Shown here in pieces: positions 1-64,000 of a stretch of 64,000 bases of DNA. The position numbers and the translations under genes are program-made. The notes beneath the pieces were generated by a model. That model had not been told where the DNA came from and did no database searches. It saw only the letters and a program-made list of their open reading frames with translations. Source of the DNA: an uncultured Actinomycetes bacterium (GTDB taxonomy: Bacteria > Actinomycetota > Thermoleophilia > RBG-16-64-13); contig CAMTXC010000006.1 of assembly GCA_947085635.1 (NCBI GenBank), positions 11,564-75,563 of the forward strand, written 5' to 3'. Every line of letters begins with the position of its first letter. Positions within the stretch are counted from its first letter, which is position 1.

Positions 1-1
1 G

Positions 2-340
2 GTGGGATACCGCATGCTGCCTCTGCTCACCTACGAGTACGGGCTCATCAAGGCGGCGCACCGAGTGCGTGGTGTTCGGGAAGGCGGCGGACCGGTGGCG
101 GCGGCGCGGCGCACGTGGCGCTATGCCATCCCCCTGCTGGCCGGGGCGGTGCGTCGGGCGGGGCGGGTGGCGATCGCCATGGACGCGCGCGCGTTCGGCG
201 CCGGCCCGCGCACCTACCGTAGACGGTCGCGGGTGGTGGCCGCCGACTGGGTGTTCCTGGTGCTGGGCGTCGCCGTGCCCGCCGGGCTGATCCTGGTGCT
301 GCGGCTGGCCGGGGTGACCCGGTTCGGCATCGGGGTGTAG
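2..340 (+). CDS. ECF transporter T component (EcfT/CbiQ family), 3' fragment; gene begins left of the window
   Basis: Reading frame is open to the window edge. C-terminal AMDARAFG-type motif and terminal TM helix are typical of CbiQ/EcfT. Confidence 0.55.
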   Translation: MGYRMLPLLTYEYGLIKAAHRVRGVREGGGPVAAARRTWRYAIPLLAGAVRRAGRVAIAMDARAFGAGPRTYRRRSRVVAADWVFLVLGVAVPAGLILVLRLAGVTRFGIGV

Positions 341-368
341 GCGCGGCTCCGGCGCGGCGGCGCCCCGG

Positions 369-2312
369 CTACACAGTCTTCAAGGAACGCTCGAGCCGGC
401 GTACCACTTCGCGGTCCGCCGGTCGCCCTCCATAGCGGGCGTCGAGGTAGACGACGGTGATCTCCTCGATCGAGCGGGCGCCGGAGGGAACGGCCTCGGC
501 GGCCCGTGCCGCGAAGTCCAGCGGCCCCTCCGCGGGCTCCCGTTCGAGGCCCCGCCGGCGCAGCCGTCGCAGGAGTCTACTGTAGAGTGCCGCCTCCTCT
601 CCTTCCCTCGAACCCCGGGGCCACAGGAGGGCGGCGGTCAGAAGGGCGGCGACGAGCAGCAGGAGGACGGCCGCGTCGCCGAGGCCGTCCACGTCGAGAC
701 GCATCTTGAGTGGAGTCGCAAGCGCCGCGGCCACCGAAGCGAAGAGCGCGGTCTGCATGTCGAGGTCGTAGCCGAGGACGAGGGCCTGCCAGCGCAACCG
801 CACCCAGTCCAGAAGCATGAAGGCGTTCGAAGGGGTCTCGACGACCCCCGGGGCCGCCGGGCCTTGGCCCGGCGGCGTCGGATCAACGCGGAGCCAGCCC
901 TTCCCGGGTATGTATGCCTCCACCCAGGTGTGGGCGGAGAGCTGCCGCACCAGGTAGTAGTCGCCCGTGGAGTTGTAGTCGCCCCCGAGGTATCCCGCTA
1001 CCAGCCGCGCCGGGACACCTTCCACGCGGAGCATCAGCGCCATCGTCGAGGCAAAGTACTCGCAATACCCCACCTTCTGCTCCAGGAACAGCTTCAGAGG
1101 GTGTCCCTCTCCCTCGGGGCTGCGCAGCGCATAGGTGTAGTCGCCTTGGGCGAAGTGCTCGAGCAGTAATTGGGTGATGCGATATGGGTCGCGCTCGTCG
1201 CCCACCGCGTCACGGGCGGTCTGGGCCACGATGGGGGGGAGTCCGGAGGGAATCGTGAGGTTGGCGGCCAGGGTCACCGAGCCGGGTTCCACGGCGAAGT
1301 ACGGCGACGGGTCCGATGACACTCGGTAGAGCAGGCGGCGGGTGACGGCGCGTGTCGCCTGTACCGCTCCGTCGCGCACGAGTTCCGGCCCCGAGATGCC
1401 GTCGTCGGCGAGCGCGATCCGGTCGAGGCCGAACAGCGTCTTCTGCCCGTGGGGCTCGAGGTAGATGAGCTGCTCGATGAGGGAGACGGCCCCGGTCGAG
1501 GAGAGCCCCCGCGGGAGGGTCTCCTCCGGGAGCGGCTCGCGCCGTGTCCAGGTAAAGCCGTCGGCGTTCTCCAGCACCAACCCGCGCCAATACGGCGCGG
1601 GGAGCAGTGGGCCATCATATGCGGGGAGCTCGGCCCGGAACGCGATCGCGGGGCTCTGCGCGATCCGACTCACGGAACCGAGGCTCACGCTGTCGGAGAA
1701 CCCGGTCACCTCGGCCGCCATGCTCACTGCCCCACGCCACAGTGGGGCCTGCGTGCGGGGGAGCGCGAGGAAGAAGAGCAGCACGAAGGGCAGGCTCCCC
1801 ACCATGAGCCCGAGCCCGACGCTCCCCACCCTCTTGAGCGTGGCACGCGGGACGAGACGACGACCGAGCGTCGTGCCGAACGGCAGCCAGAGTAGGGTCA
1901 GCGTGCACAGCACCAGGTATCCCATGAACAGCGGCCCGAAGGTGGCGCTCACCGAGATCATGGCCGAGCCGATGAGCAGCACGAGGCTGAGCAGCATCAC
2001 CTGGAGCATGTCACGGGCGGTCTTGGGAGCGAGGAGCTTGGCTCCCATCAGCACCACCGATCCGGAGAGGAGTCTGCCGATCGCGCCCCCGGCGCTGGGC
2101 ATCCCCAAGGCCACGAGGAGTCCGACCAGCACGAGCAGGTTGATCAGCCAACTGGAGAGCGGGTGGCGCTCGGTGAGATCCCACCAGAGTCCTACTCCCA
2201 CCAGTGTCGCCAGCACCAGGGCGTAGACGGGCGACACGTAGAGAAGTACGGGCACCACGCCGAGGGCGGCCATCGCATACGTCAGGAAGATGCTGAGGCG
2301 GTCGGCGCGCAT
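369..2312 (-). CDS. Transglutaminase-like multi-pass membrane protein
   Basis: The long ORF 369..2657 has an Arg-rich N-terminus that overlaps the upstream gene. The internal ATG at 2312 (MRADRLSIFLTY...) lies 8 nt after the DUF58 stop. N-terminal TM bundle plus a TGase core (GYCEYFASTMALMLR, HTWVEAY). Confidence 0.8.
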   Translation of the reverse strand: MRADRLSIFLTYAMAALGVVPVLLYVSPVYALVLATLVGVGLWWDLTERHPLSSWLINLLVLVGLLVALGMPSAGGAIGRLLSGSVVLMGAKLLAPKTARDMLQVMLLSLVLLIGSAMISVSATFGPLFMGYLVLCTLTLLWLPFGTTLGRRLVPRATLKRVGSVGLGLMVGSLPFVLLFFLALPRTQAPLWRGAVSMAAEVTGFSDSVSLGSVSRIAQSPAIAFRAELPAYDGPLLPAPYWRGLVLENADGFTWTRREPLPEETLPRGLSSTGAVSLIEQLIYLEPHGQKTLFGLDRIALADDGISGPELVRDGAVQATRAVTRRLLYRVSSDPSPYFAVEPGSVTLAANLTIPSGLPPIVAQTARDAVGDERDPYRITQLLLEHFAQGDYTYALRSPEGEGHPLKLFLEQKVGYCEYFASTMALMLRVEGVPARLVAGYLGGDYNSTGDYYLVRQLSAHTWVEAYIPGKGWLRVDPTPPGQGPAAPGVVETPSNAFMLLDWVRLRWQALVLGYDLDMQTALFASVAAALATPLKMRLDVDGLGDAAVLLLLVAALLTAALLWPRGSREGEEAALYSRLLRRLRRRGLEREPAEGPLDFAARAAEAVPSGARSIEEITVVYLDARYGGRPADREVVRRLERSLKTV

Positions 2313-2320
2313 GCGGCTCG

Positions 2321-3217
2321 TCAGTTCTCGAAGAGCGCCAGAGCGCTTAGCTGGCGCTGCCTGTGCTTGATGCCGGACCCGGGCTCGATGGTCTGCCCGG
2401 GGAGACTGAGACCCACCCGCCGGCCGTAACGGTGGGCTTCGAGCACGAGTCCGGTCAGTTGGCTCAGGCGGTGCTCGATCGTCGGCCCAGGGACGCTGTC
2501 GAGCGAGAGGAGGAGCGGGGGAGCGCTCTCCTCCTCGAACTCGTTCACCACCAGGCCGCCTAGGCGGGCCCAGGCCTTCCAGTTGATGCGGGTGCGCGAG
2601 TCGCCGTCGGCGTAGGGACGGGTACCCCTGAAGTCGCCCCCCACGCCGAGCCGCCAAGAGTCCACCCCCGCCTCAGCGCCCATGTGCGAGTAGAAGTCGG
2701 TGCGATCGGGCACCAGCGGCGCGGGGTACACCACCACGTCGCACGCGAGAGGGAGGGTGCCCCCCCGGTGGAAGAAGGCGAAAGGGAACGACGAGGTGAT
2801 GACGACGTCACCCAGCGGGTGGATGCCGCGGCGCTCGAAGCGGAAGGGGAGGAACCCCTCGGCCTGGTCGCGGGCGGGCACCTCAGGTATGAGGAGCTCT
2901 TCGCCGCCCGCGGCGATGTTGAGGAGGAACGAGGGCAGGTGTCTCCTGGTGTTCGTCACGGTGAGCGTGAGGGCGAGTTGCTGTCCGGCGAACCACTCAC
3001 GGGGGAGAGTCACCCCGAGTTCGAGCCCGCGAAGGGCAAGGTAGGCGATCATCCCCGAGAGCGACATGAGCGCCAGGAGGCCCGCTGTGATCAGGTAGAG
3101 GAGGTTGTTCGCCGAGTTCACGGCGGCGACGCCCACTATCAGGGTCAGGCCGATGTACAGCCACCCCGAGCGGGTGATCCTCACCCGTATGCGCTTGAAG
3201 CGGATCGGTCGTTGCAT
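2321..3217 (-). CDS. DUF58 domain protein (MoxR-associated)
   Basis: Two N-terminal TM helices and a DUF58-like core. Sits between the MoxR and transglutaminase genes, which is the classic operon order. Confidence 0.8.
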   Translation of the reverse strand: MQRPIRFKRIRVRITRSGWLYIGLTLIVGVAAVNSANNLLYLITAGLLALMSLSGMIAYLALRGLELGVTLPREWFAGQQLALTLTVTNTRRHLPSFLLNIAAGGEELLIPEVPARDQAEGFLPFRFERRGIHPLGDVVITSSFPFAFFHRGGTLPLACDVVVYPAPLVPDRTDFYSHMGAEAGVDSWRLGVGGDFRGTRPYADGDSRTRINWKAWARLGGLVVNEFEEESAPPLLLSLDSVPGPTIEHRLSQLTGLVLEAHRYGRRVGLSLPGQTIEPGSGIKHRQRQLSALALFEN

Positions 3218-3245
3218 GATCGGGGTGCCGGCGGCCGGTCCCCGG

Positions 3246-4163
3246 TCAGGGGATCGGCACCGTCTTGATGAGCTCCTCTACCACCTGCTCGCGTCTCACG
3301 TTCGCGAACTCGCCTCGAGTCACCAGGCGGTGGCGCATGACCGCCGGGGCGATTGCCTGTACGTCCTCAGGGATGCAGTAGTCGCGGCCGGCGAGCAACG
3401 CCCAGGCCTTCGCGGCCAGCACCGTGGCTTCGGCCCCGCGCGGGGAGACTCCCATCACCAGCTTCTCCGAGCGGCGGGTGGCCCACACGATGTCCAGCAC
3501 GTACTCGAGCAGGGCGTCGGAGGTCTTGATGAGCCGCACCCGCTCCTGGGCGTCCTGCAGTTCTTGCAGCGAGATGGCGGGCATGAGTGACTGTATGCGC
3601 CTGCGGCTGTCCAACCTGGTGAGCAGTTCCTTCTCGACGCCCCTGGCCGGATAGTCCATGCGGAGCGACATGAAGAACCGGTCGAGCTGCGATTCCGGCA
3701 GAGGGAACGTGCCGTACTGCTCGATGGGGTTCTGGGTCGCCACCACGAGGAAGGGCTCCTTCAGGCGGTACGTGGTGCCCTCCACCGACACCTGCCCCTC
3801 GCCCATGGCTTCCAGCAGGGCGCTCTGCGTCCTGGGGGTGGCTCGGTTCACCTCGTCCGCCAAGACCACCTGCCGGAAGATGGGGCCGGGACGGAACGTG
3901 AAGGTCTGCTCCCGGGTGTCGAAGACCGACGTGCCGGTGATGTCGGCCGGGAGGAGGTCGCTGGTGAACTGGATCCGGCCGAAGTGTAACCCCAGCACGC
4001 GCGCCAAGGTGAGCGCGAGCGTGGTCTTGCCGATGCCCGGGATGTCTTCGAGAAGGAGGTGCCCTTTGGCGAGCACGGTGGTCACCGCCAGGCGGATCAC
4101 CTGCTCCTTTCCGAGCACGACGCGGCCCACGGCTTCGAGGACGCGCTCAAGAGGCTTGTTCAT
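3246..4163 (-). CDS. moxR: MoxR-family AAA+ ATPase
   Basis: Walker A (GIPGIGKT), Walker B (LADEVNRA), and length and motifs typical of MoxR. Confidence 0.9.
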   Translation of the reverse strand: MNKPLERVLEAVGRVVLGKEQVIRLAVTTVLAKGHLLLEDIPGIGKTTLALTLARVLGLHFGRIQFTSDLLPADITGTSVFDTREQTFTFRPGPIFRQVVLADEVNRATPRTQSALLEAMGEGQVSVEGTTYRLKEPFLVVATQNPIEQYGTFPLPESQLDRFFMSLRMDYPARGVEKELLTRLDSRRRIQSLMPAISLQELQDAQERVRLIKTSDALLEYVLDIVWATRRSEKLVMGVSPRGAEATVLAAKAWALLAGRDYCIPEDVQAIAPAVMRHRLVTRGEFANVRREQVVEELIKTVPIP

Positions 4164-4317
4164 ACGGGACTACTCCGCTGCTCGGGGAGTTGGCTGTGCA
4201 TCTTCTTATCGACATGATGTTCCCCGCTCTTAACGGCGATACACTGCGGGGTGCAGGTCGCGACGGGCGTCCGCGACGTTTTCACGGCGGTTTCACGACG
4301 GGGGCGAGATCCAGTCG

Positions 4318-6903
4318 GTGATAGGGAGGGATGGCGTGGAGGACTTCGAGAAGCTCGGTGTGTTCTACCTGGGGCGTGAGTACGATCTTGCGAAAGGCGA
4401 GGTGCAGGACGACCTCTTGCTGTACGACTCCAAGGACCTTGTGACTCACGGAGTCTGCGTGGGCATGACGGGCAGCGGCAAGACCGGCCTCTGCATCAGC
4501 CTGCTCGAAGAGGCCGCCATCGACGGCATACCCGCGATCATCATCGATCCGAAGGGCGATCTACCCAATCTCCTACTGACGTTCCCCGACCTGCAGGCAT
4601 CGGACTTCCGACCCTGGGTGAACGAGGACGACGCCGCCCGCAAGGACCTCACGCCCGACGAGTTCGCCCAGAAGCAGGCTGATCTCTGGACGAAGGGACT
4701 GGCCGACTGGGGTCAGGACGGCGCCCGCATCCGCCGCCTGCGCGAAGCGGCGGAGTTCAGCGTGTACACGCCGGGCAGCAATGCGGGCCTCCCTATCTCG
4801 GTGCTGAAGTCGTTTTCAGCTCCGGGTCCGGCGATCCTCGAAGACGAAGAGTTGCTGCGCGACCGCGTCAGCACGGCGTCCACGAGCCTGCTCGCCCTCC
4901 TCGGCGTTGACGCCGACCCCATCCAGAGCCGCGAACACATCCTGCTCTCCACACTCTTCAGCCAGGCGTGGACCGCAGGTCGCGACCTCGATCTGGGCTC
5001 GTTGATCCACCAGATCCAGAAGCCGCCCTTGACCAAGGTGGGGGTGCTCGACATCGACAACTTCTATCCGCCGAAAGAGCGGAACGAGTTGGCCATGCGG
5101 CTCAACAACCTGCTCGCGGCTCCGGGCTTCCAGGCCTGGCTCGAGGGAGACGCGCTCGACGTGGGCAGGCTGCTGCACACCGCTGAAGGGAAGCCGCGCG
5201 TCTCGATCATCTCCATAGCCCACCTCTCCGATACGGAGCGTATGTTCTTTGTGTCGCTTCTGCTGAACGAGATCCTCGGATGGGTCCGGTCGCAACCGGG
5301 CACGAGCAGTCTCCGGGCGCTCATCTACATGGACGAGATCTTCGGCTACTTCCCGCCGGTGGCGAACCCCCCCTCGAAGAAGCCGCTCCTCACGTTGCTC
5401 AAGCAGGCGCGGGCGTTCGGCGTGGGCGTGGTGCTCGCCACGCAGAACCCGGTGGATCTGGACTACAAAGGTCTCGCCAACACCGGCACGTGGTTCATCG
5501 GTCGCCTCCAGACCGAGCGCGACAAGGCCCGGGTGCTGGAGGGCCTCGAAGGGGCGGCCGCCGGCGCCGGTGGCTTCGACAAGGGTGCCATGGAGCAGAC
5601 CCTTGCCGGCTTGGGCAACCGGGTGTTCCTCATGTACAACGTGCACGAAGACGGGCCTGTGACCTTCCACACACGCTGGGCGATGTCGTACCTGAGGGGA
5701 CCGCTGACGCGCACCCAGATCAAGACGCTCGTCGATCCGATGAGAGACGCCCATGCGGCGGCCTCCGCCGCGACCGCGCAGCCCGCCGCGACCGCGCAGC
5801 CGGTCGCCGTCTCCCAGCCCGCGCCGGCGCCCGTCGCTCAACCCGAGGGGGCCGCGATTGCCGCGGCGCCCCAGCCGGCGCCGACCCCCCTGCCCGCGAC
5901 CCCAGCCTCCGCGGCGGCGGCAGGCTCGGCGGGGCCGGACCCGGCGGCGACAGGCTCGGCGGCGAGACCGCTCCTGCCTCCCGACATCACCGAATTGTTC
6001 GTGCCGGCCCGGGGGGGCGGCGGCGACCTTGTGTACAGGCCGGCGCTTCTCGGGGCCGCCGCCGTGCACTTCGTGGACGACAAGATCGAAGGCGCGTACG
6101 ACAAACCCGTGTCGGTCTTCCTTCCGGTGCGCGACGCGGTCGGGTCGATGGACTGGGCTGCCGCGGAAGTCCTCTCGATCCCGGTGGACGATCTGGAGCG
6201 CGAGCCCGACCCCGCGGCTTTCTTCGCCCCACTGCCCTCTTCGGCGGGCCAAGCCGACAGCTACAAGTCGTGGGGCAAGGAGTTCCACACGTGGCTCTAC
6301 CGGAACGAGGTGCTTGAGCTGCGGAAGAGCGGCGACCTCAAACTCCTCTCCCGGCCCGGGGAGAGCGAGGGCGACTTCCGGGTACGCCTGCAGCAGGCGG
6401 CCAGGGAACGGCGCGACGAGCTCACCGGGGAACTGCGCGGGAGGTACGGCGCGAAACTGACCAGGATCGACGAGAGCATCCGCAAAGCGGAACAGACGGT
6501 CAGTCGCGAGCAGGAGCAGGCTAAAGGCGCCAAACTGCAGACCGTGGTCTCGCTCGGCGCGACCCTGCTCAGCGCGTTCACGGGACGCAAGGCACTGAGC
6601 GCCGGCACACTCGGTCGAGCCACCACGGCTGCCCGTGGAGTCGGACGCAGCCTCGATCAATCCGGCGACGTGAGCCGCGCCCAGGAGACCGTAGAGGCGA
6701 AAGTCCAGGAGAAGCTTGCGCTGAACGCCGCCTTCGAGGAGGAGGTGGCCGCTCTCGAGGCCAGGATGGACAGCATCCACGAGGAACTCGAGACGTTCGC
6801 GGTCAAGCCCCGCAAGAGCGACATCGACGTGAAGCTCGTCGCTCTGGCTTGGATGCCCTATCGGCGCTCGACCGTGGGCGAGTTCACGCCGGCGTGGGAG
6901 TAG
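4318..6903 (+). CDS. Large P-loop NTPase, HerA/FtsK/VirB4-like, with Pro/Ala-rich linker and C-terminal coiled coil
   Basis: Walker A (GMTGSGKTG), Walker B (LIYMDEIFGYFPP), ATQNPVDLDYK motif. The likely true start is GTG 4336, 5 nt after a GGGAGGG Shine-Dalgarno site. Confidence 0.7.
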   Translation: MIGRDGVEDFEKLGVFYLGREYDLAKGEVQDDLLLYDSKDLVTHGVCVGMTGSGKTGLCISLLEEAAIDGIPAIIIDPKGDLPNLLLTFPDLQASDFRPWVNEDDAARKDLTPDEFAQKQADLWTKGLADWGQDGARIRRLREAAEFSVYTPGSNAGLPISVLKSFSAPGPAILEDEELLRDRVSTASTSLLALLGVDADPIQSREHILLSTLFSQAWTAGRDLDLGSLIHQIQKPPLTKVGVLDIDNFYPPKERNELAMRLNNLLAAPGFQAWLEGDALDVGRLLHTAEGKPRVSIISIAHLSDTERMFFVSLLLNEILGWVRSQPGTSSLRALIYMDEIFGYFPPVANPPSKKPLLTLLKQARAFGVGVVLATQNPVDLDYKGLANTGTWFIGRLQTERDKARVLEGLEGAAAGAGGFDKGAMEQTLAGLGNRVFLMYNVHEDGPVTFHTRWAMSYLRGPLTRTQIKTLVDPMRDAHAAASAATAQPAATAQPVAVSQPAPAPVAQPEGAAIAAAPQPAPTPLPATPASAAAAGSAGPDPAATGSAARPLLPPDITELFVPARGGGGDLVYRPALLGAAAVHFVDDKIEGAYDKPVSVFLPVRDAVGSMDWAAAEVLSIPVDDLEREPDPAAFFAPLPSSAGQADSYKSWGKEFHTWLYRNEVLELRKSGDLKLLSRPGESEGDFRVRLQQAARERRDELTGELRGRYGAKLTRIDESIRKAEQTVSREQEQAKGAKLQTVVSLGATLLSAFTGRKALSAGTLGRATTAARGVGRSLDQSGDVSRAQETVEAKVQEKLALNAAFEEEVAALEARMDSIHEELETFAVKPRKSDIDVKLVALAWMPYRRSTVGEFTPAWE

Positions 6904-6906
6904 TCA

Positions 6907-6923
6907 GCTCCGGGCACCGGAGC
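6907..6923. terminator. Hairpin between convergent genes (GCTCCGG-gca-CCGGAGC)
   Basis: Perfect 7-bp stem read directly from the sequence. It sits between the stops at 6903 (+) and 6926 (-). Confidence 0.5.
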
Positions 6924-6925
6924 GA

Positions 6926-8746
6926 TCAGCGGTAGAACCGGATCTCAGAGAGCTGCACCTGGAAGCGATCGCTCTCCCCGGCGGCGAGGCGCGTGATCCA
7001 GATGCGCCCGGAGGAGACGGGCTGGGCGAAAGCGAGCGTCTGACGCTGGAGGCCGTCGAGCGTACCCATCGGCGTGACGGCGCCGTCGCCCGCGACCGCC
7101 TGCACCTCGGCCAACCATCCCGTGCTGTGAGAGAGTACTTCCATCACCGTCGCCGGAGCGTCGAGGACGAAGGTGATCCCGACTCCGGTCTTGGGGAGTC
7201 CGCCGAAGTCCGGGTTGCGGTAGAGCTCGGTGGACCACCCCGTCGTGTCGTTGTCGTCGATCAACTGCTCCAGTAGCTCGGGCCGCTCGGTGTCGTCGCC
7301 CTCCGGGTCGTAGTCATCGACCGTATCGACCTTCACTGGAATCGGTTCCCGAGTCACGGTGAGCTGGATCACGCCTCCGCCTCCACGCTCTCCGGCCGCG
7401 GGCTCCTGTGCGAGTATGGTGCCCGGCTCGTCGTCGAGCGAGAGCACCTGTTCCACCACTTCCACCTTCAGCCCGATGCTCTCCGCCGTCGCGTTGGCCT
7501 TGTCGAGCGAGCCGCCCACGAGATCGGGCGCGACGGGTCCCCGAGCGAGAAGGAGCCACGCTCCTACCAGGCCGACCACGAGAAGACCAACGATCGCCAT
7601 GGTACGTCTTGACAAGCCGTTCCGCCGGCGATTGCGACGCTCGCGCATGACCTCGGCGCGCCGTCGCGTTGAAGACTCCGATCTCGACACGGTGGGCGCG
7701 ATATCGATGAAGGCCACGGACTCCGGCGGTGGCGGCGCCTGGGTCCCGGGGGGCGGTACCCACGCACCACTCTCGCTTCCGGGTTCCTTCGCGCTGCGCT
7801 GTATCCTGCGCAGACCACCGATGAGGCCACCCGCCGCTTTCGCCTGACGGAACACGTCGAGCCCCACCAGCGCCCCCACCAGCTCGTCCGCCGATTGGAA
7901 CCGGTTCTCGGGCAGCTTCTCGAGACAGCGCAGGATCACCCGCTCTACGCCGGGCGACAAGTTCGGGGCCAGTTCGCTCGGAGGCTGTGGTTGCGCCCGC
8001 ACGTGTTGGCGGCCGACTTCCGCAAGCGATTGACCTTGGAAGGGGGGCCCTCCTGTCACCATCTCGTAGAACACGATGCCGAGCGAGTAGATGTCGCTCC
8101 GCCGGTCGACCGGCCGGCCCTGCACCTGCTCCGGCGACATGTAGCGGCTACTCCCGACGATCGACCCCTCCCGAGTGACCCTCGTCCACTCTTCTCCGGT
8201 CGCGATGCCGAAGTCGGTGAGCTTGGCCCTTCCCTCGGCGTCGAGGAGGATGTTCTGCGGCTTCACGTCGCGGTGGACGATGCCGTTCAGGTGGGCGTGC
8301 GCGAGGCCGGAGGCTATCTGGCCGGCGATCTGCCCGGCATCTCGTCCCTCCAAGGGGCCGGTATTCTTGATCAGATCGCGCAGAGACCGTCCCTCGACGT
8401 ACTCGAAGACAAGATAGTCCTCGGTCTCCGACGTGCCTCGATCGATCAGTGTGACGAGGTTCGGGTGGGAGAGTCGTGCGATCGCCCGGCCCTCTCTGTC
8501 GAAGCGGGCACGGGTGTGCTCGTCTTCGCTCATGGGAGGCTCGAGACGCTTGATCGCCACGTGCCGGTGCAGGCGGGGGTCCCACGCCCTGTATACGGCG
8601 CACGTGCCACCGCGACCGAGCACCGGTCCCAGCACGTAGCGACCCACGTAGAGCTCTACCCCTGCGGAAGATCCTGCCGAAGGATTCGCGGAAGGCGAGT
8701 CGCCGCGAGATCGGTCCGTTAGTCCTGGTGGTCGGGGGTCAGGCAT
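6926..8746 (-). CDS. Ser/Thr protein kinase with TM helix, one PASTA domain and a C-terminal galactose-binding/discoidin-like domain
   Basis: Hanks kinase motifs (GRGGTCAVY, VAIK, HRDVKPQNILL, DFG, SPEQ). Start placed at ATG 8746 (MPDPRPPG) instead of the longer ORF start. Confidence 0.85.
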   Translation of the reverse strand: MPDPRPPGLTDRSRGDSPSANPSAGSSAGVELYVGRYVLGPVLGRGGTCAVYRAWDPRLHRHVAIKRLEPPMSEDEHTRARFDREGRAIARLSHPNLVTLIDRGTSETEDYLVFEYVEGRSLRDLIKNTGPLEGRDAGQIAGQIASGLAHAHLNGIVHRDVKPQNILLDAEGRAKLTDFGIATGEEWTRVTREGSIVGSSRYMSPEQVQGRPVDRRSDIYSLGIVFYEMVTGGPPFQGQSLAEVGRQHVRAQPQPPSELAPNLSPGVERVILRCLEKLPENRFQSADELVGALVGLDVFRQAKAAGGLIGGLRRIQRSAKEPGSESGAWVPPPGTQAPPPPESVAFIDIAPTVSRSESSTRRRAEVMRERRNRRRNGLSRRTMAIVGLLVVGLVGAWLLLARGPVAPDLVGGSLDKANATAESIGLKVEVVEQVLSLDDEPGTILAQEPAAGERGGGGVIQLTVTREPIPVKVDTVDDYDPEGDDTERPELLEQLIDDNDTTGWSTELYRNPDFGGLPKTGVGITFVLDAPATVMEVLSHSTGWLAEVQAVAGDGAVTPMGTLDGLQRQTLAFAQPVSSGRIWITRLAAGESDRFQVQLSEIRFYR

Positions 8747-8846
8747 GGCCTCTATCTGAGGATGAGGGTTTGGCCGTGGATGCTCGCGTCTCTTGTTCGC
8801 CGCAGCGCAGACGGTTCCTGCCCTAGAGGGCGGTGGGGAGGGGACT

Positions 8847-10013
8847 TCATCGTCCCGACATCGGCCGTAGACCTGCGGCGATAGCCAGCACTTCGGCCTC
8901 CTCGAGCCCGATGGCAGACACCGCATAAGTCGTTCCCGAAGCGGTCCACACCAACACAACCGAGTGGCCGGAGACTCCCAGGTTCCCGGGTCTGCCGTTC
9001 ACATCGACGGTGGTGGCTTGGTCGAGACCGGGATCGAACCAGTCTCCCTGCATGAGCGAGAAGCTCACCTCGGGGCGCGTAGGATTCACGTAGACCATCT
9101 CGAAGCCCTGGCCGCCGGCCGGGCTCGCTCGGTGGGCAGGGTTGTCGCCGCCGACGACGGGGGCGAGGCCGTCGGGGATCACCGTGGGGTAGAGCACAGG
9201 GAACGTGTAGGTGGAGGCGAGCACCTGGAAAACAGGCGGGGGGGAAGCGCCCGGCGCCTCGCCGTTCGTGCCGGGTTCGGCCGCACCCGAGGACGGTCCG
9301 TTGATCACCGCCACGATCGAGGATCCAGGCGCCATTCGCGCTCCCGCCCGAGGAGATTGCTTGAACACCAGGCCCGGGAGCACTTCGTCGGTGACCTCAC
9401 CCAGGAAGCGGATCGCAAGGTCGGCGGCGGCGGCGGCGGACTCGGCCTCTGCCCTCGTCATGCCGGAGACGTCGGGCACCGTGCTTGTTGCCGCCGCCGC
9501 CACCCACACGTGCACCGAGCCTCCGGAGGGCAGTTCGCTGTCTACCGGGGGCTCCTGGCGGGTCACCGACCCCGGCGTGCCCGCGGAGTCGGGGTCGGAG
9601 CGCACCGCGCCCAGGCGGAGTCCCGCCGACTGGAGAGCGGCCCGCGCCTCCTCGGGCGTCAGCCCCAGGACGCTGGGCACGAGCACGGTCGGGAGAGGCC
9701 CCGCCAGTGCGACGCGGATGACGGTTCCCCGTCGCACCACGGTGCCTGGGCTGGGCTCCTGGCTCACGACGACGATCTCAGGGTCGTCGGCGCCATCGGC
9801 TGCCACCAGCCCGAGACCCGCGGCCTCGGCCTGAGCGGCCGCCTCGGCCCGCGTCGATCCAAGAAGAGATGGCGTGGTCACCTCCCTGGAGCCTGCGGTG
9901 AGCACGAGGAAGACGCCGCCCGCGATTACCAACACCACGGCGATGGCCGCGAACACGAGATAGCCGCTCAGCGGGGGGCGGCGAGGGAGGTCTAGTTCGT
10001 CGGATCCGGGCAC
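8847..10013 (-). CDS. Membrane-anchored protein with three PASTA-like repeats and an uncharacterised C-terminal domain
   Basis: Only the C-terminal 388 codons of the 872-aa ORF look like coding sequence. GTG 10013 is preceded by GGGGAGAG. One TM helix is followed by three repeats of about 65 aa. Confidence 0.6.
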   Translation of the reverse strand: MPGSDELDLPRRPPLSGYLVFAAIAVVLVIAGGVFLVLTAGSREVTTPSLLGSTRAEAAAQAEAAGLGLVAADGADDPEIVVVSQEPSPGTVVRRGTVIRVALAGPLPTVLVPSVLGLTPEEARAALQSAGLRLGAVRSDPDSAGTPGSVTRQEPPVDSELPSGGSVHVWVAAAATSTVPDVSGMTRAEAESAAAAADLAIRFLGEVTDEVLPGLVFKQSPRAGARMAPGSSIVAVINGPSSGAAEPGTNGEAPGASPPPVFQVLASTYTFPVLYPTVIPDGLAPVVGGDNPAHRASPAGGQGFEMVYVNPTRPEVSFSLMQGDWFDPGLDQATTVDVNGRPGNLGVSGHSVVLVWTASGTTYAVSAIGLEEAEVLAIAAGLRPMSGR

Positions 10014-10190
10014 GATCTCTCCCCGGGATGCGTCATGACGTTGGGCTCTCAGCGGCCCAGGGTAGCACACGGTCGGGCCGTGTTGGTCTTCCTCTCGGGG
10101 CGGATAGGCACTATTATTGGCTTGTTCTGTCGCATCGTGTTGGCCGCATCGTGCTCGGCGACCTTGGAGTCGTCGGGCCAGGGGAAGGAC

Positions 10191-10391
10191 ATGATCTACT
10201 ACGTCATTCCACCTGAACTCGCAGAGAGCTACTTCGAAGAGTTCAGGAAGAGATTCGAGAACGTCGAGGGCGTCGAGGTCATCCTCGACCGGCGCACGAG
10301 TGAACGTCGCACAGATCAAGACCACGGCGGCCAACGGGTTCTTCGCGATCGTCGGCGCCGCCGCGCGCCGGGCACCTTCCCGCCTGTCTGA
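10191..10391 (+). CDS. Small hypothetical protein with basic C-terminus
   Basis: ATG 10191 is preceded by GGGGAAGGA. High GC3 in frame. No family recognised. Confidence 0.4.
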   Translation: MIYYVIPPELAESYFEEFRKRFENVEGVEVILDRRTSERRTDQDHGGQRVLRDRRRRRAPGTFPPV

Positions 10392-10406
10392 GCCCGCGAC
10401 AGGGCC

Positions 10407-11198
10407 GTGGCCGCGGGCGGGCTGTGGCCGCAGGCGGGAGCGGTCGTGAGTCGCCCTGCGTCTCCGAGTCGTCCTGTGCTCCTGCTCGACCTTCACAATC
10501 ACACGCATCACTCCCACGACGGCGCTCTCTCGCCCCTTGATCTGCTGGTAACTGCCGTGGGGCGCGGCATAGCGTGTATAGGAGTCACCGACCACGGCAC
10601 GGTACGGGGCGGGTTGGAGTGTGCGGAGCTCGCCGCCCGGGACTCCTCCCTGCCTCGCGTGATCTGCGGGCAGGAGATCTTCACCGAAGAGGGTGAGATC
10701 ATCGGCCTCTACCTCTCCCGAGACATCCCGTCTGGATCGAGTCTGGAGGAGAGCGTGAGCGCCATACGGGAGCAAGGGGGCATCGTGTATCTGCCCCACC
10801 CGTTCGACTCGGTGCGGCGGGCGACCATCCGACCTGAGTCGCGCGAACAGGCGGCGCTTCTCGCCGACGTGATCGAGGTCGCCAACGGCAGGAGCCTGCG
10901 GGCCGATTTCGACGCGAAGGCCGTCCAACTGGCCGCGCGCACGGGCCGCGCCTGGGGAGCCGGCAGCGACGCGCACTATCGGGGAGAAGTGGGACGGGTG
11001 GTCATCGAGGTCGACCGGATGCCCCGTCGAGACGACATCGTAGAGGTACTTCTCCACGGTCGACCGGTGTATGACCGCACCATCCGCGCCGAGCTTCTCA
11101 CGCGTTACTTCCTGGCGCGGTTGACGGTGGACAAGCTGAGAGTCGCTCTCCGAAGACGGGTCGACCCCGCCGACTCGCGCGCGGACCACCTCCGCTGA
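10407..11198 (+). CDS. PHP-family metal-dependent phosphoesterase
   Basis: DLHNHTHHSHDG motif, VTDHG, GSDAH. Confidence 0.75.
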   Translation: MAAGGLWPQAGAVVSRPASPSRPVLLLDLHNHTHHSHDGALSPLDLLVTAVGRGIACIGVTDHGTVRGGLECAELAARDSSLPRVICGQEIFTEEGEIIGLYLSRDIPSGSSLEESVSAIREQGGIVYLPHPFDSVRRATIRPESREQAALLADVIEVANGRSLRADFDAKAVQLAARTGRAWGAGSDAHYRGEVGRVVIEVDRMPRRDDIVEVLLHGRPVYDRTIRAELLTRYFLARLTVDKLRVALRRRVDPADSRADHLR

Positions 11199-11201
11199 AC
11201 C

Positions 11202-11243
11202 GCGCCCGCAGCGCGTCCGCACCCGCCCGCAGCGCGTCCGCAC
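11202..11243. repeat. Tandem duplication, 21-bp unit x2 (gcccgcagcgcgtccgcac core)
   Basis: Read directly from the sequence. Intergenic, immediately after the PHP gene stop. Confidence 0.9.
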
Positions 11244-11300
11244 CGGTTGGAACGAGTCCGCCGCGGGTAGTGTGCTCTTGCCACCTTTCGGGCGAGGGTG

Positions 11301-11358
11301 GTCGCTGCCGAAGTGTCGGTGCAGGGGAGGTCGCTGCCGAAGTGTCGGTGCAGGGGAG
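11301..11358. repeat. Tandem duplication, 29-bp unit x2 plus a partial third copy; each copy carries a GGGGAG Shine-Dalgarno-like element
   Basis: gtcgctgccgaagtgtcggtgcaggggag occurs twice. The third copy is interrupted by the amrS ATG at 11365. Confidence 0.9.
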
Positions 11359-11364
11359 GTCGCG

Positions 11365-12423
11365 ATGACCGAATGCGACGGGAGTTCCGTCCGCGCGGTG
11401 CTGTGGGAGCCGTGGCGGGGGAGTACGTCCGTACACTGCTCCCTCTGCGCCCACCACTGTCGCATAGAGCCGGGCGCCCGAGGACTCTGTGAGGTCCGCG
11501 AGAACCGCGACGGCGAGCTTCACGCGCTCACGTTCGGGTGTGCGATCTCCGCGGCCGTGGACCCGATCGAGAAGAAGCCGCTCTTCCACTTCCTGCCGGC
11601 GAGTACGTCGTTCTCCATCGCCACCGTCGGGTGCAACTTCACGTGTTCGTTCTGCCAGAACTCCGACATCAGCCAGATGCCGCGGGGCGGAGGGCGTATC
11701 AGTGGGAGCCGGTTCCCTCCGGACGAGGTGGTCGAGCAGGCCCTCGAGACCGGCTGCTCCTCGATCTCCTACACGTACACCGAGCCCACGGTCTATCTCG
11801 AGTATGCTCTGGCGTGTGCGGCACCGGCGGTGGATGCCGGGCTCAAGAACGTCTTCGTCACGAACGGCTACATGACGCCCGAGGCGCTCGACCTCATCGG
11901 CCCGTATCTGCATGCGGCCAACGTCGATCTGAAGTCGTTCGACGACGACTTCTACCGAACGTACGTGGGGGCGCGGCTCTCCCCCGTGCTGCGTTCGATC
12001 CGACAGCTTGTGGACATGGGGGTGTGGGTGGAGGTGACCACACTGGTGATCCCGGGTTTGAACGACGGCGAAGACGAGTTGCGCTCTCTTGCCGCATTCC
12101 TCGCCGACCTCGATCCGCACATACCGTGGCATGTCTCCCGCTTCCATCCCTCGTTCCTTCTGCTCGATCGACCTGCTACTCCCGTGGCGACCATCGAGAG
12201 GGCGCTCGCGATCGGGCGGCAAGAGGGTCTGCACTATGTGTATGCCGGCAATGTCCCGGGAGGCCGGTCCGAGTCGACATCGTGCCCGGAGTGTGGCGTG
12301 GTGGTCGTTGAGCGCGCCGGGTTCCGCACCGGTAGGGTGCGGCTCGTGGGCGACTCGTGCGGCGGTTGCGGGGCCCGCATCGCCGGCGTCTTCACGAGGA
12401 CTGAGCACAGGGGGCGCGCGTGA
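11365..12423 (+). CDS. amrS: AmmeMemoRadiSam system radical SAM enzyme
   Basis: CNFTCSFCQN radical-SAM motif and an N-terminal CSLCAHHC cluster. Adjacent to the AMMECR1/Memo-type gene. Confidence 0.9.
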   Translation: MTECDGSSVRAVLWEPWRGSTSVHCSLCAHHCRIEPGARGLCEVRENRDGELHALTFGCAISAAVDPIEKKPLFHFLPASTSFSIATVGCNFTCSFCQNSDISQMPRGGGRISGSRFPPDEVVEQALETGCSSISYTYTEPTVYLEYALACAAPAVDAGLKNVFVTNGYMTPEALDLIGPYLHAANVDLKSFDDDFYRTYVGARLSPVLRSIRQLVDMGVWVEVTTLVIPGLNDGEDELRSLAAFLADLDPHIPWHVSRFHPSFLLLDRPATPVATIERALAIGRQEGLHYVYAGNVPGGRSESTSCPECGVVVVERAGFRTGRVRLVGDSCGGCGARIAGVFTRTEHRGRA

Positions 12424-13859
12424 GCCTCGTCGGCTGTTTCGTGACTCCCCATCCGCCCTTGCTCATCCCCGAGGTGGCCAGCGGGAAGATCGCCGAAGTT
12501 AGAGCGACCGCCGATGCCATGCGTCTGTTGGCGGCAAGGACGGCGTCGCTCGAGCCGGACGTGGTCGTGATCATGTCTCCGCACGCGCCTCTCGACCGGT
12601 CCTTCATGGGCCTGAGCGCCGTCGACGAACACGCGGGCACGTTCCGATCCTTCGGGGCGCCGGACGTCGGTTTCAAGGCAAGCGGCGGGCTCGAGCTTGC
12701 AGGGTCGATCCGGCAGGCCGCCGAGTCGGCCGGGGTCCCGGTTCGCGCGTTCGCGACCGGGCGGCGTGTAGAGCTGGACCACGGCGTGTTGGTGCCACTT
12801 GTGCTGCTCTTCTCGGGTGCGTCCGAGAACCCGAAGCTCGTGGTGCTCAGCTTCAGCTACCTCGAGCCGGAAGCGCACGTGGCGTTCGGGCGCGCGGTCG
12901 CTTTGGCGATCGACGACAGCGATGCGCGAGTGCTCTTCGTGGCAAGCGGCGACCTGAGTCACCGTCTCATCCCCGGCGCCCCGGCCGGGTTCAGCCCCCA
13001 CGGCGCGGAGTTCGACCGCTCTGTGGTCGATGCCGTCGGTTCGGCGGATCTCGGAGCCCTCCTCGCCCTGCCGCGGGACGTGGTGCGGGAGGCCGGCGAG
13101 TGCGGTCTGCGCTCGCTGTTCACCATGTTCGGCGTGCTGGAGGGCCGACGGTTCGATCCCGAGGTGCTGTCGTACGAGGGCCCCTTCGGCGTGGGATACC
13201 TGGTGGCCGACATGCGGCTCCGCGGCGACGACGTGGCCCCCTCCGGCGAAGCGCACGCCGGAAGCGCCTCCGCCGCCGAGAGCGGCGTGCAGAGTGGCGG
13301 CTTGAACAGCGCCGAGAGCGGGGCGGAGAGTGGCGCCGCCGAACATCCGCTGGTGGCTCTGGCGCGTCGAGTGGTGGAGGGTCACGTGCGCGGCGAGGGC
13401 TACGTGGAGCCCTCCTTGCCGCCCGCGGACTCCGGGGAGCGGGCAGGGGTGTTCGTCTCCCTGCACCGGCCGGATGGGAGCTTACGCGGCTGTGTCGGCA
13501 CGGTCGCGCCCACACAACCGTCGCTTGCTGAGGAGGTGGCGCTCAATGCGGTGAGCGCGGCGACGCGCGATCCGCGGTTCCCGCCGCTCGCCTCGGAGGA
13601 GTTGCCGGGCCTCCGCGTGGCGGTGGACGTCCTCAGCGAGCCCGAAGAGGTCGCCGGTTTGGGGGACCTCGACCCCGCCCACTATGGGTTGATCGTGAGG
13701 ACCGACGACGGGCGGCAGGCCCTCCTGCTGCCCGACCTCCCGGGCGTGGACACCGCGGAGCAGCAATTGCGCGTCACGTGTCGCAAAGGTCGCATCGATC
13801 AGAAGGCCGATCGATATCGTCTTTTCCGGTTCCGGGTGACCAGGTACGGCACCCATTGA
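12420..13859 (+). CDS. Fusion of AmrB-type (Memo/class III extradiol dioxygenase-like) and AmrA (AMMECR1) domains
   Basis: The N-terminal 270 aa are LigB/Memo-like. A Gly/Ser/Ala-rich linker follows. The C-terminus has AMMECR1 motifs (GVFVSLH, LRGCVG, DPRFPP). GTGA overlap with amrS. Confidence 0.85.
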   Translation: MSLVGCFVTPHPPLLIPEVASGKIAEVRATADAMRLLAARTASLEPDVVVIMSPHAPLDRSFMGLSAVDEHAGTFRSFGAPDVGFKASGGLELAGSIRQAAESAGVPVRAFATGRRVELDHGVLVPLVLLFSGASENPKLVVLSFSYLEPEAHVAFGRAVALAIDDSDARVLFVASGDLSHRLIPGAPAGFSPHGAEFDRSVVDAVGSADLGALLALPRDVVREAGECGLRSLFTMFGVLEGRRFDPEVLSYEGPFGVGYLVADMRLRGDDVAPSGEAHAGSASAAESGVQSGGLNSAESGAESGAAEHPLVALARRVVEGHVRGEGYVEPSLPPADSGERAGVFVSLHRPDGSLRGCVGTVAPTQPSLAEEVALNAVSAATRDPRFPPLASEELPGLRVAVDVLSEPEEVAGLGDLDPAHYGLIVRTDDGRQALLLPDLPGVDTAEQQLRVTCRKGRIDQKADRYRLFRFRVTRYGTH

Positions 13860-13918
13860 ACCTGCCCCTCGCGCCCCGGAAGGGTCGTGTATCATGTGGT
13901 GGAGGGGAGGTAACCGGC

Positions 13919-14332
13919 ATGGGGTACGGATCGCACAACACCCGCTTTCGCTTGGACGACCTGCGCTACCTCTCGCGCGGCGAGGGTCCCGCGTGGAAGC
14001 GCTTCACGGGTCGGGTCATCGATCTGCGTCACATCGGTTGGGATGTGGCGGTCAAGGCCATGGAACGCGCCGCCGGCCACCGTCGTGGAGCCCGTCCGAA
14101 CTCCCAGTTGCGTGCCTCCACGCGCGACCTGCTCGTGAGTAAGGGCCGCGCCGTTCGTCAGGAAGTTGAGGCTTTGGCCGACGCCGTCATGCAGGCCGGC
14201 CACTACTCCGCGAGGGACGAAGCGACCAGGGCCGTCAAAGCCGTGATGGAAGTGGTGCGCGAACGCGTCCCCCCCGAGTTGTTCTCGAAGCTGAGCGAGC
14301 ACCTTCCCGGCGGCAGGGGCGATACCGCCTGA
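13919..14332 (+). CDS. Hypothetical protein, DUF2267-like C-terminus
   Basis: ATG 13919 follows GGAGGGGAGG. The family assignment is from memory only. Confidence 0.45.
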   Translation: MGYGSHNTRFRLDDLRYLSRGEGPAWKRFTGRVIDLRHIGWDVAVKAMERAAGHRRGARPNSQLRASTRDLLVSKGRAVRQEVEALADAVMQAGHYSARDEATRAVKAVMEVVRERVPPELFSKLSEHLPGGRGDTA

Positions 14333-14380
14333 GTCTCCCTTCGTGGGGCACCGCGCTTCCGGGTCTTCCGGGTCGGTCTT

Positions 14381-14436
14381 CCTGCGTCGATAGTCCTGCG
14401 TCGATAGTCCTGCGCCGATAGTCCTGCGCCGATCGT
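14381..14436. repeat. 14-bp tandem repeat x4 (cctgcg[t/c]cgat[a/c]gt); an adjacent 9-bp x2 repeat lies at 14356-14373
   Basis: Read directly from the sequence. Lies in a convergent intergenic region, and the last copy touches the rtcB stop codon. Confidence 0.9.
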
Positions 14437-15908
14437 CAGCCTTTGACCACGCCCAGCGGCCGTAATCGCGCCACCCGCGGCGATACGCCGGCCCGGTCCA
14501 TGATCCCCACCACGTCGTGGATGTCCTTGTACGCCTCCGGCATCTCCTCCATGAGGGTCTTTCGTCCCTGAGCCCGGACCACGACGCCGGCAGCGGCCAG
14601 CTCCCGGTCGATGGCACGTCCTTTCGCCCGTTTCAGAGCCTGCGTACGACTCAACGCCCTCCCGGCCCCGTGACACGTCGATCCGAAGGTCTGCCGCATG
14701 GCTTCCTCTGTTCCGCGGCAGACGTAGGAGGCGGTGCCCATGTCGCCTGGTATCAGCACGGGTTGCCCCACGGCCCGATAGGCCGAAGGGACCTCGGGGT
14801 GGCCGGGGCCGAACGCCCGCGTCGCGCCCTTGCGGTGCACGCAGAGCTCCAGGCGTCGCCCGCCGGATGCATGTGTTTCGATCTTGGCGATGTTGTGGGC
14901 CACGTCGTAGATCAGGCGCAGGCCGAGAGAGCGCGGCGAGAGGCCGAGGGCTCTCTGTATGGACTCTCCCGTGAGGTGCATGATCATCTGACGGTTCGCC
15001 CACGCGTAGTTGGCCGCGCAGGCCATGGCGCCGAGGTATCGCCGCCCCTCGGGTGAGTCCACCGGCGCGCACGCCAGCTGGCGGTCGGGCAGCTCGATGC
15101 CGTAGCGGGCCGAGGCAGCTCCCATGACCGCGAGGTAGTCGTCGCACACCTGGTAGCCGAACCCCCGGGAGCCGCAGTGAATCATCACGGTCACCTGACC
15201 CTCGCGCAGGCCGTACGCGGTCGCCGCCTCCTGGTCGAACACCTCCTCGACCACCTGGATCTCGAGGAAGTGGTTGCCCGATCCGAGGGTGCCCACCTGA
15301 TCCAGGCCGCGCGCGTATGCGCGCTCGCTCACCGCGTCGGGGTCGGCTCCGGGGAGGGCTCCGCCGGCCTCGGTGTGCTCGAGGTCGACCTGTTCACCGA
15401 AGCCCCGCTCAACGGCCCACGCCGCACCCCGCACCATCAGTCGAGCGAGTGCCGGGCCGGTGAGCCGCTCGATGGCGCCGTGTGAGCCGACGCCCGAGGG
15501 CACGTCGCTGAAGAGCCGGTCCACCAGTCGGCCGGTCTTTCCGGTGACGTCGGCCGCATCCAGGTCGGTGGCCAGCAGGCGGACACCGCAGTTGATGTCG
15601 TAGCCCACGCCACCGGGGGAGACCACCCCGTCTTCCACCCGGAAGGCGCCGACGCCGCCTATGGGGAAGCCGTAGCCGAAGTGCATGTCGGGCATCGCCA
15701 GCGAGTAGCCTTCGATGCCCGGCAGATGGGCCACGTTGCGCACCTGGTCGAGGCTGGGGTCGGAGTCGAGCCGGTCGACCGAGGCCTCGTCGGCGTAGAC
15801 GCGGCCGGGCACGCGCATGCCGCCCGTGGCGGCGATCTCCCAGACGTTCTGCGAGATGCGTGTGAGACGCGCGGGTTCGCGGTCGGGTGGACGCGCCACG
15901 TCGATCAC
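14436..15908 (-). CDS. rtcB: RNA-splicing ligase RtcB
   Basis: Motifs: PDMHFGYGFPIGGV, GYDINCG, GSGNHF, SRGFG, HNIA, HGAGR. Confidence 0.95.
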   Translation of the reverse strand: MIDVARPPDREPARLTRISQNVWEIAATGGMRVPGRVYADEASVDRLDSDPSLDQVRNVAHLPGIEGYSLAMPDMHFGYGFPIGGVGAFRVEDGVVSPGGVGYDINCGVRLLATDLDAADVTGKTGRLVDRLFSDVPSGVGSHGAIERLTGPALARLMVRGAAWAVERGFGEQVDLEHTEAGGALPGADPDAVSERAYARGLDQVGTLGSGNHFLEIQVVEEVFDQEAATAYGLREGQVTVMIHCGSRGFGYQVCDDYLAVMGAASARYGIELPDRQLACAPVDSPEGRRYLGAMACAANYAWANRQMIMHLTGESIQRALGLSPRSLGLRLIYDVAHNIAKIETHASGGRRLELCVHRKGATRAFGPGHPEVPSAYRAVGQPVLIPGDMGTASYVCRGTEEAMRQTFGSTCHGAGRALSRTQALKRAKGRAIDRELAAAGVVVRAQGRKTLMEEMPEAYKDIHDVVGIMDRAGVSPRVARLRPLGVVKG

Positions 15909-16390
15909 ACGTCCAGTAGGACGGACGCCTTGAAGGCGCCGGAGGCCTCACGGGTCACGTCTAACAGGTGGTACGTCACGGCCTTGACCTCTGCCCGCGT
16001 CTCGTGGCGGGTGGTGTCGAGCCTCTCGCCGCGCATCCGTGCCTGGAACCGCACGTCGCCGGAGTCGGGCTCCGTGGATGGGTCGAGTCGTTGCACCTGG
16101 GCCGCGACTCCCACAAAACCCTCCGTCGCGAACAGGAAGAGCGCTTCGGCGAGCAACGTGCGCAGCGCCTCGGCTGCGGACGCGCCCGAAGCGCGCAGCG
16201 TTACCTCTCGACGTTCCTCGACCCGTTCCAGGGAGACCATGCTGTCGTACAGGGCGAAGAGGGCGTTCTCCACCAAGGCCGGGAGGTCAACTCCTCGCAC
16301 CTCAAGCCAGAGGTCGGCCGGGTGGTCGAGTTCCCGGTAGGCCTGTGTTCGCGATTCCGAATCGAAGCGGCGCGGTTCGCTCGTGCTCAA
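15905..16390 (-). CDS. Archease (RtcB activator)
   Basis: DHPADLWLEV and KAVTYH motifs. TTG start overlaps the lon stop, and its own stop overlaps the rtcB GTG. Confidence 0.9.
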   Translation of the reverse strand: MSTSEPRRFDSESRTQAYRELDHPADLWLEVRGVDLPALVENALFALYDSMVSLERVEERREVTLRASGASAAEALRTLLAEALFLFATEGFVGVAAQVQRLDPSTEPDSGDVRFQARMRGERLDTTRHETRAEVKAVTYHLLDVTREASGAFKASVLLDV

Positions 16391-19020
16391 CCTACCTTCC
16401 TGCGGCTCCGGGTGACGGCGGGCTTCGACCCCTTGGCCGCGGTAGCGGGGTTCGACCCCTTCGACGAGGCGGCGCCCTTCGACGAGGCGGCGCCCTTCGA
16501 CGAGGCGGCGCCCTTCGACGAGGCGGCGCCCTTCGACGAGGCGGCGCCCTTCGCTCCGTTACCCGGCCCGATGCCGCCGGCCGGCTTCTCCAGGGCCTCC
16601 GCGAGCACCTCAGACACGTGGTTCACGTAGACGAACTCCATGTCCTTGACCACGTCGTCCTTGATCTCCTCGACGTCGGCCTTGTTGCGGTCGGGCAGGA
16701 AGACCTTCTTGATGCCGGCCTGGCGCGCCGCGATTACCTTCTCCTTGATGCCGCCCACAGGAAGCACCTGCCCCGTGAGGGTCACCTCACCGGTCATGGC
16801 GACGTCGGCGTCGACCGGGCGACCGGTGATCAGGCTGGCGAGAGCCGTGGCCATGGCGACTCCGGCCGAGGGGCCGTCTTTGGGAGTCGCACCGGCGGGC
16901 ACGTGCACGTGCAGGTCGTTCTTCTGGAAAAAGTCGGTGTCTATCCCCATGGTCGGAGCGATACTGCGGATGTGGGTGAGGGCGGCCTGGGCCGATTCCT
17001 TCATCACGTCGCCAAGTTGCCCCGTGAGGGTGAGCTTGCCCGTGCCGTGCATGGCCCTCGCCTCGATAAAGAGGATGTCGCCGCCGGCGGGGGTCCAGGC
17101 CAGCCCCGTCGAGACACCGGGATCGCTCGTGCGCCTCTTCGACTCGCGGAACAACTTCTGATTGCCAAGGAGCTGCCGCACCTCATCGACCCCGACGGTC
17201 ATGTTGTCGCGGGTCTCCTCGGCCACCATGCGCGCGAACTTGCGCGCCACCTTGCCGATCTCGCGCTCCAGGTTCCGTACGCCGGCCTCCCGCGTGTACC
17301 CCTGGATGATCGCGCTGAGGGCCTCGTCGGTGTACTCGAGCTGGTCGGGCTTCAACCCGTGCCGCTCCAGCTGGCGAGGGATGAGGTACTGCCGCGCGAT
17401 GTGGAGCTTCTCTTCCTCCGTGTAGCCCGACATGGTGATGATCTCCATGCGGTCGCGCAGAGGCCCCGGGATGGTGTCGAGCATGTTCGCCGTCGTGATG
17501 AACATCACCCGCGAGAGGTCGTAGGGGAGGTCAAGATAGTGATCGCGGAAGGTGTCGTGCTGCTCGGGGTCCAGTACCTCCAGCATCGCGCTGGAGGGGT
17601 CGCCGCGCCAGTCGGCCCCCATCTTGTCGATCTCGTCGATCATGAACACCGGGTTGTTGCTCTCCGCGTCGCGCAGGGCGCGGATGATGGTGCCCGGCAT
17701 CGCACCTACGTAGGTGCGGCGATGGCCGCGGATCTCGGATTCGTCGCGCACGCCTCCCACGCTGATGCGGATGAACTTGCGACCCAAGGCCCGCGCGATG
17801 CTCTGCCCCAGGCTCGTCTTGCCCACGCCGGGAGGCCCGGCGAAGCAGAGGATCGGGGCGCTGGGCTGCTCCTTCAGCTTCTGCACCGCAAGGAACTCGA
17901 GGATGCGGTCTTTGACGTCTTCGAGGTCGTAGTGGTCCTCGTCGAGCACTTCACGGGCGTGGGCGATGTCAAGGTTGTCGTCGGTCAAGACGTTCCACGG
18001 AAGCGACAGGATCCAGTCGAGGTAGGTGCGGATCACTCCATACTCCGCGGCGGCGGAAGGCAGCTTCGCGAGGCGGTCGAGTTCTCGCCGTGCCTGCTTG
18101 TCCGCGTTCTCGGGCAACTCGGCCTCGTCGATGCTTTTACGCAGTTCGTTCACCTCGGCCATGGTTTCGTCAGATTCGCCGAGCTCCTCCTGGATCGCCT
18201 TCAGCTGCTGGCGCAGGTAGTACTCGCGCTGCGTCTTCTCCATCTCCGAGGTGACCTGGTCCTGGATCTTGGTGCCGAGCTCCAGTACCTCGAGCTCGGC
18301 GCTCATGATCTCGGTCAGACGGCGGAGCCGTTTGGCTACTTCCACCTGCTCGAGGAGCTCCTGTTTGTCCTCGGTCTTGAGCCGCATCGTCGAGGCCATG
18401 AAGTAGCCGAGGGCGGCTGGGTCTTCGATATTGACGGCCGCCATCTCGAGTTCTTCCGGCAGGTAGGGCACCATCTGCACGATCTTCGTATACACCGACA
18501 CGAGGTTCCGCTGGAGCGCGTCCAGTTCTTTCGACTCCTCCAAGACATCCGGAAGATCTACCACGTTCGCCACCAGGTACGGCTCGAGGGCGGTGTAGTC
18601 CTCGATCTTGATGCGGCGCACTCCCTGGACGATGATGCGCAACGTGCCGTCCGGCGCCTTGATCATCTTCTGCACGATAGCGAGCGTGCCCACCGAGTAG
18701 ACGTCGTCGGGCATCGGGTGCTCGACGTCCTCGTCGCGCACGGCGACGAGGCCGACCAGCTTGTCCTTGACCAGCACGTCGTCGATGAGGCGCACCGAGC
18801 GCGGTTGTCCCACCGCGAGCGGCATCATGGTGTCGGGGAACACCACGGTCTCCTTGAGGGGCAGGATCGGGATGGCCAAGGGAGTCTGCGTGGCCTCGGG
18901 TGTGCCGGGCTGCGGCCGCCGGACGGCGGCCTCCTCGGTCTGCTCGACCGTCTCCGTTTCGCTCACTGTGCTTGGGGTGGCCGTCGGATCCATCTCGTTT
19001 CTCCGATCGTCGGAGCTCAT
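16387..19020 (-). CDS. lon: ATP-dependent Lon protease (LonA) with a repetitive basic C-terminal tail
   Basis: Walker A (GPPGVGKT), catalytic PKDGPSAG, N-terminal LON domain. Confidence 0.95.
16457..16546. repeat. 18-bp in-frame tandem repeat x5 encoding (GAASSK)5 in the Lon C-terminal tail
   Basis: cccttcgacgaggcggcg repeated five times exactly. Confidence 0.95.
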
Positions 19021-19547
19021 TCGTCGGCCCCCTCTAGCTCGGTAGACCGGTCGATACGGGGGCGTGCGCCCCCGTGTGCGGCGTCGGCATCGGCGTCGGC
19101 ATCCTTGTTGACGATGGGGATACGCTTGCCGCCCCCTCGCTCCGCCACCGGAAGGGAGATCTCGAGGAACCCGTGATGGTAGTGGGCCGTGGCCCGCGCG
19201 GGATCGACCTCCACCGGCAGCAACACGCGGCGCTCGAACGGACCGTACGCGATCTCCATCTGCTGGTACACCTTGTCCCGGTGTCCGTAGTCGACGCGGT
19301 GCCCCCGTATTCGCAGCACCCGCTCCTCCACCTCGAGGTCGACCGAGGCGGGGTCGACGCCACCGAGTTCGAGGCGCGCGATCATGGCGCCCTCCGACTT
19401 GCAGTAGTACACGTCTACGTTCGGCCTGAACGCGCTCTGCCCGCGTCCGACGATGCGGTTCGCCCCCATGAGTTCCAAGAACATCCGATCCACCTCGTGC
19501 TGGAGTCGACGGAAGCTCGGCGGCTCGTTCTTGTCGCGTGGGTTCAC
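19017..19547 (-). CDS. Hsp20/alpha-crystallin small heat-shock protein
   Basis: ACD core (VDVYY...LELGGV...GFLEISLP). GTG start. ATGA overlap with lon. Confidence 0.9.
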   Translation of the reverse strand: MNPRDKNEPPSFRRLQHEVDRMFLELMGANRIVGRGQSAFRPNVDVYYCKSEGAMIARLELGGVDPASVDLEVEERVLRIRGHRVDYGHRDKVYQQMEIAYGPFERRVLLPVEVDPARATAHYHHGFLEISLPVAERGGGKRIPIVNKDADADADAAHGGARPRIDRSTELEGADE

Positions 19548-19780
19548 GTACGGTTCTCCCTCGATGCGCTTGGTGTGTGGATGTCGATGCGCTTGGCGTG
19601 CAGACGGTCCACGACCGGTCTATTACGGTATTGCCTCAGGGCGCGGAGAGCAAACCGCGTACGGCGTGTTTCGCGACTTCCCCTGGACCTCATGCGGGGC
19701 GCTTCGGGCGTCGTTCCGCGCGACACCCCGCGCGGCCTTCTGTTTGTGGCGGTCGAGCTCGGGGGACTGTGAGGTGGATC

Positions 19781-20926
19781 ATGCGATGGTCCTATCGGAT
19801 ATTCCGCGTCTTCGACATCGACGTGCGGGTGCATGCCACGTTCTTCTTCATCGTGGCCTACTTCGCGTACGCGTGGGGCGCCGCTCGCGAACCGGGAGGG
19901 CTCTACGGAGCCCTCTACGGAGTCGTGCTGGTGCTGCTGCTGTTCGGCCTGGTGGTCATGCACGAGCTCACCCATTCTCTTGTGGCCCGGTCGTTCGGGG
20001 TGGGGGTGCGCGATATAACGCTGCTGCCCATCGGCGGAATGGCCGCGATGGACGAGATGCCCAAGGAGCCGCGCGAGGAACTCCTCGTGGCCGTGGCCGG
20101 GCCGATGTCGAACGTGGTCGTGGGGGTGATCATGGCGGCGCTCGCGCCCCTGCTGATCGACACTTCGCTGTTCGGCGACTTCGGCAGGTTGTCCGACGCC
20201 CTCTTGGCGCCCGGTCTCCAGGGCGCCTACCTCTACCTTCTCTTCGTGAACTTCATGTTGGCCGTCTTCAACCTGCTTCCCGCGTTCCCCATGGACGGGG
20301 GGCGCGTGTTCCGCTCCGTTCTCGCCATGCGCATGGGCCGGGCCAGGGCGACCCGCGTCGCGGTGGGTGTGGGTCAGGTGCTTGCGGTCCTGCTGGGGCT
20401 GCTTGGAGCGTTCGGCGGCGGCATCCTGATGGTGATCGTGGCGGTGTTCATCTTCTTCGGCGCGCAGGCGGAGGGCAGGGGGGACGAGATGAAGGGTGTT
20501 CTGGAGGATCTCCGGGTCGCCCAAGCCGTGAACGTAGAGGTCGAGACCGCACGGCCCGAGCAGAGCATCGGCGAACTGGCGGCCCGCCTCTTCCACACCT
20601 ACCAGGCCGACTTCCCCGTGGTGTCTCACGACGGCTCCGTGCTCGGTGTGGTCACCCGCGACAGACTCATCTCCCTCCTCGGGCAGCATGGGCCCGAGTT
20701 CCCGGTCTCCGAGGCGATGCGCGTCGACGTACCTACAGGCAGCCTCACCGACTCGGTGTACGATGTGTTCCAGCGCATGCAGAGTTCGGGTTCCAGGGTG
20801 ATGCCCATCGTCGAGCAGGGCCGCTTTGTCGGCATGGTCTCGTTGGAGGATATCGGGGAGGCGTTCGCCCTTCTCTCGGCGACCGGACCGGAGTTCGCCG
20901 AGAGAGTGCCCCGGGAGCCCAGGTGA
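19781..20926 (+). CDS. M50 site-2 protease family membrane metalloprotease with C-terminal CBS pair
   Basis: HELTHS zinc motif and NLLPAFPMDGG. ATG 19781 follows GAGGTGG. Confidence 0.85.
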   Translation: MRWSYRIFRVFDIDVRVHATFFFIVAYFAYAWGAAREPGGLYGALYGVVLVLLLFGLVVMHELTHSLVARSFGVGVRDITLLPIGGMAAMDEMPKEPREELLVAVAGPMSNVVVGVIMAALAPLLIDTSLFGDFGRLSDALLAPGLQGAYLYLLFVNFMLAVFNLLPAFPMDGGRVFRSVLAMRMGRARATRVAVGVGQVLAVLLGLLGAFGGGILMVIVAVFIFFGAQAEGRGDEMKGVLEDLRVAQAVNVEVETARPEQSIGELAARLFHTYQADFPVVSHDGSVLGVVTRDRLISLLGQHGPEFPVSEAMRVDVPTGSLTDSVYDVFQRMQSSGSRVMPIVEQGRFVGMVSLEDIGEAFALLSATGPEFAERVPREPR

Positions 20927-21063
20927 ACACCCCCAAGCGGGTTTGTCTTGGCGTCTCCCGGGTACGAACAGCCCGGTCGGCGGCCCGGCGATGCGGTCGT
21001 CATCACTCGATCTGATAGGAGGCGGAAATAGGGTCTGAATCGGATCAGACGACGCGCTGGGCT

Positions 21064-21747
21064 TTGGTGGTAGACCTCGATGTCTGCACGGGCTGTCAGG
21101 CCTGCATGGTGGCCTGCCTTGCCGAGAACAATGTGGGGATCGTGGGCGAGGAAGAGGCGGCCATGGGCCGCGCCCAGCATTGGATCCGTATCGAGCGCTA
21201 CTGGGACGAAGGCGAGTATCCCGAGGCCCGTGCTCAGTTCGTCCCGGTGATGTGTCAGCAATGCGGCAACGCCCCCTGTGAACCGGTGTGCCCGGTCTTT
21301 GCTTCGGTGCACTCCGAGGACGGCCTGAACAGCCAGGTGTACAACCGTTGTATCGGCACCCGTTATTGCGCTCACAACTGCCCCTACAAGGCGAGGGTCT
21401 TCAACTTCTTCGCTCCCCAGTTCCCCTCTCCGCTCGAACAGCAACTGAACCCCGACGTCACGGTGCGCAGCGTGGGCATCATGGAGAAGTGCACGTTCTG
21501 CGTGCAACGGATCAGGCGGGTGCGCGAACAGGCGAGGGTCGAGGACCGGCCCATCGCCGACGGCGAGATCATGCCGGCGTGCGTGCAAACCTGTCCGCCT
21601 GGAGCACTGGTGTTCGGGGATGCCGGAGACCCCGATTCACAAGTGTCGCGCCTGATGGCGAGTCGTCGAGGCATCCGCCTGCTCGAGGCGTTCAACACCG
21701 AGCCGTCGGTGGTCTACCTGAAGCGAGAGGGCGGCTTGGATGTCTGA
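21064..21747 (+). CDS. 4Fe-4S cluster subunit of a molybdopterin-oxidoreductase/ACIII-like complex (ActB2/PsrB-like)
   Basis: Four Cys cluster motifs (CTGCQACMVAC, CQQCGNAPCEPVCP, CIGTRYCAHNCP, CTFC...CVQTCP). The true start is uncertain; see the ATA-start finding. Confidence 0.85.
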   Translation: MVVDLDVCTGCQACMVACLAENNVGIVGEEEAAMGRAQHWIRIERYWDEGEYPEARAQFVPVMCQQCGNAPCEPVCPVFASVHSEDGLNSQVYNRCIGTRYCAHNCPYKARVFNFFAPQFPSPLEQQLNPDVTVRSVGIMEKCTFCVQRIRRVREQARVEDRPIADGEIMPACVQTCPPGALVFGDAGDPDSQVSRLMASRRGIRLLEAFNTEPSVVYLKREGGLDV

Positions 21748-23314
21748 ACGGGGTGGACCGGGGGTGAAGGGAAAGGGCGACGGACCCGAGTCGACGGGAA
21801 CCGGCTCGACCCCGGAAAAGGCCGCGCTGGCCTTCGAGGCGGCCGGGGTCAAGACCATGCCGGCCCTCACCGAGGACGACCTGCGCGCTCTCGATCGAGA
21901 TCTCGACGCACGCGTCTTCGGCGCCATGCAGAGCATCAGCATCCGCTACCTGCTGCTCGTGGGGTTCTTGGGGTCGGTGGTGGCCTTCGGCGCGTTCGCT
22001 TTCGGTTGGCAGATCTACAAGGGCATCGGGGTCGCGGGCATCAACCGCCCGGTCTTCTGGGGCTTCTACATCGCGAGTTTCGTGTTCTGGATCGGCATCA
22101 GCCACGCGGGCACGCTCGTGTCGGCCATCCTGCGGGTGCTGAAGGTCGAATGGCGCATGCCGCTCACCAGGGCGGCGGAGGCCATGACGCTCTTCGCTCT
22201 CATGATCGGCGGGCTGTTCCCGATCATCCACCTGGGTCGGAACTGGCGTTTCTACTGGATGATCCCCGTGCCGAACGAGCGCGGCCTCTGGCCGAACTTC
22301 CGGTCGGCGTTGATGTGGGACCTGCTCGCGATCCTCACCTACATCACGGCGAGTTCCCTCTTCCTCCTGCTCCCGCTGATACCCGATCTGGCCACAGCGC
22401 GCGATCGCACGCGGGGCCTTCGACGCCGCATCTACGGCCTCCTGTCGTTCGGCTGGCGTGGCACGCAACAACAGTGGCATCGTCTGCACGTGGCGATGCG
22501 GGTGTTCACCATCGTGGTCATACCGATCGCAGTGAGCGTGCACACCATCGTCTCGTGGGATTTCGGCATGACGCTTGTGGAGGGGTGGCGCAGCACGGTG
22601 TTCGGCCCCTACTTCGTCATCGGCGCCATCTATTCGGGGATGGCCGCCCTTGTGACCGTGCTGGTGCTCGTGCGCCGTTCGCTCCAACTCGAAGACTACG
22701 TGACGCTGCGGCACTTCGACCGCTTGGGGAAGGTGCTGCTCGCGGTGTCGGTGATCTGGTTCTACATGTTCTGGGCGGGGTTCCTCACCGACTGGTACGG
22801 CGGGAGCACCGTGGCGAAGTTGATCCAGCACGAACACCTGGTGGGCCATTCCGCCGTGCTCTTCTGGACGATGATGGTGGTTAACGTGCTCGTCCCCTTC
22901 CTCTTTCTGTGGTTCCGCAGGGTGCGCACATCGATGACCGCCATGCTGGTCATCAGCCTACTGGTGAACGTGGGCATGTGGATCGAGCGCTTCCTCATCG
23001 TCACGTCACCCGGGATCAACTCGCTCTCGTACAATTGGGGTTCTTACACTCCCCAATGGCCCGAGATCGCCATAGCCACGGCGACCTTCGCCGCCTTCGC
23101 GCTGCTCTACGTCTTGTTCTCGAAGGCGCTGCCGCTGATCTCCCTCTGGGAGGTCAAGGAGGGCTGGCGGGTCGACCGGTGGCGTCGTGAAGGCCTCGTC
23201 GAAGCCGAGAGCGACGTACCGTCCCTCACAACGGGCGCGACGGCGGTGACGGGCGCGACTGCGACTGCGACGACCGCGGCCGCGACTGCCGGCAGCCGAG
23301 GAGGCGCAACGTGA
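21740..23314 (+). CDS. NrfD/PsrC-family quinone-interacting membrane subunit (ActC-like)
   Basis: About 10 TM helices, NrfD-like motifs, start overlaps the upstream stop. Confidence 0.85.
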   Translation: MSERGGPGVKGKGDGPESTGTGSTPEKAALAFEAAGVKTMPALTEDDLRALDRDLDARVFGAMQSISIRYLLLVGFLGSVVAFGAFAFGWQIYKGIGVAGINRPVFWGFYIASFVFWIGISHAGTLVSAILRVLKVEWRMPLTRAAEAMTLFALMIGGLFPIIHLGRNWRFYWMIPVPNERGLWPNFRSALMWDLLAILTYITASSLFLLLPLIPDLATARDRTRGLRRRIYGLLSFGWRGTQQQWHRLHVAMRVFTIVVIPIAVSVHTIVSWDFGMTLVEGWRSTVFGPYFVIGAIYSGMAALVTVLVLVRRSLQLEDYVTLRHFDRLGKVLLAVSVIWFYMFWAGFLTDWYGGSTVAKLIQHEHLVGHSAVLFWTMMVVNVLVPFLFLWFRRVRTSMTAMLVISLLVNVGMWIERFLIVTSPGINSLSYNWGSYTPQWPEIAIATATFAAFALLYVLFSKALPLISLWEVKEGWRVDRWRREGLVEAESDVPSLTTGATAVTGATATATTAAATAGSRGGAT

Positions 23315-23832
23315 GAGGGAACGGGTTCGTCTCTGCGCGGGTCGATGGGGAGCGCGGCGTGGCCTCCGCGCTGAAGGCCCTGCGCGAAGCGGGAGTACCG
23401 CGCGAACGCATCGAGGTGCTCTCCGACCTGCCCCTGCCCGAGAGCGTGCTCGGCGGCCGGATGCGCGCCACGAAGGTGCCGTGGTGGACCGCCACAGGCC
23501 TCGTCATCGGCCTGCTCACGGGTGTGTTCTTCTCGATTGGCACCCTGTTCCTGTACCCCCTGCTCGTGGGCGGCGAGGCTTCGCGCGTCGCGCCGCCGAA
23601 CTTCATCATCATCTACGAGCTCACCATGCTCGGCATCGTCGTGGCCACCGCGCTCGGGTTCTTCCTCGAGACGCGCGGGCGGGGCCCGCGCCGGCCTTAC
23701 TTCGAGGGAGTGAGCGTGGGCGAGATCTTCGTGGTGGTTGATATGCCGCCCGACCTCGTCCCCTCACGCGTGCGGTCGGTTCTCGAGTCGCATGGCGCGG
23801 AACCCCTGCCCGACCAGAGTGAGACTACATGA
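23311..23832 (+). CDS. DUF3341/ActD-like membrane subunit
   Basis: Soluble N-terminal domain followed by two TM helices. GTGA overlap upstream and ATGA overlap downstream. Family assignment by resemblance and gene context. Confidence 0.6.
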   Translation: MRGNGFVSARVDGERGVASALKALREAGVPRERIEVLSDLPLPESVLGGRMRATKVPWWTATGLVIGLLTGVFFSIGTLFLYPLLVGGEASRVAPPNFIIIYELTMLGIVVATALGFFLETRGRGPRRPYFEGVSVGEIFVVVDMPPDLVPSRVRSVLESHGAEPLPDQSETT

Positions 23833-25607
23833 GCGACGAGACCACGCGCACCGAGACATCTGCGGCACCCGATGCCGGAGTGCATGAGGCGGGTGTGTCC
23901 CACGCGCCGCCCGACGCCGGCGTGCCCGAGCGCGCGGGTGTGCCGGGCCAGGAAGCCGGCGCCGCCTCGCGGCGGCAGCGCCGCATCCTGATCGGTCTGC
24001 TCGCTGTCGTCGTCTTAGCGGTGCTGGTCGTGCTGGTGGCCCAGCTGTTCACCGGGTGCTGGGTCGACGTGGGGAACGAGATGGGCCGGCAACCGAATGT
24101 CGGCTATGTGGAACCTCCGCGCGGGTCGGCTCCCGACGAAGCTGTGCCCTTCCAGGGGCCCGACGTCATGCCCGGCCTCGGGTCTCCCGCCAACCCAGTC
24201 ACGCGCACCGCTGAGTCGGTCGAGCGCGGCGGCCGCAGCTACGGCACCTTCTGTCTGCCGTGCCACGGCGAGGTCGCCCCGGGCGGGCAGCCGGGCATGG
24301 TGGGCATGCTCTTCGCCCCGCCTGTGCCGAACCTCGCCGATCGCATCGACTCGCTGATCGACGGCGACGTGTTCCTCGCGGTGACCAAGGGCTTCGGGCG
24401 CATGCCCGCGCTCGCATCAAGGTTGTCGGTGGAGGAGCGCTGGCACCTGGTCAACTACCTGGGTGCTCAGGGTGACGGCGGGCCCGCGCCCGCCGGGGAC
24501 TCCGCCATCCTCCGCGGCGCCCACCTGTTCGGCGTGCAGTGTGCGTCGTGTCACGGGCCCTCCGGTCAGGGGGCCTTGGGCTCGTCTCTCCACCCGTCGA
24601 GTCTGATGGCCGAGGCCTCGCTCGACGAGATCAAGTCTCTACTCCGGGCGGGTCGCCCCGGTCTCGGCATGCCCTCGTTCGGAGGCCGCCTTTCCGAGCA
24701 AGACCTCGACGACCTGGCTGTGTTGTTGAAGCAACTCCAAGCGCAGGGGCCGTCGGCGCTCGAGGATCCCACCAGTCGGCTTCGGGAGACCACGACCACA
24801 GTCCCGGACACCACCGTCACCACGGGTACCGGAAGGACCGGCACCACACTCCCCGCGACCACCACTACCACGGTCCCGGGCACTACCACGACCACCTCGG
24901 GCGGCGGGGTGGCGGCGAGGGCGCTGGGGCAGAAGGTCTACACCGCCAACTGCCTAGGCTGCCACGGGGTCGACGGGTCGGGTGGTCTTGGCCCACGTTT
25001 GAAGCCGAGCCCATTCGTCGCCGGCTCCAGTGACGACGTGGTACGTGGGGTCATCGAGAACGGTGTGGCGGGAACGGCGATGCCCAATTGGGGCGGGCGC
25101 CTGTCGGCCGACGAGATCTCCGCGCTGGTCGACCTCCTGCGCATCTGGCAGGAGCCTTCGCCGTCGGGGGCCACCGCCACAGGCGGGCCCCCCGAGACCG
25201 TCCCCTTCTCGCACAAGGCGCACGTGGCAAAGGGCGTCACCTGTCTATTCTGCCACAGCTCGGCTGCGCGTGGCCCGGCCGCCGACCTGCCGGCCCTCGA
25301 GTTGTGTGTGGGGTGCCATCGATGGATATCCACACAGACGCCCGACACCCAGGCGGTGCTCGACGCCTTCGACGAAGGCAGGGTCGTGTCGTGGGCGCGG
25401 GTCTACAACCTGCCCGATTTCGTGTTCTTCAGCCATCAGCCTCACGTGGTCGTGGCCAAGGTCGACTGTGCCACGTGCCATGGCGACGTGGGTTCCATGA
25501 CGCTCGCTAAGCGGGCCGTGCGCCACACCATGGGCTTCTGTCTCGGGTGTCACAAGCAGCAGGCCGACAATCAGCGGCTGATCGACTGCCAGATCTGCCA
25601 CAAGTAG
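23829..25607 (+). CDS. Membrane-anchored octaheme cytochrome c: three class-I-like domains plus a pentaheme ActA-like module
   Basis: Eight CxxCH motifs: CLPCH, CASCH, CLGCH, CLFCH, CVGCH, CATCH, CLGCH, CQICH. N-terminal TM helix and a Thr-rich linker. Confidence 0.85.
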   Translation: MSDETTRTETSAAPDAGVHEAGVSHAPPDAGVPERAGVPGQEAGAASRRQRRILIGLLAVVVLAVLVVLVAQLFTGCWVDVGNEMGRQPNVGYVEPPRGSAPDEAVPFQGPDVMPGLGSPANPVTRTAESVERGGRSYGTFCLPCHGEVAPGGQPGMVGMLFAPPVPNLADRIDSLIDGDVFLAVTKGFGRMPALASRLSVEERWHLVNYLGAQGDGGPAPAGDSAILRGAHLFGVQCASCHGPSGQGALGSSLHPSSLMAEASLDEIKSLLRAGRPGLGMPSFGGRLSEQDLDDLAVLLKQLQAQGPSALEDPTSRLRETTTTVPDTTVTTGTGRTGTTLPATTTTTVPGTTTTTSGGGVAARALGQKVYTANCLGCHGVDGSGGLGPRLKPSPFVAGSSDDVVRGVIENGVAGTAMPNWGGRLSADEISALVDLLRIWQEPSPSGATATGGPPETVPFSHKAHVAKGVTCLFCHSSAARGPAADLPALELCVGCHRWISTQTPDTQAVLDAFDEGRVVSWARVYNLPDFVFFSHQPHVVVAKVDCATCHGDVGSMTLAKRAVRHTMGFCLGCHKQQADNQRLIDCQICHK

Positions 25608-25629
25608 GCGAAGAGACGAGGGAGACGGC

Positions 25630-27891
25630 GTGTTCACGGAGATGAGCAGAAGGGATTTTTTCAAGAAGGCGGGCGTGCTCTCCGCTGCCCTGGCCCTGAG
25701 CGGCTGCGGGGGCGACCGCGCCGAAGAGAGGTTGGTGCCGTTCCTTCGGTCTCCGGAGGAAGAGCTGGCCGGCGTCTTCACGCACTACGCCAGCCTGTGT
25801 CGGCAGTGCCCCGCGGGGTGCGGCATCCTGGTGACCACCATGGGAGGCCGCGCCCACAAGCTCGAAGGCAACCCCCGTCACCCGCTGAACCAAGGAAAGC
25901 TCTGTGCGCGCGGGCAGGCCGGGCTGCAGGCCCTCTACAATCCCGATCGCCTTGTCGGTCCACAGGGGCGCGCGGGCTCAGCCGACGGGTTCCAGTCGAT
26001 CACCTGGGACGCCGGGCTCGGGCGCCTGACCAAGGCGCTGAAGGCGGCGGCGTCCCGTCCGGGGTCCGGGGCGGTACGGGCGTACGGTGGCCGGCTTCCC
26101 GACCACACGTACGGTGTGGCGGCGCGTCTTCTTGCCGGGCTCGAGGGCGGCGCCCCGGATACCGATCCTGCGGAGAGCGGCACCCGGCCGCTGGTGTGGG
26201 ATCTACACCGGGCGCTCGACGGAGTGGGACTTCTCGACTCCATCACCCGCGAGATGTACGGCTCGCAGGCCGAGGGTCTGCCGTTCTTCGATCTCGCCTC
26301 CGCCGAGGTCGCGATCTCGTTCTCGGCCGACCTCTTCGGCACGTGGCTCTCTCCGGTGTACTACGGCAGGGCGTATGGCGAGATGCGGCGTGGCCGCGGA
26401 GTTACCCGCGGGTACCTTGCGCAGGTGGAGCCACGACTCTCGGCCACAGGTGTCAGCGCTGACGAATGGTTGGCGGTCGCGGCCGGGCGCGAGGCGTATG
26501 TGGCGCTCTGCCTGGGACGGGTGATCCTCGACGAAGGGCTCGCGGCCGGCCCGCGGCCCGCGGGTGTGGATGCGGTGTTCCAGGGTGTGGACGCTCGTGG
26601 CCTCGCCGCCGGCCTCGGGCTCTCCTTCGAGAGGCTTGTGCGTCTCGCCCGTATCTTCGGGAGCTCGCGGGCTCCTCTGGCGATCCCCGGCGGCGGCCTC
26701 GGGGCGGCCCGGAACGGCGCCGACGCCGTGCGCACCGTCATGGCGCTCAACCTACTGGTGGGGGCGCACGAGAGCACCCTCGGCGCGTCGTCGGCCAAGC
26801 CCGCCGACACGATCCTCGCTACCGAGACGGTCTCTTCGTTCGCCGAGGTGCGCCGGGCGATCGAGGACATGCGGTCGGGCTCTGTCGACGTGTTCCTGGT
26901 TCTCGACGGAGATCCCGTGCACGACCTCCCCTCTTCGCTGGGGTTCTCGGAGGCAGCCGCCAACGTGGGTCTGATCGTTGACTTCTCGCCGTTTCCCACC
27001 GACACCGGCGAGGCACTGGCGCATCTCCGTCTCCCCGCACCCACGTACCTCGAGACCTGGGGTTACCACGTGCCTCAGCCCGGGGCTGGGTTGGCCATCG
27101 TGGGCGCCCAACAGCCGGTGGTGCGGCAACTGCACGACACCCGCTCACCCGTGGACGTGCTCCTCGCGGCCGCCAAGGGCGTGGGCGGCCGTGTCGCCGA
27201 GGCGCTCCCGTGGGAGAACGAGGTGGCGTGCCTGAAGGACGTCGTGGACGGCCTACGCGAACGGACCGACGCCTCCATAACCTCTGGGGACCCCGAAGTC
27301 TTCTGGGTGCGCTGGCAACAGTACGGCGGTTGGTGGGCCACGCAGCCCGACGCGGACCCTCCGACCCCGCGGGCGGTGAGGCCGGGATTGGCCACGTCCG
27401 CGGCCGCGAACGTGGCGGACCCCGTCGAGGACGGGAGTGCGTTTCTGTTGCGGCCGTACGTGTCGCTCACGCTCGGTGACGGTCGTCACGCGAACCAACC
27501 TTGGCTGCATGAGACGCCCGACCCCATGACCTCGGTGATGTGGGACACCTGGGTCGAGATCGCTCCTTCCTCGGCCGCGCGACTGGGTGTCTCTACAGGC
27601 GACATGGTCAAGGTGACATCGTCGGTGGGGTCGGTCGAGGCGCCCGTCTACGTGTACCGGGGCATCGGCCCCGATGTCGTCGCGATGCCCCTGGGCGGGG
27701 GTCACCGTGCATACGGCCGCTACGCGGCGGGGCGCGGGGCGAGCGTGGGCGATCTCATCGAGCCGGTGGCCGGCGCCGAAGGTGAGCTGGCTTGGGGCGC
27801 GACTCGCGTGACCCTCGAGCCTACCGGTGAGTCGAAAGCCCTGGCTACTCTCGAAGGCTCCGAGTCGACGGTGGTTCCGGAAGGCCTGTAA
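25630..27891 (+). CDS. Tat-exported molybdopterin-oxidoreductase family subunit (ActB1/PsrA-like)
   Basis: SRRDFFKKAG twin-arginine signal. N-terminal CRQCPAGC...C FeS motif. GTG start lies 5 nt after GAGGGAG. Confidence 0.85.
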   Translation: MFTEMSRRDFFKKAGVLSAALALSGCGGDRAEERLVPFLRSPEEELAGVFTHYASLCRQCPAGCGILVTTMGGRAHKLEGNPRHPLNQGKLCARGQAGLQALYNPDRLVGPQGRAGSADGFQSITWDAGLGRLTKALKAAASRPGSGAVRAYGGRLPDHTYGVAARLLAGLEGGAPDTDPAESGTRPLVWDLHRALDGVGLLDSITREMYGSQAEGLPFFDLASAEVAISFSADLFGTWLSPVYYGRAYGEMRRGRGVTRGYLAQVEPRLSATGVSADEWLAVAAGREAYVALCLGRVILDEGLAAGPRPAGVDAVFQGVDARGLAAGLGLSFERLVRLARIFGSSRAPLAIPGGGLGAARNGADAVRTVMALNLLVGAHESTLGASSAKPADTILATETVSSFAEVRRAIEDMRSGSVDVFLVLDGDPVHDLPSSLGFSEAAANVGLIVDFSPFPTDTGEALAHLRLPAPTYLETWGYHVPQPGAGLAIVGAQQPVVRQLHDTRSPVDVLLAAAKGVGGRVAEALPWENEVACLKDVVDGLRERTDASITSGDPEVFWVRWQQYGGWWATQPDADPPTPRAVRPGLATSAAANVADPVEDGSAFLLRPYVSLTLGDGRHANQPWLHETPDPMTSVMWDTWVEIAPSSAARLGVSTGDMVKVTSSVGSVEAPVYVYRGIGPDVVAMPLGGGHRAYGRYAAGRGASVGDLIEPVAGAEGELAWGATRVTLEPTGESKALATLEGSESTVVPEGL

Positions 27892-27938
27892 CAGGCGGGC
27901 TTGTTATGCGGCGAACCGTCTCGGCGAACCGTTCTTGG

Positions 27939-27970
27939 GGCGGGCGCGCCCGGGTTCGGTCGCGCCCGCC
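27939..27970. terminator. 10-bp perfect GC hairpin between convergent genes
   Basis: GGCGGGCGCG, 12-nt loop, CGCGCCCGCC. No obvious T-tract. Confidence 0.45.
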
Positions 27971-27999
27971 GCCACAAAGGCATCTGCCCCTATCTGCCC

Positions 28000-30891
28000 C
28001 TACTGTGAGCCGGTGCCGCCCTCGAGGGCGCTGAGCACGCGGCCCAGCTCCTCGATCATCCTGCCATACTCGGCCCAGTCTCCGCCGCGTTGCGCGGCGA
28101 GGGCGGCCTCGTAATACTGCTGCGCGAGCGCCGCGAGCTGAGCCGGGTCGGTGGGCAAGGCCGCCCCCGGGTCGGGCGCTGTGCCGGGAAGGGTCGTGGT
28201 CGTCGTACCGGTCGCCGGAGGCGTGGTGATGGTCGTCGTTCCGCCGGGTACCGTGGTCGTGGTGCCCGCTGTGGTGGTCGTGGCGCCGGTGCCCCCGAAG
28301 AGCTCGGCGAGGCCGTCGGCCAGAGTCTCGCTCATCACCGTGCGGTTCTCGTAGCTCACAATCACCCGGGTGAGTTCGGGGATGGGGTTAGTGCCGGAGG
28401 CCTGCAGGTACAGCGGTTCCACGTAGAGCAGTGAGTCCTCTACCGGCACGACGAGCAGGTTGCCCCTGATCACCTGGCTGCCCGCTTGATCCCACAGGGT
28501 GAGTTGCTCCGAGATGCGCGGGTCGTTCGAGATGCGCTTCTCGATCTGGGCCGGTCCGAAGAAGATCCTGTCCTTCGGGAACTCGAACACCACGAGCTCT
28601 CCGTATGCATCGCCGTCCATGCGGGCCGCCACCCAGGAGATCATGTTCTCCTTGCCTGCCGGCGTGAACGGTTGGAGAAGGAGGAACTCCTCCTTCTGCT
28701 CGCCGGGGAGCGCCATGATCACGTAGTACGGCACCATGGTGATCTGCTCGCCGGCGTAAAGCTCGGTGGGTACCACCCGCACGTCTTCCTTGTTGTAGAA
28801 CACCTGCGGGTCCTGCATGTGGTAGACGCCCAGCACCGCGGTCTGGATGGTGAAGAGGTCCTCCGGATAGCGCAGGTGCCTTCGCAGATCGTCGGGCATC
28901 TGGTCGCCGGGGGTGAAGAGGCCGGGGTAGACCCGACCGAGCGTCTTGGCGATCGCGTCGTCGGGGTCTATTTGGTAGAAGGTCACCGTGCCGTCGTAGG
29001 CGTCCACGACCACCTTCACGGAGTTCCGCAGGTAGTTCAGCGCGCCGTGGGGCTGGGAGTAGGGGAAGCGGTCGGTCGACGTATATGCATCCCAGATCCA
29101 TACCAGAGTGCCATCGTCTCTGATCACAAGGTAGGGGTCGCGGTCGTACCCGAGGAACGGCGCGATCGCGCGCACACGCTCGGCGATGGTGCGCTTGAAC
29201 ATGATCCTTGAGTCCGGGGTGAACTGCCCGCTGAGCAGGAATTTCGGCGTGCCCATGCGGATGCTGAAAGCCGCACGACGCCAGAATGTGCCCACGCCGA
29301 CGCCGCCCTTGCCGTCGTACACCGTGAACACGTTCTCGTTGCCGCGCCCGTAGTCGAATTCCTTGGCCGTCGTCCCTACGAGTACGTACTCGTTGCCGGC
29401 CTCGCCGTAGTAGATGCCCGGTCGGGTGATAGTGAGGTCCGGGTAGCGGCTTTGGGGCGGTATGTCCTGCACGAAGAAGTCGGGCAGTCCCTCGGGCGTC
29501 GCTCCGTTCACGCGGCTCACCACCGCGCCGTAACCGTGGGTGTAGGTGAGATGCTCGTTCACCCATGTGCGCGCTCGAGCGTCAAGCTTCCCCACCTCGA
29601 ACTCGCGGGCCGCGAGCGTGACCTGCCGATAGACGCCGTCCACCTCGTATCTGTCGATGTCGACATCGCGAAAGCCGTAGTAGGGGCGCAGCTCCTGGAG
29701 CTGCTTGTAGGCGTCGAGGAGCGGCCGCGGATCCCAGAGGCGGATGTTGTCGATGGTGTTGGAGTTGCGCTCGATGTCTTCCATCGTCAACTGTTGTTGG
29801 GCCGGGAAGGGCAGGGTCTCTACGCCTTCCAAGTCGAACGCCCATCGCGTCGCCTTGATGTTCTCCTCGATGTACGGGGTCTCGGCTTCGAGCTCGTTCG
29901 GAGAGACGCGCCACTGTTGGATCACCGAAGGGAGGATCTGTCCCGCGAGCAACCACACGACCGCCAGGAGGCCGACTGCCACGATGGGGAGTCTCCAGCC
30001 TCGGTAGTGGATGTTCACGAGGAGGATCGCGGCGGCGATCAATGAGACGATCGTCAGTATCCTCAGAACGGGCAACTCTGCGATCACATCGGTATAGGTG
30101 GCCCCGAACACCACGCCGCGAGGCGAGAGCACCAGTCCCCAGGCGGATAGGGCATAGTCGGCAGCCTTGAGTAGCAGGGCGATCGCCGCAAGCGAAGACA
30201 GGTGGCCCTTGACGTGCGGCGCGAGGCTGAATCCTCTCTTCTCGTCGGCCACGACGGCCCGATCGAACACGTAGACGCCTATGGTCCCGGCCAGCGTCAA
30301 GAAGAGAGCGAAACTCAGGAAGGCCAGCGTGCGCTCCAGTAGGGGCAACGTGAACACGAAGAACGAGGCGTCCTTGCCGAACACGGGATCGGTGAAGTCG
30401 AAAGGCGTCCGGTTGAGGAACATGAGGGTCTCTTGCCACAGGCCACCCGCTCCCACGGCGAAGAAGAAGCCGAGCGCGAGGGAGGCCGCAAGGATCACCT
30501 TCGTCACGGAGCGGTCCCGCGTGGGGATGAGCTCGAGCACGTCGTCGCGTCCCTGCACGCCGGCAAGGCGGATACGCGGAGATAGGCGGCGGGCCAAGTA
30601 GAGGTTCGAGAAGAAGATCGCCACGAACGTCACCCACCCTACGGCTCCCAGCGCGAGACGAGCCCAGATGCGGGTGAGGAACACACCCTCGAACGCGACC
30701 TCGCGGTACCAGAGCAGCTCAGTGTAGATGGTCACCGCGAGGATCACGAGTAGCAGGAAGGCCGGCACGGCGAAGGCCAGCACCTTAGGCAGCCGACCTT
30801 TCAATCCGCGGCGGCCTGTCTTCTTGGCGTCTCCCTGTGCTCCGCTCCCCCCCGAGCCCTGGCCCCTTTCGGTGAACCAGCGTATCGCCAT
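28000..30891 (-). CDS. UPF0182 family large membrane protein
   Basis: About 960 aa. Seven N-terminal TM helices and a large extracytoplasmic domain. YTELLWYREV-type N-terminus recalls UPF0182. Confidence 0.8.
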   Translation of the reverse strand: MAIRWFTERGQGSGGSGAQGDAKKTGRRGLKGRLPKVLAFAVPAFLLLVILAVTIYTELLWYREVAFEGVFLTRIWARLALGAVGWVTFVAIFFSNLYLARRLSPRIRLAGVQGRDDVLELIPTRDRSVTKVILAASLALGFFFAVGAGGLWQETLMFLNRTPFDFTDPVFGKDASFFVFTLPLLERTLAFLSFALFLTLAGTIGVYVFDRAVVADEKRGFSLAPHVKGHLSSLAAIALLLKAADYALSAWGLVLSPRGVVFGATYTDVIAELPVLRILTIVSLIAAAILLVNIHYRGWRLPIVAVGLLAVVWLLAGQILPSVIQQWRVSPNELEAETPYIEENIKATRWAFDLEGVETLPFPAQQQLTMEDIERNSNTIDNIRLWDPRPLLDAYKQLQELRPYYGFRDVDIDRYEVDGVYRQVTLAAREFEVGKLDARARTWVNEHLTYTHGYGAVVSRVNGATPEGLPDFFVQDIPPQSRYPDLTITRPGIYYGEAGNEYVLVGTTAKEFDYGRGNENVFTVYDGKGGVGVGTFWRRAAFSIRMGTPKFLLSGQFTPDSRIMFKRTIAERVRAIAPFLGYDRDPYLVIRDDGTLVWIWDAYTSTDRFPYSQPHGALNYLRNSVKVVVDAYDGTVTFYQIDPDDAIAKTLGRVYPGLFTPGDQMPDDLRRHLRYPEDLFTIQTAVLGVYHMQDPQVFYNKEDVRVVPTELYAGEQITMVPYYVIMALPGEQKEEFLLLQPFTPAGKENMISWVAARMDGDAYGELVVFEFPKDRIFFGPAQIEKRISNDPRISEQLTLWDQAGSQVIRGNLLVVPVEDSLLYVEPLYLQASGTNPIPELTRVIVSYENRTVMSETLADGLAELFGGTGATTTTAGTTTTVPGGTTTITTPPATGTTTTTLPGTAPDPGAALPTDPAQLAALAQQYYEAALAAQRGGDWAEYGRMIEELGRVLSALEGGTGSQ

Positions 30892-30990
30892 GGTCAGCGC
30901 CTCGAAGCCGTTCCTGGGGAGTTTGGGCCCGTTCGACGGCCCTTCGTCGAATCCACCTGTTGGGCCTATGATGGCCTCCTTGAATCGTAC

Positions 30991-31014
30991 GGGTGTCCCG
31001 CGCGCGGGACACCC
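30991..31014. repeat. Perfect 24-bp palindrome gggtgtcccgcgcgcgggacaccc
   Basis: Self-complementary over all 24 nt. Lies about 100 nt upstream of the UPF0182 start. Confidence 0.9.
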
Positions 31015-31221
31015 GGCGCGGGCTGCTATCCGCCGCCCATTCTATCTTATTCGAGGTCGCATCGTGGTAGGTCGCTTTTCGAGACCGAGGTCGCGGACCT
31101 CGCGCTTTCGCAGCGCCCTTCGCCACGAGCGAGGGCGGCCCCGGGGGGCCGCCCTCCAAGATTCTCTACGTGCGCGCTCTACGCGCGTGGCCGAGCCGTC
31201 CGCGCGTGGGGATGGGCCGTC

Positions 31222-31356
31222 TCAGACCGCGTAGGCCCACATCGCGAGCACGAGCAGCACGACCGCGACCACGGTGACGCTTAACATCACGAAACCGAAG
31301 GACCTCGGCACGGCAGTCTCGACCGCAACAACGGGAATGTGCCTTTGCGCTTTCAT
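31222..31356 (-). CDS. Candidate 44-aa hydrophobic small protein (MKAQRHIPVVAVETAVPRSFGFVMLSVTVVAVVLLVLAMWAYAV)
   Basis: Below the ORF-track size cutoff. The ATG lies 4 nt after an AGGGGGGG Shine-Dalgarno site. One predicted TM helix. A 10-bp hairpin (31131-31156) lies downstream. Confidence 0.3.
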   Translation of the reverse strand: MKAQRHIPVVAVETAVPRSFGFVMLSVTVVAVVLLVLAMWAYAV

Positions 31357-31574
31357 AGTCCCCCCTATCGGTACCCGCACTGACTTCCGGGCCCCTCGCC
31401 ACGTGATGGCGTACTCCGGATGCCGTGTCTATCGGTCGAGAGCGAGCCGACCTTGAGTGCGATCCACGCAGCGCTCTTGTCGCGATGCCCGCTGGTATAC
31501 TTCTGTGGACGATCGGTGTCGCCTGCCCCCACGCGTCGCCAGCGTGGGTCGCCACCCGAGGAGGAAGCCGACCC

Positions 31575-32264
31575 GTGACCACCCAGGCCATCGAGGAGTA
31601 CCTCGAGTCCATCTACAAGCTCAATCTCCGCGGAGGCAGGGTGATCGCCGCGAGACTGGCCGAAGACCTCGGTGTGTCGGCTCCCACAGTCACCGAGATG
31701 TTGCGCCGCCTGCGCAAAGCCGAACTCGTGATCACCGTTGCGGATAAAGAGATCGTGCTCACCGACTCAGGGCGAGCGGCGGCTGAGGTGCTCATCAGGC
31801 GTCACCGTCTCTCCGAACGGCTGCTCACCGACATCCTGGGCATGCCGTGGTCTCAAGCGCATGAGGAAGCGTGCAAGTTCGAGCACGTGATCTCACCCGC
31901 GGTCGAGGCGCGGCTGGCGAAGGTGCTCGACTACCCTTCGACGTGTCCTCACGGAAACCCCATCCCCGGCATGGGCACCGAAGGAGACGACCTCGTGCGT
32001 CTCAGCGACACCCCCGTGGGCTCTCGGGCCGTGCTCAGGTGTGTCGAGGCCGAAGACGAGGAGCTCCTCACGTATGTGGAGGGGCTGGGGTTGGTGCCGG
32101 GGGCCGAGATCGACGTGCTGGGCTATGCTCCGCTCGAGGGCCCGGTGGAGACCCTGGTGGGGGGAGTCCGCGTCTCGGTGGGGTTGGCGGCCGCGGAGCG
32201 TCTTCTCGTGAGGGTCGCCGACTCCGAGGAGAGGAGCCGGGGGGACGGGCGCACCAAGAGATAG
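31575..32264 (+). CDS. DtxR/IdeR/MntR-family metal-dependent repressor with C-terminal FeoA/SH3-like domain
   Basis: EEYLESIYKL, HTH region, metal-site residues (HEEACKFEH). GTG 31575 follows GAGGAGGAAG. Confidence 0.85.
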   Translation: MTTQAIEEYLESIYKLNLRGGRVIAARLAEDLGVSAPTVTEMLRRLRKAELVITVADKEIVLTDSGRAAAEVLIRRHRLSERLLTDILGMPWSQAHEEACKFEHVISPAVEARLAKVLDYPSTCPHGNPIPGMGTEGDDLVRLSDTPVGSRAVLRCVEAEDEELLTYVEGLGLVPGAEIDVLGYAPLEGPVETLVGGVRVSVGLAAAERLLVRVADSEERSRGDGRTKR

Positions 32265-32303
32265 ACTCGCGGTGCGCGGGCGCTCGTCAAGCGGGCTCGC
32301 TCG

Positions 32304-32615
32304 TCAAGCGGGTTCTATTTCGTGCCGCGCTACCGGCCCCGTCTTCACGAACCGTTGGAGTACGTCGATCAGCTCGGCGACTGCCGCGTCCGCGTTCTCG
32401 CCCTCCGTGATGGCGTCCCTCACGCACCCTTGGACGTGATCCTCCAGCACGATCAGCCCGACCCCCTGCAGCGCGGCCATGACGGAGGAGACCTGAGTGA
32501 GTACATCGACGCAGTACTTCTCTTCGTCGATCATCCTCTGGAGCCCGCGCACCTGGCCTTCGATCCGCCGCAGGCGTGCCAGCAGCTTAGGCTTGTCGTC
32601 AATGTAGGATGCCAT
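32304..32615 (-). CDS. csoR: CsoR-family metal-sensing transcriptional repressor
   Basis: RLRRIEGQVRGLQRMIDE..YCVDVLTQ...H..GC signature. ATG at 32615. Confidence 0.85.
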   Translation of the reverse strand: MASYIDDKPKLLARLRRIEGQVRGLQRMIDEEKYCVDVLTQVSSVMAALQGVGLIVLEDHVQGCVRDAITEGENADAAVAELIDVLQRFVKTGPVARHEIEPA

Positions 32616-32688
32616 GTTCCGCTCGCCTCCCGCACATGTATCGAGCCGGCCGGAGCAAGCCCGATCCGGTCCCGGTCGCCGCCGCCGC

Positions 32689-32717
32689 ATAGGGATAGGG
32701 GGTATCGGGTACTATAC
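32689..32717. promoter_or_regulatory. Candidate CsoR operator (ATA-GGGGG-TAT core) in the divergent csoR/copZ promoter region
   Basis: A G5 tract flanked by inverted ATA/TAT (32695-32705) resembles known CsoR operator architecture. Confidence 0.4.
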
Positions 32718-32790
32718 AGCATCCAGTTCCGCGAAGTAAGCGCGGCACCGGTAGTTGTCGATTCCCGACGTTGCGAAGCGAGGTTCACCC

Positions 32791-33000
32791 ATGATCGCGA
32801 AGACCTACTCCGTCCCCGACGTCAGCTGCGAGCACTGCAAACGCGCCATCGAGGGAGCGCTCGGCCCGATGAAGGGCGTCTCACGAGTGCTCGTGGACAT
32901 CGATCGGAAGTCGGTGGACGTCGACTTCGACGAGTCCGTCACGCCGGAGGCTGAGGTGCTCGCGCGACTCGATGAGGAGGGCTACCCCGTCGCCGGTTGA
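32791..33000 (+). CDS. copZ: Heavy-metal-associated (HMA) copper chaperone CopZ-like
   Basis: 69 aa with CEHC metal-binding motif in a ferredoxin-like HMA layout. Divergent from csoR. Confidence 0.8.
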   Translation: MIAKTYSVPDVSCEHCKRAIEGALGPMKGVSRVLVDIDRKSVDVDFDESVTPEAEVLARLDEEGYPVAG

Positions 33001-33061
33001 GTCCGCGGCCCCGTGACGGCGGCCCCGTGACGGCTCGTTGCCGGCTGAGGTCCGCGGAGGG

Positions 33062-33859
33062 CTACCCGGATGCGGCGGTCTCTCCGCGGTAGGCTCGCAC
33101 GAAACACCACAGCACGAGGACGACGGTGGATCCCACCGCGAACGCCGTGATGAGTTCGATGTCCTGGGGGTTGGGTACGCGTGGGTGGTTACCGAACCCG
33201 TAGTCGGCGAGGTCGTTGATGCCGTACCACACGGCCACGAGCAGCGCGTGGTGGAGCCGTGGGCGAAGGAGGGGCACCAACAGGAGCCCTTCGAGCACCA
33301 TGCCGAAGTGGTTCGCGCTGAGGACGACGGCTTCGATCGAGTAGCGTCCACCCGAGAGCGCGTTGGTGAACCACACCCAATCGGTCCACAGCCCGTACTT
33401 GACGCACCCGGTGACGGCCAACAACCCGAGGAACTCCCAGCGTTTGCCGTAGTGGAAGGCGAGTAGGGCGAACGCCCAGAGGGTGGCGGAGAGCGGGCTG
33501 TCGGGCACGAACGGCCAAAGGTAGAGCGGTGCGGCCAAGATGTCCGAGCCATACCAGTAGATGTAGCCTGAGACCGCACTGAGCAGGTTGATCGCGACGA
33601 GCGTCCACACGATCCACGGTGTTCCCACCACTCGGTACGAGAGTCTCCGCCACAGGCTCGCGGCCCCCGCCCGGGGCGCGCCTGTCGGATCGGGCGACGG
33701 GCCGGCAGTGGGGGCGGGTTCCCGGGGGACGGATGGCGTCGGCTCGGTGGTCACGTCGGCAGTATACCGAACCGCATTCGCGAACCACGAGTCGCCCTGC
33801 TTCGGGACGCTGCGCCCGGCGTCGGAAGCCGCGTTACGGTCACCGAGCGTTACGGTCAC
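33062..33859 (-). CDS. DUF1405 family membrane protein
   Basis: YIYWYG...PFVPDSP motifs. The Pro-rich N-terminal 76 aa may not be translated; the alternative start is GTG 33631. Confidence 0.7.
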   Translation of the reverse strand: MTVTLGDRNAASDAGRSVPKQGDSWFANAVRYTADVTTEPTPSVPREPAPTAGPSPDPTGAPRAGAASLWRRLSYRVVGTPWIVWTLVAINLLSAVSGYIYWYGSDILAAPLYLWPFVPDSPLSATLWAFALLAFHYGKRWEFLGLLAVTGCVKYGLWTDWVWFTNALSGGRYSIEAVVLSANHFGMVLEGLLLVPLLRPRLHHALLVAVWYGINDLADYGFGNHPRVPNPQDIELITAFAVGSTVVLVLWCFVRAYRGETAASG

Positions 33860-34101
33860 CGGAAACGCGGGTACAGAGAGTGCGTCCCATCAGGGAACAC
33901 CCTCTCGCACGCCGGGGAATCCTTGTCGGTGGTTGGTCCGCCTGCTAATATACCCCTCTGGGTATATGGCGGACCGGAAGCTCCATACGCGGGCGAGGTT
34001 CGAGAGTCGGGTACTGGGTCGCCTCTGGTCACCTTCGCATCGCGGTGTACAGCAGGGGAGGGGTCGGCCGGACGCAACGAGAGAAGGAGAGGTCGAGAGA
34101 C

Positions 34102-34428
34102 ATGGGTAGTGGTATCGTCGAGGATCTGAACGCCGAATCGTTCGACACCGTCGTACTGGCAGCGGACGGCTCGGTGATCGTGGATTTCTGGGCTCCGTGG
34201 TGCGGGCCGTGCAAGATGGTCGGGCCGGTGCTCGAGAAACTCGCCGCCGACCACGAAGGCAAGGCGAAAGTCGTCAAGGTGAATGTTGACGAGAACCAGG
34301 AGCTCGCCGCCAAGTTCGGCATAATGAGCATCCCGACCGTGATCCTGTTCGAGGGCGGGAAGGTCAAACAGCAACTCATCGGCGCGCGCAGTCAGAAGGA
34401 CTACGAGCGCGAGTTCGGCCTCGCCTGA
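34102..34428 (+). CDS. trxA: Thioredoxin
   Basis: WAPWCGPCK active site, 108 aa. ATG follows GAAGGAGAGG. Confidence 0.9.
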   Translation: MGSGIVEDLNAESFDTVVLAADGSVIVDFWAPWCGPCKMVGPVLEKLAADHEGKAKVVKVNVDENQELAAKFGIMSIPTVILFEGGKVKQQLIGARSQKDYEREFGLA

Positions 34429-34454
34429 GAGGTCCGAGGAGGTCAATAGATTAG

Positions 34455-34781
34455 ATGAATACCGTCAAGACGGGTGAGATGATCGTCGTGGGCTCGCGCA
34501 TGTTCGACGCGTGCCGCGGAGGTGGTTGAGCGCCTCCTCTGTCTCTGGAAGAGACGGTCGGCTACATCAATCGCTACCTGCAGCAAGACTACGGTGACCA
34601 CGTCAACGTGGGCTACATCGACGTCGATAGTCCAGCCATGAAGGAGTATCCTGCCTTAGCGGAGGCGGTGGAGCTCGGTCGCGGCGTCCCGCTCGTCCTG
34701 GTGGGCGACACGGTGAAATCTCCGGCGGCTCTGTCGTTCGCGTGGATCGTCAACGAGTTCAAGGCTCTGGGGGTACTGTAG
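34455..34781 (+). CDS. Candidate selenoprotein: 108-codon thioredoxin-fold-like ORF with in-frame TGA at 34527-34529 (..FDACRGGG-U-APPLSLEET..)
   Basis: Absent from the ORF track. One frame stays open from ATG 34455 to TAG 34781 except for a single TGA. High GC3 on both sides of the TGA. A hairpin starts 9 nt after it. Confidence 0.5.
34539..34557 (+). other. SECIS-like hairpin (CUGUCUC-UGGAA-GAGACGG)
   Basis: 7-bp stem including one G-U pair. Starts 9 nt downstream of UGA 34527-34529. Confidence 0.4.
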
Positions 34782-34783
34782 AC

Positions 34784-35002
34784 ATGGCTTCGTATGACCT
34801 CAAGTGCTCCGGGTGCGGGCGGCAGTTCGAAGTGTTCGTGCAGGGCTTCCTGAAAGACCAGCACCGTGCGTGCCCGGACTGCGGCAGCTCGGAAGTCGAG
34901 CAGCTGTTCACCGGGTTCATGATGGGTTCCATGGGGGCCCGCGACTCGGTCGCGTGCGCCTCGGCGCCGCCCTCCGGCTGTTCGCATGCCGGCTTCGGCT
35001 GA
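34784..35002 (+). CDS. FmdB-family zinc-ribbon protein
   Basis: MASYDLKCSGCG..FEV....CPDCGS pattern. Confidence 0.7.
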   Translation: MASYDLKCSGCGRQFEVFVQGFLKDQHRACPDCGSSEVEQLFTGFMMGSMGARDSVACASAPPSGCSHAGFG

Positions 35003-35124
35003 GCGCACTGAATGATGGGGGCCCGTGGGGCCCCCGACTGTTCTTACTCGGCCCACACCGGGCCATGGCGGACGTTGCGGAGGTGGCTGAGGTGAGTGGT
35101 GCGATCGGAGAAACGGCGGAGCGA

Positions 35125-35637
35125 ATGACCCGCAGGTGGGTCGCGTTCCTTGTCATCTCGTCCGTGGTGCTGGTGTTCGCTCTGTGCGCGGCCGCGCCGG
35201 CATCCGCCGCGAGTCTGACTCCGGATCAGGAGGCGCTCGCGTCTGACCTCGACGGCAGGCTCATCTCTCCTTGTTGTTGGACTCAGACGATCGCCGTGCA
35301 CGATAGCCAGATAGCCGAGGAGCTGAGGGCGCAGGTGCGCCTGCTCGTGGCTCAAGGCCTGACCGAGGACGACATTCTCGACGCGCTCGTCGCGCAGTAC
35401 GGCGAGGAGATCCTCGCGGCTCCCCGGGCGGCCGGGTTCAACCTGCTCGCCTACGCCCTCCCGGCTCTCATCATCATTCTGGGGGTCGTGGGCATCGCCC
35501 TGCTCGCCTTGAGGTGGCGTGACGGTGGCGCCGAGGTCGCGCCCGCGGCGGCCGCAGTGGGCGACCGGGGCGTATCCGCAGAGCGGGATCCCCTCCGCTC
35601 CCGCCTCGACGAGGAGCTTTCCCGCTTCGATTCCTGA
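35125..35637 (+). CDS. CcmH/NrfF-like cytochrome c maturation protein, variant with vicinal Cys pair
   Basis: Signal peptide, LISPCCWTQTIAVHDSQIAEELR in place of the LRCxxC motif, C-terminal TM helix. Alternative start at ATG 35065. Confidence 0.6.
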   Translation: MTRRWVAFLVISSVVLVFALCAAAPASAASLTPDQEALASDLDGRLISPCCWTQTIAVHDSQIAEELRAQVRLLVAQGLTEDDILDALVAQYGEEILAAPRAAGFNLLAYALPALIIILGVVGIALLALRWRDGGAEVAPAAAAVGDRGVSAERDPLRSRLDEELSRFDS

Positions 35638-36010
35638 GTCGTAGGCAGCCCGTCTCTCGTGCGGAGTACAGCCGTGTCGTCGATCTGAGACCGTTCGGCG
35701 ACCATGGCGACCGTTGGGCGGTCAAAGCGACCGTTCGCCTGGGGCCCACCCTACGCTCGTCGACCAGCCCTATCTCGTGAGGCCTGCGGGCCCTACAATC
35801 CTCCAAGGCTAGGCGCGGGGGGCGTTGCCGGCCAATCTCCATTATCTTCACGGTTGTGTACTCCCGCGCTTGCTTCGGTTCGGAGTCGGGCAAAGAGAGA
35901 GGTCGCGCCTTGGGAATCACCCGCTTAGAGTTCTTCAAATCACTGTACGGCAGTGCCGCGGGGTGGTCTGTGGTCGCCTTCGTACGGGCCATGTTCAGGG
36001 GGGGAGCGTC

Positions 36011-37117
36011 GTGACGGACATCCTTGCCGCACGCGGCCTCACCCGTCGCGATTTCCTCAAAGTCTGCGGCGGCTTGGCGGCGGCCATGGGATTGGGCCAG
36101 GCGGCCGTTCCCGGCATCGCCAAGGCCTTGGAGGCGGCGGCGAAGAGGCCGCCCGTCATCTGGCTCGACTTCCAGGAGTGCCTGGGTTGCACTGAATCCC
36201 TCTCGAAGAGCCGCTATCCCGATTTCCTGAACATCGTCCTCGACATGATCAGCCTCGAGTACCATGAGGCTCTCATGGCCGGCGCCGGACATCAGGCGGA
36301 GGCGAAGCTCAAGCAGTCGATGGCCGACAACAAGGGCGCCTACGTGCTGGTGGTCGAGGGTTCGGTTGCCACCAAGATCCCGAGCGCCATGACCATCGCC
36401 GGTCGTACTTCGGTTGACATCGCGCGAGAAGCTCTTACCGATGCCGCACTCGTGATCGCCGTGGGCAACTGCGCCTCGTTCGGCAACGTGCAGGCCGCCC
36501 ACCCCAACCCCACCGGGGCTATGGGGATGCTGGCCTTCATGGAGCAGGAGGGCATCGACACGGGCAAGCTGGTGCAGTTGCCCACCTGCCCGGTCAACCC
36601 TATCCACGTCACCAGCACCGTGAGCTACTTCCTCACCTACGGGAAGCTGCCCGAGGTCGACCAGTACCGTCGACCCAAGATCTTTTTCGGGCGCAAGGTG
36701 CATGACGAATGTCCTCGCCGCGCGCATTTTGACGAGGGGCGGTTCGTGGAGGTCTTGGGCAGCCCCGAGGAGTTCGAACGCTATTGCCTTTACAAGATGG
36801 GGTGTCGCGGCCCGCACGCGTACGCGGACTGCGCGACAGTCCTCTGGAACAACAAAGCCAACTGGTGCATCGGTACCGGTTCATGCATTGGCTGCAGTGA
36901 GAAAGACTTCTGGGACGAACTAACGGACTTCTACGCCCCCATGCCCGGGGTGGCTGTGCCGGGCTTCGGCGGGATCCGTGTAGGCGCCGACAGCGTGGGC
37001 ATCGGGTTGGCGGCCGCAACCGGCGGCGCCATCGTCGCCCATCTGGCCGTCAGCGCGGTGAAAGGCCGTATCGGCAGGAACTCCGACGGCACGGTCGCGG
37101 AAGAGAAGGAGGAGTAG
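36011..37117 (+). CDS. [NiFe]-hydrogenase small subunit, Tat-exported, with C-terminal TM anchor
   Basis: TRRDFLK Tat motif, CLGCTES proximal cluster motif, further Cys clusters, hydrophobic C-terminus. Confidence 0.9.
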   Translation: MTDILAARGLTRRDFLKVCGGLAAAMGLGQAAVPGIAKALEAAAKRPPVIWLDFQECLGCTESLSKSRYPDFLNIVLDMISLEYHEALMAGAGHQAEAKLKQSMADNKGAYVLVVEGSVATKIPSAMTIAGRTSVDIAREALTDAALVIAVGNCASFGNVQAAHPNPTGAMGMLAFMEQEGIDTGKLVQLPTCPVNPIHVTSTVSYFLTYGKLPEVDQYRRPKIFFGRKVHDECPRRAHFDEGRFVEVLGSPEEFERYCLYKMGCRGPHAYADCATVLWNNKANWCIGTGSCIGCSEKDFWDELTDFYAPMPGVAVPGFGGIRVGADSVGIGLAAATGGAIVAHLAVSAVKGRIGRNSDGTVAEEKEE

Positions 37118-38755
37118 ATGGCCAAGGTCGTCATCGATCCGGTCACACGTATAGAGGGTCACCTTCGCGTCGAGGTGGAGGTGGAGAACGGCAAGGTCGT
37201 CGATGCGTGGGCTTCGAGCACCATGTTCCGCGGCCTCGAGATGATCGTGGAGAACCGGCCCTGGATGGACGCGTGGCACTACACGCACAGGGTATGCGGC
37301 GTGTGCCCCACCCCGCACGGTCACAACTCCGCCATGTCGCTCGAGAACGCGGCGGGTGTCTCTCCACCGCCGAACGGGCGTCTCATGCGCAACCTGCTGG
37401 AGTGCGCCCAGCTCCTGCACGACCACGTGCTGTGGTTCTACATCTTGAACGGGCTCGACTACGTGAACGTGGTGAGCGCGCTCTCGGCCAAGGCGTCCTC
37501 GCCTCAACTGCAGGCTGTGCAGACACGGCTCAAGGCCTTCGTCGACTCAGGGCAGCTCGGCTTCCTCGAGAGCGGCTACTGGGATCATCCGGCCTACGCC
37601 CTCGACCCTGAACTCAACCTGCAACTTGCCGCCCACTACCTCGAGTCGATCAAGGTGCAGGCGGTCGCCTCGGAGGCCTCGGCCCTGTTCGGCGGCAAGT
37701 TCCCGTACCATATGTCCACTCCGCCGGGCGGGTTCTCCTCGGTGCCGCACCAGGACCAGATCGACCGCTTCGAAGCCAAGGTGCGTGAGGTCAAGGCTTG
37801 GATCGACGGCACCCTGGTGCCCGATCTCCTGGCGATCGCCCCCTTCTATCTCGACCAGGCCGGCATCGGTCAAGGTCATGGCAACTACTTCAGCTGGGGC
37901 GTCATCGACGAGGACCTCGAGGGTGGCGACCCCTACAAGCGGCTCTTCCCGCGGGGGGGCATCTTCGGAGCCTTCGACGGCAACCTCACCGTGCAGCAGG
38001 TGGACCACGAGGCCGACGTGCGCGAGTGGGTCACGAGCTCCTGGAACACCCAGTACGAAGGAGCCCTGCATCCCTGGGAGGGCATCACCGGCCCGGACTT
38101 CACCGGGAAAGAGGGCATCGGCGAGATCGACCGTGAGGGTCGCTACGCCTGGGAGAAGAGCGCGCACCTGAAGGGCGGCCCCGTGGAAGTGGGCCCGCTC
38201 GCCCAGATGCTCATGGCCTATCTCGGCGGACCGGCCGATCATCCCGCCAAGAAGCTCATCGACAACACGCTGGCCGCCGTCGGCCAGGCCGGCAACCCGG
38301 CGGTGCTCCTCTCGAACCTCGGCCGCATCGCGGCGCGGGTTCTCAAGGTGAAGATCATCGGCGACAAGACCCTGGACTACATCGCGCAGTTGCGGGCCAA
38401 CATGGCTGCAGGCGACATGAACTTCTACACGCCTGTGCCCAAGAACCCCACCGGCCGTGGCTTCAGTGGTTGGGACGCCCCGCGCGGCTCGCTGTCCCAC
38501 TGGGCCACCCTGGAGGACGGCCTGGTGAAGCATTACCAGATCATCACGCCGTCGGGCTGGAACTTTGCGCCGCGGGCCGGTGACGGTCGCGTGCGAGGCC
38601 CGGTGGAACAAGCACTCGTGGGCACGCCGGTCGCAGACCCGGAGCGCCCCTTGGAGGTGTTACGGACCTTACACTCCTTCGACCCCTGAATGGCCTGCTC
38701 GGTTCACGTGATTGAACCGAAGAGCAACAAGATCCTCAAGTTCCGCGTCAAGTAG
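37118..38755 (+). CDS. [NiFeSe]-hydrogenase large subunit with selenocysteine at TGA 38687-38689
   Basis: N-terminal RVCGVCPTPHG. The ORF track stops at ..HSFDP, but the same frame continues as U-MACSVH-VIEPKSNKILKFRVK, which gives DPUxxCxxH plus a cleavable tail. Confidence 0.85.
38699..38720 (+). other. SECIS-like hairpin (UCGGUUCA-CGUGAU-UGAACCGA)
   Basis: Perfect 8-bp stem starting 9 nt after UGA 38687-38689. Confidence 0.5.
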
Positions 38756-38765
38756 GCCGGTGATC

Positions 38766-39362
38766 ATGGCGAAGCTGCAGCTCATACGGAAGCACGACAT
38801 CATCGAGCGGTTCATGCACTGGGTACACCTGGTGAACATGATCCTGCTCGTGTTGTCGGGCCTGCAGATCCACTTCCCGGCGTTCAACATCTTCGGCAGC
38901 ATGAGCACGGCTCGATTCGTGCATTTCGTCGACATGTACGTGTTCTTCTTCGTCGGCGTGTTTCACGTGTACCAGTTCTTCGCAACAGGCAAGTGGAACG
39001 TGGCCGGGCCAACGCCGCGCAACATGGCCGGCACCGGAGCGGTCATCAAGTACTATCTGTTCATGGCCGACACGAAGCCGGAATACGGCAAGTACAACCC
39101 CTTGCAGATCATCACCTACTTCCTGCTGTTCGGCATCTCCGCCGTCATGGCGGTCGTGGGCTTCGCGCTCTACTGGCCGGTGCAGCTGGCGGTGGTGGTG
39201 AACGCCTTCGGAGGCATCATGACCCTGCGACAGGTGCACTACATCCTGGCGTGGGTGTTCATCGCGTTCAGCATCGTACATGTCTATCTGATCCTGACCC
39301 AGCCGCTCAAGTACACCAGGGCAATGGTCACGGGGCACTACTGGAAGCGTGCCGGCGGGTAG
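38766..39362 (+). CDS. Ni/Fe-hydrogenase b-type cytochrome subunit (HyaC-like)
   Basis: Four TM helices with conserved His residues (HWVH, HFVD, H..). Immediately downstream of the large subunit. Confidence 0.85.
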   Translation: MAKLQLIRKHDIIERFMHWVHLVNMILLVLSGLQIHFPAFNIFGSMSTARFVHFVDMYVFFFVGVFHVYQFFATGKWNVAGPTPRNMAGTGAVIKYYLFMADTKPEYGKYNPLQIITYFLLFGISAVMAVVGFALYWPVQLAVVVNAFGGIMTLRQVHYILAWVFIAFSIVHVYLILTQPLKYTRAMVTGHYWKRAGG

Positions 39363-39383
39363 CTCTTCTGCATAGTCCGCAGC

Positions 39384-39416
39384 GCACCGGCGGCGCCCCT
39401 CGGCGCCGGCCGGTGC
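39384..39416 (+). terminator. GC-rich hairpin (7+7 bp with one bulge) after the hydrogenase operon
   Basis: GCACCGGCGGCGCC-cctc-GGCGCCGGCCGGTGC. No clear U-tract. Confidence 0.45.
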
Positions 39417-39557
39417 GGTCGGCCCTCGAGACGCCGTCACCCCCCAGGCGGCGTCTCGCCCTTTCCGGTTCGGAGCCCTCCGTGCATGGGGGCAGGGTCG
39501 TTTCCGGGACACCCTTCAACGGGTACATTCACATGAACACCGCCCTTGGAGGAATCC

Positions 39558-40499
39558 GTGCCTGCAGACCTACAGAGATCCGTTCACTACGACGTAGTCG
39601 TGGTCGGCGCCGGGCCGGCCGGCATCACGGCCGCCATCAACATCGCCAACCGCAAGCGCACGGTGCTGGTGCTCGACTCCCAGTCCCCGTTCTCGAAGGC
39701 GGGCAAAGCGCCCGCCGTGCCCAACTACCCGGGGTTCGCCTACGCCACCGGTGAGCAGCTCGGCGAGGCGTTCCTCCAGCACCTCGACCGCTTCGAGGTG
39801 CCCATCGTGCGCGAGAAGGCCTCGAAGATCATGGCCGACGACGACGGGTTCCTCGTGTTTACCGACCGTGAGATGTACCGGGTGAAGGCGGTGATCCTCG
39901 CCACCGGGGTGCATCGGTTGACCGATCTCGAGGGCGAGGATGCCCTGGTCGGGCGGGGGGTGAGCTACTGCGCCAACTGCGACGGCCGTCTGTTCGGCGG
40001 GCGGGAGGTGGTCTACATCGCCTACAGCCCGGATGGGGAGGAGGAAGCCTCCGTCCTCTCCGAGGAACTCGGCGTCTCCGTGACCTACCTGCCGCTGTAC
40101 GCCGAGGAGCCGAACCTGCCCGAGAGCGTGAAGGTGTTGCCGCGGGAGCGCCCCGACCGGCTGTACTCCCGCGACGGCAAGGTGGCGGTCGAGTTGAAGA
40201 GCGGCCCCCTCGTGGTCGACGGGGTGTTCGTGCACAAGCCGAGCGTCGCTCCCGGCGATCTGGTCGAAGGCATCCAGGTGGAAGATGGGCACGTGGTGGT
40301 CGACCGGCGTATGGCGGCCGGAGTGCCCGGCGTGTTCGCGGCGGGGGACGCGACGGGCGAGCCGTACCAGATCGCGAAGGCCGTGGGCGAAGGCCAGGTG
40401 GCGGCCCTGCATGCTCTACGGTACCTGCGCGAGCGTGCACGTCCACCCACCCCGGAGGAGCCGCCGGCGCTTGCGGCGGCCGACTGCGTACCGCGATAG
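39558..40499 (+). CDS. Thioredoxin-reductase-like flavoprotein lacking canonical NADPH-binding motifs
   Basis: GAGPAG FAD motif, CANCDG redox motif, GDATG. AYSPDG replaces GGGNSA. GTG 39558 follows GGAGGA. Confidence 0.8.
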   Translation: MPADLQRSVHYDVVVVGAGPAGITAAINIANRKRTVLVLDSQSPFSKAGKAPAVPNYPGFAYATGEQLGEAFLQHLDRFEVPIVREKASKIMADDDGFLVFTDREMYRVKAVILATGVHRLTDLEGEDALVGRGVSYCANCDGRLFGGREVVYIAYSPDGEEEASVLSEELGVSVTYLPLYAEEPNLPESVKVLPRERPDRLYSRDGKVAVELKSGPLVVDGVFVHKPSVAPGDLVEGIQVEDGHVVVDRRMAAGVPGVFAAGDATGEPYQIAKAVGEGQVAALHALRYLRERARPPTPEEPPALAAADCVPR

Positions 40500-40608
40500 A
40501 TCTTGAACGGCGTGCAGGTAGCGGACGAAGCCGGCGAGGGACCCCTTACAGAGGATCGCCTACTCCGCCTCGTGCTCGGCACGGCCGCATCGTGCGCGCA
40601 GCAGCGCC

Positions 40609-41007
40609 CTAGCGCTCTATGGCTCCCCTCCACGCCTGGATGCCCTGGGCCATGTCGAACACGTCTTTGTAGCCCGCCGCGCTGAGCATCGCCGCCGCCT
40701 CGGCGCTTCGGCTCGCTGTGAGACAGTAGACGATGATCGGGCGGTCGCCGGGCACCTCGGCCATGCGCGACTTGAGTTGTTGCACGGGTATGAGGACTGC
40801 GCCGGGGATGTGGCCCGCGTCGAACTCGCTTTGGGTTCGAACGTCGAGCAGGAAGACCTGTTCTCCCGAGTCGAGTCGCTCCCTCACCGTCTCCGGGCTG
40901 ATCGAGGTGTATGTGCCCGCGCACCCCGAGAGTACTGCGATCGCTCCCACTATCGCCGCCGCCGCGAGTGCCGCGAGGGCGCGGCGTGCGGTGTCTTGGC
41001 GACTCAT
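40609..41007 (-). CDS. Rhodanese-domain sulfurtransferase, lipoprotein
   Basis: LSGC lipobox. Active-site loop CLTASRS. Confidence 0.8.
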   Translation of the reverse strand: MSRQDTARRALAALAAAAIVGAIAVLSGCAGTYTSISPETVRERLDSGEQVFLLDVRTQSEFDAGHIPGAVLIPVQQLKSRMAEVPGDRPIIVYCLTASRSAEAAAMLSAAGYKDVFDMAQGIQAWRGAIER

Positions 41008-41339
41008 CGCTTCACGTCGAAGGGCCAGCGGCTGATACCGCCCTCCATGTTGTACACGTTCTCGTACCCGAGTTCCACCAGGAGTCGCGCCCCACGCTTG
41101 CTTCGGGCGGCGCTCAGGCAGTAGAGGATGATGTCGCCGCCGGTCTTCAGTTCTTGGTGTCTGCGGGGCAGGTCGTTCAGAGGCATCAACTTGGCCTTGG
41201 GGATATGACCCTGCGAGAACTCACCGGGGGAGCGGACGTCGATCAGTTGCACCCGGTCTCCTGCACTCAAGCGCGCCTTGACATCGGCCGGAGAAAGGTT
41301 GGTGTATCCCTGCGGTTCGCGATTGAACAACTTGAACAT
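41004..41339 (-). CDS. Single-domain rhodanese sulfurtransferase
   Basis: Active-site loop CLSAARS. ATG 41339 follows AAGAGGAG. Its stop overlaps the downstream start. Confidence 0.8.
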   Translation of the reverse strand: MFKLFNREPQGYTNLSPADVKARLSAGDRVQLIDVRSPGEFSQGHIPKAKLMPLNDLPRRHQELKTGGDIILYCLSAARSKRGARLLVELGYENVYNMEGGISRWPFDVKR

Positions 41340-41383
41340 TGATCCAACTCCTCTTTGCGATGTGCCCCTCCGGGCGATACCGG

Positions 41384-41578
41384 TCAGGACTCCTTCATGG
41401 AAACGGCTTCGTACGGGCACTCCTCGACGCAATCGCCGCATCCCATGCAGTCCGACGGCTTGACGATCGCCTCCTCGTGGGGACCCATCTTGACGATCGC
41501 CTTGGTGCGGCAGGCCTTGCGTGCCGGGCACGGATAACAGGCCTCGCAGCGCGCGTAGTCGATTTGGGCGAGTCTCAC
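41384..41578 (-). CDS. Small 4Fe-4S ferredoxin-like protein
   Basis: CEACYPC...C and CMGCGDCVEECP motifs. GTG 41578 lies 8 nt after GGAG. Confidence 0.6.
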   Translation of the reverse strand: MRLAQIDYARCEACYPCPARKACRTKAIVKMGPHEEAIVKPSDCMGCGDCVEECPYEAVSMKES

Positions 41579-41744
41579 CTGCCCCACTCCTCGGTCAGAT
41601 ACCCATGGGGGTATGCGATGCATCATGGTAGACGACGCGGCCGGGCTTTTCAAGGAACGAGGAGTGGAATGCGGGAGGAACCTGCTCGCGGCGGACGCGA
41701 TCTACTCAGCGTGGAGCACTTGGAGCGGCGCACTGGGTTCTCGT

Positions 41745-41761
41745 CACTACATCGTGTAGTA
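41745..41761. promoter_or_regulatory. Operator-like inverted repeat CACTAC-N5-GTAGTA
   Basis: One mismatch to the TACTAC-N5-GTAGTA motif seen at three other promoters. Lies 67 nt upstream of the TPR gene. Confidence 0.45.
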
Positions 41762-41827
41762 TCCCGTTTCGACGTTCTCCAGTGACGGGCACAGCGGAAT
41801 ATCGGACGGTCGAAAGGAAGCGCACGG

Positions 41828-42514
41828 ATGAATAGGAACTACCTTGTCGCCATCATCGTGGCGGCCGTCGTCGTGGTCGGCCTCATCGTGGTGGTACCCA
41901 ACCTCGATGGCGGGAACACCGGCGGAACCAGCGGAACCACTCTTGGATCCGCGCCGCCCATCCCTGAGGACGCCACCATGCCCGAAGGTCATCCCGACTT
42001 GGGGGAAGGCTCAGATGCGACCGGGACGGAAGCCTCCCTCGAGGCCCTCGTGGCCGAAGCCGAGGCCGCATATGAGGCCGACAAGACCGACCTGGTAGCA
42101 GTCCTGGCGCTCGGAGACGCGTATCTTCAGGCGAACCGAGTCGACGATGCTACCCGCGTGCTGAACGAAGCATTGGCAATCGATGCAGGGAACGCCGAAG
42201 CCAAGGCCGGTCTGGCCATGGTCGACTTCGTGAACGGCGATACCGCGGCCGCGCAGAGCAAGCTCGAAGCCGTCATCGCTGAGTCCCCCGACTCGCAGAG
42301 GGCCTTGTACGATCTCGCCGTGGTCTACTTCTCGACGGATCAGCGCGACAAGGCGAAGGACACCTGGGCGAAGGTGGTCGAGGTCAACCCGCTCAGCGAG
42401 CTGGGCGAGATGGCCAAGCAGTTCATCGATCTCATGGGTCAAACGGAGACCTCGGGCGGCAGCCCGCACGGCGCCGATGGGTCAACGGGGACCACGGCTA
42501 CCACGAGCCAGTGA
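41828..42514 (+). CDS. Membrane-anchored TPR-repeat protein (CcmI/NrfG-like TPR module?)
   Basis: N-terminal TM helix, acidic linker, three or four TPR-like repeats. Confidence 0.65.
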   Translation: MNRNYLVAIIVAAVVVVGLIVVVPNLDGGNTGGTSGTTLGSAPPIPEDATMPEGHPDLGEGSDATGTEASLEALVAEAEAAYEADKTDLVAVLALGDAYLQANRVDDATRVLNEALAIDAGNAEAKAGLAMVDFVNGDTAAAQSKLEAVIAESPDSQRALYDLAVVYFSTDQRDKAKDTWAKVVEVNPLSELGEMAKQFIDLMGQTETSGGSPHGADGSTGTTATTSQ

Positions 42515-42589
42515 TCGGGTTCGACCAGCCGGCCCTCGTGGGCCTCACCGGCCTCGTAGGCCTCGCGTGCCTCACCGGGAGAGTCACGC

Positions 42590-43477
42590 TTGTATCCTGA
42601 GCTCTTCAGCATAGGCCCGGTAACCATCCACTCCTTCGGGGTGATGATGTCGCTGGCCTTCCTGGTCTCGGGGGCGGTGGCCGCGTGGCAGCTCAAGCGT
42701 CGGGGGATAGACCCGGAGCTCGCGTACTCGCTGCTCATCGCCGCCATCGTCGGCGGCGTGTTGGGCGCCAAGGTGCACTATCTGCTCGTGCACCCCGATC
42801 AGTTCCGCGAAGCGGCGTTCAGCGGCTCGGGCTTGATCTGGTACGGCGGACTGTTCGGAGGCGTGATCGCCTGCACGGTGGTCGCCGCGCTGTCGAAGCC
42901 GCGCACGGCGCTCGTAGCCGACGCGATTGCTCCGGCCCTCGCGGCCGGCTATGCCGTCGGCCGGGTGGGGTGCCTGTTGAACGGCGACGACTACGGTGTC
43001 CCCACAAGCCTGCCCTGGGCGATGTCGTTCCCCCAGGGCTCTCCGCCGACGGATCTTCTGGTGCATCCCACCCAGATATACGAGAGCCTCATGTCGCTCG
43101 TCATCCTGGGTGTTCTGCTGTGGGTGCTCGCCCCTCGCCTCAAGCGGGCCGGCGCCTTGTTCTGGTCGTATGTGGGCTTGGCCGGCGTCGAGCGGTTCAT
43201 CGTGGAGTTCGTGCGCACGAACGACGACGTCCTCTTGGGCCTCACGCAGGCCCAGGTGATCAGCGTGGTCCTCATGGTGGCCGGCGTCGCCGGCGTGTGG
43301 TGGCTCGAGTCGCGCCCCGCCGGTCTTGCGGCCGCCGGCGGTGGCTCCGCGGGAGGTCACCCAGGGGCCCAGCGGGTGCGGTCCTCCTCCTCGCCGCGAG
43401 TCTCTACCGGCGGCTCGAAGGCGGGCGGCTCGAAGGCGGACGGCTCGAAGGGTCAAAGAAAGCACACGCGGGCGTGA
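42590..43477 (+). CDS. lgt: Prolipoprotein diacylglyceryl transferase
   Basis: HSFGVMM, GGLFGG, GRVGCLLNGDDYG and HPTQIYES motifs. TTG start. The C-terminal tail contains a 15-bp x3 repeat (GGSKA). Confidence 0.9.
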   Translation: MYPELFSIGPVTIHSFGVMMSLAFLVSGAVAAWQLKRRGIDPELAYSLLIAAIVGGVLGAKVHYLLVHPDQFREAAFSGSGLIWYGGLFGGVIACTVVAALSKPRTALVADAIAPALAAGYAVGRVGCLLNGDDYGVPTSLPWAMSFPQGSPPTDLLVHPTQIYESLMSLVILGVLLWVLAPRLKRAGALFWSYVGLAGVERFIVEFVRTNDDVLLGLTQAQVISVVLMVAGVAGVWWLESRPAGLAAAGGGSAGGHPGAQRVRSSSSPRVSTGGSKAGGSKADGSKGQRKHTRA

Positions 43478-43547
43478 GGGTTGGCCCCTCCGCAGACTCA
43501 CCGACTTGCGCATAAAATAGGAGAAACCGACTTCAGGAGTGGTCTCG

Positions 43548-44693
43548 ATGGTCTTCGGCATGATTTCACGGATCCGGCTACGCGCCGTCCTCTACATCGC
43601 GGTGCTCGTGACGACCTCGCTGATCCTGGCCGCATTCGTCGCAGCCCAGCCGGTCGCAGCCGAGGAGCACACGACCACGTCGACCACGTCCGGCACGACC
43701 GACGAAACGACCTCGGTCACGACGGGCGGTACGACCAGCGAGACGACCACAGCCGTGGTCGCTCGACCCGGCGTCACCCCTGCCCCAGAGGGCTACGAAC
43801 CGGTGAACCCCGGCTTGGTGGCCGCGCAGATGGGGGTGCAGATCTGGCCGGAGTACGACACCAAGGACGTGCTGGTGCTTCTCGACGTCACCCTGCCGGC
43901 TACCACCGTGTTCCCCTACTCCTTCAGCTTCTACGTGCCGAAGGGGGCGAGGCTCGCCGGCTTGGCGGAGATCACCGAGGCCGGCGGCTTCGACTACACG
44001 CTCGGCGTCCCCGTCCAGGTCCCCGGCGAGGTGATGGACCTCGTCACCGTCACGGTGCCCAAGCGCCCGGTGCTTCGACTTGAGTACTACTACGATCCAG
44101 GCGTCGGCGTTCCGGGTCAGAAGTCGTTCCCGATCCTCTTCCAGGCTCCCGCCGACGTGGGTTCACTGTCCTTCGGCGTGCAGCAACCATCGGACGCTAC
44201 GGGTTTCTCGACTGAACCGGCCTTGCCCCAGACGTCCACCGACTCTGAAGGCTTCACCTACTTCTTCACGAACTTCTCCGCCATCAAGGCGGGCGAGATG
44301 GTCGAGGTGCAGGTTTCATACACCAAGACCAGTGCCGATCCATCGTTCTCTTCCGGTTCGACCGGCGGCGATCCGGTACAGGCGACGAACAGCAACCTAC
44401 TGTTGCTGATGCTTGCTGCCATCGTTCTCGTTATCGGGGGGATGGTCGCGTATCGTCTGTTGGGCCGCCGTGAGCCTGCGCCCGCCGGCAGGGGCGCCGC
44501 TTCGCGGGCGGGTGGAAGTGCGGCCGGTCGGCCGGGTTCGCGATCCGATAGTCGATCGAAATCGCGCGCCTCCGGCGGTCAGGGCTCGAGTGAGGACGCG
44601 GGCGGGCCCGCACGGTTCTGCACGCAATGCGGAGGCCGCCTGCAGAAGAAAGATCGTTTCTGTCCGGCCTGCGGGCACCCGCGGGAATCTTGA
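43548..44693 (+). CDS. Secreted-domain / single-TM / cytoplasmic zinc-ribbon protein, paralog 1
   Basis: Signal peptide, Thr-rich linker, IWPEYD...YYYD...SY.K domain, TM helix, C-terminal FCTQCG..RFCPACG. Confidence 0.7.
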   Translation: MVFGMISRIRLRAVLYIAVLVTTSLILAAFVAAQPVAAEEHTTTSTTSGTTDETTSVTTGGTTSETTTAVVARPGVTPAPEGYEPVNPGLVAAQMGVQIWPEYDTKDVLVLLDVTLPATTVFPYSFSFYVPKGARLAGLAEITEAGGFDYTLGVPVQVPGEVMDLVTVTVPKRPVLRLEYYYDPGVGVPGQKSFPILFQAPADVGSLSFGVQQPSDATGFSTEPALPQTSTDSEGFTYFFTNFSAIKAGEMVEVQVSYTKTSADPSFSSGSTGGDPVQATNSNLLLLMLAAIVLVIGGMVAYRLLGRREPAPAGRGAASRAGGSAAGRPGSRSDSRSKSRASGGQGSSEDAGGPARFCTQCGGRLQKKDRFCPACGHPRES

Positions 44694-44760
44694 TGGAGAA
44701 TCTTGATGGTCTGAAGGCTCCGGCCGGTCAAGACGGACGCCCGGTTGAGATCCCCGCGTC

Positions 44761-44800
44761 TACTATGAGACGTAGTTGATTCCTACTACACTGCGTAGTA
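44761..44800. promoter_or_regulatory. Two adjacent operator-like repeats: TACTAT-N5-GTAGTT and TACTAC-N5-GTAGTA
   Basis: Positions 44761-44777 and 44784-44800, about 100 nt upstream of paralog 2. Confidence 0.5.
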
Positions 44801-44900
44801 TGATGCCGCAGAAGTAAGCGCCGGCGTTCACAAGCTTGGTGGTTGGCGGATCCATATGCCGGCGTACGGACCGTATACCAGCGGCACGAGGGGATCTAGC

Positions 44901-45857
44901 ATGAGTAGTTCTGGCGGAAGACGGTATGTGAGGGCGGCGCTTGTGGTACTGACCTCCTTGGCGTTGGTGCTCCTGCTCAGTCCGGCAGCGTTGGCCGCCG
45001 GGATGTCGGCTTCATCGATGAAGGTATCGATTTGGCCCGAGTATGACGACCCCCGCGTGTTGGTGATATACCAGGCGGAACTCGATGAATCGGTGCAGCT
45101 TCCCGTGGACGTGACGTTCAATGTGCCGAAGGGAGCCGAAGTCGCGATGGCGTGCGAGGTCGACCCATCGGACGGACATTCCTGCAAGCCTTTCGAACTC
45201 GTCGACCAAGGCGACTATCAGAGCCTCACCTACAAGGTGGAGACCCAGCGGAAGGTCTTCTTCGAGTACTACTACGATGCCTTCCCGGTCGGGCAGACGC
45301 TGCGCGAGTTCGATGTGCCTCTTCGCCTCACCTTTCCGGTGACCGAGCTGACCGTCGAGGTGCAGGAACCCGCACGATCGAGCGGGTTCGTTCTGAACCC
45401 CGACTTCCCCCGGCAGACGCAGGATTCCAAGGGGATCACGTACCATCTCCAGACAATCGCGTCTCCCGCTCTTGATGAGCCTGTGACGGTTGGTATCTCG
45501 TACAGCAAGCAGGACTCCGATCCGTCGGTGGCGCCTTCGTCTGATGGTTCCGCACCGACCCCGGCCGCCGCCGGTGGAAGCGTTGGTTTTTCCAACGGTA
45601 AGACCTTCGCCTTCCTCGTGGTGATCGTGGGTATCGGCGCGCTCGGCCTGGGGGGCTACAGTGTGCTCCGGCCCCGCCCAGCGGTGGCCCGGAGCCGAGC
45701 TGCGACCCCGAATAGGAGAACCTCGAGGCCGGTGCGCGAGGTCCAAGGCGGCGACGTCAGGTCGGCTCGTGGGCAAGGCAAGTTCTGCACTCATTGCGGC
45801 GAGAAGATAGGTGGGCGCGACCGCTTCTGCCCCGACTGTGGCAACGAGCAAGGCTGA
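44901..45857 (+). CDS. Secreted-domain / single-TM / cytoplasmic zinc-ribbon protein, paralog 2
   Basis: Same architecture and shared motifs (IWPEYDD, FEYYYD, ISYSK, FCTHCG..RFCPDCG). ATG 44901 follows GAGGGGA. The ORF-track start is 44856. Confidence 0.7.
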   Translation: MSSSGGRRYVRAALVVLTSLALVLLLSPAALAAGMSASSMKVSIWPEYDDPRVLVIYQAELDESVQLPVDVTFNVPKGAEVAMACEVDPSDGHSCKPFELVDQGDYQSLTYKVETQRKVFFEYYYDAFPVGQTLREFDVPLRLTFPVTELTVEVQEPARSSGFVLNPDFPRQTQDSKGITYHLQTIASPALDEPVTVGISYSKQDSDPSVAPSSDGSAPTPAAAGGSVGFSNGKTFAFLVVIVGIGALGLGGYSVLRPRPAVARSRAATPNRRTSRPVREVQGGDVRSARGQGKFCTHCGEKIGGRDRFCPDCGNEQG

Positions 45858-45893
45858 TCAGGTGCGTGCACGCGACCTCGACGGGCTGCCGGC

Positions 45894-46478
45894 ATGAAGA
45901 TGCGCCCCCTGATTACCGCTTTAGTGCTTGCCGTGGTGGGCGCTTTGGCCGTGTGGTCCTTCTGGGCCAACGTGCTGGACCCGCACCCCGCGGGTGCCCC
46001 GAGCGCTGCGGCGCCTAGCTCCGCGCCCCCGAGCTCGGCGCCCCCCGCGGAGAGCTCGCCGCTGCCGCCGGCGCTCGCCGGCCTGCTTCTCGTAGCCGAG
46101 TTGAGCGGAGAGCAGGGCCTCGCCTCCGTTGAGCAGCTTCACGGCAAGGCGCTCGGCAAGGGCTTGGACGCGGCGTGGGTGGGTGAGTACGAGAGCCAAC
46201 AAGGTCGTGCCACCCTGTGGGTGAGTAGGTCTGTGCGTGAGATAGACGCAGAGGACCTGCTGGTACGCATGACCGATCGAATCATGGAGGGAGGCTCACC
46301 TTTTTCCCAGCCGGTGCCGATTGAAATGCAGGGCGTGCCGGCATACCGGCTGGAAGGTATGGGCCAGGTGCACTACTACTTTCGGTCGGACGGCTACGTC
46401 TATTGGCTGGGAATCGACGCCCCGTTGGCCGAGGGCGGCCTCGGCGAGTTGGTCGCCGCTGCCAAGGCGGTGAAGTGA
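45894..46478 (+). CDS. Hypothetical membrane-anchored/secreted protein
   Basis: N-terminal TM or signal sequence, Pro/Ser/Ala linker, globular domain. No family recognised. Confidence 0.55.
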   Translation: MKMRPLITALVLAVVGALAVWSFWANVLDPHPAGAPSAAAPSSAPPSSAPPAESSPLPPALAGLLLVAELSGEQGLASVEQLHGKALGKGLDAAWVGEYESQQGRATLWVSRSVREIDAEDLLVRMTDRIMEGGSPFSQPVPIEMQGVPAYRLEGMGQVHYYFRSDGYVYWLGIDAPLAEGGLGELVAAAKAVK

Positions 46479-46543
46479 GATATGGACGGCGTGAAACGTA
46501 AACTGCGAGATGCGGTGGTCGTCGAGCGAAGGAGCGGGTCGCG

Positions 46544-47005
46544 GTGACGGAATCGAATGCGGCGCCCGTGGCGGTGGGCGGTTCGAGGCGCAGGTGGAAG
46601 ATGATCGCGGGCGCGGTCGTGCTCGCGCTTGCCGCGGGCTGGTTGTTGCTCTACGTGACGGTGGGAGGCGACTTCTACATGACCGTGGGCGAACTCGAGG
46701 AAGCCGGCGACGCCGCCAACGTGCGAGTGGGCGGGCAGGTTGTGCCGGATAGCGTCACCCAAATGGGAGATACGGCTACCTTCACGATACGGGATGATTC
46801 GGGCGCTGCTCTCGACGTGATCTACACCGGAGCCTTCCCCGAGCGTTTGCGGTCGTACGAATACGTCGTGGCCACGGGTTCTGTGCAGCCCGGCGGTCCC
46901 TTCGAGGCTGTGGAGGTTCTGGTAAAATGCCCCGACAAGCTCTTTGCTGAGAAACTCACCAATGGCGTCCTCGGTGGAGTGGGTCTCGAAAGGGTCCTCT
47001 ATTGA
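46544..47005 (+). CDS. ccmE: CcmE heme chaperone paralog 1 (Cys variant, KCPDKLF)
   Basis: N-terminal TM helix, OB-fold-like core (VRVGGQV...). Cys sits at the position of the heme-binding His. Confidence 0.75.
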   Translation: MTESNAAPVAVGGSRRRWKMIAGAVVLALAAGWLLLYVTVGGDFYMTVGELEEAGDAANVRVGGQVVPDSVTQMGDTATFTIRDDSGAALDVIYTGAFPERLRSYEYVVATGSVQPGGPFEAVEVLVKCPDKLFAEKLTNGVLGGVGLERVLY

Positions 47006-47081
47006 GCACTCCATCTCTCATTCCCGCTGTGCCTCACGAGATCACCGGCCGGTCGTTGTCGTTCCCGGAAGGGGTAGTCGC

Positions 47082-47504
47082 ATGGAGTCAAAGAAGCTGA
47101 AGTTTCTGGTGGGCGGTGTTGTGATCATAGGAGCGATCGCTACGCTGGCCTTCTTCGCGGTCCGCGAGAACATGGTGTACTACTACACGGTCACGGAGAT
47201 GCTCGACAAGGGCCGGTCGGCGAACGTGCGCGTGGCGGGCGACTTGGTCAGCGGAACCCTTGTCAAGGGCGGAGTGGGCGAGCCCATCGAGTTCGAGATC
47301 TACGACAAGGAAGCCACGGAGAACACGCTGTTCATCAAGTACACGGGCGCTGTGCCCGACACGTTCGTGGACGATCCGAACCAGCCGGTGGAGGTCGTCG
47401 TAGAAGGGGACTATCTTTCGGACGGTACCTTCGCTGCAGACTTCCTCATGGCGAAGTGCCCGAGCAAGTACGAGAGTGCGGAGAGCGCGGCCGCGGGGAA
47501 GTAA
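47082..47504 (+). CDS. ccmE: CcmE heme chaperone paralog 2 (CxxxY variant, KCPSKY)
   Basis: N-terminal TM helix, VRVAGDLV core, C-P-S-K-Y motif. Confidence 0.8.
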   Translation: MESKKLKFLVGGVVIIGAIATLAFFAVRENMVYYYTVTEMLDKGRSANVRVAGDLVSGTLVKGGVGEPIEFEIYDKEATENTLFIKYTGAVPDTFVDDPNQPVEVVVEGDYLSDGTFAADFLMAKCPSKYESAESAAAGK

Positions 47505-47629
47505 CCGGTCGGACGGGTGCGCCTCGACCATGGGGGCGCATCGTATTCTCGGGACGATGGACAAGTGGAGTCGCTGGCTGACGCCGTCGTACGTCGACGG
47601 CACATGAAAGGCACGGAGGATCAACCTAT

Positions 47630-49633
47630 ATGAATCAGATCGGCTATTCGGCGCTGTTGCTGGCGGTTCTCACCTCGGCCTTCGGGTTGATCGCGCCGCT
47701 GGTCGCGGTGCGCACCGGGAGTCGGGGTTGGTTGAAGAGCGCCGAAAGGAGCGTGTACGGACTGTGCGCGGTCTCGTTGGTCGCGTCGGCCGCGCTCGTA
47801 TACGCGCTCATGACGCGTGACTACACGAACGAGTACGTCTATAACTACACGTCGAACGAGCTCTCGTGGTTCTACACCCTCTCGGCCTTCTGGGCCGGGA
47901 ACTCCGGTTCGATGCTGCTGTGGCTGGTGATTCTCGCCGTCTTCGCGGCTGTGGTCGTATGGCAGAACCAGGCCAAGAACAGGGAGATCCTGCCGTACGT
48001 GATCTCGATCCTGATGTCCATCGCACTCTTCTTCTCCCTCATGATGACGGCTTCCCGGGGGTCGAACCCCTTCGCGATGGTGCCTGCGGGCGTCTTCCCG
48101 GCCAACGGTTCGGGCCTGAACCCCATGCTGGAGAACCCGGGTATGGTGGCGCACCCCATCACCCTCTTCCTGGGCTATGTGGGCTTCGCGGTTCCATACG
48201 CCTTCGCGATGGCCGCTCTTATTACAAGGAGGCTCGGCGACTTCTGGATCCGCTCTACGCGACGCTGGACCGTCTTCGCCTGGATATTCCTTACGATCGG
48301 CAACATCGTGGGCGCGTGGTGGGCTTACGTGACGCTCGGCTGGGGCGGATACTGGGCGTGGGATCCCGTGGAGAACGCCTCCTTCATGCCGTGGGTCACC
48401 GGCACAGCCTTCCTTCACTCTGTGATGATCCAGGAGAAGAAGGACATGCTGAAGGTGTGGAACATCGTGCTCATAGTGCTCACCTTCTCGCTGACCATCT
48501 TCGGCACGTTCCTCGTCAGGTCAGGCGTCGTAAGCTCGGTTCACAGCTTCGGCCAGAGCAGCCTGGGTTTCTTCTTCCTGGGCTTCCTGGGGCTGATTCT
48601 CGTGTTCTCGCTGAACCTGCTGTTTAGCCGCCTCGACATGCTCAAATCTCGCAACGAGTTGGATAGTTTCGTGTCGCGTGAATCGAGCTTCCTGCTCAAC
48701 AACCTGCTCCTAGTGGGCATAGCGATGACCGTGCTTTGGGGCGTGCTCTTCCCGATCATCAGCGAAGCCGTCACCGGCAACAAGGTGACGGTGGGCCCTC
48801 CGTTCTTCGATCAGGTGATCGCGCCCATCGGCTTGGTTCTCATGTTCGTTACCGGCATATGCCCCCTGATCGCCTGGCGCCGCGCAACCTTGGCCAACCT
48901 CCGCAAGAACCTCATGGTCCCCGGTGTCACGGCGATCGTGGTCCTGGTGGCCCTCATCGCGACAGGGATGCGCCACACGTACGCGATCATCAGCTTCACT
49001 CTCTGCGCCTTCGTGGTTACCACCGTGCTCATGGAGTTCGCCCGCGGTGCGTGGGTGCGGCGGGAGATGTCGGGGGAGAACCTCGCCAAGGCGCTCGTGT
49101 CGCTCACGTGGCGCAACAAACGGCGTTACGGCGGCTACATCGTGCACATCGGGGTCATCTTGTTTCTTTTCGGAGTCACCGGCTCGTATGCGTTCAAACA
49201 GCAGGAATCGCGCACGATCACCAAGGGTGAGTCCATCTCGGTGGGAGGGTACGAGGTTACTTACGATAGCTTCGACTCGTACGACACCACCGAGAAGCGT
49301 GTGGGTACCGTCACGTTCACGGTGGCCGAGAACGGGCGGTTCCTTGGGACAGTGGCTCCGCGCAAGGAGTATTACTTCGCGAAGGATCAGCCGTGGACGC
49401 GGATCGACCGCAACGTCACTCTGACGCGCGACGTGTACGTGTCCCTACTCGACTACTCGGCCGAGACCGGCGAGGCCAACGTCGAGGTTCGCATCAATCC
49501 TCTGGTGAGCTGGTTGTGGATCGGGGGGATCGTGATGGTGCTTGGCGGTATTGTCGCCATTTGGCCTGACAAGCGCGACGCCCAACGTCTGGCGGCTCGC
49601 TATGAAAGACAAGTGAGGCTCCATGAGATCTAA
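47630..49633 (+). CDS. ccmF: Cytochrome c-type biogenesis protein CcmF (heme lyase)
   Basis: WGGYWAWDPVEN WWD motif and about 15 TM helices. Confidence 0.9.
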   Translation: MNQIGYSALLLAVLTSAFGLIAPLVAVRTGSRGWLKSAERSVYGLCAVSLVASAALVYALMTRDYTNEYVYNYTSNELSWFYTLSAFWAGNSGSMLLWLVILAVFAAVVVWQNQAKNREILPYVISILMSIALFFSLMMTASRGSNPFAMVPAGVFPANGSGLNPMLENPGMVAHPITLFLGYVGFAVPYAFAMAALITRRLGDFWIRSTRRWTVFAWIFLTIGNIVGAWWAYVTLGWGGYWAWDPVENASFMPWVTGTAFLHSVMIQEKKDMLKVWNIVLIVLTFSLTIFGTFLVRSGVVSSVHSFGQSSLGFFFLGFLGLILVFSLNLLFSRLDMLKSRNELDSFVSRESSFLLNNLLLVGIAMTVLWGVLFPIISEAVTGNKVTVGPPFFDQVIAPIGLVLMFVTGICPLIAWRRATLANLRKNLMVPGVTAIVVLVALIATGMRHTYAIISFTLCAFVVTTVLMEFARGAWVRREMSGENLAKALVSLTWRNKRRYGGYIVHIGVILFLFGVTGSYAFKQQESRTITKGESISVGGYEVTYDSFDSYDTTEKRVGTVTFTVAENGRFLGTVAPRKEYYFAKDQPWTRIDRNVTLTRDVYVSLLDYSAETGEANVEVRINPLVSWLWIGGIVMVLGGIVAIWPDKRDAQRLAARYERQVRLHEI

Positions 49634-50192
49634 CATGCATGCCGGGCGCCGAATGGTTCGCGCCACAGCCAAGGTGGCTACTGCCAAGGTAGCCGCACGG
49701 CCGGCGTTCGCCCGGCTCACAGCGCTGCTGGGGGCCGTAGTCATCGCCGTCGCCGCGTTACTGTTCATCGCAGCGCCCGCCTTTGCAGTACCGCCGGTAT
49801 CGAGTGTGGCCGACCAGCTCATCTGCCAGTGTGGGTGCGCCGCGGTGCTCACTGATTGCCCACACCAGGAGTGCGGCTGGGGTATCCCGGCCAAGCAGTA
49901 CATCGGCCAGCAGCTGGAGGCCGGCCGGTCGCCGGAGGCCCTCGTGCAATACTACGTGGAGGAATACGGCGAACAGGTGCTCGCCGCTCCCACGAAGCGG
50001 GGCTTCAACATGGTGGCGTGGGTGGCACCCTTCGCCGCGCTCATCATCGGAGCCGTGGCCGTGTACTTCCTAATCGGTATGTGGGCGCGGCGTAACGGCT
50101 CAGATGTGGAGGAGGTGCCGTTTCGTGAGGTCGGCCTCGCTCCTGAAGATCTGGAACGCAGGCTCGATAATGAGCTGCGGGAGTTCGATTGA
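49623..50192 (+). CDS. ccmH: CcmH/NrfF-like protein, Cys-rich variant
   Basis: Signal peptide, LICQCGCAAVLTDCPHQEC, C-terminal TM helix. Overlaps the end of ccmF. Confidence 0.65.
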   Translation: MRSNMHAGRRMVRATAKVATAKVAARPAFARLTALLGAVVIAVAALLFIAAPAFAVPPVSSVADQLICQCGCAAVLTDCPHQECGWGIPAKQYIGQQLEAGRSPEALVQYYVEEYGEQVLAAPTKRGFNMVAWVAPFAALIIGAVAVYFLIGMWARRNGSDVEEVPFREVGLAPEDLERRLDNELREFD

Positions 50193-50253
50193 GCGGCGGC
50201 CTGTGTGTCCGGTGCGTTAGGCGGGTCGCGTCGATTGTCGGCAGCGCGAAGGA

Positions 50254-50874
50254 GTGATGCTGAAGGTGTTCGAGATGCTGATTCAGGTGATACTGGCTTT
50301 GTCGGTCGTGGCCTTCATCGGCTACCCGCTCCTCAGGGCCGCGCAGACGGGCGAGGCCGAAGCACAGCCACTCTCCGAGGAGTTGGAGGACCTTCTCAGC
50401 AAGAAGGAGTCCACGTACTCCGCTTTGAAGGAACTCGAGTTCGATTTCAAGATGGGCAAGCTGTCCGAGAAAGACTACGTGGAGATCGACGCGCGCTATC
50501 GCGATGATGCCCTGGAGATACTCGGGGCGATTGAGGAGGCGGAGAAGGGATCACCCTCAGATGGTTCTGGCGCCCCTCGCCGCACCAAGAAAGCCCGACC
50601 ACAGGTGGAAAGCCGCCCACCGACGATCGCGAGGCCGAAGCCCGCGAAGGCGACCACCATCGGAAAGACGGCAGCGACTGTCACCTGCGCCGACTGCGGT
50701 CGCGAGAACCCGCCGGGTTCCCGCTTCTGCGCCTCGTGTGGTGTGGATCTCGAGGAGGCTTCGGCGAATGCAGACGCGGGCGGCTCCGACGAGCTCGTCT
50801 GCGACGAGTGCGGGCGTGACGTGGCAGCCGATCACCGGTTCTGCGCCGGCTGTGGCGCGGAGGTGGAGGCCTGA
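50254..50874 (+). CDS. CcmI-like N-terminal TM segment fused to a coiled-coil region and a double zinc ribbon
   Basis: ILALSVVAFIGYPLLR resembles the CcmI N-terminus. The C-terminus has CADCG..RFCASCG and CDECG..RFCAGCG. Confidence 0.6.
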   Translation: MMLKVFEMLIQVILALSVVAFIGYPLLRAAQTGEAEAQPLSEELEDLLSKKESTYSALKELEFDFKMGKLSEKDYVEIDARYRDDALEILGAIEEAEKGSPSDGSGAPRRTKKARPQVESRPPTIARPKPAKATTIGKTAATVTCADCGRENPPGSRFCASCGVDLEEASANADAGGSDELVCDECGRDVAADHRFCAGCGAEVEA

Positions 50875-50942
50875 GATCACCGGTCGTCGAGGAGACGGGT
50901 GGGGACCGGGCCATCCTGGGCGGCACGTCCGGGGGCCGGGAC

Positions 50943-51662
50943 TTGGCCATTCGCGTGAAGGGTCTGTGGAAGTACTTCGATCACTTCCCGGCGATCCGCG
51001 GGCTCGACGTGGAGTTGGAGCTCGGGCGGTTCCTCACGGTGTTCGGACCCAACGGGGCCGGCAAGACCACCCTCATCAAGGTGCTCTCCACCCAGATCGG
51101 GCCGTCGCAGGGCCAGGTCGAGGTGGGGGGGTGCGTGCTTCCCGGTCAGGCGGACCGCCTGCGCCGGCGTGTGGGAGTGATCTCGCACAACACCTACCTC
51201 TACCCGAACTTGACGGCGCGGGAGAACCTGACGTTCTTCGGGCGCATGTACCGGGTGCCCGATCTCGAGGAACGCATCAAGATGCTCCTGGAAGAGGTCG
51301 GCCTGAGCGGCCGCCGCGACGACCTCGTGCGCACCTACTCGAGGGGCATGCAACAGCGGCTCTCCATCGCGAGGGCGCTTCTGCACGACCCCGATATCAT
51401 GTTCCTCGATGAGCCCTACACGGGGCTCGACCAGCATGCCTCGAGGATGTTGCGCGACGTTCTGAAGACGCTCCATACCGGCGAACGCACACTCGTGATG
51501 ACTACCCACAACATCGAGCAGGGTCTCGAGATGTGCGACGAGGTGGCCATCCAGGTGCGGGGGCGCCTTGTCTTCAGAGAGAACGTGGCCGCCATCGACA
51601 GGGCGGCCTTCGAACAGACCTATTTCGATCACGTGGGCAAGGACTTCCGTTGGGATTCCTGA
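50943..51662 (+). CDS. ccmA: Heme exporter ABC ATPase CcmA
   Basis: Walker A (GPNGAGKT), signature YSRGMQQR, Walker B (MFLDEP). Start is uncertain (TTG 50943 or GTG 50955). Confidence 0.85.
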   Translation: MAIRVKGLWKYFDHFPAIRGLDVELELGRFLTVFGPNGAGKTTLIKVLSTQIGPSQGQVEVGGCVLPGQADRLRRRVGVISHNTYLYPNLTARENLTFFGRMYRVPDLEERIKMLLEEVGLSGRRDDLVRTYSRGMQQRLSIARALLHDPDIMFLDEPYTGLDQHASRMLRDVLKTLHTGERTLVMTTHNIEQGLEMCDEVAIQVRGRLVFRENVAAIDRAAFEQTYFDHVGKDFRWDS

Positions 51663-52327
51663 GCCAAGCCTGGATCATCGCCCGCAAGGACATCATCGGG
51701 GAGCTCCGCACTCGGGAGACGATCCTCTCCATGCTGCTCTTCGGCTTCCTGGTGATCCTGATCTTCAACTTCGGCATCGAGCCGGGGCTGCGGGAAGAGA
51801 ACCTCGTGAAACCCGGTGTGCTCTGGGCGGCGTTCACCTTTGCCGGCATCCTCGGCCTCAACCGAAGCTTCATAGCCGAGAAAGAGAACGACTGCCTGCA
51901 GGGCCTGCTGCTCTGCCCGGTGGACCGCTCAGTCATCTACCTCGGCAAGTTCTTCGGGAACTTCATCTTCACCCTGAGCATGGGCCTGGTGGTGTTCCTG
52001 TTTTTCTCGGTGCTTTACAACGTGAACCTGGCGCAGGTGGCACTGCCTCTAGGCGCCATCCTCGTGCTCGCGACCATCGGCTTCGCCGCGGTCGGCACGC
52101 TATTCGCGGCGGTATCGGTGGGCCTGAAGACGCGCGACGTGATCCTCTCGATCCTCCTCTTCCCGGTGATGGTGCCCGTGGTGCTCGCCGCCGCGAAGTC
52201 GTCGGGGCGGGTGCTCGACGGCGTTCCGCTGGCCGGCGCCGGTCTGTGGCTCGCCTTGCTGGTGGTCTATGATGTGATATTCCTGACGGTGTCCATCATG
52301 CTGTTCGACTATGCGGTGGAAGAATGA
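51650..52327 (+). CDS. ccmB: Heme exporter membrane protein CcmB
   Basis: Six TM helices with CcmB-like motifs (FNFG, LLCPV). TTG start overlaps the end of ccmA. Confidence 0.8.
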   Translation: MGFLSQAWIIARKDIIGELRTRETILSMLLFGFLVILIFNFGIEPGLREENLVKPGVLWAAFTFAGILGLNRSFIAEKENDCLQGLLLCPVDRSVIYLGKFFGNFIFTLSMGLVVFLFFSVLYNVNLAQVALPLGAILVLATIGFAAVGTLFAAVSVGLKTRDVILSILLFPVMVPVVLAAAKSSGRVLDGVPLAGAGLWLALLVVYDVIFLTVSIMLFDYAVEE

Positions 52328-53124
52328 TGACGACCGTGTCTGGAGGGATTACCGTGGAGCACGACACGCAGGCGGCCGTCGCGGGTGGAGGATCCTCCGG
52401 CGGCGGTGTGACCACTGCAACGACCCCCCCTCTGCCTGACTCGGGGCGCACCCTCTGGTTCGACATCCTGGGCGTGGCGGCCATTGTCTCGGTGCTCGTG
52501 GCGCTCTACGGCGCCATCGTCTGGGCCCCTACCGAGGCGGTCATGGGCCACGTGCAGCGCATCTTCTACTTCCACATGCCGAGCGCCTGGGTGGCGTTGG
52601 GGCCCGCGTTCACCATCGTCTTCATCTGCAGCATCGTGTACCTCGTGAAGAAAGACCTGCGCTACGACCGGATAGCGGGGGCTTCCGCGGAGCTGGGAGT
52701 GCTCTTCACCACGATCACTCTTCTCACCGGACCCCTGTGGGCCAAGCCCATTTGGGGCGCCTACTGGACCTGGGATCCGCGTCTCACCACCACGCTGGTC
52801 CTGTGGTTCATCTACGTGGCCTACCTCATGCTCCGGTCCTCTATCACCGAGGGACACAGGCGCGCCCGACTCTCGGCTGTGTTCGGCATCGTCGGGTGGA
52901 TCGACGTGCCGATCGTCTTCATGTCGATCCGGTGGTGGCGAACGATCCACCCCACCTTGGTCACCGGGGAAGGCATGAACCTCGACAGCTCGATGCAGGC
53001 CGTGCTCCTATTCTCCCTAGGCGCCATCACTCTCCTGTATGTGTTCCTTCTCGTCGTGCGGGTCCGTCAGCTTGACATGGGCTCGCGCATCGATCGTCTT
53101 CGTCAACAATTCCACCTGCGCTAG
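52324..53124 (+). CDS. ccmC: Heme exporter protein CcmC
   Basis: WGAYWTWDPRL WWD motif. ATGA overlap with ccmB. Confidence 0.9.
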   Translation: MMTTVSGGITVEHDTQAAVAGGGSSGGGVTTATTPPLPDSGRTLWFDILGVAAIVSVLVALYGAIVWAPTEAVMGHVQRIFYFHMPSAWVALGPAFTIVFICSIVYLVKKDLRYDRIAGASAELGVLFTTITLLTGPLWAKPIWGAYWTWDPRLTTTLVLWFIYVAYLMLRSSITEGHRRARLSAVFGIVGWIDVPIVFMSIRWWRTIHPTLVTGEGMNLDSSMQAVLLFSLGAITLLYVFLLVVRVRQLDMGSRIDRLRQQFHLR

Positions 53125-53135
53125 GAGTCTTCTGC

Positions 53136-53279
53136 ATGAGTGAGCTAGGTTTCCTGTTCGCCGGTTACGCCGTGGTGTGGGTCGCTCTCGGAGGGTACAT
53201 GCTCGCTGTCGGCCGTCGCCAGTCCACGCTGCGGCGTGAGATCGCCCGGCTCGAACAGGAGTTCAACAGCGGGGAGTGA
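53136..53279 (+). CDS. ccmD: CcmD-family small membrane protein (47 aa)
   Basis: Below the ORF-track cutoff. TAGGAG Shine-Dalgarno site, a single TM helix (FAGYAVVWVALGGYML), then a basic and coiled tail. Confidence 0.65.
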   Translation: MSELGFLFAGYAVVWVALGGYMLAVGRRQSTLRREIARLEQEFNSGE

Positions 53280-53348
53280 GCCGGTACGAACCGTCGGTCC
53301 TGTCTTCTCCCCGGACGATCGCGAGGCCGCGGGGCTCTTGCTGTGCCC

Positions 53349-53365
53349 TACTACGACTGGTAGTA
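53349..53365. promoter_or_regulatory. Operator-like inverted repeat TACTAC-N5-GTAGTA (putative autoregulatory site)
   Basis: Perfect 6-5-6 inverted repeat 33 nt upstream of the BlaI-like gene. Confidence 0.55.
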
Positions 53366-53397
53366 TTCGAGCACATCGGGGAGGAAGGTGGTTGCCC

Positions 53398-53835
53398 ATG
53401 GACGGAGCGGTGAATCTCAACACGGGTCAAGAAGGTCTGCGTCAGGTACTCGGCGAGCTCGAGGCCGAGATCATGGAGCGCATGTGGGATCGCGGCTCTT
53501 CGTCGGTGCGCGATATCTACGAATGTCTCGCCGAGAGGCGTGAGATCGCATACACCACGGTCATGACGGTGATGGGCAGGCTGGCCGACAAGGGCCTGCT
53601 CAGCCGCAGGCAGCAGGGCCGGGCCTATCTGTACAGCCCATCGGAGACGCGTGGTTCGTTCTGCGCCGGAGTCGTGCGGAGTGTGGTGGAGGGTCTCTTC
53701 GGGGGCGCGAACCGCCCCGTGCTCGCCCACTTCGTGGAGCAGCTGTCGGAGGAGGACGGAGCCGATCTCGACATGCTTGCCGCCATCATCGATGAGAAGC
53801 GCCGGGAGCGGCGATCATCGACACCTTTGGCCTGA
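53398..53835 (+). CDS. BlaI/MecI/CopY-family winged-helix transcriptional repressor
   Basis: E.EIM..W, Y.TV.T...RL..KG motifs. ATG follows GGGGAGGAAGG. Confidence 0.85.
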   Translation: MDGAVNLNTGQEGLRQVLGELEAEIMERMWDRGSSSVRDIYECLAERREIAYTTVMTVMGRLADKGLLSRRQQGRAYLYSPSETRGSFCAGVVRSVVEGLFGGANRPVLAHFVEQLSEEDGADLDMLAAIIDEKRRERRSSTPLA

Positions 53836-53870
53836 CAGTCACCTACGCGCTCATCCTGGCCGGGCCTTGG

Positions 53871-54896
53871 TTGGTCCGCCGCTTTCTCGAGGGACGCGCG
53901 CGGCCGCGCACGCTGGCCTACACCTACCTCGCCACTCTTCTCGCCGCCGCGGGCGCTACGCTCGCCCTGCTCGTATCCCTCTTGCTGCGCTATCTGCCGC
54001 ACGGCCTGCTCACTCGGGCGGGACTGGCGTGCGACATGGAAGTAGCCTGTGCGTCGCCCCTACCGCCCTGGGCGGGCTCCACATTCTCCTTCCTCATCGG
54101 CGGAGTGATCGTGGGGCTTGTGCTGTTCGCCGGGGTCGCGATATATGGGCAGACTAGTTGCTCCACGCGTAGACGACTCGACGTGGTGAGTTCGGCGATG
54201 GAGTTCCCCTGTGCGGTCCCGTCGGGCCTGCGCGGGCGGGTGTACCTCGTCGACGACCCCGCGCCCGTCTCCTACACCATCGGCTTCTGGCGTCCTCAAG
54301 TCATCGTATCTTCGGGTCTCCTTGCCACCCTCGACGAGGACGAGCTCCGTGCGGCCCTCGCGCACGAGGAGGGCCACGTGGTCGCGGGTGACAACCTCAT
54401 GGTGCTCGTGGCGCGCACGCTTGCCCTGACCTTCGCTCTGGTGCCCGGCGTCGGCATGGCCTACGCCCGGTTGCGCAAGGCGCAGGAGCGGGCGGCCGAC
54501 GAGTTCGCCCGCGATCGCACCGGCGACGGCCTTCTGGTGGCCGCCAGTCTCACGAAGTTCGCACGTTCACTGCTCGCGCCGGCGCCTTCCCGGCGGGTCG
54601 AGATCGCGACCACGTCTTTCGCCGAAGAGGGAGATGTGAGCGAACGTGTCCGCGGCCTCCTCTCCAACAGCCGTGTCGCCACCTCGAAGCGCCGACTGGC
54701 AGCGGTAGCCCTCGCTTTCGTGGTGCTCGTGGCCACGTTCTCCGGCAGCGCCCTGGCGTTCACCGGCGTCACGTTGGCCTCTCGGTCCGACTGCTCGACG
54801 TGTCATGAGCTGCGGGTGGTGTCGGCCGGCGCTGCCACGATGCACGAGAACCCGAGCCTGCACGCGGAGTGCGTGGATACCTTCGTTCAGCACTGA
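53871..54896 (+). CDS. BlaR1-like M56/M48 zinc metalloprotease sensor with C-terminal CxxCH motif
   Basis: HEEGH motif, multiple TM helices, final TM helix followed by SDCSTCHE. Start is uncertain because the upstream in-frame sequence looks like another TM helix but has no canonical start codon. Confidence 0.75.
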   Translation: MVRRFLEGRARPRTLAYTYLATLLAAAGATLALLVSLLLRYLPHGLLTRAGLACDMEVACASPLPPWAGSTFSFLIGGVIVGLVLFAGVAIYGQTSCSTRRRLDVVSSAMEFPCAVPSGLRGRVYLVDDPAPVSYTIGFWRPQVIVSSGLLATLDEDELRAALAHEEGHVVAGDNLMVLVARTLALTFALVPGVGMAYARLRKAQERAADEFARDRTGDGLLVAASLTKFARSLLAPAPSRRVEIATTSFAEEGDVSERVRGLLSNSRVATSKRRLAAVALAFVVLVATFSGSALAFTGVTLASRSDCSTCHELRVVSAGAATMHENPSLHAECVDTFVQH

Positions 54897-54981
54897 TCGC
54901 GTAGCCCGGCGCCCCGCCCCGCCGCCTCCCTTCGCCCCGCAGGAAAATAACACCCGTCTCGGTCGCGGGGCCTTGTTCACC

Positions 54982-54998
54982 TACTACGCTCTGTAGTA
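54982..54998. promoter_or_regulatory. Operator-like inverted repeat TACTAC-N5-GTAGTA
   Basis: Perfect repeat 44 nt upstream of the DUF2318 gene. Confidence 0.55.
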
Positions 54999-55041
54999 CT
55001 ATGGCTGCAGCCGATACACCCTGTGAGAGGGAGATGGAGAC

Positions 55042-55674
55042 GTGTCGAAGAAACAGACGGCCCGGAAGGGCGATCTGAAGGCAAAGCGGGAGCGTTTCGA
55101 AGAGGCCGGGAAGTTCCCCGTGGGGAAGCTGATCGCGGTGAGTGTCATCGTGCTCGGGCTCGCGTTCGGCGGCTTCGCGGCGTACCAGTACTTCGTGGCA
55201 CCGCAGGCGGTGGGCGGCGCGACCGTGGACTCCGGCGTCTCGTATCCGGCGGGTCAGGTGCCCATGGTGCCGCTCGACGCGCAGCAGACCGCCGAAGGCC
55301 TTTCCTTCCCGGTGCAGGGTCTGAAGGACAACCTCATCGTGGGGCTCACGTACGAGCGCTCGCAACCCATGCCGGCCGGATACCAAGCCGCGACGGGTGG
55401 AAGCAGCCTGCCGCTTCTCAGCTACATCTCCCCGAAGGGGAACCTGGTGGTGGCGACTTCGTTCTGCGAACCGTGCCGCGGTGACAGCTTCCACATCGAC
55501 GGCAACGCCTTGGTGTGCGACGTCTGTTTCACTCGTTGGGACCTCGACACGCTTGAAGGCCTGTCGGGCGGGTGCATGGCGTATCCTCCTGAAGAAGTGG
55601 CCGCGGAACTAGTAGGCGACACCGTGTTCATCCCCAAAGCCGATCTCGAGGCGTGGGTGCCGAGGGCATTCTAG
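55042..55674 (+). CDS. DUF2318-like membrane-anchored Cys4 protein (FetA/Cj1660-like)
   Basis: N-terminal TM helix. C-terminal CEPC...CDVC...GGC pattern. Confidence 0.65.
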   Translation: MSKKQTARKGDLKAKRERFEEAGKFPVGKLIAVSVIVLGLAFGGFAAYQYFVAPQAVGGATVDSGVSYPAGQVPMVPLDAQQTAEGLSFPVQGLKDNLIVGLTYERSQPMPAGYQAATGGSSLPLLSYISPKGNLVVATSFCEPCRGDSFHIDGNALVCDVCFTRWDLDTLEGLSGGCMAYPPEEVAAELVGDTVFIPKADLEAWVPRAF

Positions 55675-55733
55675 GTGCTGGTCTTTCAAGAGTCGCGGGG
55701 TAGGCTGGGCCGCCTCAGAGTACGACGGCGGCC

Positions 55734-56891
55734 GTGAGGCTCTCCTCGATAGCGTTCCGCAACGTGCGGCGCCACCTCTGGCGGAGTGCGCTGGTGTTCG
55801 TGGTCATCGCCGCGTCGGTGGCGGTGGTCACCAGTCTCTACCTTGTGACCCGCAGCGCCGAGCGCGACCTGGAGAACAAGGTCGATGAGTACGGCGCCAA
55901 CATCGTCGTCGTGCCTCGCAGCGAGGAGTTGCCACTGTCGTACGGGGGCGTGCAGGTGGGCGGGCTCACCTACGACGTAGAGCCTCTGCACATGGACGAC
56001 ATCGCGGTCATCAGGGGCATCGAGGAAGGCGAGAACATCAATCTCGTGGCTCCGAAGCTCGTGGATTCGGCCGAGGTCGGGGGCGTGCGGGTGTTGACTG
56101 TGGGAGTCGACTGGGCCTCCGAGCTCAGTCTGAAGAGGTGGTGGACCGTCGTGGGGACGTCACCATCCGGCGCCGGTGACGTGCTTTTGGGCGACCGGGC
56201 GGCGCGGCACCTTGGCCTGGGTCCAGGCGATCCCGTCGAGTTGCGCGGGGAGCAGCTCACGGTCGTGGCCGTGTTGGAGCCCACCGGCACCCAGGAGGAC
56301 GACCTGCTCTTTCTCGACCTCGGCGTGGCTCAGCGTCTGTGGGATCGCCCCGACGAGGTGAGTTTCTTCGAGGTGGCCGCGTGGTGCGCGACCTGCCCGA
56401 TCGAAGTCATCAACGCTCAGATCTCGGCCGAGATGCCCTATGCCCGGGTGTCCGCCATCCTGAAGGCGGCGGAATCGCGAAGGATCCTCATCGGCCAGTT
56501 CCGTCTGTTCACGTTGGTACTCTCCGTGCTCATGGTCCTGGTGGGGTGCCTGATAGTTCTCGTATCGACCCTCTCGTCCGTACGGGCTCGTCGCGGCGAG
56601 ATCGGCATCTTCCGGTCGGTGGGTTACCGGCGGCAGCACATCTTCAAGATCATCCTGCTCGAGAACCTCGCGTTGGCCCTGTTTGGGGGGGTGGCGGGTC
56701 TGCTCGTGGCCGCGGTGGTGCACGCGCCCATGGCCCGGGCGGTCGCCCAGGTGCGCGACACGATGCCCCTTTCCCCCACCGACCTGGCCCTCGCTCTGCT
56801 CGCTTCTTTGCTCGTGGTGCTGGTGGCGAGCCTTTATCCGGCGGGTCGGGCCGCGGCTCTCAGCCCGACACTGGCCATGAAGAGGGTGTGA
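55734..56891 (+). CDS. FtsX/MacB-type ABC transporter permease 1
   Basis: TM1, large periplasmic domain, then three TM helices with the FtsX motif. Confidence 0.8.
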   Translation: MRLSSIAFRNVRRHLWRSALVFVVIAASVAVVTSLYLVTRSAERDLENKVDEYGANIVVVPRSEELPLSYGGVQVGGLTYDVEPLHMDDIAVIRGIEEGENINLVAPKLVDSAEVGGVRVLTVGVDWASELSLKRWWTVVGTSPSGAGDVLLGDRAARHLGLGPGDPVELRGEQLTVVAVLEPTGTQEDDLLFLDLGVAQRLWDRPDEVSFFEVAAWCATCPIEVINAQISAEMPYARVSAILKAAESRRILIGQFRLFTLVLSVLMVLVGCLIVLVSTLSSVRARRGEIGIFRSVGYRRQHIFKIILLENLALALFGGVAGLLVAAVVHAPMARAVAQVRDTMPLSPTDLALALLASLLVVLVASLYPAGRAAALSPTLAMKRV

Positions 56892-56895
56892 CGTC

Positions 56896-58053
56896 GTGGA
56901 GCTTCGGCACATCGCCCTCGGCAATCTTCGACGCCGGAAAGGCAAGGCGGCCCTCATCACCTTCGGACTCGCGGTGGCGGTGGCGGCTTTCGTGCTCGTG
57001 CTCTCGCTGATACTCTCTCTGCGCGCCACGATGGACGACAGGCTCTCTCGCTACGGCTCGAACCTCCTTGTGACTCCGCCGCGCACCGATCTCGACCTCT
57101 CCTACGGCGGCGTGAGTGTGTCTGGCGCAGGCAGCGGCGAGGTGCTCTATCTTGACGAGGTCGATCTGGCGGCCATCCAGGCACTCGGCGAAGCTGGGCG
57201 ATCGGCGGCCGTCATCCCTGTGAGGCTCGAACCCTTGAGTCTCGAGGGCCGGCCGGTCCTTGCCATGGGCACCGACCTCGCCGAGAGCGCGAAAGTGAAG
57301 CTCTGGTGGAGGGTCGAGGGTAGCCTTCCGGACTCCCCCGACGAGATCCTGCTCGGCCTCAATGTGAGGAACGAGTTCGGGTTGGACCGTGGCGACACGG
57401 TCGAGATGGGGGGGCGGCCGTTTACCGTGTCCGGTGTGTTGTGGGAGACGGGCGACGAAGAGGACAACCTGGTCATTGTGGGGCGGGAGGCCCTGACTTC
57501 ACTCACCGGCGAAGGCGGTCGCATCAACCTCATCGAAGTGACGGCGGCCTCCACCTCCGATGTCGAAGCGCTTGTCGCGGACATTGAGCGGGCGCTTCCC
57601 GATGCGGACGTCACCTCGGTCAAGCAGAGTATCGAGTTCAACAATCAGGCCGACTCCTCGTTGGCGCGCTTCGGCCTGGCGGTGATGCTTCTCATCGTGG
57701 TGATCTCAGGTCTTGTGGTCACGATCACCATGTTGACCGCGGTGCAGGAACGTCAGAAGGAGATCGGCATCTTCCGGGCGGTGGGTTTCAAGCAGCGCCA
57801 CATCGCCACGCTCATCGTCCTGGAATCGGCCATGCTGAGTTCTTCCGCGGCTGTGATCGGAGTCGTGGGGGGTCTGGGCGCCGCTTCGCTGGCGCCCCGC
57901 CTGGTGCGCGAGTCGGAGTTGGGTTTCCACTTCGATCCGCTCCTCATCGCGGCGGGTGTGGCGGTAGCGTTCCTCGTGGGGTTGTCGGCCGCGGTCTACC
58001 CGGCGTGGCGGGCCGCGCAGATGGATCCGGCGACGGCTTTGAAGTACGTGTGA
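56896..58053 (+). CDS. FtsX/MacB-type ABC transporter permease 2
   Basis: Same architecture as permease 1. KEIGIFRAVGF motif. Confidence 0.8.
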   Translation: MELRHIALGNLRRRKGKAALITFGLAVAVAAFVLVLSLILSLRATMDDRLSRYGSNLLVTPPRTDLDLSYGGVSVSGAGSGEVLYLDEVDLAAIQALGEAGRSAAVIPVRLEPLSLEGRPVLAMGTDLAESAKVKLWWRVEGSLPDSPDEILLGLNVRNEFGLDRGDTVEMGGRPFTVSGVLWETGDEEDNLVIVGREALTSLTGEGGRINLIEVTAASTSDVEALVADIERALPDADVTSVKQSIEFNNQADSSLARFGLAVMLLIVVISGLVVTITMLTAVQERQKEIGIFRAVGFKQRHIATLIVLESAMLSSSAAVIGVVGGLGAASLAPRLVRESELGFHFDPLLIAAGVAVAFLVGLSAAVYPAWRAAQMDPATALKYV

Positions 58054-58124
58054 TGAAGACGGCCGCGCGCACCCCGGGGTGACGCGCGGCTCCGAATGGA
58101 GACGAGAGCGACGGGAGTGGGAAC

Positions 58125-58823
58125 ATGGCCCTCATAGAAGTCGACGGCGTTCGGAAGGAGTACGGCGACGCCGAGTGCCGGGTGGTCGCCCTGCACGAGG
58201 TGTCTCTAGAGGTGGAGGCCGGCGAGTACGCGGCTATCATGGGCCCTTCGGGCTCGGGCAAGACCACGCTGCTCTCCATACTCGGCGCGATGAACCCACC
58301 CACGTCGGGCTCGCTGCGCATCGACGGCATCGACGTCTACGACCTCTCCCAGGAGCGCCAGGCCGACCTACGCCGGGAGTACATCGGCTTCGTCTTCCAG
58401 CAGCTCGAGCTTGTGCCCTACCTCAGCGCACTGGAGAACGTCATGCTGCCCCTCGCCATCTTGAAAGAGCGTGGGAAGAGACAGCGTGCTCTCGAAGCGC
58501 TCGCGCGGGTAGGTATCGACGAGCAGAAGGGGCGACGTCTTCCTTCAGAGCTCTCCGGAGGCGAGCAGGGGAGAGTGGCGATTGCCCGGGCCGTCGTGAA
58601 CGACCCACCCATCATCCTCGCGGACGAACCGGTGGGCAGTCTGGACACATCGACGGGGCGGCAGATCCTCGATCAGCTGCGGGCCCTGGCGGACGGCGGC
58701 CACGCGGTCGTCATGGTCACGCACAATCCGGACTCCACGGCTGATGTCGATCGGGTCATCCAGATCCTCGACGGGAGCGTATCTTGCGACGACGGTCCCA
58801 AGATCTGCGTGATCCCGAGCTGA
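58125..58823 (+). CDS. ABC transporter ATP-binding protein (MacB/LolD-type)
   Basis: [29 protein letters not shown]. Confidence 0.9.
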
Positions 58824-58940
58824 TGTCGGTGCGGGGGAGGTGCGGCGGCGGCGCGGTGGCCATATACCACTGGGGGTATCGGGAAAGGTTTGCTAGAATC
58901 CGTGAGACGACGCTGCTATCCGACTTGACCGAGAAGTCGG

Positions 58941-59045
58941 TGAGAGGAAGGCCGATGAGAGGAAGGCCGATGAGAGGAAGGCCGATGAGAGGAAGGCCGA
59001 TGAGAGGAAGGCCGATGAGAGGAAGGCCGATGAGAAGAAGGCCGA
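58941..59045. repeat. 15-bp tandem repeat x7 (tgagaggaaggccga); each copy carries AGGAAGG followed by ATG
   Basis: Six perfect copies and one variant, read directly from the sequence. In frame it encodes (MRGRP)n. Confidence 0.95.
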
Positions 59046-59587
59046 TGAGAAGACCGACCTCGCGCGTGGCCCTGGTGGCCGCGTTCGCTCTGCTGCTGGG
59101 ACTCATAGGGGTCCTCGGGTGCGGTGGGCAGGCGGTCACGAGTGGATCAGGCGTGGCCGCGGCGCCCGACTCGACCGATTCCCGCAAGCCGGCCCCCGCC
59201 TTCAGCGGCGTTACGATGGACGGCGCCGAGGTGTCTCTGGCCACGTTCGAAGGAAAGCCGCTCGCGCTCATCTTCTGGGCCACCTGGTGACCTTCTTGCA
59301 GGGCGGAGACGCCCGAACTCGATAGGTTCTATCGAGAGAACAAAGACGACATCGGGTTCCTCGTTATCGCGATCCAGGACGCTGAAGCCGATGTGCGGGC
59401 CTTCATGCAACAGGGCGGATACGACCTCCCCGTGCTCCTCGACCCGCCGGGCGCTATCGCCAACGCCTACCGGGTATCGGCGGTGCCTACGGCCGTCTTC
59501 ATCGATCCGGAGGGTAATATCGCGAGCATCAAGGTGGGTCAGACCACGGCCGCTCAACTCGAGGAGATCACCTCGGCGTTGCGATGA
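59045..59587 (+). CDS. TlpA/ResA-like thiol:disulfide oxidoreductase lipoprotein with selenocysteine (FWATW-U-PS-C) at TGA 59288-59290
   Basis: The ORF track splits it into 58784..59290 and 59393..59587, which are in the same frame. LGC lipobox. Any repeat ATG from 58955 to 59045 could be the start. Confidence 0.8.
59293..59317 (+). other. SECIS-like hairpin (upper stem GGGCG-GAGA-CGCCC at 59301-59314)
   Basis: The upper stem starts 10 nt after the UGA. A lower 3-bp stem forms across a 5-nt internal loop. Confidence 0.4.
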
Positions 59588-60306
59588 GCATCGAGCAGCT
59601 GAACCTGGCAGCCTTCGGACTAGCTCTGGTGGCCGGCGCCGCCAGCTTCCTCAGCCCGTGCGTTCTGCCCCTTCTGCCCGGCTATCTCTCGTTCGTGTCG
59701 GGGGTGTCGCTGGATCGCCTGCACGTGGACACCCGGCGCGTCTTCTTCGCCACCCTGGCCTTCGTGGCGGGGTTCTCGCTCGTGTTCACTCTCGCGGGAG
59801 CGGGCGCGGGGTTCGTGGGCGACATCCTGCTGGCGCACAGACGGACGCTGCAGATCGCATCCGGTGTGATGCTGGTGCTGCTGGGGGTGCTGGTCTCTGG
59901 CCTGCTCCCCCTGAGCGCGTTCCAGCGCGAGCGCCGGTTGTTGCCCTACCGAGTGCCCGGAGGATTGGTGGGGGCGGGGTTGGCGGGCGTGGCCTTCTCT
60001 ATCGGGTGGACGCCATGCGTCGGGCCCATCCTTGCCTCGATCCTGACTCTGGCCGCTTCAGGCCGGAGCCCCCTCGGCGGCGCAGCGCTGCTCGCGACCT
60101 ACTCGCTGGGGCTCGCCGTGCCGTTCGTGTTCTCCGGGCTGTTCTTCGCCCGAGCCATGGGCGCCTTCTCCTGGGTCAAACGTCACTTCGGCGTGATCAA
60201 GATGGCCTCGGGCGTCCTGCTCGTGGCCTACGGTCTGCTCATGATCGGCGGTCAGTTCACCTGGCTCACCGCACGGCTCGCGGGCTACCAGCTGTTCGAG
60301 TTCTAG
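59584..60306 (+). CDS. ccdA: CcdA/DsbD-family cytochrome c biogenesis thiol-reductant transporter
   Basis: FLSPCVLPLLPGY and TPCVGPIL motifs. ATGA overlap with the TlpA-like gene. Confidence 0.9.
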   Translation: MSIEQLNLAAFGLALVAGAASFLSPCVLPLLPGYLSFVSGVSLDRLHVDTRRVFFATLAFVAGFSLVFTLAGAGAGFVGDILLAHRRTLQIASGVMLVLLGVLVSGLLPLSAFQRERRLLPYRVPGGLVGAGLAGVAFSIGWTPCVGPILASILTLAASGRSPLGGAALLATYSLGLAVPFVFSGLFFARAMGAFSWVKRHFGVIKMASGVLLVAYGLLMIGGQFTWLTARLAGYQLFEF

Positions 60307-60439
60307 GCGGTTCGCTCGGTTAGAGGGCGCGCGAGGCCGGCGCGCGTGGCCTGCCGGCGCGGCCGGCGCGCGCCGGGGCGTTTACCGGCGGCGGAGGGGG
60401 CGGTATACTCGCTGACACGTCGTGAGGAGGTGGTCTTCG

Positions 60440-60565
60440 ATGGCCGAGTGTGTGAACTGCCGCCGGCAGGTGGACGATGACGCCGAGGCCTGTCCGCATT
60501 GCGGTCAGAACCTCAGCGAGCCCATGGTGCAGCAAAAACCGCACTGCGGGACACCGCACGCATAG
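60440..60565 (+). CDS. Candidate 41-aa zinc-ribbon protein (MAECVNCRRQV...CPHCGQ)
   Basis: GAGGAGG lies 9 nt upstream of the ATG. CxxC...CxxC pattern. A terminator-like hairpin with a T-tract follows. Confidence 0.45.
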   Translation: MAECVNCRRQVDDDAEACPHCGQNLSEPMVQQKPHCGTPHA

Positions 60566-60592
60566 AGTCCCACCGGTAGGTACTGGGCGCAT

Positions 60593-60624
60593 GAGGGGGG
60601 CGGGCGCCGGCCGGCCCTCTTTTG
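60593..60624 (+). terminator. GC-rich hairpin followed by TCTTTTG
   Basis: GAGGG...CCCTC stem flanking a GC-rich interior, then a T-tract. Confidence 0.5.
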
Positions 60625-60676
60625 CTGCGAGGCGCGCGAACTACGCGCGCAAAGTGCGGCGCGCGCGAATCGAGAT

Positions 60677-60706
60677 CACGCACGGTGCGCGCACGCACGG
60701 TGCGCG
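60677..60706. repeat. 15-bp tandem duplication x2 (cacgcacggtgcgcg)
   Basis: Read directly from the sequence, upstream of fdhD. Confidence 0.9.
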
Positions 60707-60741
60707 GAGCATCTGACCTGAGCGGACAAGGTGGCGAGCAC

Positions 60742-61671
60742 GTGACGACTGACCGACCCATGAAGGAGAATGCACCGTCCGCGGCGCGCAGCGCGAGAGA
60801 GACCCGCTTCGGCGCGTCGATTGCCGCCGTGAACCAGGAACCGGTCCGGGCTGATCCCGTGAGCACTGATGCCTTGCGGACAGACCCCGTGGAGGCGGTG
60901 AGCGCCCACGTGTGGGAAGACGGGTCGTGGAGCGAAACACCGGTCGAGGTGCCGCGGGAAGAGCCCATGACCATCACCTTGAACGGGCGCGAGTTCATTA
61001 CCATGCTCGCCACTCCCGGCGACGCTCCCGCATTGGCGGTGGGGTTCCTCTTCAGCGAGGGCATCATCGACCGGGCCGACCAGGTCGAGTCCCTGGAGGA
61101 GACACCGCAGGGCGTGAGCGTGCAGGCCCGCGGCGTGGATCTCGGCGCTCGTCTGTTCGAGCAACGGGTGCTCACGTCGGGTTGCGGCCGAGCCTTCACC
61201 TTCGGGAACGTTCTCGATGCCTTCGCCGCCGGATCTCGGCGCCCTCCCGAGCCGCAGCCCTGGGTTCGTGCTTCCGTCCTGCGTCAGGCAGTGGGCGAGG
61301 TCTATCGGGGAGGCGATCTGTACCGCAGGACGCGGGGCACCCATGCCGCGGCGCTTGTCGACACCACCGGCTCCCTGGTCGCCATGACGGAAGACATCGG
61401 GCGGCACAACGCGGTCGACAAAGCGATCGGTCGTCGTCTCTTGACGGGCGCGTCGTTCGAAGGCCTGTTCATGGTGGTCACCGGGCGCATCTCCTCCGAG
61501 ATGGTGAGTAAGATCGCGAAGACGCCGATCCCGTTGGTGGTCTCGAAGAGCGCTCCCACCGGTCTGGCCCTCGAGCACGCGGAGCGCGTCTCTCTGTGCG
61601 TGGTGGGACGGGCGCGTGGGCGCACGCTGACCGTTTTCACGTTCCCCGAGTGGGTAGATCTGGAGGGGTAG
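60742..61671 (+). CDS. fdhD: Formate dehydrogenase accessory sulfurtransferase FdhD
   Basis: SGCG, GTHAAAL, DIGRHNAVDK and VSKSAPT motifs. Start is GTG 60742 or ATG 60760. Confidence 0.85.
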   Translation: MTTDRPMKENAPSAARSARETRFGASIAAVNQEPVRADPVSTDALRTDPVEAVSAHVWEDGSWSETPVEVPREEPMTITLNGREFITMLATPGDAPALAVGFLFSEGIIDRADQVESLEETPQGVSVQARGVDLGARLFEQRVLTSGCGRAFTFGNVLDAFAAGSRRPPEPQPWVRASVLRQAVGEVYRGGDLYRRTRGTHAAALVDTTGSLVAMTEDIGRHNAVDKAIGRRLLTGASFEGLFMVVTGRISSEMVSKIAKTPIPLVVSKSAPTGLALEHAERVSLCVVGRARGRTLTVFTFPEWVDLEG

Positions 61672-61675
61672 GGCC

Positions 61676-62809
61676 GTGCGGGTACTCGTCGTCGACGTGG
61701 GCATGGGCACCTCCGATATCCTGCTGCACGACGATTCGCGCCGGGGCGAGAACCAGACCCACCTTGTAGTGCCTTCTGCGACCCGCGTGGTGGCGGCGGA
61801 GATCCGCGCCGCGACGCGGCGCGGCCTACCTGTGGTCCTGCGTGGTCGGCTCATGGGCGGCGGGCCGTCGACGTCGGCCATGGACGCGCACATAGCCGAA
61901 GGCCTCGCCTTCTATGCCGAGCCCGACGCCGCCCGCACCTTCAGCGACGATCTGAGCGAGGTCGCGTCCATGGGTGTGTCCCTCGTGGGGGAAGACGAGG
62001 CGGAGTCCCTTGCCGCCGGCGGGGCCGCGGTGGTGCGCTCGGGTGATGTCCGGCTGGACGATCTCACGCGTGCTCTGGCCCTCTTGGGCGAGACGGAGCC
62101 GCTCGACGGGCTGGGTGTCGCGGTGCAGGACCACGGAGAGGCTCCCGCCGGCGTGAGCGACCGCGTGTTCCGCTTCGAGAGGCTCGTGGAGAGCCTGGAG
62201 AGCTCACGGAGGCTCACCGATCTGTTCTACGTCCTCGGATCGATCCCGGCACATTTCACCCGTCTGGAGGCGGCCGGTCGTTGCATGGCGGCAGGCCTCG
62301 GGGAGTCTCCCGCGCTCGGGCTCGGCGACACCGTCCCCGTGGTGGTTGGCGACACCGTCCCCGTGGTGGTTGGCGACACCGTCCCCGTGGTGGTTGGCGA
62401 CACCGGTCCGGCGGCGCTGTTGGGCGCCGCCCTCTCCCGTGGGGCGCCGTGCGTGGTCATCAACTACGGCAACGGTCACACGCTCATGGCCGTGGTGCGC
62501 GACGGCGAGATCGATGGTCTGTTCGAGCACCACACCGGGAGACTGGATCGGACCTCGATGGCCGCCTACGTAACGGAGTTCCTCGCCGGACGGTTGGAGT
62601 CGGCCCAGGTGCTCGCCGACGGAGGCCACGGCGTGCTGCCCGTGTCCGCGGCGGTGGAACCAGGCTCGCTCGACGTGCTGGTGACAGGGCCGAACCGGGC
62701 GAGATTCGCCGGTGTGACGGAGCGGGAGGTCGAGACTTCGATCCACGGCTCCATGATGATCACGGGCTGCTACGGTCTGCTTGAGGGGTTCCGAGCCCGG
62801 GTGCCTTGA
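61676..62809 (+). CDS. DUF1786-like (ASKHA-fold-like) protein
   Basis: VVDVGMGTSDILL N-terminus. Family recalled from memory. Contains an in-frame 24-bp x3 repeat. Confidence 0.5.
   Translation: MRVLVVDVGMGTSDILLHDDSRRGENQTHLVVPSATRVVAAEIRAATRRGLPVVLRGRLMGGGPSTSAMDAHIAEGLAFYAEPDAARTFSDDLSEVASMGVSLVGEDEAESLAAGGAAVVRSGDVRLDDLTRALALLGETEPLDGLGVAVQDHGEAPAGVSDRVFRFERLVESLESSRRLTDLFYVLGSIPAHFTRLEAAGRCMAAGLGESPALGLGDTVPVVVGDTVPVVVGDTVPVVVGDTGPAALLGAALSRGAPCVVINYGNGHTLMAVVRDGEIDGLFEHHTGRLDRTSMAAYVTEFLAGRLESAQVLADGGHGVLPVSAAVEPGSLDVLVTGPNRARFAGVTEREVETSIHGSMMITGCYGLLEGFRARVP
62324..62404. repeat. 24-bp in-frame tandem repeat x3.4 encoding (GDTVPVVV)3
   Basis: ggcgacaccgtccccgtggtggtt repeated exactly three times, plus a partial copy. 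Confidence 0.95.
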
Positions 62810-62894
62810 GCCCGGGCGGTCGTCGGCGCGCGTTGCGAGCGGTTCGGTTGTCGAACCGGTTCGGTCGTCAAAGCGCCTCGGCCGTCGCTATCGA

Positions 62895-64000
62895 TCACCC
62901 TACGGCGATCACTCGGTTCTTCCCTGTGCGCTTGGCCTGATACATGCGGCGGTCCGCTGCGTCGATGAGCTCGGCGGCGGATTCGCCATCGACGGGGAAC
63001 GTGGCGATGCCCAGGCTCACCGTCACGGGCGCGCCCCATTCTCGGGGCCGCTCCTCCTCGATCCAACAGCGCAGTTTCTCGGCTGCGGTCTCTGCCTGCT
63101 CTTGTGTCGTGTCCGACATGATTATGGCGAACTCCTCGCCCCCGTACCTGGCAACCGTGTCCGCCCGGCGGGTGTTCGTGAGTAAGGCTCGGCCCAGCCA
63201 GCGCAACACCTTGTCACCCGACGGGTGGCCGTAGAGGTCGTTGTGGTGCTTGAAGTCGTCGACATCGAGAAGGATCAGCGAGACTTCTCTGGCGTACCGC
63301 TCTGCGCGGTCGAGTTCCTCGACCAAGGATTCCTGGAAGTACGAGTGGTTGTAGAGGCCCGTGAGGCCGTCGCGTATGGCCGTCTGCTCGACGGTGGCGT
63401 ACAGCCGGGCATTCTTCACCGCGATGGCCGTGGATTCGGCGAGAGCGGCGATGAACTGCACGTCTGCGGGGGAGTATGTGTTCGGATTGAGACTCTCCAG
63501 GTTGATCATGCCTCCCACGCGGCCGTCCACCAGGATCGGCACGCAGAGCATCGCCCGGACCTCGGGGCGCTCGCCGAGTGAGTCGTACTCGTCATGCACA
63601 TCGTTCGTCACCACCGCCTTACCGCTGCGGAGTGCGCGACTGTGAGGGCCGGAGGACCCGAGCCACATCTTCGCCCGGAGGCGGATCATGGTGGCCTCGT
63701 CGTAGTTGAGGAACACTGAGATGTCCTCGTCGGCCTCGATCGCCCGCAAGGCGACGTAGCCGGAATCCGATTGGGTCACGCTCTTGGCGGTCTCCAGCAG
63801 GTTCCGGGCGATGGTATTCAGGTCGAAGGTGGAACTCACGGTCTTGGTGAACGTGTTGAGAGCGGCGAGCTCGGCCGTCGCCCGGCTCAGGTCGGCGTTG
63901 GTCTGCTCGTAGGCGCCGGCGGCGCGCACGGTTGTGGCCAGCTCGGAGGCGATCGTCTCGAGCAGGGCCAGCTTCGAGCTGTTGAAAGTGCGTCCCGGGC
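62895..64000 (-). CDS. GAF-domain diguanylate cyclase (GGDEF), 5' end beyond the window
   Basis: GGEEF active site and RxxD-like I-site region, with a GAF domain upstream. The frame stays open to position 64000. Confidence 0.85.
   Translation of the reverse strand, partial: PGRTFNSSKLALLETIASELATTVRAAGAYEQTNADLSRATAELAALNTFTKTVSSTFDLNTIARNLLETAKSVTQSDSGYVALRAIEADEDISVFLNYDEATMIRLRAKMWLGSSGPHSRALRSGKAVVTNDVHDEYDSLGERPEVRAMLCVPILVDGRVGGMINLESLNPNTYSPADVQFIAALAESTAIAVKNARLYATVEQTAIRDGLTGLYNHSYFQESLVEELDRAERYAREVSLILLDVDDFKHHNDLYGHPSGDKVLRWLGRALLTNTRRADTVARYGGEEFAIIMSDTTQEQAETAAEKLRCWIEEERPREWGAPVTVSLGIATFPVDGESAAELIDAADRRMYQAKRTGKNRVIAVG

What the first reader, a model, noticed from the sequence alone, without database searches (positions are those of the whole stretch)
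38660..38755. The hydrogenase large subunit is a [NiFeSe] enzyme that the ORF track truncates at the Sec codon
The tracked ORF ends at ...LRTLHSFDP followed by TGA (38687-38689). The same frame continues as MACSVHVIEPKSNKILKFRVK to TAG 38753-38755. This restores the C-terminal Ni-binding motif as DP-U-MA-C-SV-H. In [NiFeSe] hydrogenases the first Cys of DPCxxCxxH is selenocysteine, and the tail after the His is removed by the maturation endopeptidase. The N-terminal RxCGxC motif is present. A perfect 8-bp hairpin (38699-38720) starts 9 nt after the UGA. Without read-through the enzyme would lack two of its four Ni ligands.
Basis: partly seen in the sequence, partly recalled or inferred. Interest (0 to 1): 0.7.

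Follow-up and report, generated by a model that had tools for sequence, protein, structure and literature searches.

The report
Selenocysteine hydrogenase gene cut short by annotation
The "stop" codon that ends this hydrogenase gene is almost certainly read as selenocysteine, which makes the enzyme a nickel-iron-selenium hydrogenase from an uncultured actinobacterial lineage (Thermoleophilia) where such enzymes have not been described and where public records truncate the gene.

Summary
ORF 37118-38686 ends ...HSFDP-TGA, and the same frame continues MACSVHVIEPKSNKILKFRVK-TAG. This restores DP-U-xx-C-xx-H plus a 15-residue tail. An 8-bp hairpin with a 6-nt loop lies at 38699-38720.

Comparison settles the interpretation:
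- All 17 related Actinomycetota/Thermoleophilia/Gaiellales genomes, and other metagenomic relatives (36 distinct sequences), keep TGA at this codon.
- The downstream reading frame is conserved, and the window's clade always stops 21 codons later.
- The hairpin is nearly invariant, uses rare codons, and shows compensatory changes.
- 43 Cys-type relatives (TGC/TGT) have free codon choice and no hairpin.
- TGA is the commonest ordinary stop in the window, so the code is not reassigned.
- The hairpin meets all four published bacterial SECIS criteria.

The enzyme is not a classical HysA. It fails NCBIfam's HysA cut-off (330 vs 780 bits). Its nearest solved structures are standard Desulfovibrio [NiFe] enzymes. 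Its operon is Tat small subunit with a C-terminal membrane anchor, large subunit, cytochrome b.

Not verified: selA/B/C/D and the maturation protease lie outside the DNA I could reach.

Verdict: a real selenoprotein gene and a new lineage of a known kind.

The parts
36011..37117 (+). Hydrogenase small subunit. It has a Tat signal (RRDFLK), standard Fe-S cluster ligands, a fourth Cys at the medial cluster (NWC) and a C-terminal hydrophobic anchor. The mechanical ORF starts at 35825. The likely start is GTG 36011, preceded by GGGGGGGAG.
   Evidence: Pfam Oxidored_q6 + NiFe_hyd_SSU_C. TIGR00391 scores 356 bits against a cut-off of 179.5. The alignment to 1h2a_S and 3myr_A shows NWC where they have NWP/SWP. 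Start position.
37118..38755 (+). Full hydrogenase large-subunit coding sequence, 545 codons including the UGA at codon 524. The ORF track and public annotations stop at 38689.
   Evidence: (full-length alignment to 1h2a_L/1frf_L, E ~1e-127, including the tail).
37289..37318 (+). N-terminal Ni-binding motif R-V-C-G-V-C-P-T-P-H (Cys60, Cys63).
   Evidence: These are invariant columns in alignment A1.
38681..38707 (+). C-terminal Ni-binding motif D-P-U-M-A-C-S-V-H.
   Evidence: It aligns with DPCIACGVH of the solved structures.
38687..38689 (+). UGA read as selenocysteine (codon 524). It stands where the first Cys of the C-terminal motif, a Ni ligand, stands in Cys-type enzymes.
   Evidence: TGA is kept in 36 distinct related sequences, while 43 distinct relatives have TGC/TGT at the same codon.
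38699..38720 (+). Bacterial SECIS hairpin. The stem is 38699-38706 paired with 38713-38720, and the conserved 7-bp core is 38700-38706 with 38713-38719. The apical loop CGUGAU is at 38707-38712, with G at loop position 2 followed by U. The distance from UGA to the loop is 17 nt.
   Evidence: The criteria come from PMC13188914.
38708..38752 (+). 15-residue C-terminal extension (VIEPKSNKILKFRVK), expected to be cut off after His530 by the maturation endopeptidase. The TAG stop is at 38753-38755.
   Evidence: The tail has the same length and a similar sequence in 1h2a_L and 1frf_L precursors. The stop falls exactly 21 codons after the UGA in all 21 distinct tails of the clade, as TAG, TGA or TAA. 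Cleavage itself is inferred.
38766..39362 (+). b-type cytochrome subunit, the membrane electron acceptor of the hydrogenase.
   Evidence: Pfam Ni_hydr_CYTB, E 6e-26. TIGR02125 scores 99 bits, below its cut-off of 121.5. The gene holds the same position in related operons.

Best explanation
The gene encodes the large subunit of a membrane-bound, outward-facing, cytochrome-b-linked uptake hydrogenase. Its first C-terminal nickel ligand is selenocysteine.

Proposed sequence of events:
1. The ribosome reaches UGA at codon 524.
2. The hairpin 10 nt downstream (7-8 bp stem, loop CGUGAU) recruits SelB-GTP-Sec-tRNA(Sec), so Sec is inserted instead of termination.
3. Translation runs 21 more codons to UAG. 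This supplies the second Cys, the His and a 15-residue tail.
4. After Hyp-dependent insertion of the NiFe(CN)2CO centre, a HybD/HycI-family endopeptidase removes the tail after His530.
5. The large subunit is exported with the Tat-signal small subunit and is held at the membrane by the small subunit's C-terminal helix and the cytochrome b. Electrons from H2 pass to the quinone pool.

Shown here: the UGA, the restored motif, the conserved frame, the hairpin with its lineage-specific conservation and covariation, and the operon composition.

Inferred: actual Sec insertion, SelB binding, tail cleavage, export, and the direction and partner of electron flow.
For: 1. The UGA aligns with the first Cys of DPCxxCxxH in the solved enzymes and with the Sec of D. 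vulgaris HysA.
2. All 17 related Actinomycetota/Thermoleophilia/Gaiellales MAG loci (51-99% aa identity) carry TGA there. It is followed in frame by [MI]AC[SA]VHVIEP... and a stop exactly 21 codons later. Across the 21 distinct tails of the clade that stop is TAG, TGA or TAA.
3. The closest database proteins (509-532 aa) cover 96% of the query, and all 12 truncated ones retrieved end in H[ST][FY]DP. Cys-type relatives run on to DPC[LI]ACTVH...FRV.
4. Hairpin pairing: 31 of 36 distinct Sec-type sequences form all 7 core pairs. 43 Cys-type sequences form at most 5, most often 2.
5. Covariation: CG<->GC in 7 sequences and GC<->CG in 3. The covariation score is 0.113 against 0.029 in shuffles, reached by 0 of 500 shuffles. 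RNAalifold finds the same stem.
6. Codon choice in Sec-type versus Cys-type genes: Val GTT 34/36 vs 2/43, Ile ATT 32/36 vs 5/43, His CAC 36/36 vs 22/43.
7. In this window GTT is 4.3% of Val codons and ATT is 5.1% of Ile codons. The joint probability of the codon string is about 1e-4.
8. Third codon positions vary at 2 of 6 hairpin codons, against 19 of 20 upstream and 10 of 11 downstream.
9. The bSECIS criteria of PMC13188914 are all met: loop 6 nt, stem 7-8 bp, G at loop position 2 followed by U, 17 nt from UGA to loop, MFE -10.0 kcal/mol.
10. TGA ends 31 of 48 other genes in the window, so it is an ordinary stop here.
11. D. vulgaris hysA has a hairpin at the same codons with the same loop start, CGUG.
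12. Related Sec-type operons carry a HycI/HybD-family protease and hyp genes next to the cytochrome b gene.
Against: - So the organism's ability to decode Sec is unproven.
- No maturation protease or hyp gene lies within 10 kb in the window's own subclade.
- Rfam has no matching family.
- Taken alone the hairpin is a roughly 1-in-100 event, and the regional fold is not unusually stable (z = -1.39).
- Compensatory changes come from few independent lineages.
- There is no protein-level evidence.
Confidence: 0.9

Rival explanations
1. Split enzyme. The large subunit really ends at DP, and a separately translated 21-residue peptide (MACSVH...) supplies the CxxH segment, in the manner of VhuU of Methanococcus voltae.
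For: In the window and its close relatives the codon after TGA is ATG. Split [NiFeSe] large subunits do exist in methanococci (VhuA/VhuU, listed in PMC13188914).
Against: - In other relatives the codon after TGA is ATC, ATT, CTG, CTC or GTG, and most of these are not usable starts.
- There is no spacer in which a ribosome-binding site could sit.
- Such a peptide would provide only one of the two C-terminal Ni ligands.
- In VhuU the Sec lies inside the small peptide, whereas here the UGA sits at the junction.
- The invariant hairpin has no role in this model.
Confidence: 0.02
2. Pseudogene or sequencing/assembly error. The TGA is a nonsense mutation or a miscalled TGC/TGT.
For: It is a single-base difference from a Cys codon. 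Public annotation treats it as a stop.
Against: - The same TGA appears in independent assemblies of the same organism (L001, L028), in 17 different MAGs and in many metagenome contigs.
- The downstream frame, its length and the terminal stop are conserved.
- Upstream coding signal is intact, with GC3 of 0.87.
Confidence: 0.01
3. The UGA is read through without selenium. Either a near-cognate tRNA (Cys, Trp, Arg) suppresses it, or TGA is reassigned in this lineage, giving an ordinary [NiFe] enzyme or one with a non-Cys residue.
For: The Sec machinery was not found in any DNA I could reach. Leaky UGA read-through exists in bacteria (general knowledge).
Against: - TGA is the main stop codon of the window, ending 31 of 48 genes, so it is not reassigned.
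- Low-level leakiness would not explain why UGA is maintained over TGC/TGT across lineages only 41-56% identical.
- It would not explain why a SECIS-type hairpin, with the canonical G in the apical loop, co-occurs strictly with UGA.
- Trp or Arg cannot ligate Ni.
Confidence: 0.05
4. The conserved hairpin is not a SECIS but something else, such as a transcription attenuator, an RNase site or a signal for translational coupling to the cytochrome b gene. On this view its conservation only reflects the conserved peptide VHVIEP.
For: The peptide is conserved. Hairpins of this size are common in the window, with 36 on the + strand.
Against: - Cys-type relatives with the same or similar peptide (VHVI...) use many synonymous codons and do not pair.
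- In Sec-type genes the amino acids themselves follow the RNA: Glu (GAA) in Sec-type against His/Asp in Cys-type, and Ala/Pro changing to Gly/Arg in step to keep the base pairs.
- There is no T-run after the stem.
- The position and loop match the bSECIS model and the D. vulgaris hysA element.
Confidence: 0.02

Closest known systems
Periplasmic [NiFeSe] hydrogenase HysAB of Desulfovibrio vulgaris Hildenborough and Desulfomicrobium baculatum (PDB 2wpn, 5jsu, 1cc1; HydDB group 1a; NCBIfam NF045518/NF045520)
   Same: - Sec encoded by UGA at the first Cys of the C-terminal DPCxxCxxH motif.
- A SECIS hairpin laid over the following Val-His-Val codons, with the loop starting CGUG.
- A C-terminal tail after the His, with a HycI-family protease gene next to hysA in D. 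vulgaris.
- A fourth Cys at the medial cluster of the small subunit, implying three [4Fe-4S] clusters (the HysB property is from my own knowledge of Garcin et al. 1999).
   Different: - Only 34% identity.
- It fails both curated models: 330 vs 780 bits and 248 vs 470 bits.
- phmmer aligns it to HysA in two stretches, the best covering only residues 162-545, at 255 bits. The standard [NiFe] enzymes score 430 bits over the full length.
- The operon has a cytochrome b gene, and the small subunit has a C-terminal membrane anchor. HysAB is a soluble or lipid-anchored enzyme that passes electrons to periplasmic cytochrome c (the HysAB properties are from my own knowledge).
- The host is an actinobacterium, not a sulfate reducer.
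Standard periplasmic [NiFe] hydrogenases of D. vulgaris Miyazaki F, D. fructosivorans and D. gigas (PDB 1h2a, 1frf, 2frv; HydDB group 1b)
   Same: - These are the closest solved structures: E ~1e-127, 44% identity, full-length alignment including the 15-residue tail.
- They have the same Ni-binding motifs and a Tat small subunit.
   Different: - They have Cys (TGC/TGT), not Sec.
- They have Pro, not Cys, at the medial-cluster position, which gives [3Fe-4S].
- They have no cytochrome b and no membrane anchor.
Membrane-bound cytochrome-b-linked uptake hydrogenases (E. coli Hyd-1 HyaABC, Cupriavidus necator (R. eutropha) MBH; group 1d)
   Same: The operon order is small subunit, large subunit, cytochrome b. 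The small subunit has a C-terminal anchor.
   Different: - 37% identity.
- All of them are Cys-type.
- The window's proximal-cluster motif is the ordinary ECLGC, not the 6-Cys O2-tolerant type (read from the sequence).
E. coli fdhF-type bacterial SECIS, and the consensus bSECIS model (Zhang and Gladyshev; summarised in PMC13188914)
   Same: A hairpin lies immediately 3' of the UGA inside the coding sequence. The apical loop has G in its first two positions, followed by U. Spacing, loop size, stem length and energy are all within the model.
   Different: A short perfect stem with no bulged U and no conserved lower stem. No Rfam model covers it.
Group 4 [NiFeSe] hydrogenases found in silico (PMC13582414, 2026)
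   Same: These are also Sec variants hidden by UGA truncation in MAG annotations. They also have an apical-loop G that is conserved only in the Sec-type genes.
   Different: [quoted passage not shown] Here it is the canonical C-terminal UxxC of a group 1 uptake enzyme.

Membership tests
[NiFeSe] hydrogenase (functional class: [NiFe] large subunit with Sec in the C-terminal UxxC motif) | In-frame UGA aligned with the first Cys of DPCxxCxxH, with the rest of the motif restored by read-through | tested here: met
[NiFeSe] hydrogenase (functional class) | Bacterial SECIS just downstream: loop 3-9 nt with G in its first two positions, stem 4-16 bp, 16-37 nt from UGA to loop, MFE <= -7.5 kcal/mol | tested here: met
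   Loop CGUGAU, stem 7-8 bp, 17 nt, -10.0 kcal/mol. Criteria from PMC13188914. Conservation and covariation are restricted to UGA-type genes.
[NiFeSe] hydrogenase (functional class) | Purifying selection on the peptide encoded after the UGA | tested here: met
   The CxxH motif is kept in all 36 distinct Sec-type sequences. The stop position is invariant in the 21 distinct tails of the window's clade, while the stop codon itself varies.
[NiFeSe] hydrogenase (functional class) | Genome encodes selA, selB, selC (tRNA-Sec) and selD | not testable with these tools
The other contigs of the MAG cannot be fetched.
[NiFeSe] hydrogenase (functional class) | Selenium present in the mature protein | not testable with these tools
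   This needs 75Se labelling, ICP-MS or mass spectrometry.
HysA/HysB, classical periplasmic [NiFeSe] hydrogenase (NCBIfam NF045518 / NF045520; HydDB 1a) | Score above the curated cut-off of the large-subunit model | tested here: not met
   330 bits against a cut-off of 780. D. vulgaris HysA (P0121) scores 885. NF033181 also fails, 471 vs 600.
HysA/HysB, classical periplasmic [NiFeSe] hydrogenase | Small subunit matches the NiFeSe small-subunit model | tested here: not met
   248 bits against a cut-off of 470.
HysA/HysB, classical periplasmic [NiFeSe] hydrogenase | Four-Cys medial cluster in the small subunit (Cys instead of the Pro of [3Fe-4S] enzymes) | tested here: met
   NWC against NWP/SWP in 1h2a_S and 3myr_A. 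The Cys-type relatives of this family have it too, so it is a family trait and is not tied to Sec.
HysA/HysB, classical periplasmic [NiFeSe] hydrogenase | Two-subunit enzyme without a cytochrome b subunit | tested here: not met
   A cytochrome b gene follows directly. The small subunit carries a hydrophobic C-terminal extension that aligns with those of the membrane-bound enzymes 3rgw_S and 4gd3_S.
Group 1 respiratory uptake [NiFe] hydrogenase | Large subunit PF00374 with both Ni-binding motifs, a Tat-signal small subunit, and a membrane electron-transfer partner | tested here: met
Group 1 respiratory uptake [NiFe] hydrogenase | Dedicated C-terminal endopeptidase (HybD/HyaD/HycI family) and hyp genes | tested here: inconclusive
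   Absent from the window and from +/-10 kb in its closest relatives. Present next to the operon in most other Sec-type and Cys-type relatives.
Split VhuA/VhuU-type [NiFeSe] hydrogenase | The C-terminal Ni-binding segment is a separate gene with its own start, and contains the Sec | tested here: not met
   The UGA is at the junction. Outside the window's own clade, most relatives have no start codon after it and no spacer.

The most novel reading that the evidence does not exclude
The window may represent a large, so far unrecognised family of membrane-bound, cytochrome-b-linked [NiFeSe] uptake hydrogenases.
- The family is found in Thermoleophilia/Gaiellales and other subsurface bacteria that are neither sulfate reducers nor methanogens.
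- It is separate from HysA.
- Sec, together with one shared SECIS design, may be ancestral in it, with the Cys forms derived.

This would contradict the statement that [NiFeSe] hydrogenases occur exclusively in sulfate reducers and methanogens (PMC13188914). It would also mean that most public records of this family are truncated and misread as lacking half the active site.
Probability: 0.5. Interest if true: 0.6.

Novelty: new member of a known kind. Interest (0 to 1): 0.5.

Why it matters
[NiFeSe] hydrogenases are valued for high H2-production activity and fast recovery from O2. Reviews place the known ones in sulfate reducers and methanogens, HydDB groups 1a, 3a and 3c.

This one differs in three ways:
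- It sits in an uncultured actinobacterial lineage.
- It has a different electron-transfer module: a membrane anchor plus cytochrome b.
- It belongs to a family that curated models do not recognise as Sec-containing.

Practical consequences:
- In all 17 MAG loci examined the large-subunit reading frame stops at the Sec codon, and the public protein records retrieved for this clade are truncated there. Metabolic reconstructions may score these enzymes as broken, and selenium dependence of H2 oxidation in these communities is missed.
- The family offers many natural Sec/Cys pairs at about 50% identity, useful for asking what Sec contributes.

Tried and rejected
- Rfam scans, at gathering threshold over the whole window and at E<=10 over 38600-38800, found nothing. 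Rfam has no bacterial hydrogenase SECIS model.
- ARAGORN found no tRNA-Sec in the window or in any fetched locus.
- tblastn with E. coli SelA, SelB and SelD (fetched from MG1655) against the window and all loci gave one weak hit. That hit is HypE: it ends in PRIC and follows HypD.
- I extended the source contig upstream by way of a window protein. The extra DNA holds only an ABC-type (cobalt/ECF-like) transporter and thiamine-related genes.
- A scan for other in-frame TGA genes in the window returned three hits. All lie antisense to real genes.
- I looked for a Sec-specific fourth Cys in the small subunit. The Cys is there, but Cys-type relatives have it too, so it does not track Sec.
- I considered placing the enzyme in HydDB group 1b because the nearest structures are 1b. 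I did not commit: the four-Cys medial cluster and a crude neighbour-joining tree without bootstrap put the family apart from the 1a, 1b, 1c and 1d references. HydDB itself could not be run.
- One look-up for a second classical HysA (P0192) returned nothing.
- I made no structure prediction. With 44% identity to solved structures it would not change the verdict.
Full report
**Observation**

The window reads ...CTT ACA CTC CTT CGA CCC C|TGA|ATG GCC TGC TCG GTT CAC GTG ATT GAA CCG AAG ... TAG. Translation of 37118-38755 gives a 523-residue ORF ending LRTLHSFDP. After it come TGA (38687-38689) and, in the same frame, MACSVHVIEPKSNKILKFRVK and TAG (38753-38755). The N-terminal motif RVCGVCPTPH is present at residues 58-67.

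The hairpin UCGGUUCA-CGUGAU-UGAACCGA occupies 38699-38720. It has 8 Watson-Crick pairs and starts 9 nt after the UGA.

On its own the hairpin is not remarkable:
- The + strand of the window has 36 perfect 8-bp hairpins.
- 5 of 720 TGA trinucleotides have one at a SECIS-compatible distance.
- The 81-nt region folds no better than shuffles (z = -1.39).

**What the protein is**

With U written as C, the 545-residue product aligns end to end with the large subunits of the periplasmic [NiFe] hydrogenases of D. vulgaris Miyazaki (1h2a) and D. fructosivorans (1frf). The E-values are about 1e-127, and the alignment includes DPCIACGVH and the 15-residue tail.

The operon has three genes:
- A Tat-signal small subunit (RRDFLK; Pfam Oxidored_q6 + NiFe_hyd_SSU_C).
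- The large subunit.
- A b-type cytochrome (Ni_hydr_CYTB).

The small subunit has a hydrophobic C-terminal extension that aligns with those of membrane-bound enzymes. It also has Cys (NWC) where the [3Fe-4S] enzymes have Pro (NWP). From established knowledge of [NiFeSe] and P238C-type enzymes, this predicts a [4Fe-4S] medial cluster. Cys-type relatives share the feature, so it belongs to the family and is not linked to Sec.

**Origin**

The window is 66% G+C. It is 99% identical at this gene to JAHJSA010000068.1 (MAG 'Actinomycetota bacterium OS_PC_MetaG.mb.176') and to metagenome contig Ga0180009_10000277. Close relatives are labelled Thermoleophilia, Gaiellales or Actinomycetes MAGs.

**Comparative test of read-through**

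The best database hits (509-532 aa) cover 96% of the query, and all 12 truncated ones retrieved end in H[ST][FY]DP. More distant 530-aa relatives continue DPC[LI]ACTVH...FRV.

At the DNA level, all 17 actinobacterial loci (51-99% identity) have TGA at this codon. It is followed in frame by [MI]AC[SA]VHVIEP[KQ][ST]N... and a stop exactly 21 codons later. In the 21 distinct tails of the clade the stop is TAG 15 times, TGA 5 times and TAA once.

A metagenome scan added more members of the window's clade. It also found a second Sec-type clade (41-46% identity; U[ILV]GC[AG]VHVIEPKTGK..., with a longer tail) and many Cys-type relatives with TGC/TGT.

These data exclude a nonsense mutation or a sequencing error. 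They also argue against a separately translated peptide. The codon after UGA is ATC, ATT, CTG, CTC or GTG in many relatives, and such a peptide would lack the first ligand.

TGA terminates 31 of 48 other genes in the window, so the code is not reassigned.

**The RNA element**

In 36 distinct Sec-type sequences the core CGGUUCA-CGUGAU-UGAACCG is almost invariant. 31 of them form all 7 core pairs. 43 distinct Cys-type sequences form at most 5, most often 2. RNAalifold recovers the same 7-bp stem.

The two basal pairs covary: CG<->GC in 7 sequences and GC<->CG in 3. These changes alter the encoded amino acids in step (Ala/Pro to Gly/Pro or Gly/Arg). The covariation score is 0.113 against 0.029 in shuffles, and none of 500 shuffles reaches it. 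Two sequences use a re-registered stem, GUCCAC-GUG-GUGGAC. The compensatory events come from few lineages, so this counts as support, not proof.

Codon choice is the sharper signal:

| Codon | Sec-type genes | Cys-type genes |
|---|---|---|
| Val GTT | 34/36 | 2/43 |
| Ile ATT | 32/36 | 5/43 |
| His CAC | 36/36 | 22/43 |

- The residue after Ile is Glu (GAA) in Sec-type genes but His or Asp in Cys-type genes.
- In this genome GTT and ATT are 4-5% of their codon families. The probability of the observed codon string given the peptide is about 1e-4.
- Third positions vary at 2 of 6 hairpin codons, against 19 of 20 upstream and 10 of 11 downstream.

The element meets every criterion of the published bSECIS model (PMC13188914): loop 6 nt, G at loop position 2 followed by U, stem 7-8 bp, 17 nt from UGA to loop, and -10.0 kcal/mol. 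D. vulgaris hysA has a hairpin over the same Val-His-Val codons (CGUGCA-CGUGC-UGCACG) with the same loop start. The design is therefore shared with the characterised enzyme.

**Relation to known [NiFeSe] enzymes**

The enzyme works like HysA but is not a member of that family.

| NCBIfam model | Window protein (bits) | Cut-off (bits) |
|---|---|---|
| NF045518 (HysA, large subunit) | 330 | 780 |
| NF033181 | 471 | 600 |
| NF045520 (NiFeSe small subunit) | 248 | 470 |

D. vulgaris HysA scores 885 on NF045518.

Identity of the window's large subunit to reference enzymes:

| Reference | Identity |
|---|---|
| D. vulgaris HysA | 34% |
| D. vulgaris MF [NiFe] | 44% |
| E. coli HybC | 39% |
| E. coli HyaB | 37% |
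| Cys-type members of its own family | 53% |

A crude neighbour-joining tree puts the whole family apart from the 1a, 1b, 1c and 1d references. Within the family there are two Sec clades and one mainly Cys clade (no support values, not to be over-read).

HydDB lists [NiFeSe] variants only for groups 1a, 3a and 3c. A 2026 review states that they are found exclusively in sulfate reducers and methanogens. [quoted passage not shown] I found no paper in the library that links [NiFeSe] to Thermoleophilia or Actinobacteria.

**What is missing**

The one weak SelD-like hit is HypE.

No HybD/HycI-family protease or hyp gene lies within 10 kb in the window's own subclade. Most other Sec-type and Cys-type relatives have the protease right after the cytochrome b gene. 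No other candidate selenoprotein gene is in the window. An FdhD gene at 60622-61671 hints at a formate dehydrogenase elsewhere.

**Verdict**

This is a genuine UGA-Sec recoding site with its SECIS, in a hydrogenase large subunit that gene callers and public annotation truncate.

The mechanism is the well-known one. What is new is the lineage: an actinobacterial host, a cytochrome-b-linked enzyme, placement outside the curated HysA family, and wide occurrence in metagenomes. I rate it a new member of a known kind with moderate interest. Confidence in Sec decoding is about 0.9, and the remaining doubt comes from the unverified Sec machinery.

Noticed in passing
window 36011-37117 (small subunit, motif ...ANWCIGTGSCIGCSE): The small subunit has Cys where [3Fe-4S]-type hydrogenases have Pro (NWP). 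This predicts an all-[4Fe-4S] electron relay. Cys-type relatives of the family share it, so it is not coupled to Sec.
   Followed up: partly
L077-L091, L098-L101, L104 (metagenome contigs): There is a second Sec-type clade, 41-46% identical to the window protein, with motif U[ILV]GC[AG]VHVIEPKTGK and a longer tail. It carries the same hairpin. A few Cys-type sequences (L093, L103, L105) nest in or beside it, which suggests Sec/Cys switches within the family.
   Followed up: partly
L082:4585-4638 and L086:1843-1896: Two Sec-type genes replace the usual hairpin by GUCCAC-GUG-GUGGAC, a 6-7 bp stem with a 3-nt loop, at the same place. The peptide changes from VIEP to VVDT.
   Followed up: no
L108:4465-4530 (D. 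vulgaris hysA): The classical hysA gene has its hairpin over the same Val-His-Val codons, with the loop starting CGUG. This may point to a common origin of the UGA+SECIS module, or to strong convergence imposed by the VHV codons.
   Followed up: partly
window, L001-L006, L008, L010, L012, L017 (+/-10 kb): The maturation protease gene that follows the cytochrome b gene in most relatives is missing from the neighbourhood in the window's own subclade. In the window a pyridine-nucleotide-disulfide oxidoreductase (39546-40499) and a rhodanese (40609-41007, minus strand) follow instead.
   Followed up: partly
window 34804-35637 and 46944-53124: A CcmH-like gene lies directly upstream of the hydrogenase operon. 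A system-I cytochrome c maturation set (CcmE, CcmF, CcmH, CcmB, CcmC-like) lies downstream, interleaved with zinc-ribbon proteins of unknown function.
   Followed up: no
window 21064-27891: This is an alternative-complex-III-like cluster: a 4Fe-4S dicluster protein, an NrfD-type membrane subunit, ActD, a multihaem cytochrome c (592 aa) and a separate molybdopterin-oxidoreductase-family protein (753 aa).
   Followed up: no
window 60622-62809: FdhD/NarQ-family sulfur-carrier gene followed by a DUF1786 gene. No formate dehydrogenase catalytic subunit, a common selenoprotein, is in the window.
   Followed up: no
window 14436-16390 (minus strand): An RtcB RNA ligase and archease gene pair lies next to a Lon protease and an Hsp20 gene.
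   Followed up: no
L014, L015 (small subunit, motif NWC[VI]GCGNGCIGC): Two Gaiellales relatives have an extra Cys-Gly-Cys inside the medial-cluster loop of the small subunit.
   Followed up: no
window 30991-31014: A GC-rich palindrome (CGCGCGCG core) forms nested perfect hairpins between convergent or adjacent genes. It looks like a terminator-type structure. It was seen only in the hairpin census.
   Followed up: no

What the first reader, a model, noticed from the sequence alone, without database searches (positions are those of the whole stretch)
41745..54998. Recurrent TACTAC-N5-GTAGTA operator defines a putative BlaI-type regulon for envelope redox and cytochrome maturation genes
The same 17-bp inverted repeat occurs in four promoter regions. 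It is perfect at 53349-53365 (upstream of the BlaI-like repressor), 44784-44800 (upstream of zinc-ribbon paralog 2) and 54982-54998 (upstream of the DUF2318/FtsX/ABC/TlpA-Sec/CcdA operon). A one-mismatch copy lies at 41745-41761, upstream of the TPR protein and in the region divergent from the ferredoxin-rhodanese operon. A degenerate second copy lies at 44761-44777. I did not find the motif at comparable quality inside coding regions. BlaI/MecI/CopY repressors bind TAC-containing inverted repeats and are inactivated by a cognate BlaR1-type membrane protease, and that protease is encoded immediately downstream. This BlaI/BlaR1 pair therefore appears to control cytochrome and redox maturation accessories, not beta-lactam resistance or copper resistance.
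Basis: partly seen in the sequence, partly recalled or inferred. Interest (0 to 1): 0.75.

Follow-up and report, generated by a model that had tools for sequence, protein, structure and literature searches.

The report
BlaI-type operator controlling cytochrome c maturation
A 17-base palindrome (TACTAC-N5-GTAGTA) sits on four promoters and is very probably where a BlaI-type repressor, paired with a membrane protease that has no antibiotic sensor, switches off the whole cytochrome c maturation machinery of an uncultured actinobacterium.

Summary
TACTAC-N5-GTAGTA is perfect at 44784, 53349 and 54982, has one mismatch at 41745 and two at 44761. About 0.0005 perfect copies are expected in the window. 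All five copies lie in the roughly 9% of the region that is intergenic, and each overlaps a -35/-10 promoter.

About ten related Thermoleophilia/Actinomycetota MAG lineages (BlaR identity 50-93%) keep the operator at the same four positions while the flanks have diverged. The motif co-occurs with the BlaI recognition helix AYTT[VI][ML]TV. It also appears in unrelated loci, where such BlaI/BlaR pairs sit next to Sco1/PCuAC copper-chaperone genes.

The site at 44784 heads the whole ccmEEFH-ABCD operon, not only a zinc-ribbon gene. The predicted regulon is:
- a CcmI-like TPR gene with lgt
- Ccm system I
- blaIR itself
- a FetABCDE-like ABC/DUF2318 module with a selenocysteine TlpA and CcdA

The protease lacks a penicillin-binding domain. 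It ends in a short Cys/His tail, CXXCH in this subclade, so the signal is probably envelope thiol, haem or metal status. That signal is unproven.

This is a new variant of the known non-canonical BlaIR systems. No binding or expression experiment exists.

The parts
41745..41761 (.). Operator O-TPR (CACTACATCGTGTAGTA). The left half-site is imperfect. The right half plus T forms the -10 TAGTAT (41757-41762). It lies 66 nt before the TPR start codon.
   Evidence: It is conserved at the orthologous position in L010, L011, L013, L014, L015 and L016, always with a non-T first base.
41828..42514 (+). TPR protein, CcmI/CycH/NrfG-like, a candidate apocytochrome chaperone.
   Evidence: TPR_19; TPR_CcmH_CycH at 36.5 bits, below the cut-off of 42. 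Precomputed PF23914 hits on orthologues. One source names a homologue CcmH/NrfG.
42590..43477 (+). Lgt, prolipoprotein diacylglyceryl transferase. Same strand, 75 nt after the TPR gene.
   Evidence: LGT, 189 bits. The TPR-lgt order is conserved in all relatives.
43539..44693 (+). Membrane protein with a C-terminal zinc ribbon (paralog 1).
   Evidence: Conserved after lgt in relatives.
44761..44777 (.). Auxiliary upstream operator (TACTATGAGACGTAGTT, 2 mismatches). Its right half overlaps the -35. It is centred 23 bp from the main ccm operator.
   Evidence: One-mismatch copies lie at the same place in L004/L010 (1914/12908) and L011 (12927).
44776..44804 (+). ccm operon promoter, TTGATT-17-TATGAT.
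   Evidence: 9 of 12 consensus matches. TTG and TAnnAT are conserved in all lineages.
44784..44800 (.). Operator O-ccm (perfect). It lies between the -35 and the -10 and overlaps the -10.
   Evidence: Perfect at the orthologous position in L001, L004, L007, L008, L011, L013, L014, L015 and L016.
44901..45857 (+). Zinc-ribbon paralog 2 (signal/TM, exported domain, TM, cytoplasmic zinc ribbon). It is the first gene of the ccm transcription unit in this genome and is absent in several relatives. An alternative start lies at 44856.
   Evidence: L001, L014 and L015 lack it, and there the operator sits directly before the next gene.
45894..46478 (+). Conserved membrane-anchored protein of unknown function (194 aa), always placed before ccmE.
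   Evidence: An orthologous gene of 177-221 aa is present in all relatives.
46544..47504 (+). Two tandem CcmE genes (46544-47005, and 47504 as the end of the second; the longest ORF of the second starts at 46944).
   Evidence: CcmE, 64.9 and 72 bits.
47630..50192 (+). CcmF (47630-49633) and CcmH (49623-50192).
50254..50874 (+). Membrane-anchored double zinc-ribbon protein, embedded in the ccm operon in all relatives.
   Evidence: Synteny.
50943..53279 (+). CcmA (50943-51662), CcmB (ends 52327), CcmC (52324-53124) and CcmD (53136-53279).
53280..53298 (+). Terminator-like hairpin immediately after ccmD.
53338..53366 (+). blaIR promoter, TTGCTG-17-TAGTAT, read by eye. It is below the scan tool's threshold.
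   Evidence: Sequence. cTTG and TAGTAT are the only conserved blocks besides the operator in six lineages.
53349..53365 (.). Operator O-blaI (perfect), the autoregulatory site.
   Evidence: Conserved in L001, L004, L006, L007, L008, L017, L019, L020, L021 and L044. Absent in L015, where ccmD and blaI are only 17 nt apart.
53398..53835 (+). BlaI-family winged-helix repressor (145 aa). Recognition helix AYTTVMTVMGRL. No CopY Cys motif.
53871..54896 (+). BlaR-type M48/M56 zinc metalloprotease (341 aa). HEEGH and E206 are present. There is no penicillin-binding domain.
54792..54806 (+). CSTCH (CXXCH) motif in the roughly 45-residue C-terminal tail that follows the last transmembrane helix. This tail is the presumed extracytoplasmic sensor.
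   Evidence: Conserved in the closer subclade only.
54982..54998 (.). Operator O-fet (perfect), between TTGTTC (54973-54978) and TACTAT (54997-55002).
   Evidence: Conserved in L001, L004, L006, L007, L008, L017, L018, L019 and L044. L007 and L044 carry two copies.
55042..55674 (+). DUF2318/FtrD-like membrane protein (FetA-like).
   Evidence: PMC10783030.
55734..58823 (+). Two MacB/FtsX-type permeases (55734-56891, 56896-58053) and an ABC ATPase (58125-58823). Together they are FetBCD-like.
59045..59587 (+). TlpA/ResA/FetE-like lipoprotein thioredoxin. An in-frame TGA at 59288-59290 replaces the first Cys of the active site (W-U-P-S-C), so it is a probable selenoprotein. The start could lie at any of the repeated ATGs from 58955 to 59045.
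   Evidence: (TGA conserved in 9 loci).
59584..60306 (+). CcdA/DsbD-type transmembrane thiol reductant transporter. Its start overlaps the tlpA stop (ATGA).

Best explanation
TACTAC-N5-GTAGTA is most likely the operator of the BlaI-family repressor encoded at 53398-53835.

Proposed mechanism:
- A repressor dimer binds the palindrome. The palindrome lies between the -35 and the -10 and overlaps the -10 of four promoters, so binding blocks RNA polymerase. The ccm promoter has a second, weaker site over the -35.
- The four units are:
  (1) a CcmI-like TPR gene, lgt and a zinc-ribbon gene;
  (2) the complete Ccm system I operon (zinc-ribbon 2, an unknown gene, ccmE, ccmE, ccmF, ccmH, a double zinc-ribbon gene, ccmABCD);
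  (3) blaI-blaR itself;
  (4) a FetABCD-like DUF2318/MacB-type ABC module with a selenocysteine TlpA-like thioredoxin and CcdA.
- Together these supply haem export and ligation, apocytochrome handling and the extracytoplasmic thiol-reducing pathway. In other words, they cover everything needed to make c-type cytochromes.
- Derepression is inferred to work as in BlaI/BlaR1. The adjacent M48/M56 membrane metalloprotease, when activated, cleaves the repressor in its dimerisation helix. Here His-Phe aligns with the staphylococcal Asn101-Phe102 cleavage site.
- The activating signal is not a beta-lactam. The sensor is a short Cys/His tail (CXXCH...H..C in this subclade) together with a conserved Cys-containing loop on the presumed outer face. 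This points to envelope thiol-redox, haem or metal status.

Shown here: the motif, its significance, its promoter position, its conservation, its co-occurrence with the BlaI type, and the family assignments.

Inferred: DNA binding, repression, proteolytic derepression and the nature of the signal.
For: - Three perfect and one one-mismatch site, against 0.0005 and 0.024 expected. All are intergenic.
- The operator overlaps promoter hexamers.
- In intergenic alignments the flanks have diverged. Only the TTG of the -35, the operator and the -10 are conserved, in lineages whose BlaR identity falls to 50%.
- The site before the TPR gene is kept, with a systematically imperfect left half, in seven loci.
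- In L015 the blaI site is missing exactly where blaI is fused to the ccm operon by a 17-nt gap.
- Co-variation: 21 of the 22 loci that encode the AYTT[VI][ML]TV helix carry a site with at most one mismatch. The exception, L033, ends before the stretch that holds the sites in its relatives. None of the 12 loci with other helices carries one.
- Distant BlaI/BlaR pairs of the same helix type have the same operator before Sco1 and PCuAC genes (L031) and before their own blaI (L045).
- BlaI family membership, and alignment to M. tuberculosis BlaI and to the S. aureus BlaI/MecI cleavage region.
- BlaR: HEXXH and Glu are invariant, and the best structural matches are S. aureus BlaR1.
- Synteny of the whole cluster in all relatives.
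Against: - No binding, footprint or expression data exist.
- No whole genome could be scanned, so the true size of the regulon and the genome-wide background of the motif are unknown. Only 64 kb plus about 20-kb neighbourhoods were seen.
- Close relatives contribute little independent evidence.
- The BlaR model has only moderate confidence (pLDDT 65, TM-score 0.39 to BlaR1). Topology is inferred, not shown.
- The Pfam M56 score is only just above its cut-off (34.5 against 31).
- The cleavage-site residue is His, not Asn.
- The published M. tuberculosis BlaI operator could not be retrieved for comparison.
Confidence: 0.8

Rival explanations
1. The palindrome is a real cis-element, but another transcription factor binds it. 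Candidates are the DtxR/IdeR-like protein at 31425-32264, the CsoR-like protein at 32304-32690(-), or a factor encoded elsewhere. On this view the BlaI-like protein has a different operator.
For: Two metal-responsive regulators are encoded about 10 kb upstream. No binding experiment links BlaI to the site.
Against: - The motif follows the BlaI gene into unrelated contexts (L031/L034/L035 with Sco1/PCuAC, and L045) and tracks the recognition helix type.
- One copy sits directly upstream of blaI, as in autoregulated BlaI/MecI systems.
- From general knowledge, IdeR and CsoR operators look different (the iron box TTAGGTTAGGCTAACCTAA, and GC-rich CsoR sites).
Confidence: 0.07
2. The system is a metal sensor of the CopY type or a metal-triggered BlaR. 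It mainly controls metal or iron handling through the Fet-like module, and ccm regulation is secondary. Copper, iron or zinc binding to the Cys/His tail would be the signal.
For: - The tail and loop carry conserved Cys and His. The broader family shows C-x3-H...C-x3-H tails.
- A distant pair with the same operator controls copper chaperones.
- The FetABCDEF homologues in C. jejuni are iron-regulated and needed under iron limitation.
Against: - The repressor lacks the CopY CxCx4CxC motif.
- No FetM/FetP (FTR1/P19) gene lies in the window.
- Three of the four operators serve Ccm, CcmI-like and blaIR genes.
- This rival differs from the main explanation only in the signal and is compatible with its mechanism.
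Confidence: 0.25
3. The repeats are not protein operators. They could be RNA or DNA hairpins, for example transcript 5' stem-loops or a small repeated or mobile element, or simply a shared promoter feature.
For: The sequence is an inverted repeat that could form a 6-bp hairpin with a 5-nt loop. The right half doubles as a -10-like TAGTAT.
Against: - The site lies largely upstream of the predicted transcription start, between the -35 and the -10.
- The stem is short and AT-rich.
- The half-sites are conserved in sequence rather than through compensatory change, while the 5-nt spacer varies freely.
- No flanking repeat or transposase suggests mobility.
- Rfam gives no hit.
Confidence: 0.03

Closest known systems
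Mycobacterium tuberculosis / M. abscessus BlaI-BlaR (Rv1846c-Rv1845c)
   Same: - Closest solved homologue of the repressor (2G9W, E 2.5e-18), with an almost identical recognition helix (AYTTVMAV against AYTTVMTV).
[quoted passage not shown]
   Different: - The regulon here is cytochrome c maturation and thiol-reduction genes, not blaC or ATP synthase.
- The protease has a Cys/His (CXXCH) tail.
- I could not retrieve the published M. tuberculosis operator sequence, so operator identity is untested.
Staphylococcus aureus / Bacillus licheniformis BlaI-BlaR1 and MecI-MecR1
   Same: - Adjacent repressor and membrane zinc protease genes, an autoregulated operon, and palindromic operators over the promoter. 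Two dyads, as at the ccm promoter, are also a feature from general knowledge.
- The cleavage region aligns: VLAHF here against LVLNF.
- BlaR1 cryo-EM structures are the best structural matches.
   Different: - There is no penicillin-binding sensor domain and no beta-lactamase or PBP2a target.
- The half-site is TACTAC with a 5-nt spacer, rather than the TACA/TGTA core (general knowledge; PMC7253601 gives TACANNTGTA for CopY-type sites).
CenIR of Clostridioides difficile and other non-canonical BlaIR systems (PMC13492132)
   Same: The BlaR-like sensor lacks a transpeptidase domain and has a short, probably unstructured C-terminal tail. The regulon consists of envelope genes and the signal is unknown. 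That paper reports that only about 6% of M56 proteins have a beta-lactam-binding domain.
   Different: The phylum, the regulon (peptidoglycan hydrolase against Ccm) and the tail differ. Here the tail has conserved Cys and His residues that suggest a redox, metal or haem ligand.
CopY/CopR copper repressors
   Same: The same Penicillinase_R winged-helix family, with TAC-containing palindromic operators.
   Different: There is no C-terminal CxCx4CxC copper site, a partner protease is present, and no CopA/CopZ targets are seen.
Campylobacter jejuni FetABCDEF module (cj1660-cj1665; PMC10783030, PMC6083913)
   Same: The gene set and order match: a DUF2318 membrane protein, two FtsX-type permeases, an ABC ATPase and a membrane-associated thioredoxin. 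The thioredoxin active site is CPSC in FetE and UPSC here.
   Different: - It is Fur/iron-regulated and linked to FetMP in C. jejuni. Here no FetMP is nearby, CcdA is appended, the thioredoxin is a predicted selenoprotein, and the promoter carries the BlaI-type operator.
- FetA here is short (210 aa, no YHS domain).

Membership tests
BlaI/MecI/CopY repressors (Pfam PF03965 Penicillinase_R) | Winged-helix N-terminal domain matching the family model above its curated cut-off | tested here: met
   102.4 bits against a cut-off of 22.6; hits to 2G9W, 1SD4, 1P6R and 1OKR.
BlaI/MecI/CopY repressors (Pfam PF03965 Penicillinase_R) | C-terminal dimerisation helix carrying the protease cleavage site (Asn101-Phe102 in S. 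aureus BlaI/MecI) | tested here: inconclusive
   the region aligns (pvlaHFveq against slvlNFak / slvlNFVE), but the residue is His rather than Asn. Cleavage cannot be tested here.
BlaI/MecI/CopY repressors (Pfam PF03965 Penicillinase_R) | Binds a palindromic operator overlapping its own promoter (autoregulation) | tested here: inconclusive
   A palindrome overlaps the blaI promoter, is conserved, and co-varies with the recognition helix. Binding itself cannot be tested with these tools.
BlaR1/MecR1 sensor proteases (peptidase M56) | Membrane zinc metalloprotease domain with HEXXH plus a downstream Glu, matching M56/M48 models | tested here: met
   M48 at 47.2 bits (cut-off 20.3) and M56 at 34.5 bits (cut-off 31). 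H165, E166, H169 and E206 are invariant. S. aureus BlaR1 structures are the top structural matches (probability 1.00, TM-score 0.39).
BlaR1/MecR1 sensor proteases (peptidase M56) | Encoded next to a blaI-type gene | tested here: met
   blaI ends at 53835 and blaR starts at 53871. The pair is conserved in all relatives.
BlaR1/MecR1 sensor proteases (peptidase M56) | C-terminal extracellular penicillin-binding (transpeptidase, PF00905) sensor domain | tested here: not met
   One search gives no PF00905 hit. Only about 45 residues follow the last transmembrane helix. It is therefore a non-canonical BlaR-like protein, not a beta-lactam sensor.
CopY copper-sensing repressors | C-terminal CxCx4CxC (or CxC) metal-binding motif | tested here: not met
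   there is a single Cys (Cys89) and no C-terminal Cys motif.
c-type cytochrome (for the BlaR tail) | CXXCH haem-attachment motif on the extracytoplasmic side, conserved among orthologues | tested here: inconclusive
   CXXCH is invariant in the 12 sequences of alignment A2. It is degenerate in more divergent lineages that share the same genomic context or belong to the same clade: TCH, GCH, CxxxH and CSH. Topology is inferred from similarity to BlaR1 only. Haem attachment is not testable here.
Ccm system I cytochrome c maturation | CcmA, B, C, D, E, F and H all present | tested here: met
   CcmD is below its cut-off (18 bits against 25.6), but it is a 47-aa gene at the canonical position. No separate CcmG was found; the TlpA-like selenoprotein is the candidate.
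FetABCDEF-type module (C. jejuni cj1660-1665) | DUF2318 membrane protein, two FtsX permeases, an ABC ATPase and CXXC thioredoxin(s), in one operon | tested here: met
   Composition compared with PMC10783030.
FetABCDEF-type module (C. jejuni cj1660-1665) | Linked to FetM (FTR1-type permease) and FetP (P19) | tested here: not met
   Pfam scans of the window's genes found no FTR1 or P19 domain. The rest of the genome was not seen.
Bacterial selenoprotein (thioredoxin-fold) | In-frame UGA at the redox-active Cys position, conserved in orthologues, with a downstream SECIS hairpin | tested here: inconclusive
   UGA is conserved as W-U-P-[ST]-C in 9 loci. Hairpins follow the UGA, but their stability is not exceptional (z = -1.9). 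No SECIS model was run and no selA/selB/selC was seen in the window.

The most novel reading that the evidence does not exclude
The BlaR-like protease may act as a substrate-mimic sensor of cytochrome c maturation.

Its extracytoplasmic tail carries an apocytochrome-like CXXCH motif. Together with the conserved loop cysteines, this motif would be reduced by the CcdA/TlpA pathway and/or receive haem from the Ccm system, and both of those are encoded by the regulon itself. If the tail is oxidised or lacks haem, the protease is active, BlaI is cleaved, and the ccm, tlpA-ccdA and fet-like operons are induced. Once maturation capacity is sufficient, the tail is reduced or haem-loaded and repression returns.

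More broadly, actinobacterial BlaIR pairs that use the TACTAC-N5-GTAGTA operator could be a general class of regulators. They would match the insertion of respiratory cofactors (haem c here, copper through Sco1/PCuAC in L031) to demand.
Probability: 0.15. Interest if true: 0.85.

Novelty: new variant of a known kind. Interest (0 to 1): 0.62.

Why it matters
Dedicated transcriptional control of the Ccm haem-attachment machinery is poorly understood. As far as my library searches went, no BlaI/BlaR-type proteolytic switch has been linked to it.

If the prediction holds, it would give three things:
1. A defined operator, repressor and sensor for cytochrome c biogenesis in an uncultured Thermoleophilia-like lineage.
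2. A concrete case, with a candidate Cys/His ligand site, for the recent claim that most BlaR-like proteins sense something other than beta-lactams.
3. A functional hint for the enigmatic FetABCDE-type module and its selenocysteine thioredoxin, which would be placed in the same regulon as CcdA and Ccm.

The same operator in front of Sco1/PCuAC genes in a distant lineage suggests a wider theme. Actinobacterial BlaIR systems may govern the assembly of respiratory cofactors.

Tried and rejected
1. The published M. tuberculosis BlaI operator. Sala et al. 2009 and Bonefont et al. 2024 are not held. Text searches for the motif with Rv1846c or BlaI gave nothing useful. My recollection that the mycobacterial box is of the TAC..AC-N5-GT..GTA type is therefore unverified and is not used as evidence.
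2. Rfam and tRNA scans of the window found nothing.
3. RNAalifold on the conserved 5'-leader element downstream of the ccm operator predicted no consensus structure.
4. Haem c as the universal ligand of the BlaR tail is rejected as a general rule. Divergent lineages with the same genomic context or in the same clade lack one Cys of the CXXCH motif.
5. A CopY-type or beta-lactam-sensing identity is rejected on missing defining motifs or domains.
6. Control of the divergent ferredoxin-rhodanese operon by the 41745 site is considered unlikely. The operator lies about 90-120 nt upstream of that operon's promoter-like site.
7. Context of the next-closest BlaR clade: P0045 had no DNA available, and the P0057 contig was too short to be informative beyond its own operator.
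8. A genome-wide motif count was not possible.

Full report
**Observation**

The pattern TACTAC-N5-GTAGTA occurs perfectly three times in the 64-kb window, at 44784, 53349 and 54982. None of 100 dinucleotide-preserving shuffles gave a match. With up to two mismatches there are nine hits against 0.16 expected.

From base composition, the expected numbers are 0.0005 perfect sites and 0.024 sites with at most one mismatch. The other four two-mismatch hits (19393, 26359, 46374, 49950) lie in coding sequence. Three of them (26359, 46374, 49950) have an intact TACTAC left half, as a Tyr-Tyr codon pair would give, and a poor right half; 19393 has the reverse pattern. All four sites with at most one mismatch lie in the 9.2% of the 41-63 kb region that is intergenic.

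**Gene map**

Pfam scans give the following on the + strand:

| Coordinates | Gene |
|---|---|
| 41828-42514 | TPR protein, CcmI/CycH-like |
| 42590-43477 | Lgt |
| 43539-44693 | zinc-ribbon membrane protein |
| 44901-45857 | paralog of that zinc-ribbon protein |
| 45894-46478 | conserved unknown |
| 46544-47504 | two CcmE genes |
| 47630-50192 | CcmF, CcmH |
| 50254-50874 | double zinc-ribbon protein |
| 50943-53279 | CcmA, B, C, D |
| 53398-53835 | BlaI-family protein |
| 53871-54896 | M48/M56 peptidase |
| 55042-55674 | DUF2318/FtrD-like protein |
| 55734-58053 | two MacB/FtsX permeases |
| 58125-58823 | ABC ATPase |
| about 59045-59587 | TlpA-like thioredoxin with an in-frame TGA in its active site (W-U-P-S-C) |
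| 59584-60306 | CcdA |
| 60622-62809 | FdhD and DUF1786 |

Upstream of this block lie an alternative-complex-III-like cluster with a multihaem cytochrome c, DtxR-like and CsoR-like regulators, a thioredoxin, a second CcmH, a NiFe hydrogenase, and a divergent ferredoxin-rhodanese unit.

**Position of the sites**

Each site sits on a promoter.
- The scan tool finds TTGATT-17-TATGAT at 44776-44804, with the operator inside it.
- By eye, TTGCTG-17-TAGTAT (53338-53366) and TTGTTC-18-TACTAT (54973-55002) frame the other two perfect sites.
- At 41745 the right half plus T gives TAGTAT.
- A hairpin followed by a T-rich tract lies directly after ccmD (53280-53298). This separates the ccm unit from the blaIR unit.

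An operator that covers the spacer and the -10 is the arrangement expected for a repressor.

**Comparative evidence**

Homologues of the protease and of the TPR protein come only from Actinomycetota/Thermoleophilia MAGs. I fetched their contigs. Gene order is kept from the TPR gene through DUF1786 in all of them.

The operator is present at the same four intergenic positions in about ten lineages, with BlaR identity of 50-93%. In alignments of these intergenic regions the flanks have diverged. Only the TTG of the -35, the palindrome and the -10 remain conserved. In the 33-site compilation the 5-nt spacer is nearly free.

Three details argue for function.
1. The site before the TPR gene has an imperfect first base (C or A; CG in L015) in every lineage. 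It is a conserved weaker site.
2. In relatives that lack zinc-ribbon paralog 2, the '44784' site sits directly before the gene that precedes ccmE. It is therefore the ccm operon promoter.
3. In L015 the ccmD-blaI gap is 17 nt and the blaI site is absent. There blaIR rides on the ccm transcript and is still under the ccm operator.

**Who binds the site**

The 145-aa protein scores 102 bits on Penicillinase_R. Its best solved relative is M. tuberculosis BlaI, 2G9W (E 2.5e-18), and the recognition helix is nearly identical (AYTTVMTV against AYTTVMAV). It has one Cys and no CopY metal motif. Its VLAHF segment aligns with the LVLNF segment of S. aureus BlaI and MecI. From general knowledge, that segment holds the Asn101-Phe102 cleavage site.

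Across all loci that encode a BlaI homologue, the operator tracks the recognition helix.
- Loci with the helix AYTT[VI][ML]TV carry a site with at most one mismatch. The single exception, L033, is cut off before the relevant stretch.
- Loci with AYTSVTTV, AYTTLMTT or other helices carry none.

The association also holds in unrelated contexts. In L031, L034 and L035 a 32%-identical BlaI/BlaR pair is followed by three such sites, each directly upstream of a PCuAC, Sco1/SenC or PCuAC gene and next to CtaG. In L045 a 54%-identical BlaI has the site on its own promoter in a different neighbourhood. This makes BlaI the cognate binder with high probability, although binding has not been shown.

**The protease**

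The next gene matches M48 (47 bits) and M56 (34.5 bits against a cut-off of 31). HEEGH and Glu206 are invariant among homologues. An AlphaFold model (pLDDT 65) finds the S. aureus BlaR1 cryo-EM structures as its top matches (probability 1.00, TM-score 0.39).

There is no penicillin-binding domain. About 45 residues follow the last transmembrane helix. They contain CSTCH, then His and Cys.

CXXCH is invariant in the 12 closest sequences. In more divergent lineages it decays to TCH, GCH, CxxxH or CSH. L019, L044 and L007 keep the same ccm/fet context and operators; P0040, P0042 and P0044 are clade members whose context I did not see. From general knowledge, the Ccm system does not mature single-cysteine sites efficiently, so covalent haem cannot be the universal ligand.

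What is general is a Cys in the TM1-TM2 loop, invariant even in remote clades, together with a Cys/His-bearing tail. I infer a thiol-redox, metal or haem sensor on the outer face. The ligand is unknown.

**The fourth operon**

DUF2318, two FtsX permeases, an ABC ATPase and a thioredoxin match the composition of the C. jejuni FetABCDE(F) module. The FetE active site CPSC corresponds to UPSC here (PMC10783030). In C. jejuni the module supports FetMP iron uptake. Here no FTR1 or P19 gene lies in the window, and CcdA is appended. The TGA is conserved in nine loci, so the thioredoxin is probably a selenoprotein.

**Mechanism proposed**

A BlaI dimer represses four promoters. Together these encode the CcmI-like chaperone with Lgt, Ccm system I, BlaIR, and the Fet-like/TlpA/CcdA reductant pathway. 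An envelope signal read by the Cys/His tail activates the protease, BlaI is cleaved, and the regulon is induced. The steps beyond the cis-element and the family assignments are inferred by analogy with BlaI/BlaR1.

**Comparison with what is known**

Non-canonical BlaIR systems are already recognised as the majority; about 6% of M56 proteins have a transpeptidase domain (PMC13492132). The mycobacterial system reaches into energy metabolism. What appears to be new is the regulon, namely cytochrome c maturation; no paper in the library links the two. The Cys/His (CXXCH) sensor tail also appears to be new. So does the indication that the same operator type governs copper-chaperone genes elsewhere. 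I classify this as a new variant of a known kind.

**Limits**

No experiment exists, and no whole-genome scan was possible. Several relatives are close. The BlaR model has moderate confidence. The published mycobacterial operator could not be retrieved for comparison.

Noticed in passing
window 59288-59290 (within 59045-59587): The TlpA/FetE-like thioredoxin has an in-frame TGA in place of the first active-site Cys (FWATW-U-PSC). The TGA is conserved in 9 related loci, so this is probably a selenocysteine thiol-disulfide oxidoreductase. Two hairpins follow the UGA (z = -1.9 only).
   Followed up: partly
window 58941-59050: A 15-nt tandem repeat (TGAGAGGAAGGCCGA, 7.3 copies, 98% matches) lies between the ABC ATPase and tlpA. 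Each unit carries a Shine-Dalgarno-like AGGAAGG and an in-frame ATG. This gives a ladder of possible starts (MRGRP repeats) in front of the lipoprotein signal peptide.
   Followed up: partly
window about 44816-44835 (and L001 about 2262-2280, L004, L007, L008, L013, L014): A conserved box, AAGCGC...GTTCACAAG, lies about 35 nt downstream of the ccm operator, in the predicted 5' leader. In several lineages it is followed by hairpins that differ between lineages. RNAalifold and Rfam found nothing, so its function is unknown.
   Followed up: partly
L031 6512-8580 (also L034, L035): A distant BlaI/BlaR-like pair from freshwater metagenomes uses the same TACTAC-N5-GTAGTA operator in front of PCuAC, Sco1/SenC and PCuAC genes. 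Caa3_CtaG and a chlorite-dismutase-like (ChdC-type) gene lie next to them. This would be a BlaIR regulon for copper delivery to cytochrome oxidase.
   Followed up: partly
L015 20104-20122: In one relative (a 1.0-Mb contig) ccmD and blaI are only 17 nt apart and there is no operator between them. blaIR is therefore fused to the ccm operon.
   Followed up: yes
L019 6948-7199: One lineage (BlaR 50% identical) lacks the DUF2318/FetA-like gene. It keeps a perfect operator directly before the first FtsX permease.
   Followed up: partly
window 43539-44693, 44901-45857, 50254-50874; also a 41-aa zinc-ribbon ORF after ccdA in relatives (e.g. L001 16958-17083): Several membrane-anchored zinc-ribbon proteins of unknown function are conserved parts of this Ccm cluster. 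They may be lineage-specific accessory factors.
   Followed up: no
window 21064-27891: An alternative-complex-III-like cluster: a ferredoxin, NrfD, ActD, a 592-aa multihaem cytochrome c and a molybdopterin oxidoreductase. It supplies likely substrates for the Ccm system and has no BlaI-type operator upstream.
   Followed up: partly
window 31425-32690: Adjacent, convergently oriented DtxR/IdeR-like (with a FeoA domain) and CsoR-like metal-responsive regulator genes lie about 10 kb upstream of the regulon. A second CcmH-domain gene is at 34804-35637, next to a NiFe hydrogenase.
   Followed up: no

What the first reader, a model, noticed from the sequence alone, without database searches (positions are those of the whole stretch)
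46544..53279. Complete System I (Ccm) pathway with two tandem Cys-variant CcmE chaperones
ccmE-ccmE-ccmF-ccmH-(ccmI-like)-ccmA-ccmB-ccmC-ccmD form one co-directional block. Both CcmE paralogs replace the heme-binding His of the HxxxY motif with Cys. Paralog 2 has the CxxxY variant (KCPSKY), which has been described for archaea and some sulfate reducers. Paralog 1 has KCPDKLF and lacks the Tyr at +4. System I with duplicated Cys-type CcmE is unusual in a genome whose other markers look Gram-positive or actinobacterial, since that group usually uses System II.
Basis: partly seen in the sequence, partly recalled or inferred. Interest (0 to 1): 0.6.

Follow-up and report, generated by a model that had tools for sequence, protein, structure and literature searches.

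The report
Two-chaperone cytochrome c maturation operon
An uncultured actinobacterium (Thermoleophilia) has a working-looking operon for attaching haem to cytochromes that carries two different, old, cysteine-type CcmE haem chaperones plus several unstudied helper genes. The cysteine type and this haem system are ordinary in the phylum, but I found no paper describing the conserved two-chaperone layout.

Summary
The gene block is real: ccmE1-ccmE2-ccmF-ccmH-like-(CcmI-N-like zinc-ribbon gene)-ccmABCD, with KCPDKLF in CcmE1 and KCPSKY in CcmE2.

- CcmE occurs in 173 of 401 sampled Actinomycetota genomes.
- Every actinobacterial CcmE tail I read is Cys-type.
- This genome also has two System II sets.

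The pair is not a recent duplication.
- CcmE2 is the ortholog of the single CcmE of sister genera.
- CcmE1 belongs to a separate "long-tail" subfamily. Its 24-residue tail (CP..[YL][LF]PEK-x9-G[LIV]E..LY) keeps the same register in low-GC actinobacterial lineages.
- There it again sits directly upstream of a KCPSKY CcmE, inside the same cassette: a ribophorin-like zinc-ribbon membrane protein, both CcmEs, CcmF, a CcmH with CxCGC instead of LRCxxC, the CcmI-N-like gene and CcmABCD.
- Sister genera that lack CcmE1 also lack the linked CcmH, the zinc-ribbon genes and BlaI/BlaR.
- CcmE1 is under purifying selection (dN/dS about 0.2).

Most likely both proteins carry haem and work together at the CcmF/CcmH lyase. 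This is inferred, not shown. I found no paper on it. The scan noted the same long-tail CcmE on another genome (e1-2875978). Verdict: new variant of a known kind, moderate interest.

The parts
41828..42514 (+). TPR protein, possible CcmI/CycH-type apocytochrome-binding module (uncertain member of the unit)
   Evidence: Pfam TPR_19 5.1e-17. TPR_CcmH_CycH (PF23914) scores 36.5 bits, below its 42-bit cut-off. A one-mismatch operator lies just upstream at 41745.
43539..44693 (+). Paralog of the up333 membrane protein (signal/anchor, beta-domain, TM helix, C-terminal zinc ribbon); lacks the conserved Cys pair
   Evidence: 28% identical to up333 in alignment A4. Zn_Ribbon_1 2.4e-5. Conserved upstream of the cassette in relatives.
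44784..44800 (+). Palindrome TACTAC-N5-GTAGTA overlapping a promoter-like site; probable BlaI operator and start of the ccm transcription unit
   Evidence: Exact match. Nine matches in the window at up to 2 mismatches against 0.16 expected by chance. Promoter-like site at 44776-44804.
44856..45857 (+). up333: extracytoplasmic beta-sandwich protein with a conserved Cys pair (ACEV..GHxCK), one TM helix and a cytoplasmic zinc ribbon. It is the constant upstream neighbour of long-tail CcmE.
   Evidence: Found upstream of long-tail CcmE in L064, L068, L069, L071, L080, L082, L084, L086 and in the family's tandem loci. AF2 pLDDT is above 90 for residues 52-218. Best Foldseek matches are ribophorin I/Ost1 and the M1-aminopeptidase N-domain.
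45894..46478 (+). up194: membrane-anchored extracytoplasmic protein of unknown fold with conserved LHGK and GMGQxHYYF motifs
   Evidence: No Pfam or NCBIfam hit. Conserved directly upstream of ccmE1 in all tandem loci of the family except L034 (G025), and in L063/L064 and L087.
46544..47005 (+). ccmE1: long-tail Cys-type CcmE (C129; tail CPDKLFAEK...GLERVLY-COOH)
   Evidence: PF03100 8.7e-18. PDB CcmE match 3.7e-13. AF2 gives a TM helix at 14-39, a barrel at 57-127 and a disordered tail. Foldseek top hit is 8ce8_E. In 15 homologs C129, P130, D131, K132, L133, F134, E136, K137, L148, E149, L152 and Y153 are invariant. dN/dS 0.19-0.31.
47082..47504 (+). ccmE2: standard Cys-type (KCPSKY) CcmE, ortholog of the single CcmE of sister genera
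   Evidence: PF03100 2.9e-20. Forms a clade with the family's single-type CcmE at 99/94*. dN/dS 0.09-0.23.
47630..49633 (+). ccmF haem lyase
   Evidence: CcmF_C 1.1e-63, Cytochrom_C_asm 4.9e-37. The WGGYWAWDP motif and the four conserved His contexts (AHPI, FLHS, SVHSF, YIVHIG) can be read in the translation.
49623..50192 (+). ccmH-family gene with C-x-C-G-C...C-P-H-x-x-C in place of LRCxxC
   Evidence: PF03918 6.1e-14. The Cys pattern is conserved in 9 relatives and in L064.
50254..50874 (+). CcmI-N-terminal-like membrane protein with two cytoplasmic zinc ribbons
   Evidence: DZR 2.3e-11. TIGR03142 hit in 9 of 12 family members, best 1e-5, below cut-off. Ribbon-less versions follow ccmF in other Thermoleophilia families.
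50943..51662 (+). ccmA ABC ATPase
   Evidence: ABC_tran 1e-30. TIGR01189 ccmA 5.1e-35, below its cut-off.
51650..52327 (+). ccmB
   Evidence: PF03379 5.7e-30. TTG start overlaps the ccmA stop.
52324..53124 (+). ccmC
   Evidence: TIGR01191 2.6e-43. WGAYWTWDPR motif, FYFHMP and WWRTIHP are present in the translation.
53136..53279 (+). ccmD (alternative family)
   Evidence: TIGR04391 5.3e-13, above its cut-off.
53349..53365 (+). Second exact TACTAC-N5-GTAGTA palindrome, upstream of blaI
53398..53835 (+). BlaI-type repressor
   Evidence: Penicillinase_R 2.5e-29. Syntenic with the tandem-type ccm cassette in the 10 relatives' loci whose fetched DNA reaches that far, and upstream of it in L063/L064.
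53871..54896 (+). BlaR1-like M56/M48 membrane protease with a C-terminal CSTCH tail
   Evidence: Peptidase_M48 3e-12, Peptidase_M56 1.7e-8. CxxCH lies at residue 308 and is variable in other genera.
59584..60306 (+). CcdA/DsbD-type thiol-reductant transporter (nearby, not in the operon)
   Evidence: DsbD_TM 7.9e-18.

Best explanation
This is the normal cytochrome c maturation System I operon of one clade of anaerobic Actinomycetota, in a conserved 'two-CcmE' form.

Proposed mechanism:
- CcmABCD loads haem onto the tail cysteine of membrane-anchored CcmE.
- CcmE2 (KCPSKY) is the universal carrier, orthologous to the single CcmE of sister genera.
- CcmE1 is a second, non-redundant carrier of a separate long-tail subfamily. 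It keeps the anchor, the barrel and the Cys, and adds a conserved 24-residue tail that ends in Tyr.
- Most likely the two act together as a hetero-oligomer or a short relay. They would hand haem to the lyase formed by CcmF, the unusual CxCGC CcmH and the CcmI-N-like zinc-ribbon protein.
- The ribophorin-like up333 protein would handle the unfolded apocytochrome.
- The unit is probably transcribed from a BlaI-controlled promoter in front of up333.

Shown: gene identities, conservation, co-occurrence, co-loss and purifying selection.

Inferred: haem binding by both cysteines, their joint action, and the roles of the accessory proteins.
For: Family assignments.

CcmE1 is a real CcmE: PDB profile match 3.7e-13, an AF2 model with TM helix, OB barrel and flexible tail, and Foldseek top hit 8ce8_E. 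Its Cys and tail are invariant in 15 homologs. dN/dS is about 0.2.

Twelve genomes in six genera of the family have the same order: up333/up194-E1-E2-F-H-DZR-ABCD-BlaI-BlaR.

The same cassette, with a long-tail CcmE directly before a KCPSKY CcmE, occurs in low-GC (40-56%) actinobacterial lineages: L063-L072, L080, L082, L084-L086.

The tails share one register: C0, P1, E7, K8, G18, [LIV]19, E20, L23, Y24.

The CcmF tree joins the cassettes. Tandem and single types of the family form one clade (99*), which is sister to the low-GC cassettes (95*). The single type sits on a long branch, which fits secondary loss.

All 11 single-type loci that I fetched lack CcmH, the zinc-ribbon gene, up333 and BlaI/BlaR next to ccm. 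This is co-loss with CcmE1.

The E. coli Ccm(ABCD)2 complex is modelled with two CcmE copies (PMC10457321).

Fused two-barrel Cys-type CcmE proteins exist elsewhere.

The operator palindrome lies in front of up333 and blaI.
Against: There is no biochemical evidence for haem on either protein or for an E1-E2 contact.

Sister genera manage with one CcmE, so CcmE1 is not needed for basic maturation.

Most members of this family's CcmE1 clade have lost the +4 Tyr, which is the axial haem ligand in E. coli CcmE.

The barrel-only phylogeny does not resolve whether CcmE1 and the low-GC long-tail proteins are orthologs. The careful tree gives a polytomy, and the AU test rejects neither E1+LT (p 0.24) nor E1+E2.

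G147 has up194 and a CcmH but a single CcmE, so the accessory genes do not strictly require CcmE1.

The genome is only 75% complete.
Confidence: 0.6

Rival explanations
1. Substrate-specialised chaperone. CcmE1 and CcmE2 each carry haem independently to the same CcmF, but for different client motifs or clients. Examples are CX4CH sites versus CXXCH sites, or the short CxxCH tail of the BlaR-like protease. This would resemble dedicated lyase paralogs such as NrfEFG.
For: The genome encodes a giant cytochrome with 33 CxxCH and 11 CxxxxCH motifs. BlaR tails vary among CxxCH, xxxCH and CX4CH. CcmE1 keeps its own anchor and Cys, so it could work alone.
Against: There is only one CcmF in the cassette. 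No client gene travels with the cassette in L080 or L082. Single-CcmE relatives were not compared for CX4CH content, so no correlation has been shown.
Confidence: 0.2
2. Haem-status sensor or buffer. CcmE1 holds haem and reports supply to the BlaR/BlaI switch, or stores haem, and does not feed the lyase.
For: BlaI/BlaR are syntenic with the two-CcmE cassette in this family and in L063/L064. Operator sites flank the unit.
Against: L080 and L082 have the two CcmEs and the accessory genes but no adjacent BlaI/BlaR. CcmE1 always lies between up333/up194 and ccmE2-ccmF, a position typical of a core component.
Confidence: 0.1
3. Decaying or redundant duplicate. CcmE1 is a relaxed copy with no role of its own.
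For: It evolves about twice as fast as CcmE2. It lacks Tyr+4. It is split by a frameshift in G009.
Against: dN/dS is about 0.2. Thirty-seven columns are invariant across homologs down to 42% identity. It is retained in at least three actinobacterial families and in many metagenome contigs. In G009 ccmF is split too, which points to assembly errors.
Confidence: 0.05

Closest known systems
Variant System I (System I*) with CxxxY CcmE: Desulfovibrio desulfuricans/vulgaris (PDB 2KCT) and archaea such as Methanosarcina acetivorans (C120; PMC9084895)
   Same: Cys replaces the haem-binding His. CcmE2 has the exact CPSKY-type motif. CcmABC(D), CcmE and CcmF are present. The hosts are anaerobes rich in multihaem cytochromes.
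   Different: System I* was defined as lacking CcmH and has one CcmE. This cassette has a CcmH-family gene (without LRCxxC), a CcmI-N-like zinc-ribbon protein, up333/up194 and a second, long-tail CcmE.
Canonical E. coli CcmE (H130xxxY134; PDB 1SR3, 8CE8)
   Same: N-terminal anchor, OB barrel and flexible C-terminal haem-binding tail. The long-tail motif CPENYLPEK of the low-GC relatives resembles E. coli HDENYTPPE.
   Different: Cys instead of His. In this window's CcmE1, Tyr+4 is Leu and the protein ends in a conserved ...GLERxLY. There are two CcmE genes rather than one.
Canonical CcmH and CcmI (E. coli CcmH fusion; Rhodobacter CcmH plus CcmI)
   Same: A Pfam CcmH domain with a C-terminal TM helix. 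The zinc-ribbon protein has the TM-plus-cytoplasmic-helix part of CcmI. A separate TPR protein lies nearby.
   Different: The LRCxxC redox motif is replaced by CxCGC...CPHxxC. No TPR domain is fused. Two cytoplasmic zinc ribbons are added.
Two-barrel (fused) Cys-type CcmE of Coriobacteriia, and tail-less CcmE partners in other phyla
   Same: A second CcmE-fold module accompanies a Cys-type CcmE.
   Different: In those cases the second module has no haem-binding Cys or tail. Here the extra protein keeps the Cys and has a longer conserved tail and its own anchor.

Membership tests
CcmE (PF03100), applied to CcmE1 | N-terminal membrane anchor followed by an OB-fold barrel | tested here: met
   Pfam 8.7e-18. 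AF2 helix 14-39 and barrel 57-127. Foldseek top hit 8ce8_E; 1sr3, 1j6q and 2kct are also hit. PDB profile 3.7e-13.
CcmE (PF03100), applied to CcmE1 | Haem-attachment residue (His or Cys) directly after the last barrel strand | tested here: met
   C129 aligns with E. coli H130 and is invariant in 15 homologs.
CcmE (PF03100), applied to CcmE1 | Tyr four residues after the attachment residue ([HC]xxxY) | tested here: not met
   The position is Leu133, invariant in the 15-sequence family. Tyr is kept in G025 and in all low-GC long-tail relatives. A conserved Tyr is the last residue (+24).
CcmE (PF03100), applied to CcmE1 and CcmE2 | Covalent haem binding and transfer to apocytochrome | not testable with these tools
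   Needs haem staining of the expressed proteins.
CcmE, Cys-type (CxxxY), applied to CcmE2 | CPSKY-type motif, anchor, barrel, position next to ccmF | tested here: met
   KCPSKYES. Pfam 2.9e-20. Clade with the single CcmE of sister genera.
System I* (Allen et al. 2006 definition, as cited in PMC9084895) | CxxxY CcmE together with absence of CcmH | tested here: not met
   A CcmH-family gene follows ccmF (PF03918, 6.1e-14). The single-CcmE operons of sister genera do fit this definition.
CcmH (PF03918) | Domain match above the curated cut-off | tested here: met
   51.9 bits against a cut-off of 25.
CcmH (PF03918) | LRCxxC thiol-redox motif | tested here: not met
   The sequence is L-I-C-Q-C-G-C...C-P-H-Q-E-C. 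The CxCGC pattern is conserved in relatives and in L064.
CcmI (TIGR03142 plus TPR) | N-terminal TM/cytoplasmic-loop domain above cut-off, and a periplasmic TPR domain | tested here: inconclusive
   12-14 bits against a cut-off of 29.3 for the window's protein. Nine of 12 relatives hit it, best 1e-5. The protein has no TPR. A separate TPR protein at 41828-42514 scores 36.5 against 42 for PF23914.
Complete canonical System I (CcmABCDEFGHI) | CcmG thioredoxin in the system | tested here: inconclusive
   None in the operon. CcdA lies at 59584-60306, and there is a weak AhpC/TSA-like hit at 58784-59290.

The most novel reading that the evidence does not exclude
Cys-type CcmE systems may work as two-barrel units. 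In this reading CcmE1 and CcmE2 form a heterodimer that holds one haem between them, for example one Cys-vinyl bond plus the terminal Tyr of the long tail as iron ligand, or one bond to each vinyl. The non-canonical five-Cys CcmH would resolve this intermediate at CcmF. That would be a haem hand-off chemistry different from the E. coli His130/Tyr134 model. It would also explain why fused or tail-less second CcmE modules recur beside Cys-type CcmE in several phyla.
Probability: 0.15. Interest if true: 0.75.

Novelty: new variant of a known kind. Interest (0 to 1): 0.5.

Why it matters
System I is the textbook model for haem trafficking, and it is understood almost entirely from proteobacteria with one His-type CcmE.

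This cassette shows that a large group of uncultured, cytochrome-rich Gram-positive anaerobes uses a different parts list:
- two distinct Cys-type chaperones;
- a CcmH without its redox motif;
- a CcmI remnant with zinc ribbons;
- a ribophorin-like membrane protein;
- a BlaR/BlaI-type switch.

The long-tail CcmE offers a direct experiment on what the CcmE tail and its Tyr ligand do. It could also explain how Cys-type CcmE releases haem to the lyase.

The result also corrects the assumption that Actinomycetota rely on System II.

Tried and rejected
1. Quick CcmE tree. It put CcmE1 next to the long-tail proteins with support 80. A constrained search then found a better tree, and the careful tree collapsed the backbone. 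AU tests rejected none of E1+LT, E1+E2 or E2+LT-partner. I therefore do not use the barrel tree to argue orthology. I rely on the tail register, the synteny and the CcmF tree.

2. Recent lineage-specific duplication: rejected. The E1 and E2 clades each span the family's genera, and E2 groups with the single-type CcmE.

3. 'CcmE1 is a non-CcmE OB-fold protein': rejected.

4. Literature. Searches for CcmE with CXXXY, Thermoleophilia, Actinobacteria plus System I, two ccmE / ccmE1 / ccmE2 / paralog, and Desulfovibrio plus OB-fold found no description of tandem ccmE genes or a long-tail CcmE. The only 'two copies of CcmE' hit concerns the stoichiometry of the E. coli complex.

5. Naming the low-GC lineages. 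Cluster look-ups gave only the label 'Actinobacteria/Actinomycetes bacterium' for L080. No finer taxonomy could be obtained.

6. up194. It had no hit in Pfam or NCBIfam, and I did not model its structure.

7. up333. The fold search gave only generic beta-sandwich matches (ribophorin I, M1 aminopeptidase N-domain) and no chemistry.

8. System II in relatives.
Full report
**Observation**

ORF listing and profile searches confirm a co-directional block.

- ccmE1, 46544-47005: PF03100, 8.7e-18.
- ccmE2, ATG at 47082 to 47504: PF03100, 2.9e-20.
- ccmF, 47630-49633.
- A CcmH-family gene, 49623-50192: PF03918, 6.1e-14.
- A double zinc-ribbon protein, 50254-50874.
- ccmA, 50943-51662.
- ccmB, TTG at 51650 to 52327.
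- ccmC, 52324-53124.
- ccmD, 53136-53279: TIGR04391, above its cut-off.

CcmC and CcmF carry their WWD motifs and conserved histidines (translation). CcmE1 ends ...LVKCPDKLFAEKLTNGVLGGVGLERVLY and CcmE2 ends ...MAKCPSKYESAESAAAGK. The two are 29% identical.

**Whose genome, and is System I unusual there?**

The window lies in a 2.09-Mb, 75%-complete MAG. Close homologs are labelled Thermoleophilia or Actinobacteria, and earlier notes of the scan say the same.

- CcmE was found in 43 of 61 genomes of the same class and in 173 of 401 genomes sampled across the phylum.
- CcmH-family genes were found in 122 of those 401.
- All of the roughly 75 actinobacterial CcmE tails that I read are Cys-type: KCPSKY/F, and rarely KCSSKF.
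- In a library of 1.84 billion representative proteins, nearly all of the 150 best matches to the CcmE1 profile carry KCPSKY-like motifs.

So the Cys type is a very large family, not a rarity of archaea and sulfate reducers.

The genome also has two ResB/CcsA (System II) sets. Each lies directly downstream of a giant multihaem cytochrome gene: C25:26116-31212 followed by ResB at 31883, and C4:9481-14568 followed by ResB at 14677.

**The pair is conserved and is not a fresh duplicate**

Within the family, the CcmE-bearing genomes fall into two operon types.

- The tandem type occurs in twelve genomes of six genera. Its order is up384/up333 - up194 - ccmE1 - ccmE2 - ccmF - ccmH-like - zinc-ribbon gene - ccmABCD - blaI - blaR.
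- The single type occurs in fourteen genomes, eleven of which I fetched and examined. It is ccmE-ccmF-ccmABCD only, which matches the published CcmH-less variant.

In a careful tree CcmE2 groups with the single CcmE of the sister genera (99/94*), and CcmE1 forms its own clade (100/100*) on a long stem.

CcmE1 is under purifying selection, with dN/dS of 0.19-0.31 against 0.09-0.23 for CcmE2. Thirty-seven columns are invariant across 15 homologs down to 42% identity. They include C129, P130, D131, K132, L133, F134, E136, K137, L148, E149, L152 and the terminal Y153.

CcmE1 is a true CcmE.
- The PDB profile search hits CcmE at 3.7e-13, with C129 aligned on E. coli H130.
- The AF2 model (pLDDT 71) shows a TM helix at 14-39, a barrel at 57-127 and a disordered tail.
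- The best fold match is CcmE in the CcmABCDE complex 8ce8.

**A wider long-tail subfamily in the same cassette**

The profile search also found CcmE proteins that match CcmE1 through to its last residue. Their tails read CP[EDS]xY[LIM]PEK...G.[LIV]E..LYR.

Metagenome contigs and genomes that encode them have 40-56% GC. One is labelled as an actinobacterial MAG, and three lie in two other families of the phylum sample.

- In every such locus where the downstream DNA is held, the long-tail gene is followed directly by a KCPSKY CcmE.
- It is preceded by an up333 homolog.
- Where the contig is long enough, it is followed by ccmF, a CcmH with the same CxCGC pattern, the zinc-ribbon gene and ccmAB(CD).
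- blaI/blaR lie upstream in L063 and L064.

The tails of CcmE1 and these proteins share one register: C0, P1, E7, K8, G18, [LIV]19, E20, L23, Y24. This window's clade differs by Tyr+4 to Leu and Leu+5 to Phe. One relative in the same family (G025) keeps the Tyr.

The CcmF tree joins the family's tandem and single types (99*) and makes them sister to the low-GC cassettes (95*). The single type sits on a long branch. The simplest reading is an ancestral two-CcmE cassette that some genera later streamlined. Those genera lost ccmE1 together with the operon-linked ccmH, the zinc-ribbon gene, up333/up194 and the adjacent blaI/blaR.

The barrel-only CcmE phylogeny cannot confirm that CcmE1 and the low-GC long-tail proteins are orthologs. 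Its backbone is a polytomy, and AU tests reject none of the alternatives. I rest that point on the tail register, the synteny and the CcmF tree. Independent duplication with convergent tails remains possible but unlikely.

**Accessory genes**

- The CcmH-family protein has C-x-C-G-C...C-P-H-x-x-C instead of LRCxxC. The pattern is conserved in relatives and in L064.
- The zinc-ribbon protein has a TM helix and an ELEFDxxxGKLSxxDY helical segment. This segment hits the CcmI N-terminal model weakly but consistently: 9 of 12 family members, best 1e-5. Ribbon-less versions follow ccmF in other Thermoleophilia families.
- up333 has a confident beta-sandwich ectodomain (pLDDT above 90) that resembles ribophorin I/Ost1 and the M1-aminopeptidase N-domain. 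It also has a conserved Cys pair, one TM helix and a cytoplasmic zinc ribbon.
- up194 has no recognisable family.
- The palindrome TACTAC-N5-GTAGTA occurs exactly at 44784 (before up333, over a promoter-like site), at 53349 (before blaI) and at 54982, and with one mismatch at 41745. Nine matches at up to two mismatches compare with 0.16 expected by chance. This suggests BlaI control of the whole unit.

**Mechanism**

What is shown is identity, conservation, co-occurrence, co-loss and selection.

What I infer is this. CcmABCD loads haem onto the tail Cys of both anchored chaperones. CcmE2 is the general carrier. CcmE1 is a second haem-handling part tied to the CcmH, CcmI-like and up333 module, and it acts with CcmE2 at the CcmF lyase.

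Indirect support comes from three points.
- The two genes are strictly adjacent.
- The E. coli Ccm(ABCD)2 complex is modelled with two CcmE copies (PMC10457321).
- A second CcmE-fold module recurs beside Cys-type CcmE elsewhere. I saw fused two-barrel proteins, and earlier scan notes describe others.

The rivals are client specialisation, a sensing or buffering role linked to BlaR/BlaI, and a decaying copy. For client specialisation, note that the genome has a cytochrome with 33 CxxCH and 11 CX4CH motifs. The decaying-copy reading is contradicted by the conservation data.

**Comparison and novelty**

The closest known system is the CxxxY variant of System I in Desulfovibrio and archaea (PMC9084895). 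That variant was defined by a single CcmE and no CcmH, so this cassette fails that definition.

The canonical System I definition is not met either, because LRCxxC, a fused TPR domain and an operon-encoded CcmG are all missing.

My literature searches found no description of tandem ccmE genes or of a long-tail CcmE.

The scan has noted the same long-tail CcmE on another genome (e1-2875978). It has also noted two-barrel or tail-less partners in other lineages.

I rate this a new variant of a known kind, with moderate interest.

**Limits**

- The MAG is incomplete.
- The taxonomy of the low-GC lineages is unresolved.
- No multimer modelling was possible.

Noticed in passing
window 35125-35637 (+), inside ORF 34804-35637: A second CcmH-family paralog scores 81.5 bits for PF03918, better than the operon copy. 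It has an SPCCW motif instead of LRCxxC and the same C-terminal ...LDEELSRFDS ending. It lies between the trxA/selenoprotein genes and the hydrogenase small subunit. Other Thermoleophilia families keep their CcmH unlinked from ccmEF.
   Followed up: partly
window 41745, 44784, 53349, 54982: The palindrome TACTAC-N5-GTAGTA occurs as 3 exact copies and 1 one-mismatch copy. There are 9 matches at up to 2 mismatches against 0.16 expected. The copies lie in front of the TPR gene, up333, blaI and the FtrD-like gene, which suggests a BlaI-type regulon covering the ccm unit.
   Followed up: partly
window 53871-54896; L027-L035, L063/L064: The C-terminal tail of the BlaR-like protease carries CxxCH in this genus and in G009. 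It reads SPTCH/SPACH in G016/G030, CGSGH in G023 and CSNSSCH (CX4CH) in the low-GC cassette. Only the 'CH' is widely kept.
   Followed up: partly
window 55042-60306: Downstream of blaR lie an FtrD-like Fe-S membrane protein (PF10080), a MacB-type ABC transporter (two FtsX permeases and an ATPase), a weak thioredoxin/AhpC-like ORF and CcdA. An FtrD-like gene also sits just upstream of the cassette in L082.
   Followed up: no
G000 contigs C25:17878-21927, C25:26116-34017, C4:9481-16586: One giant cytochrome has 33 CxxCH and 11 CxxxxCH motifs. Two further giant multihaem genes are each followed directly by their own ResB/CcsA pair, which look like dedicated System II maturases.
   Followed up: partly
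L045-L050, L055, L056 (other Thermoleophilia families): A 92-158-residue TM protein with the same (E/D)(L/M)(D/E)(F/H)xxGK motif as the N-terminus of the zinc-ribbon protein directly follows ccmF. It looks like a minimal CcmI-N-like partner of CcmF.
   Followed up: partly
proteins P0018-P0036 and others (about 225 aa): Many database CcmE proteins have two OB barrels, with KCPSKYE after the first barrel and no motif after the second. Earlier scan notes place them in Coriobacteriia.
   Followed up: no
L030 (G009): Both ccmE1 and ccmF are split into two overlapping ORFs in this 10-contig genome. This is probably due to indel errors in the assembly rather than to pseudogenes.
   Followed up: no
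L087 (G147): This cassette variant has up384-like and up194-like genes but a single KCPSKY CcmE before ccmF. G147 also has a CcmH about 2 kb downstream on the same contig. The accessory genes can therefore occur without the long-tail CcmE.
   Followed up: no
L053/L054 (G042): One complete 3.4-Mb genome of the class has two nearly identical CcmE genes at distant loci. Only one of them is next to ccmF.
   Followed up: no
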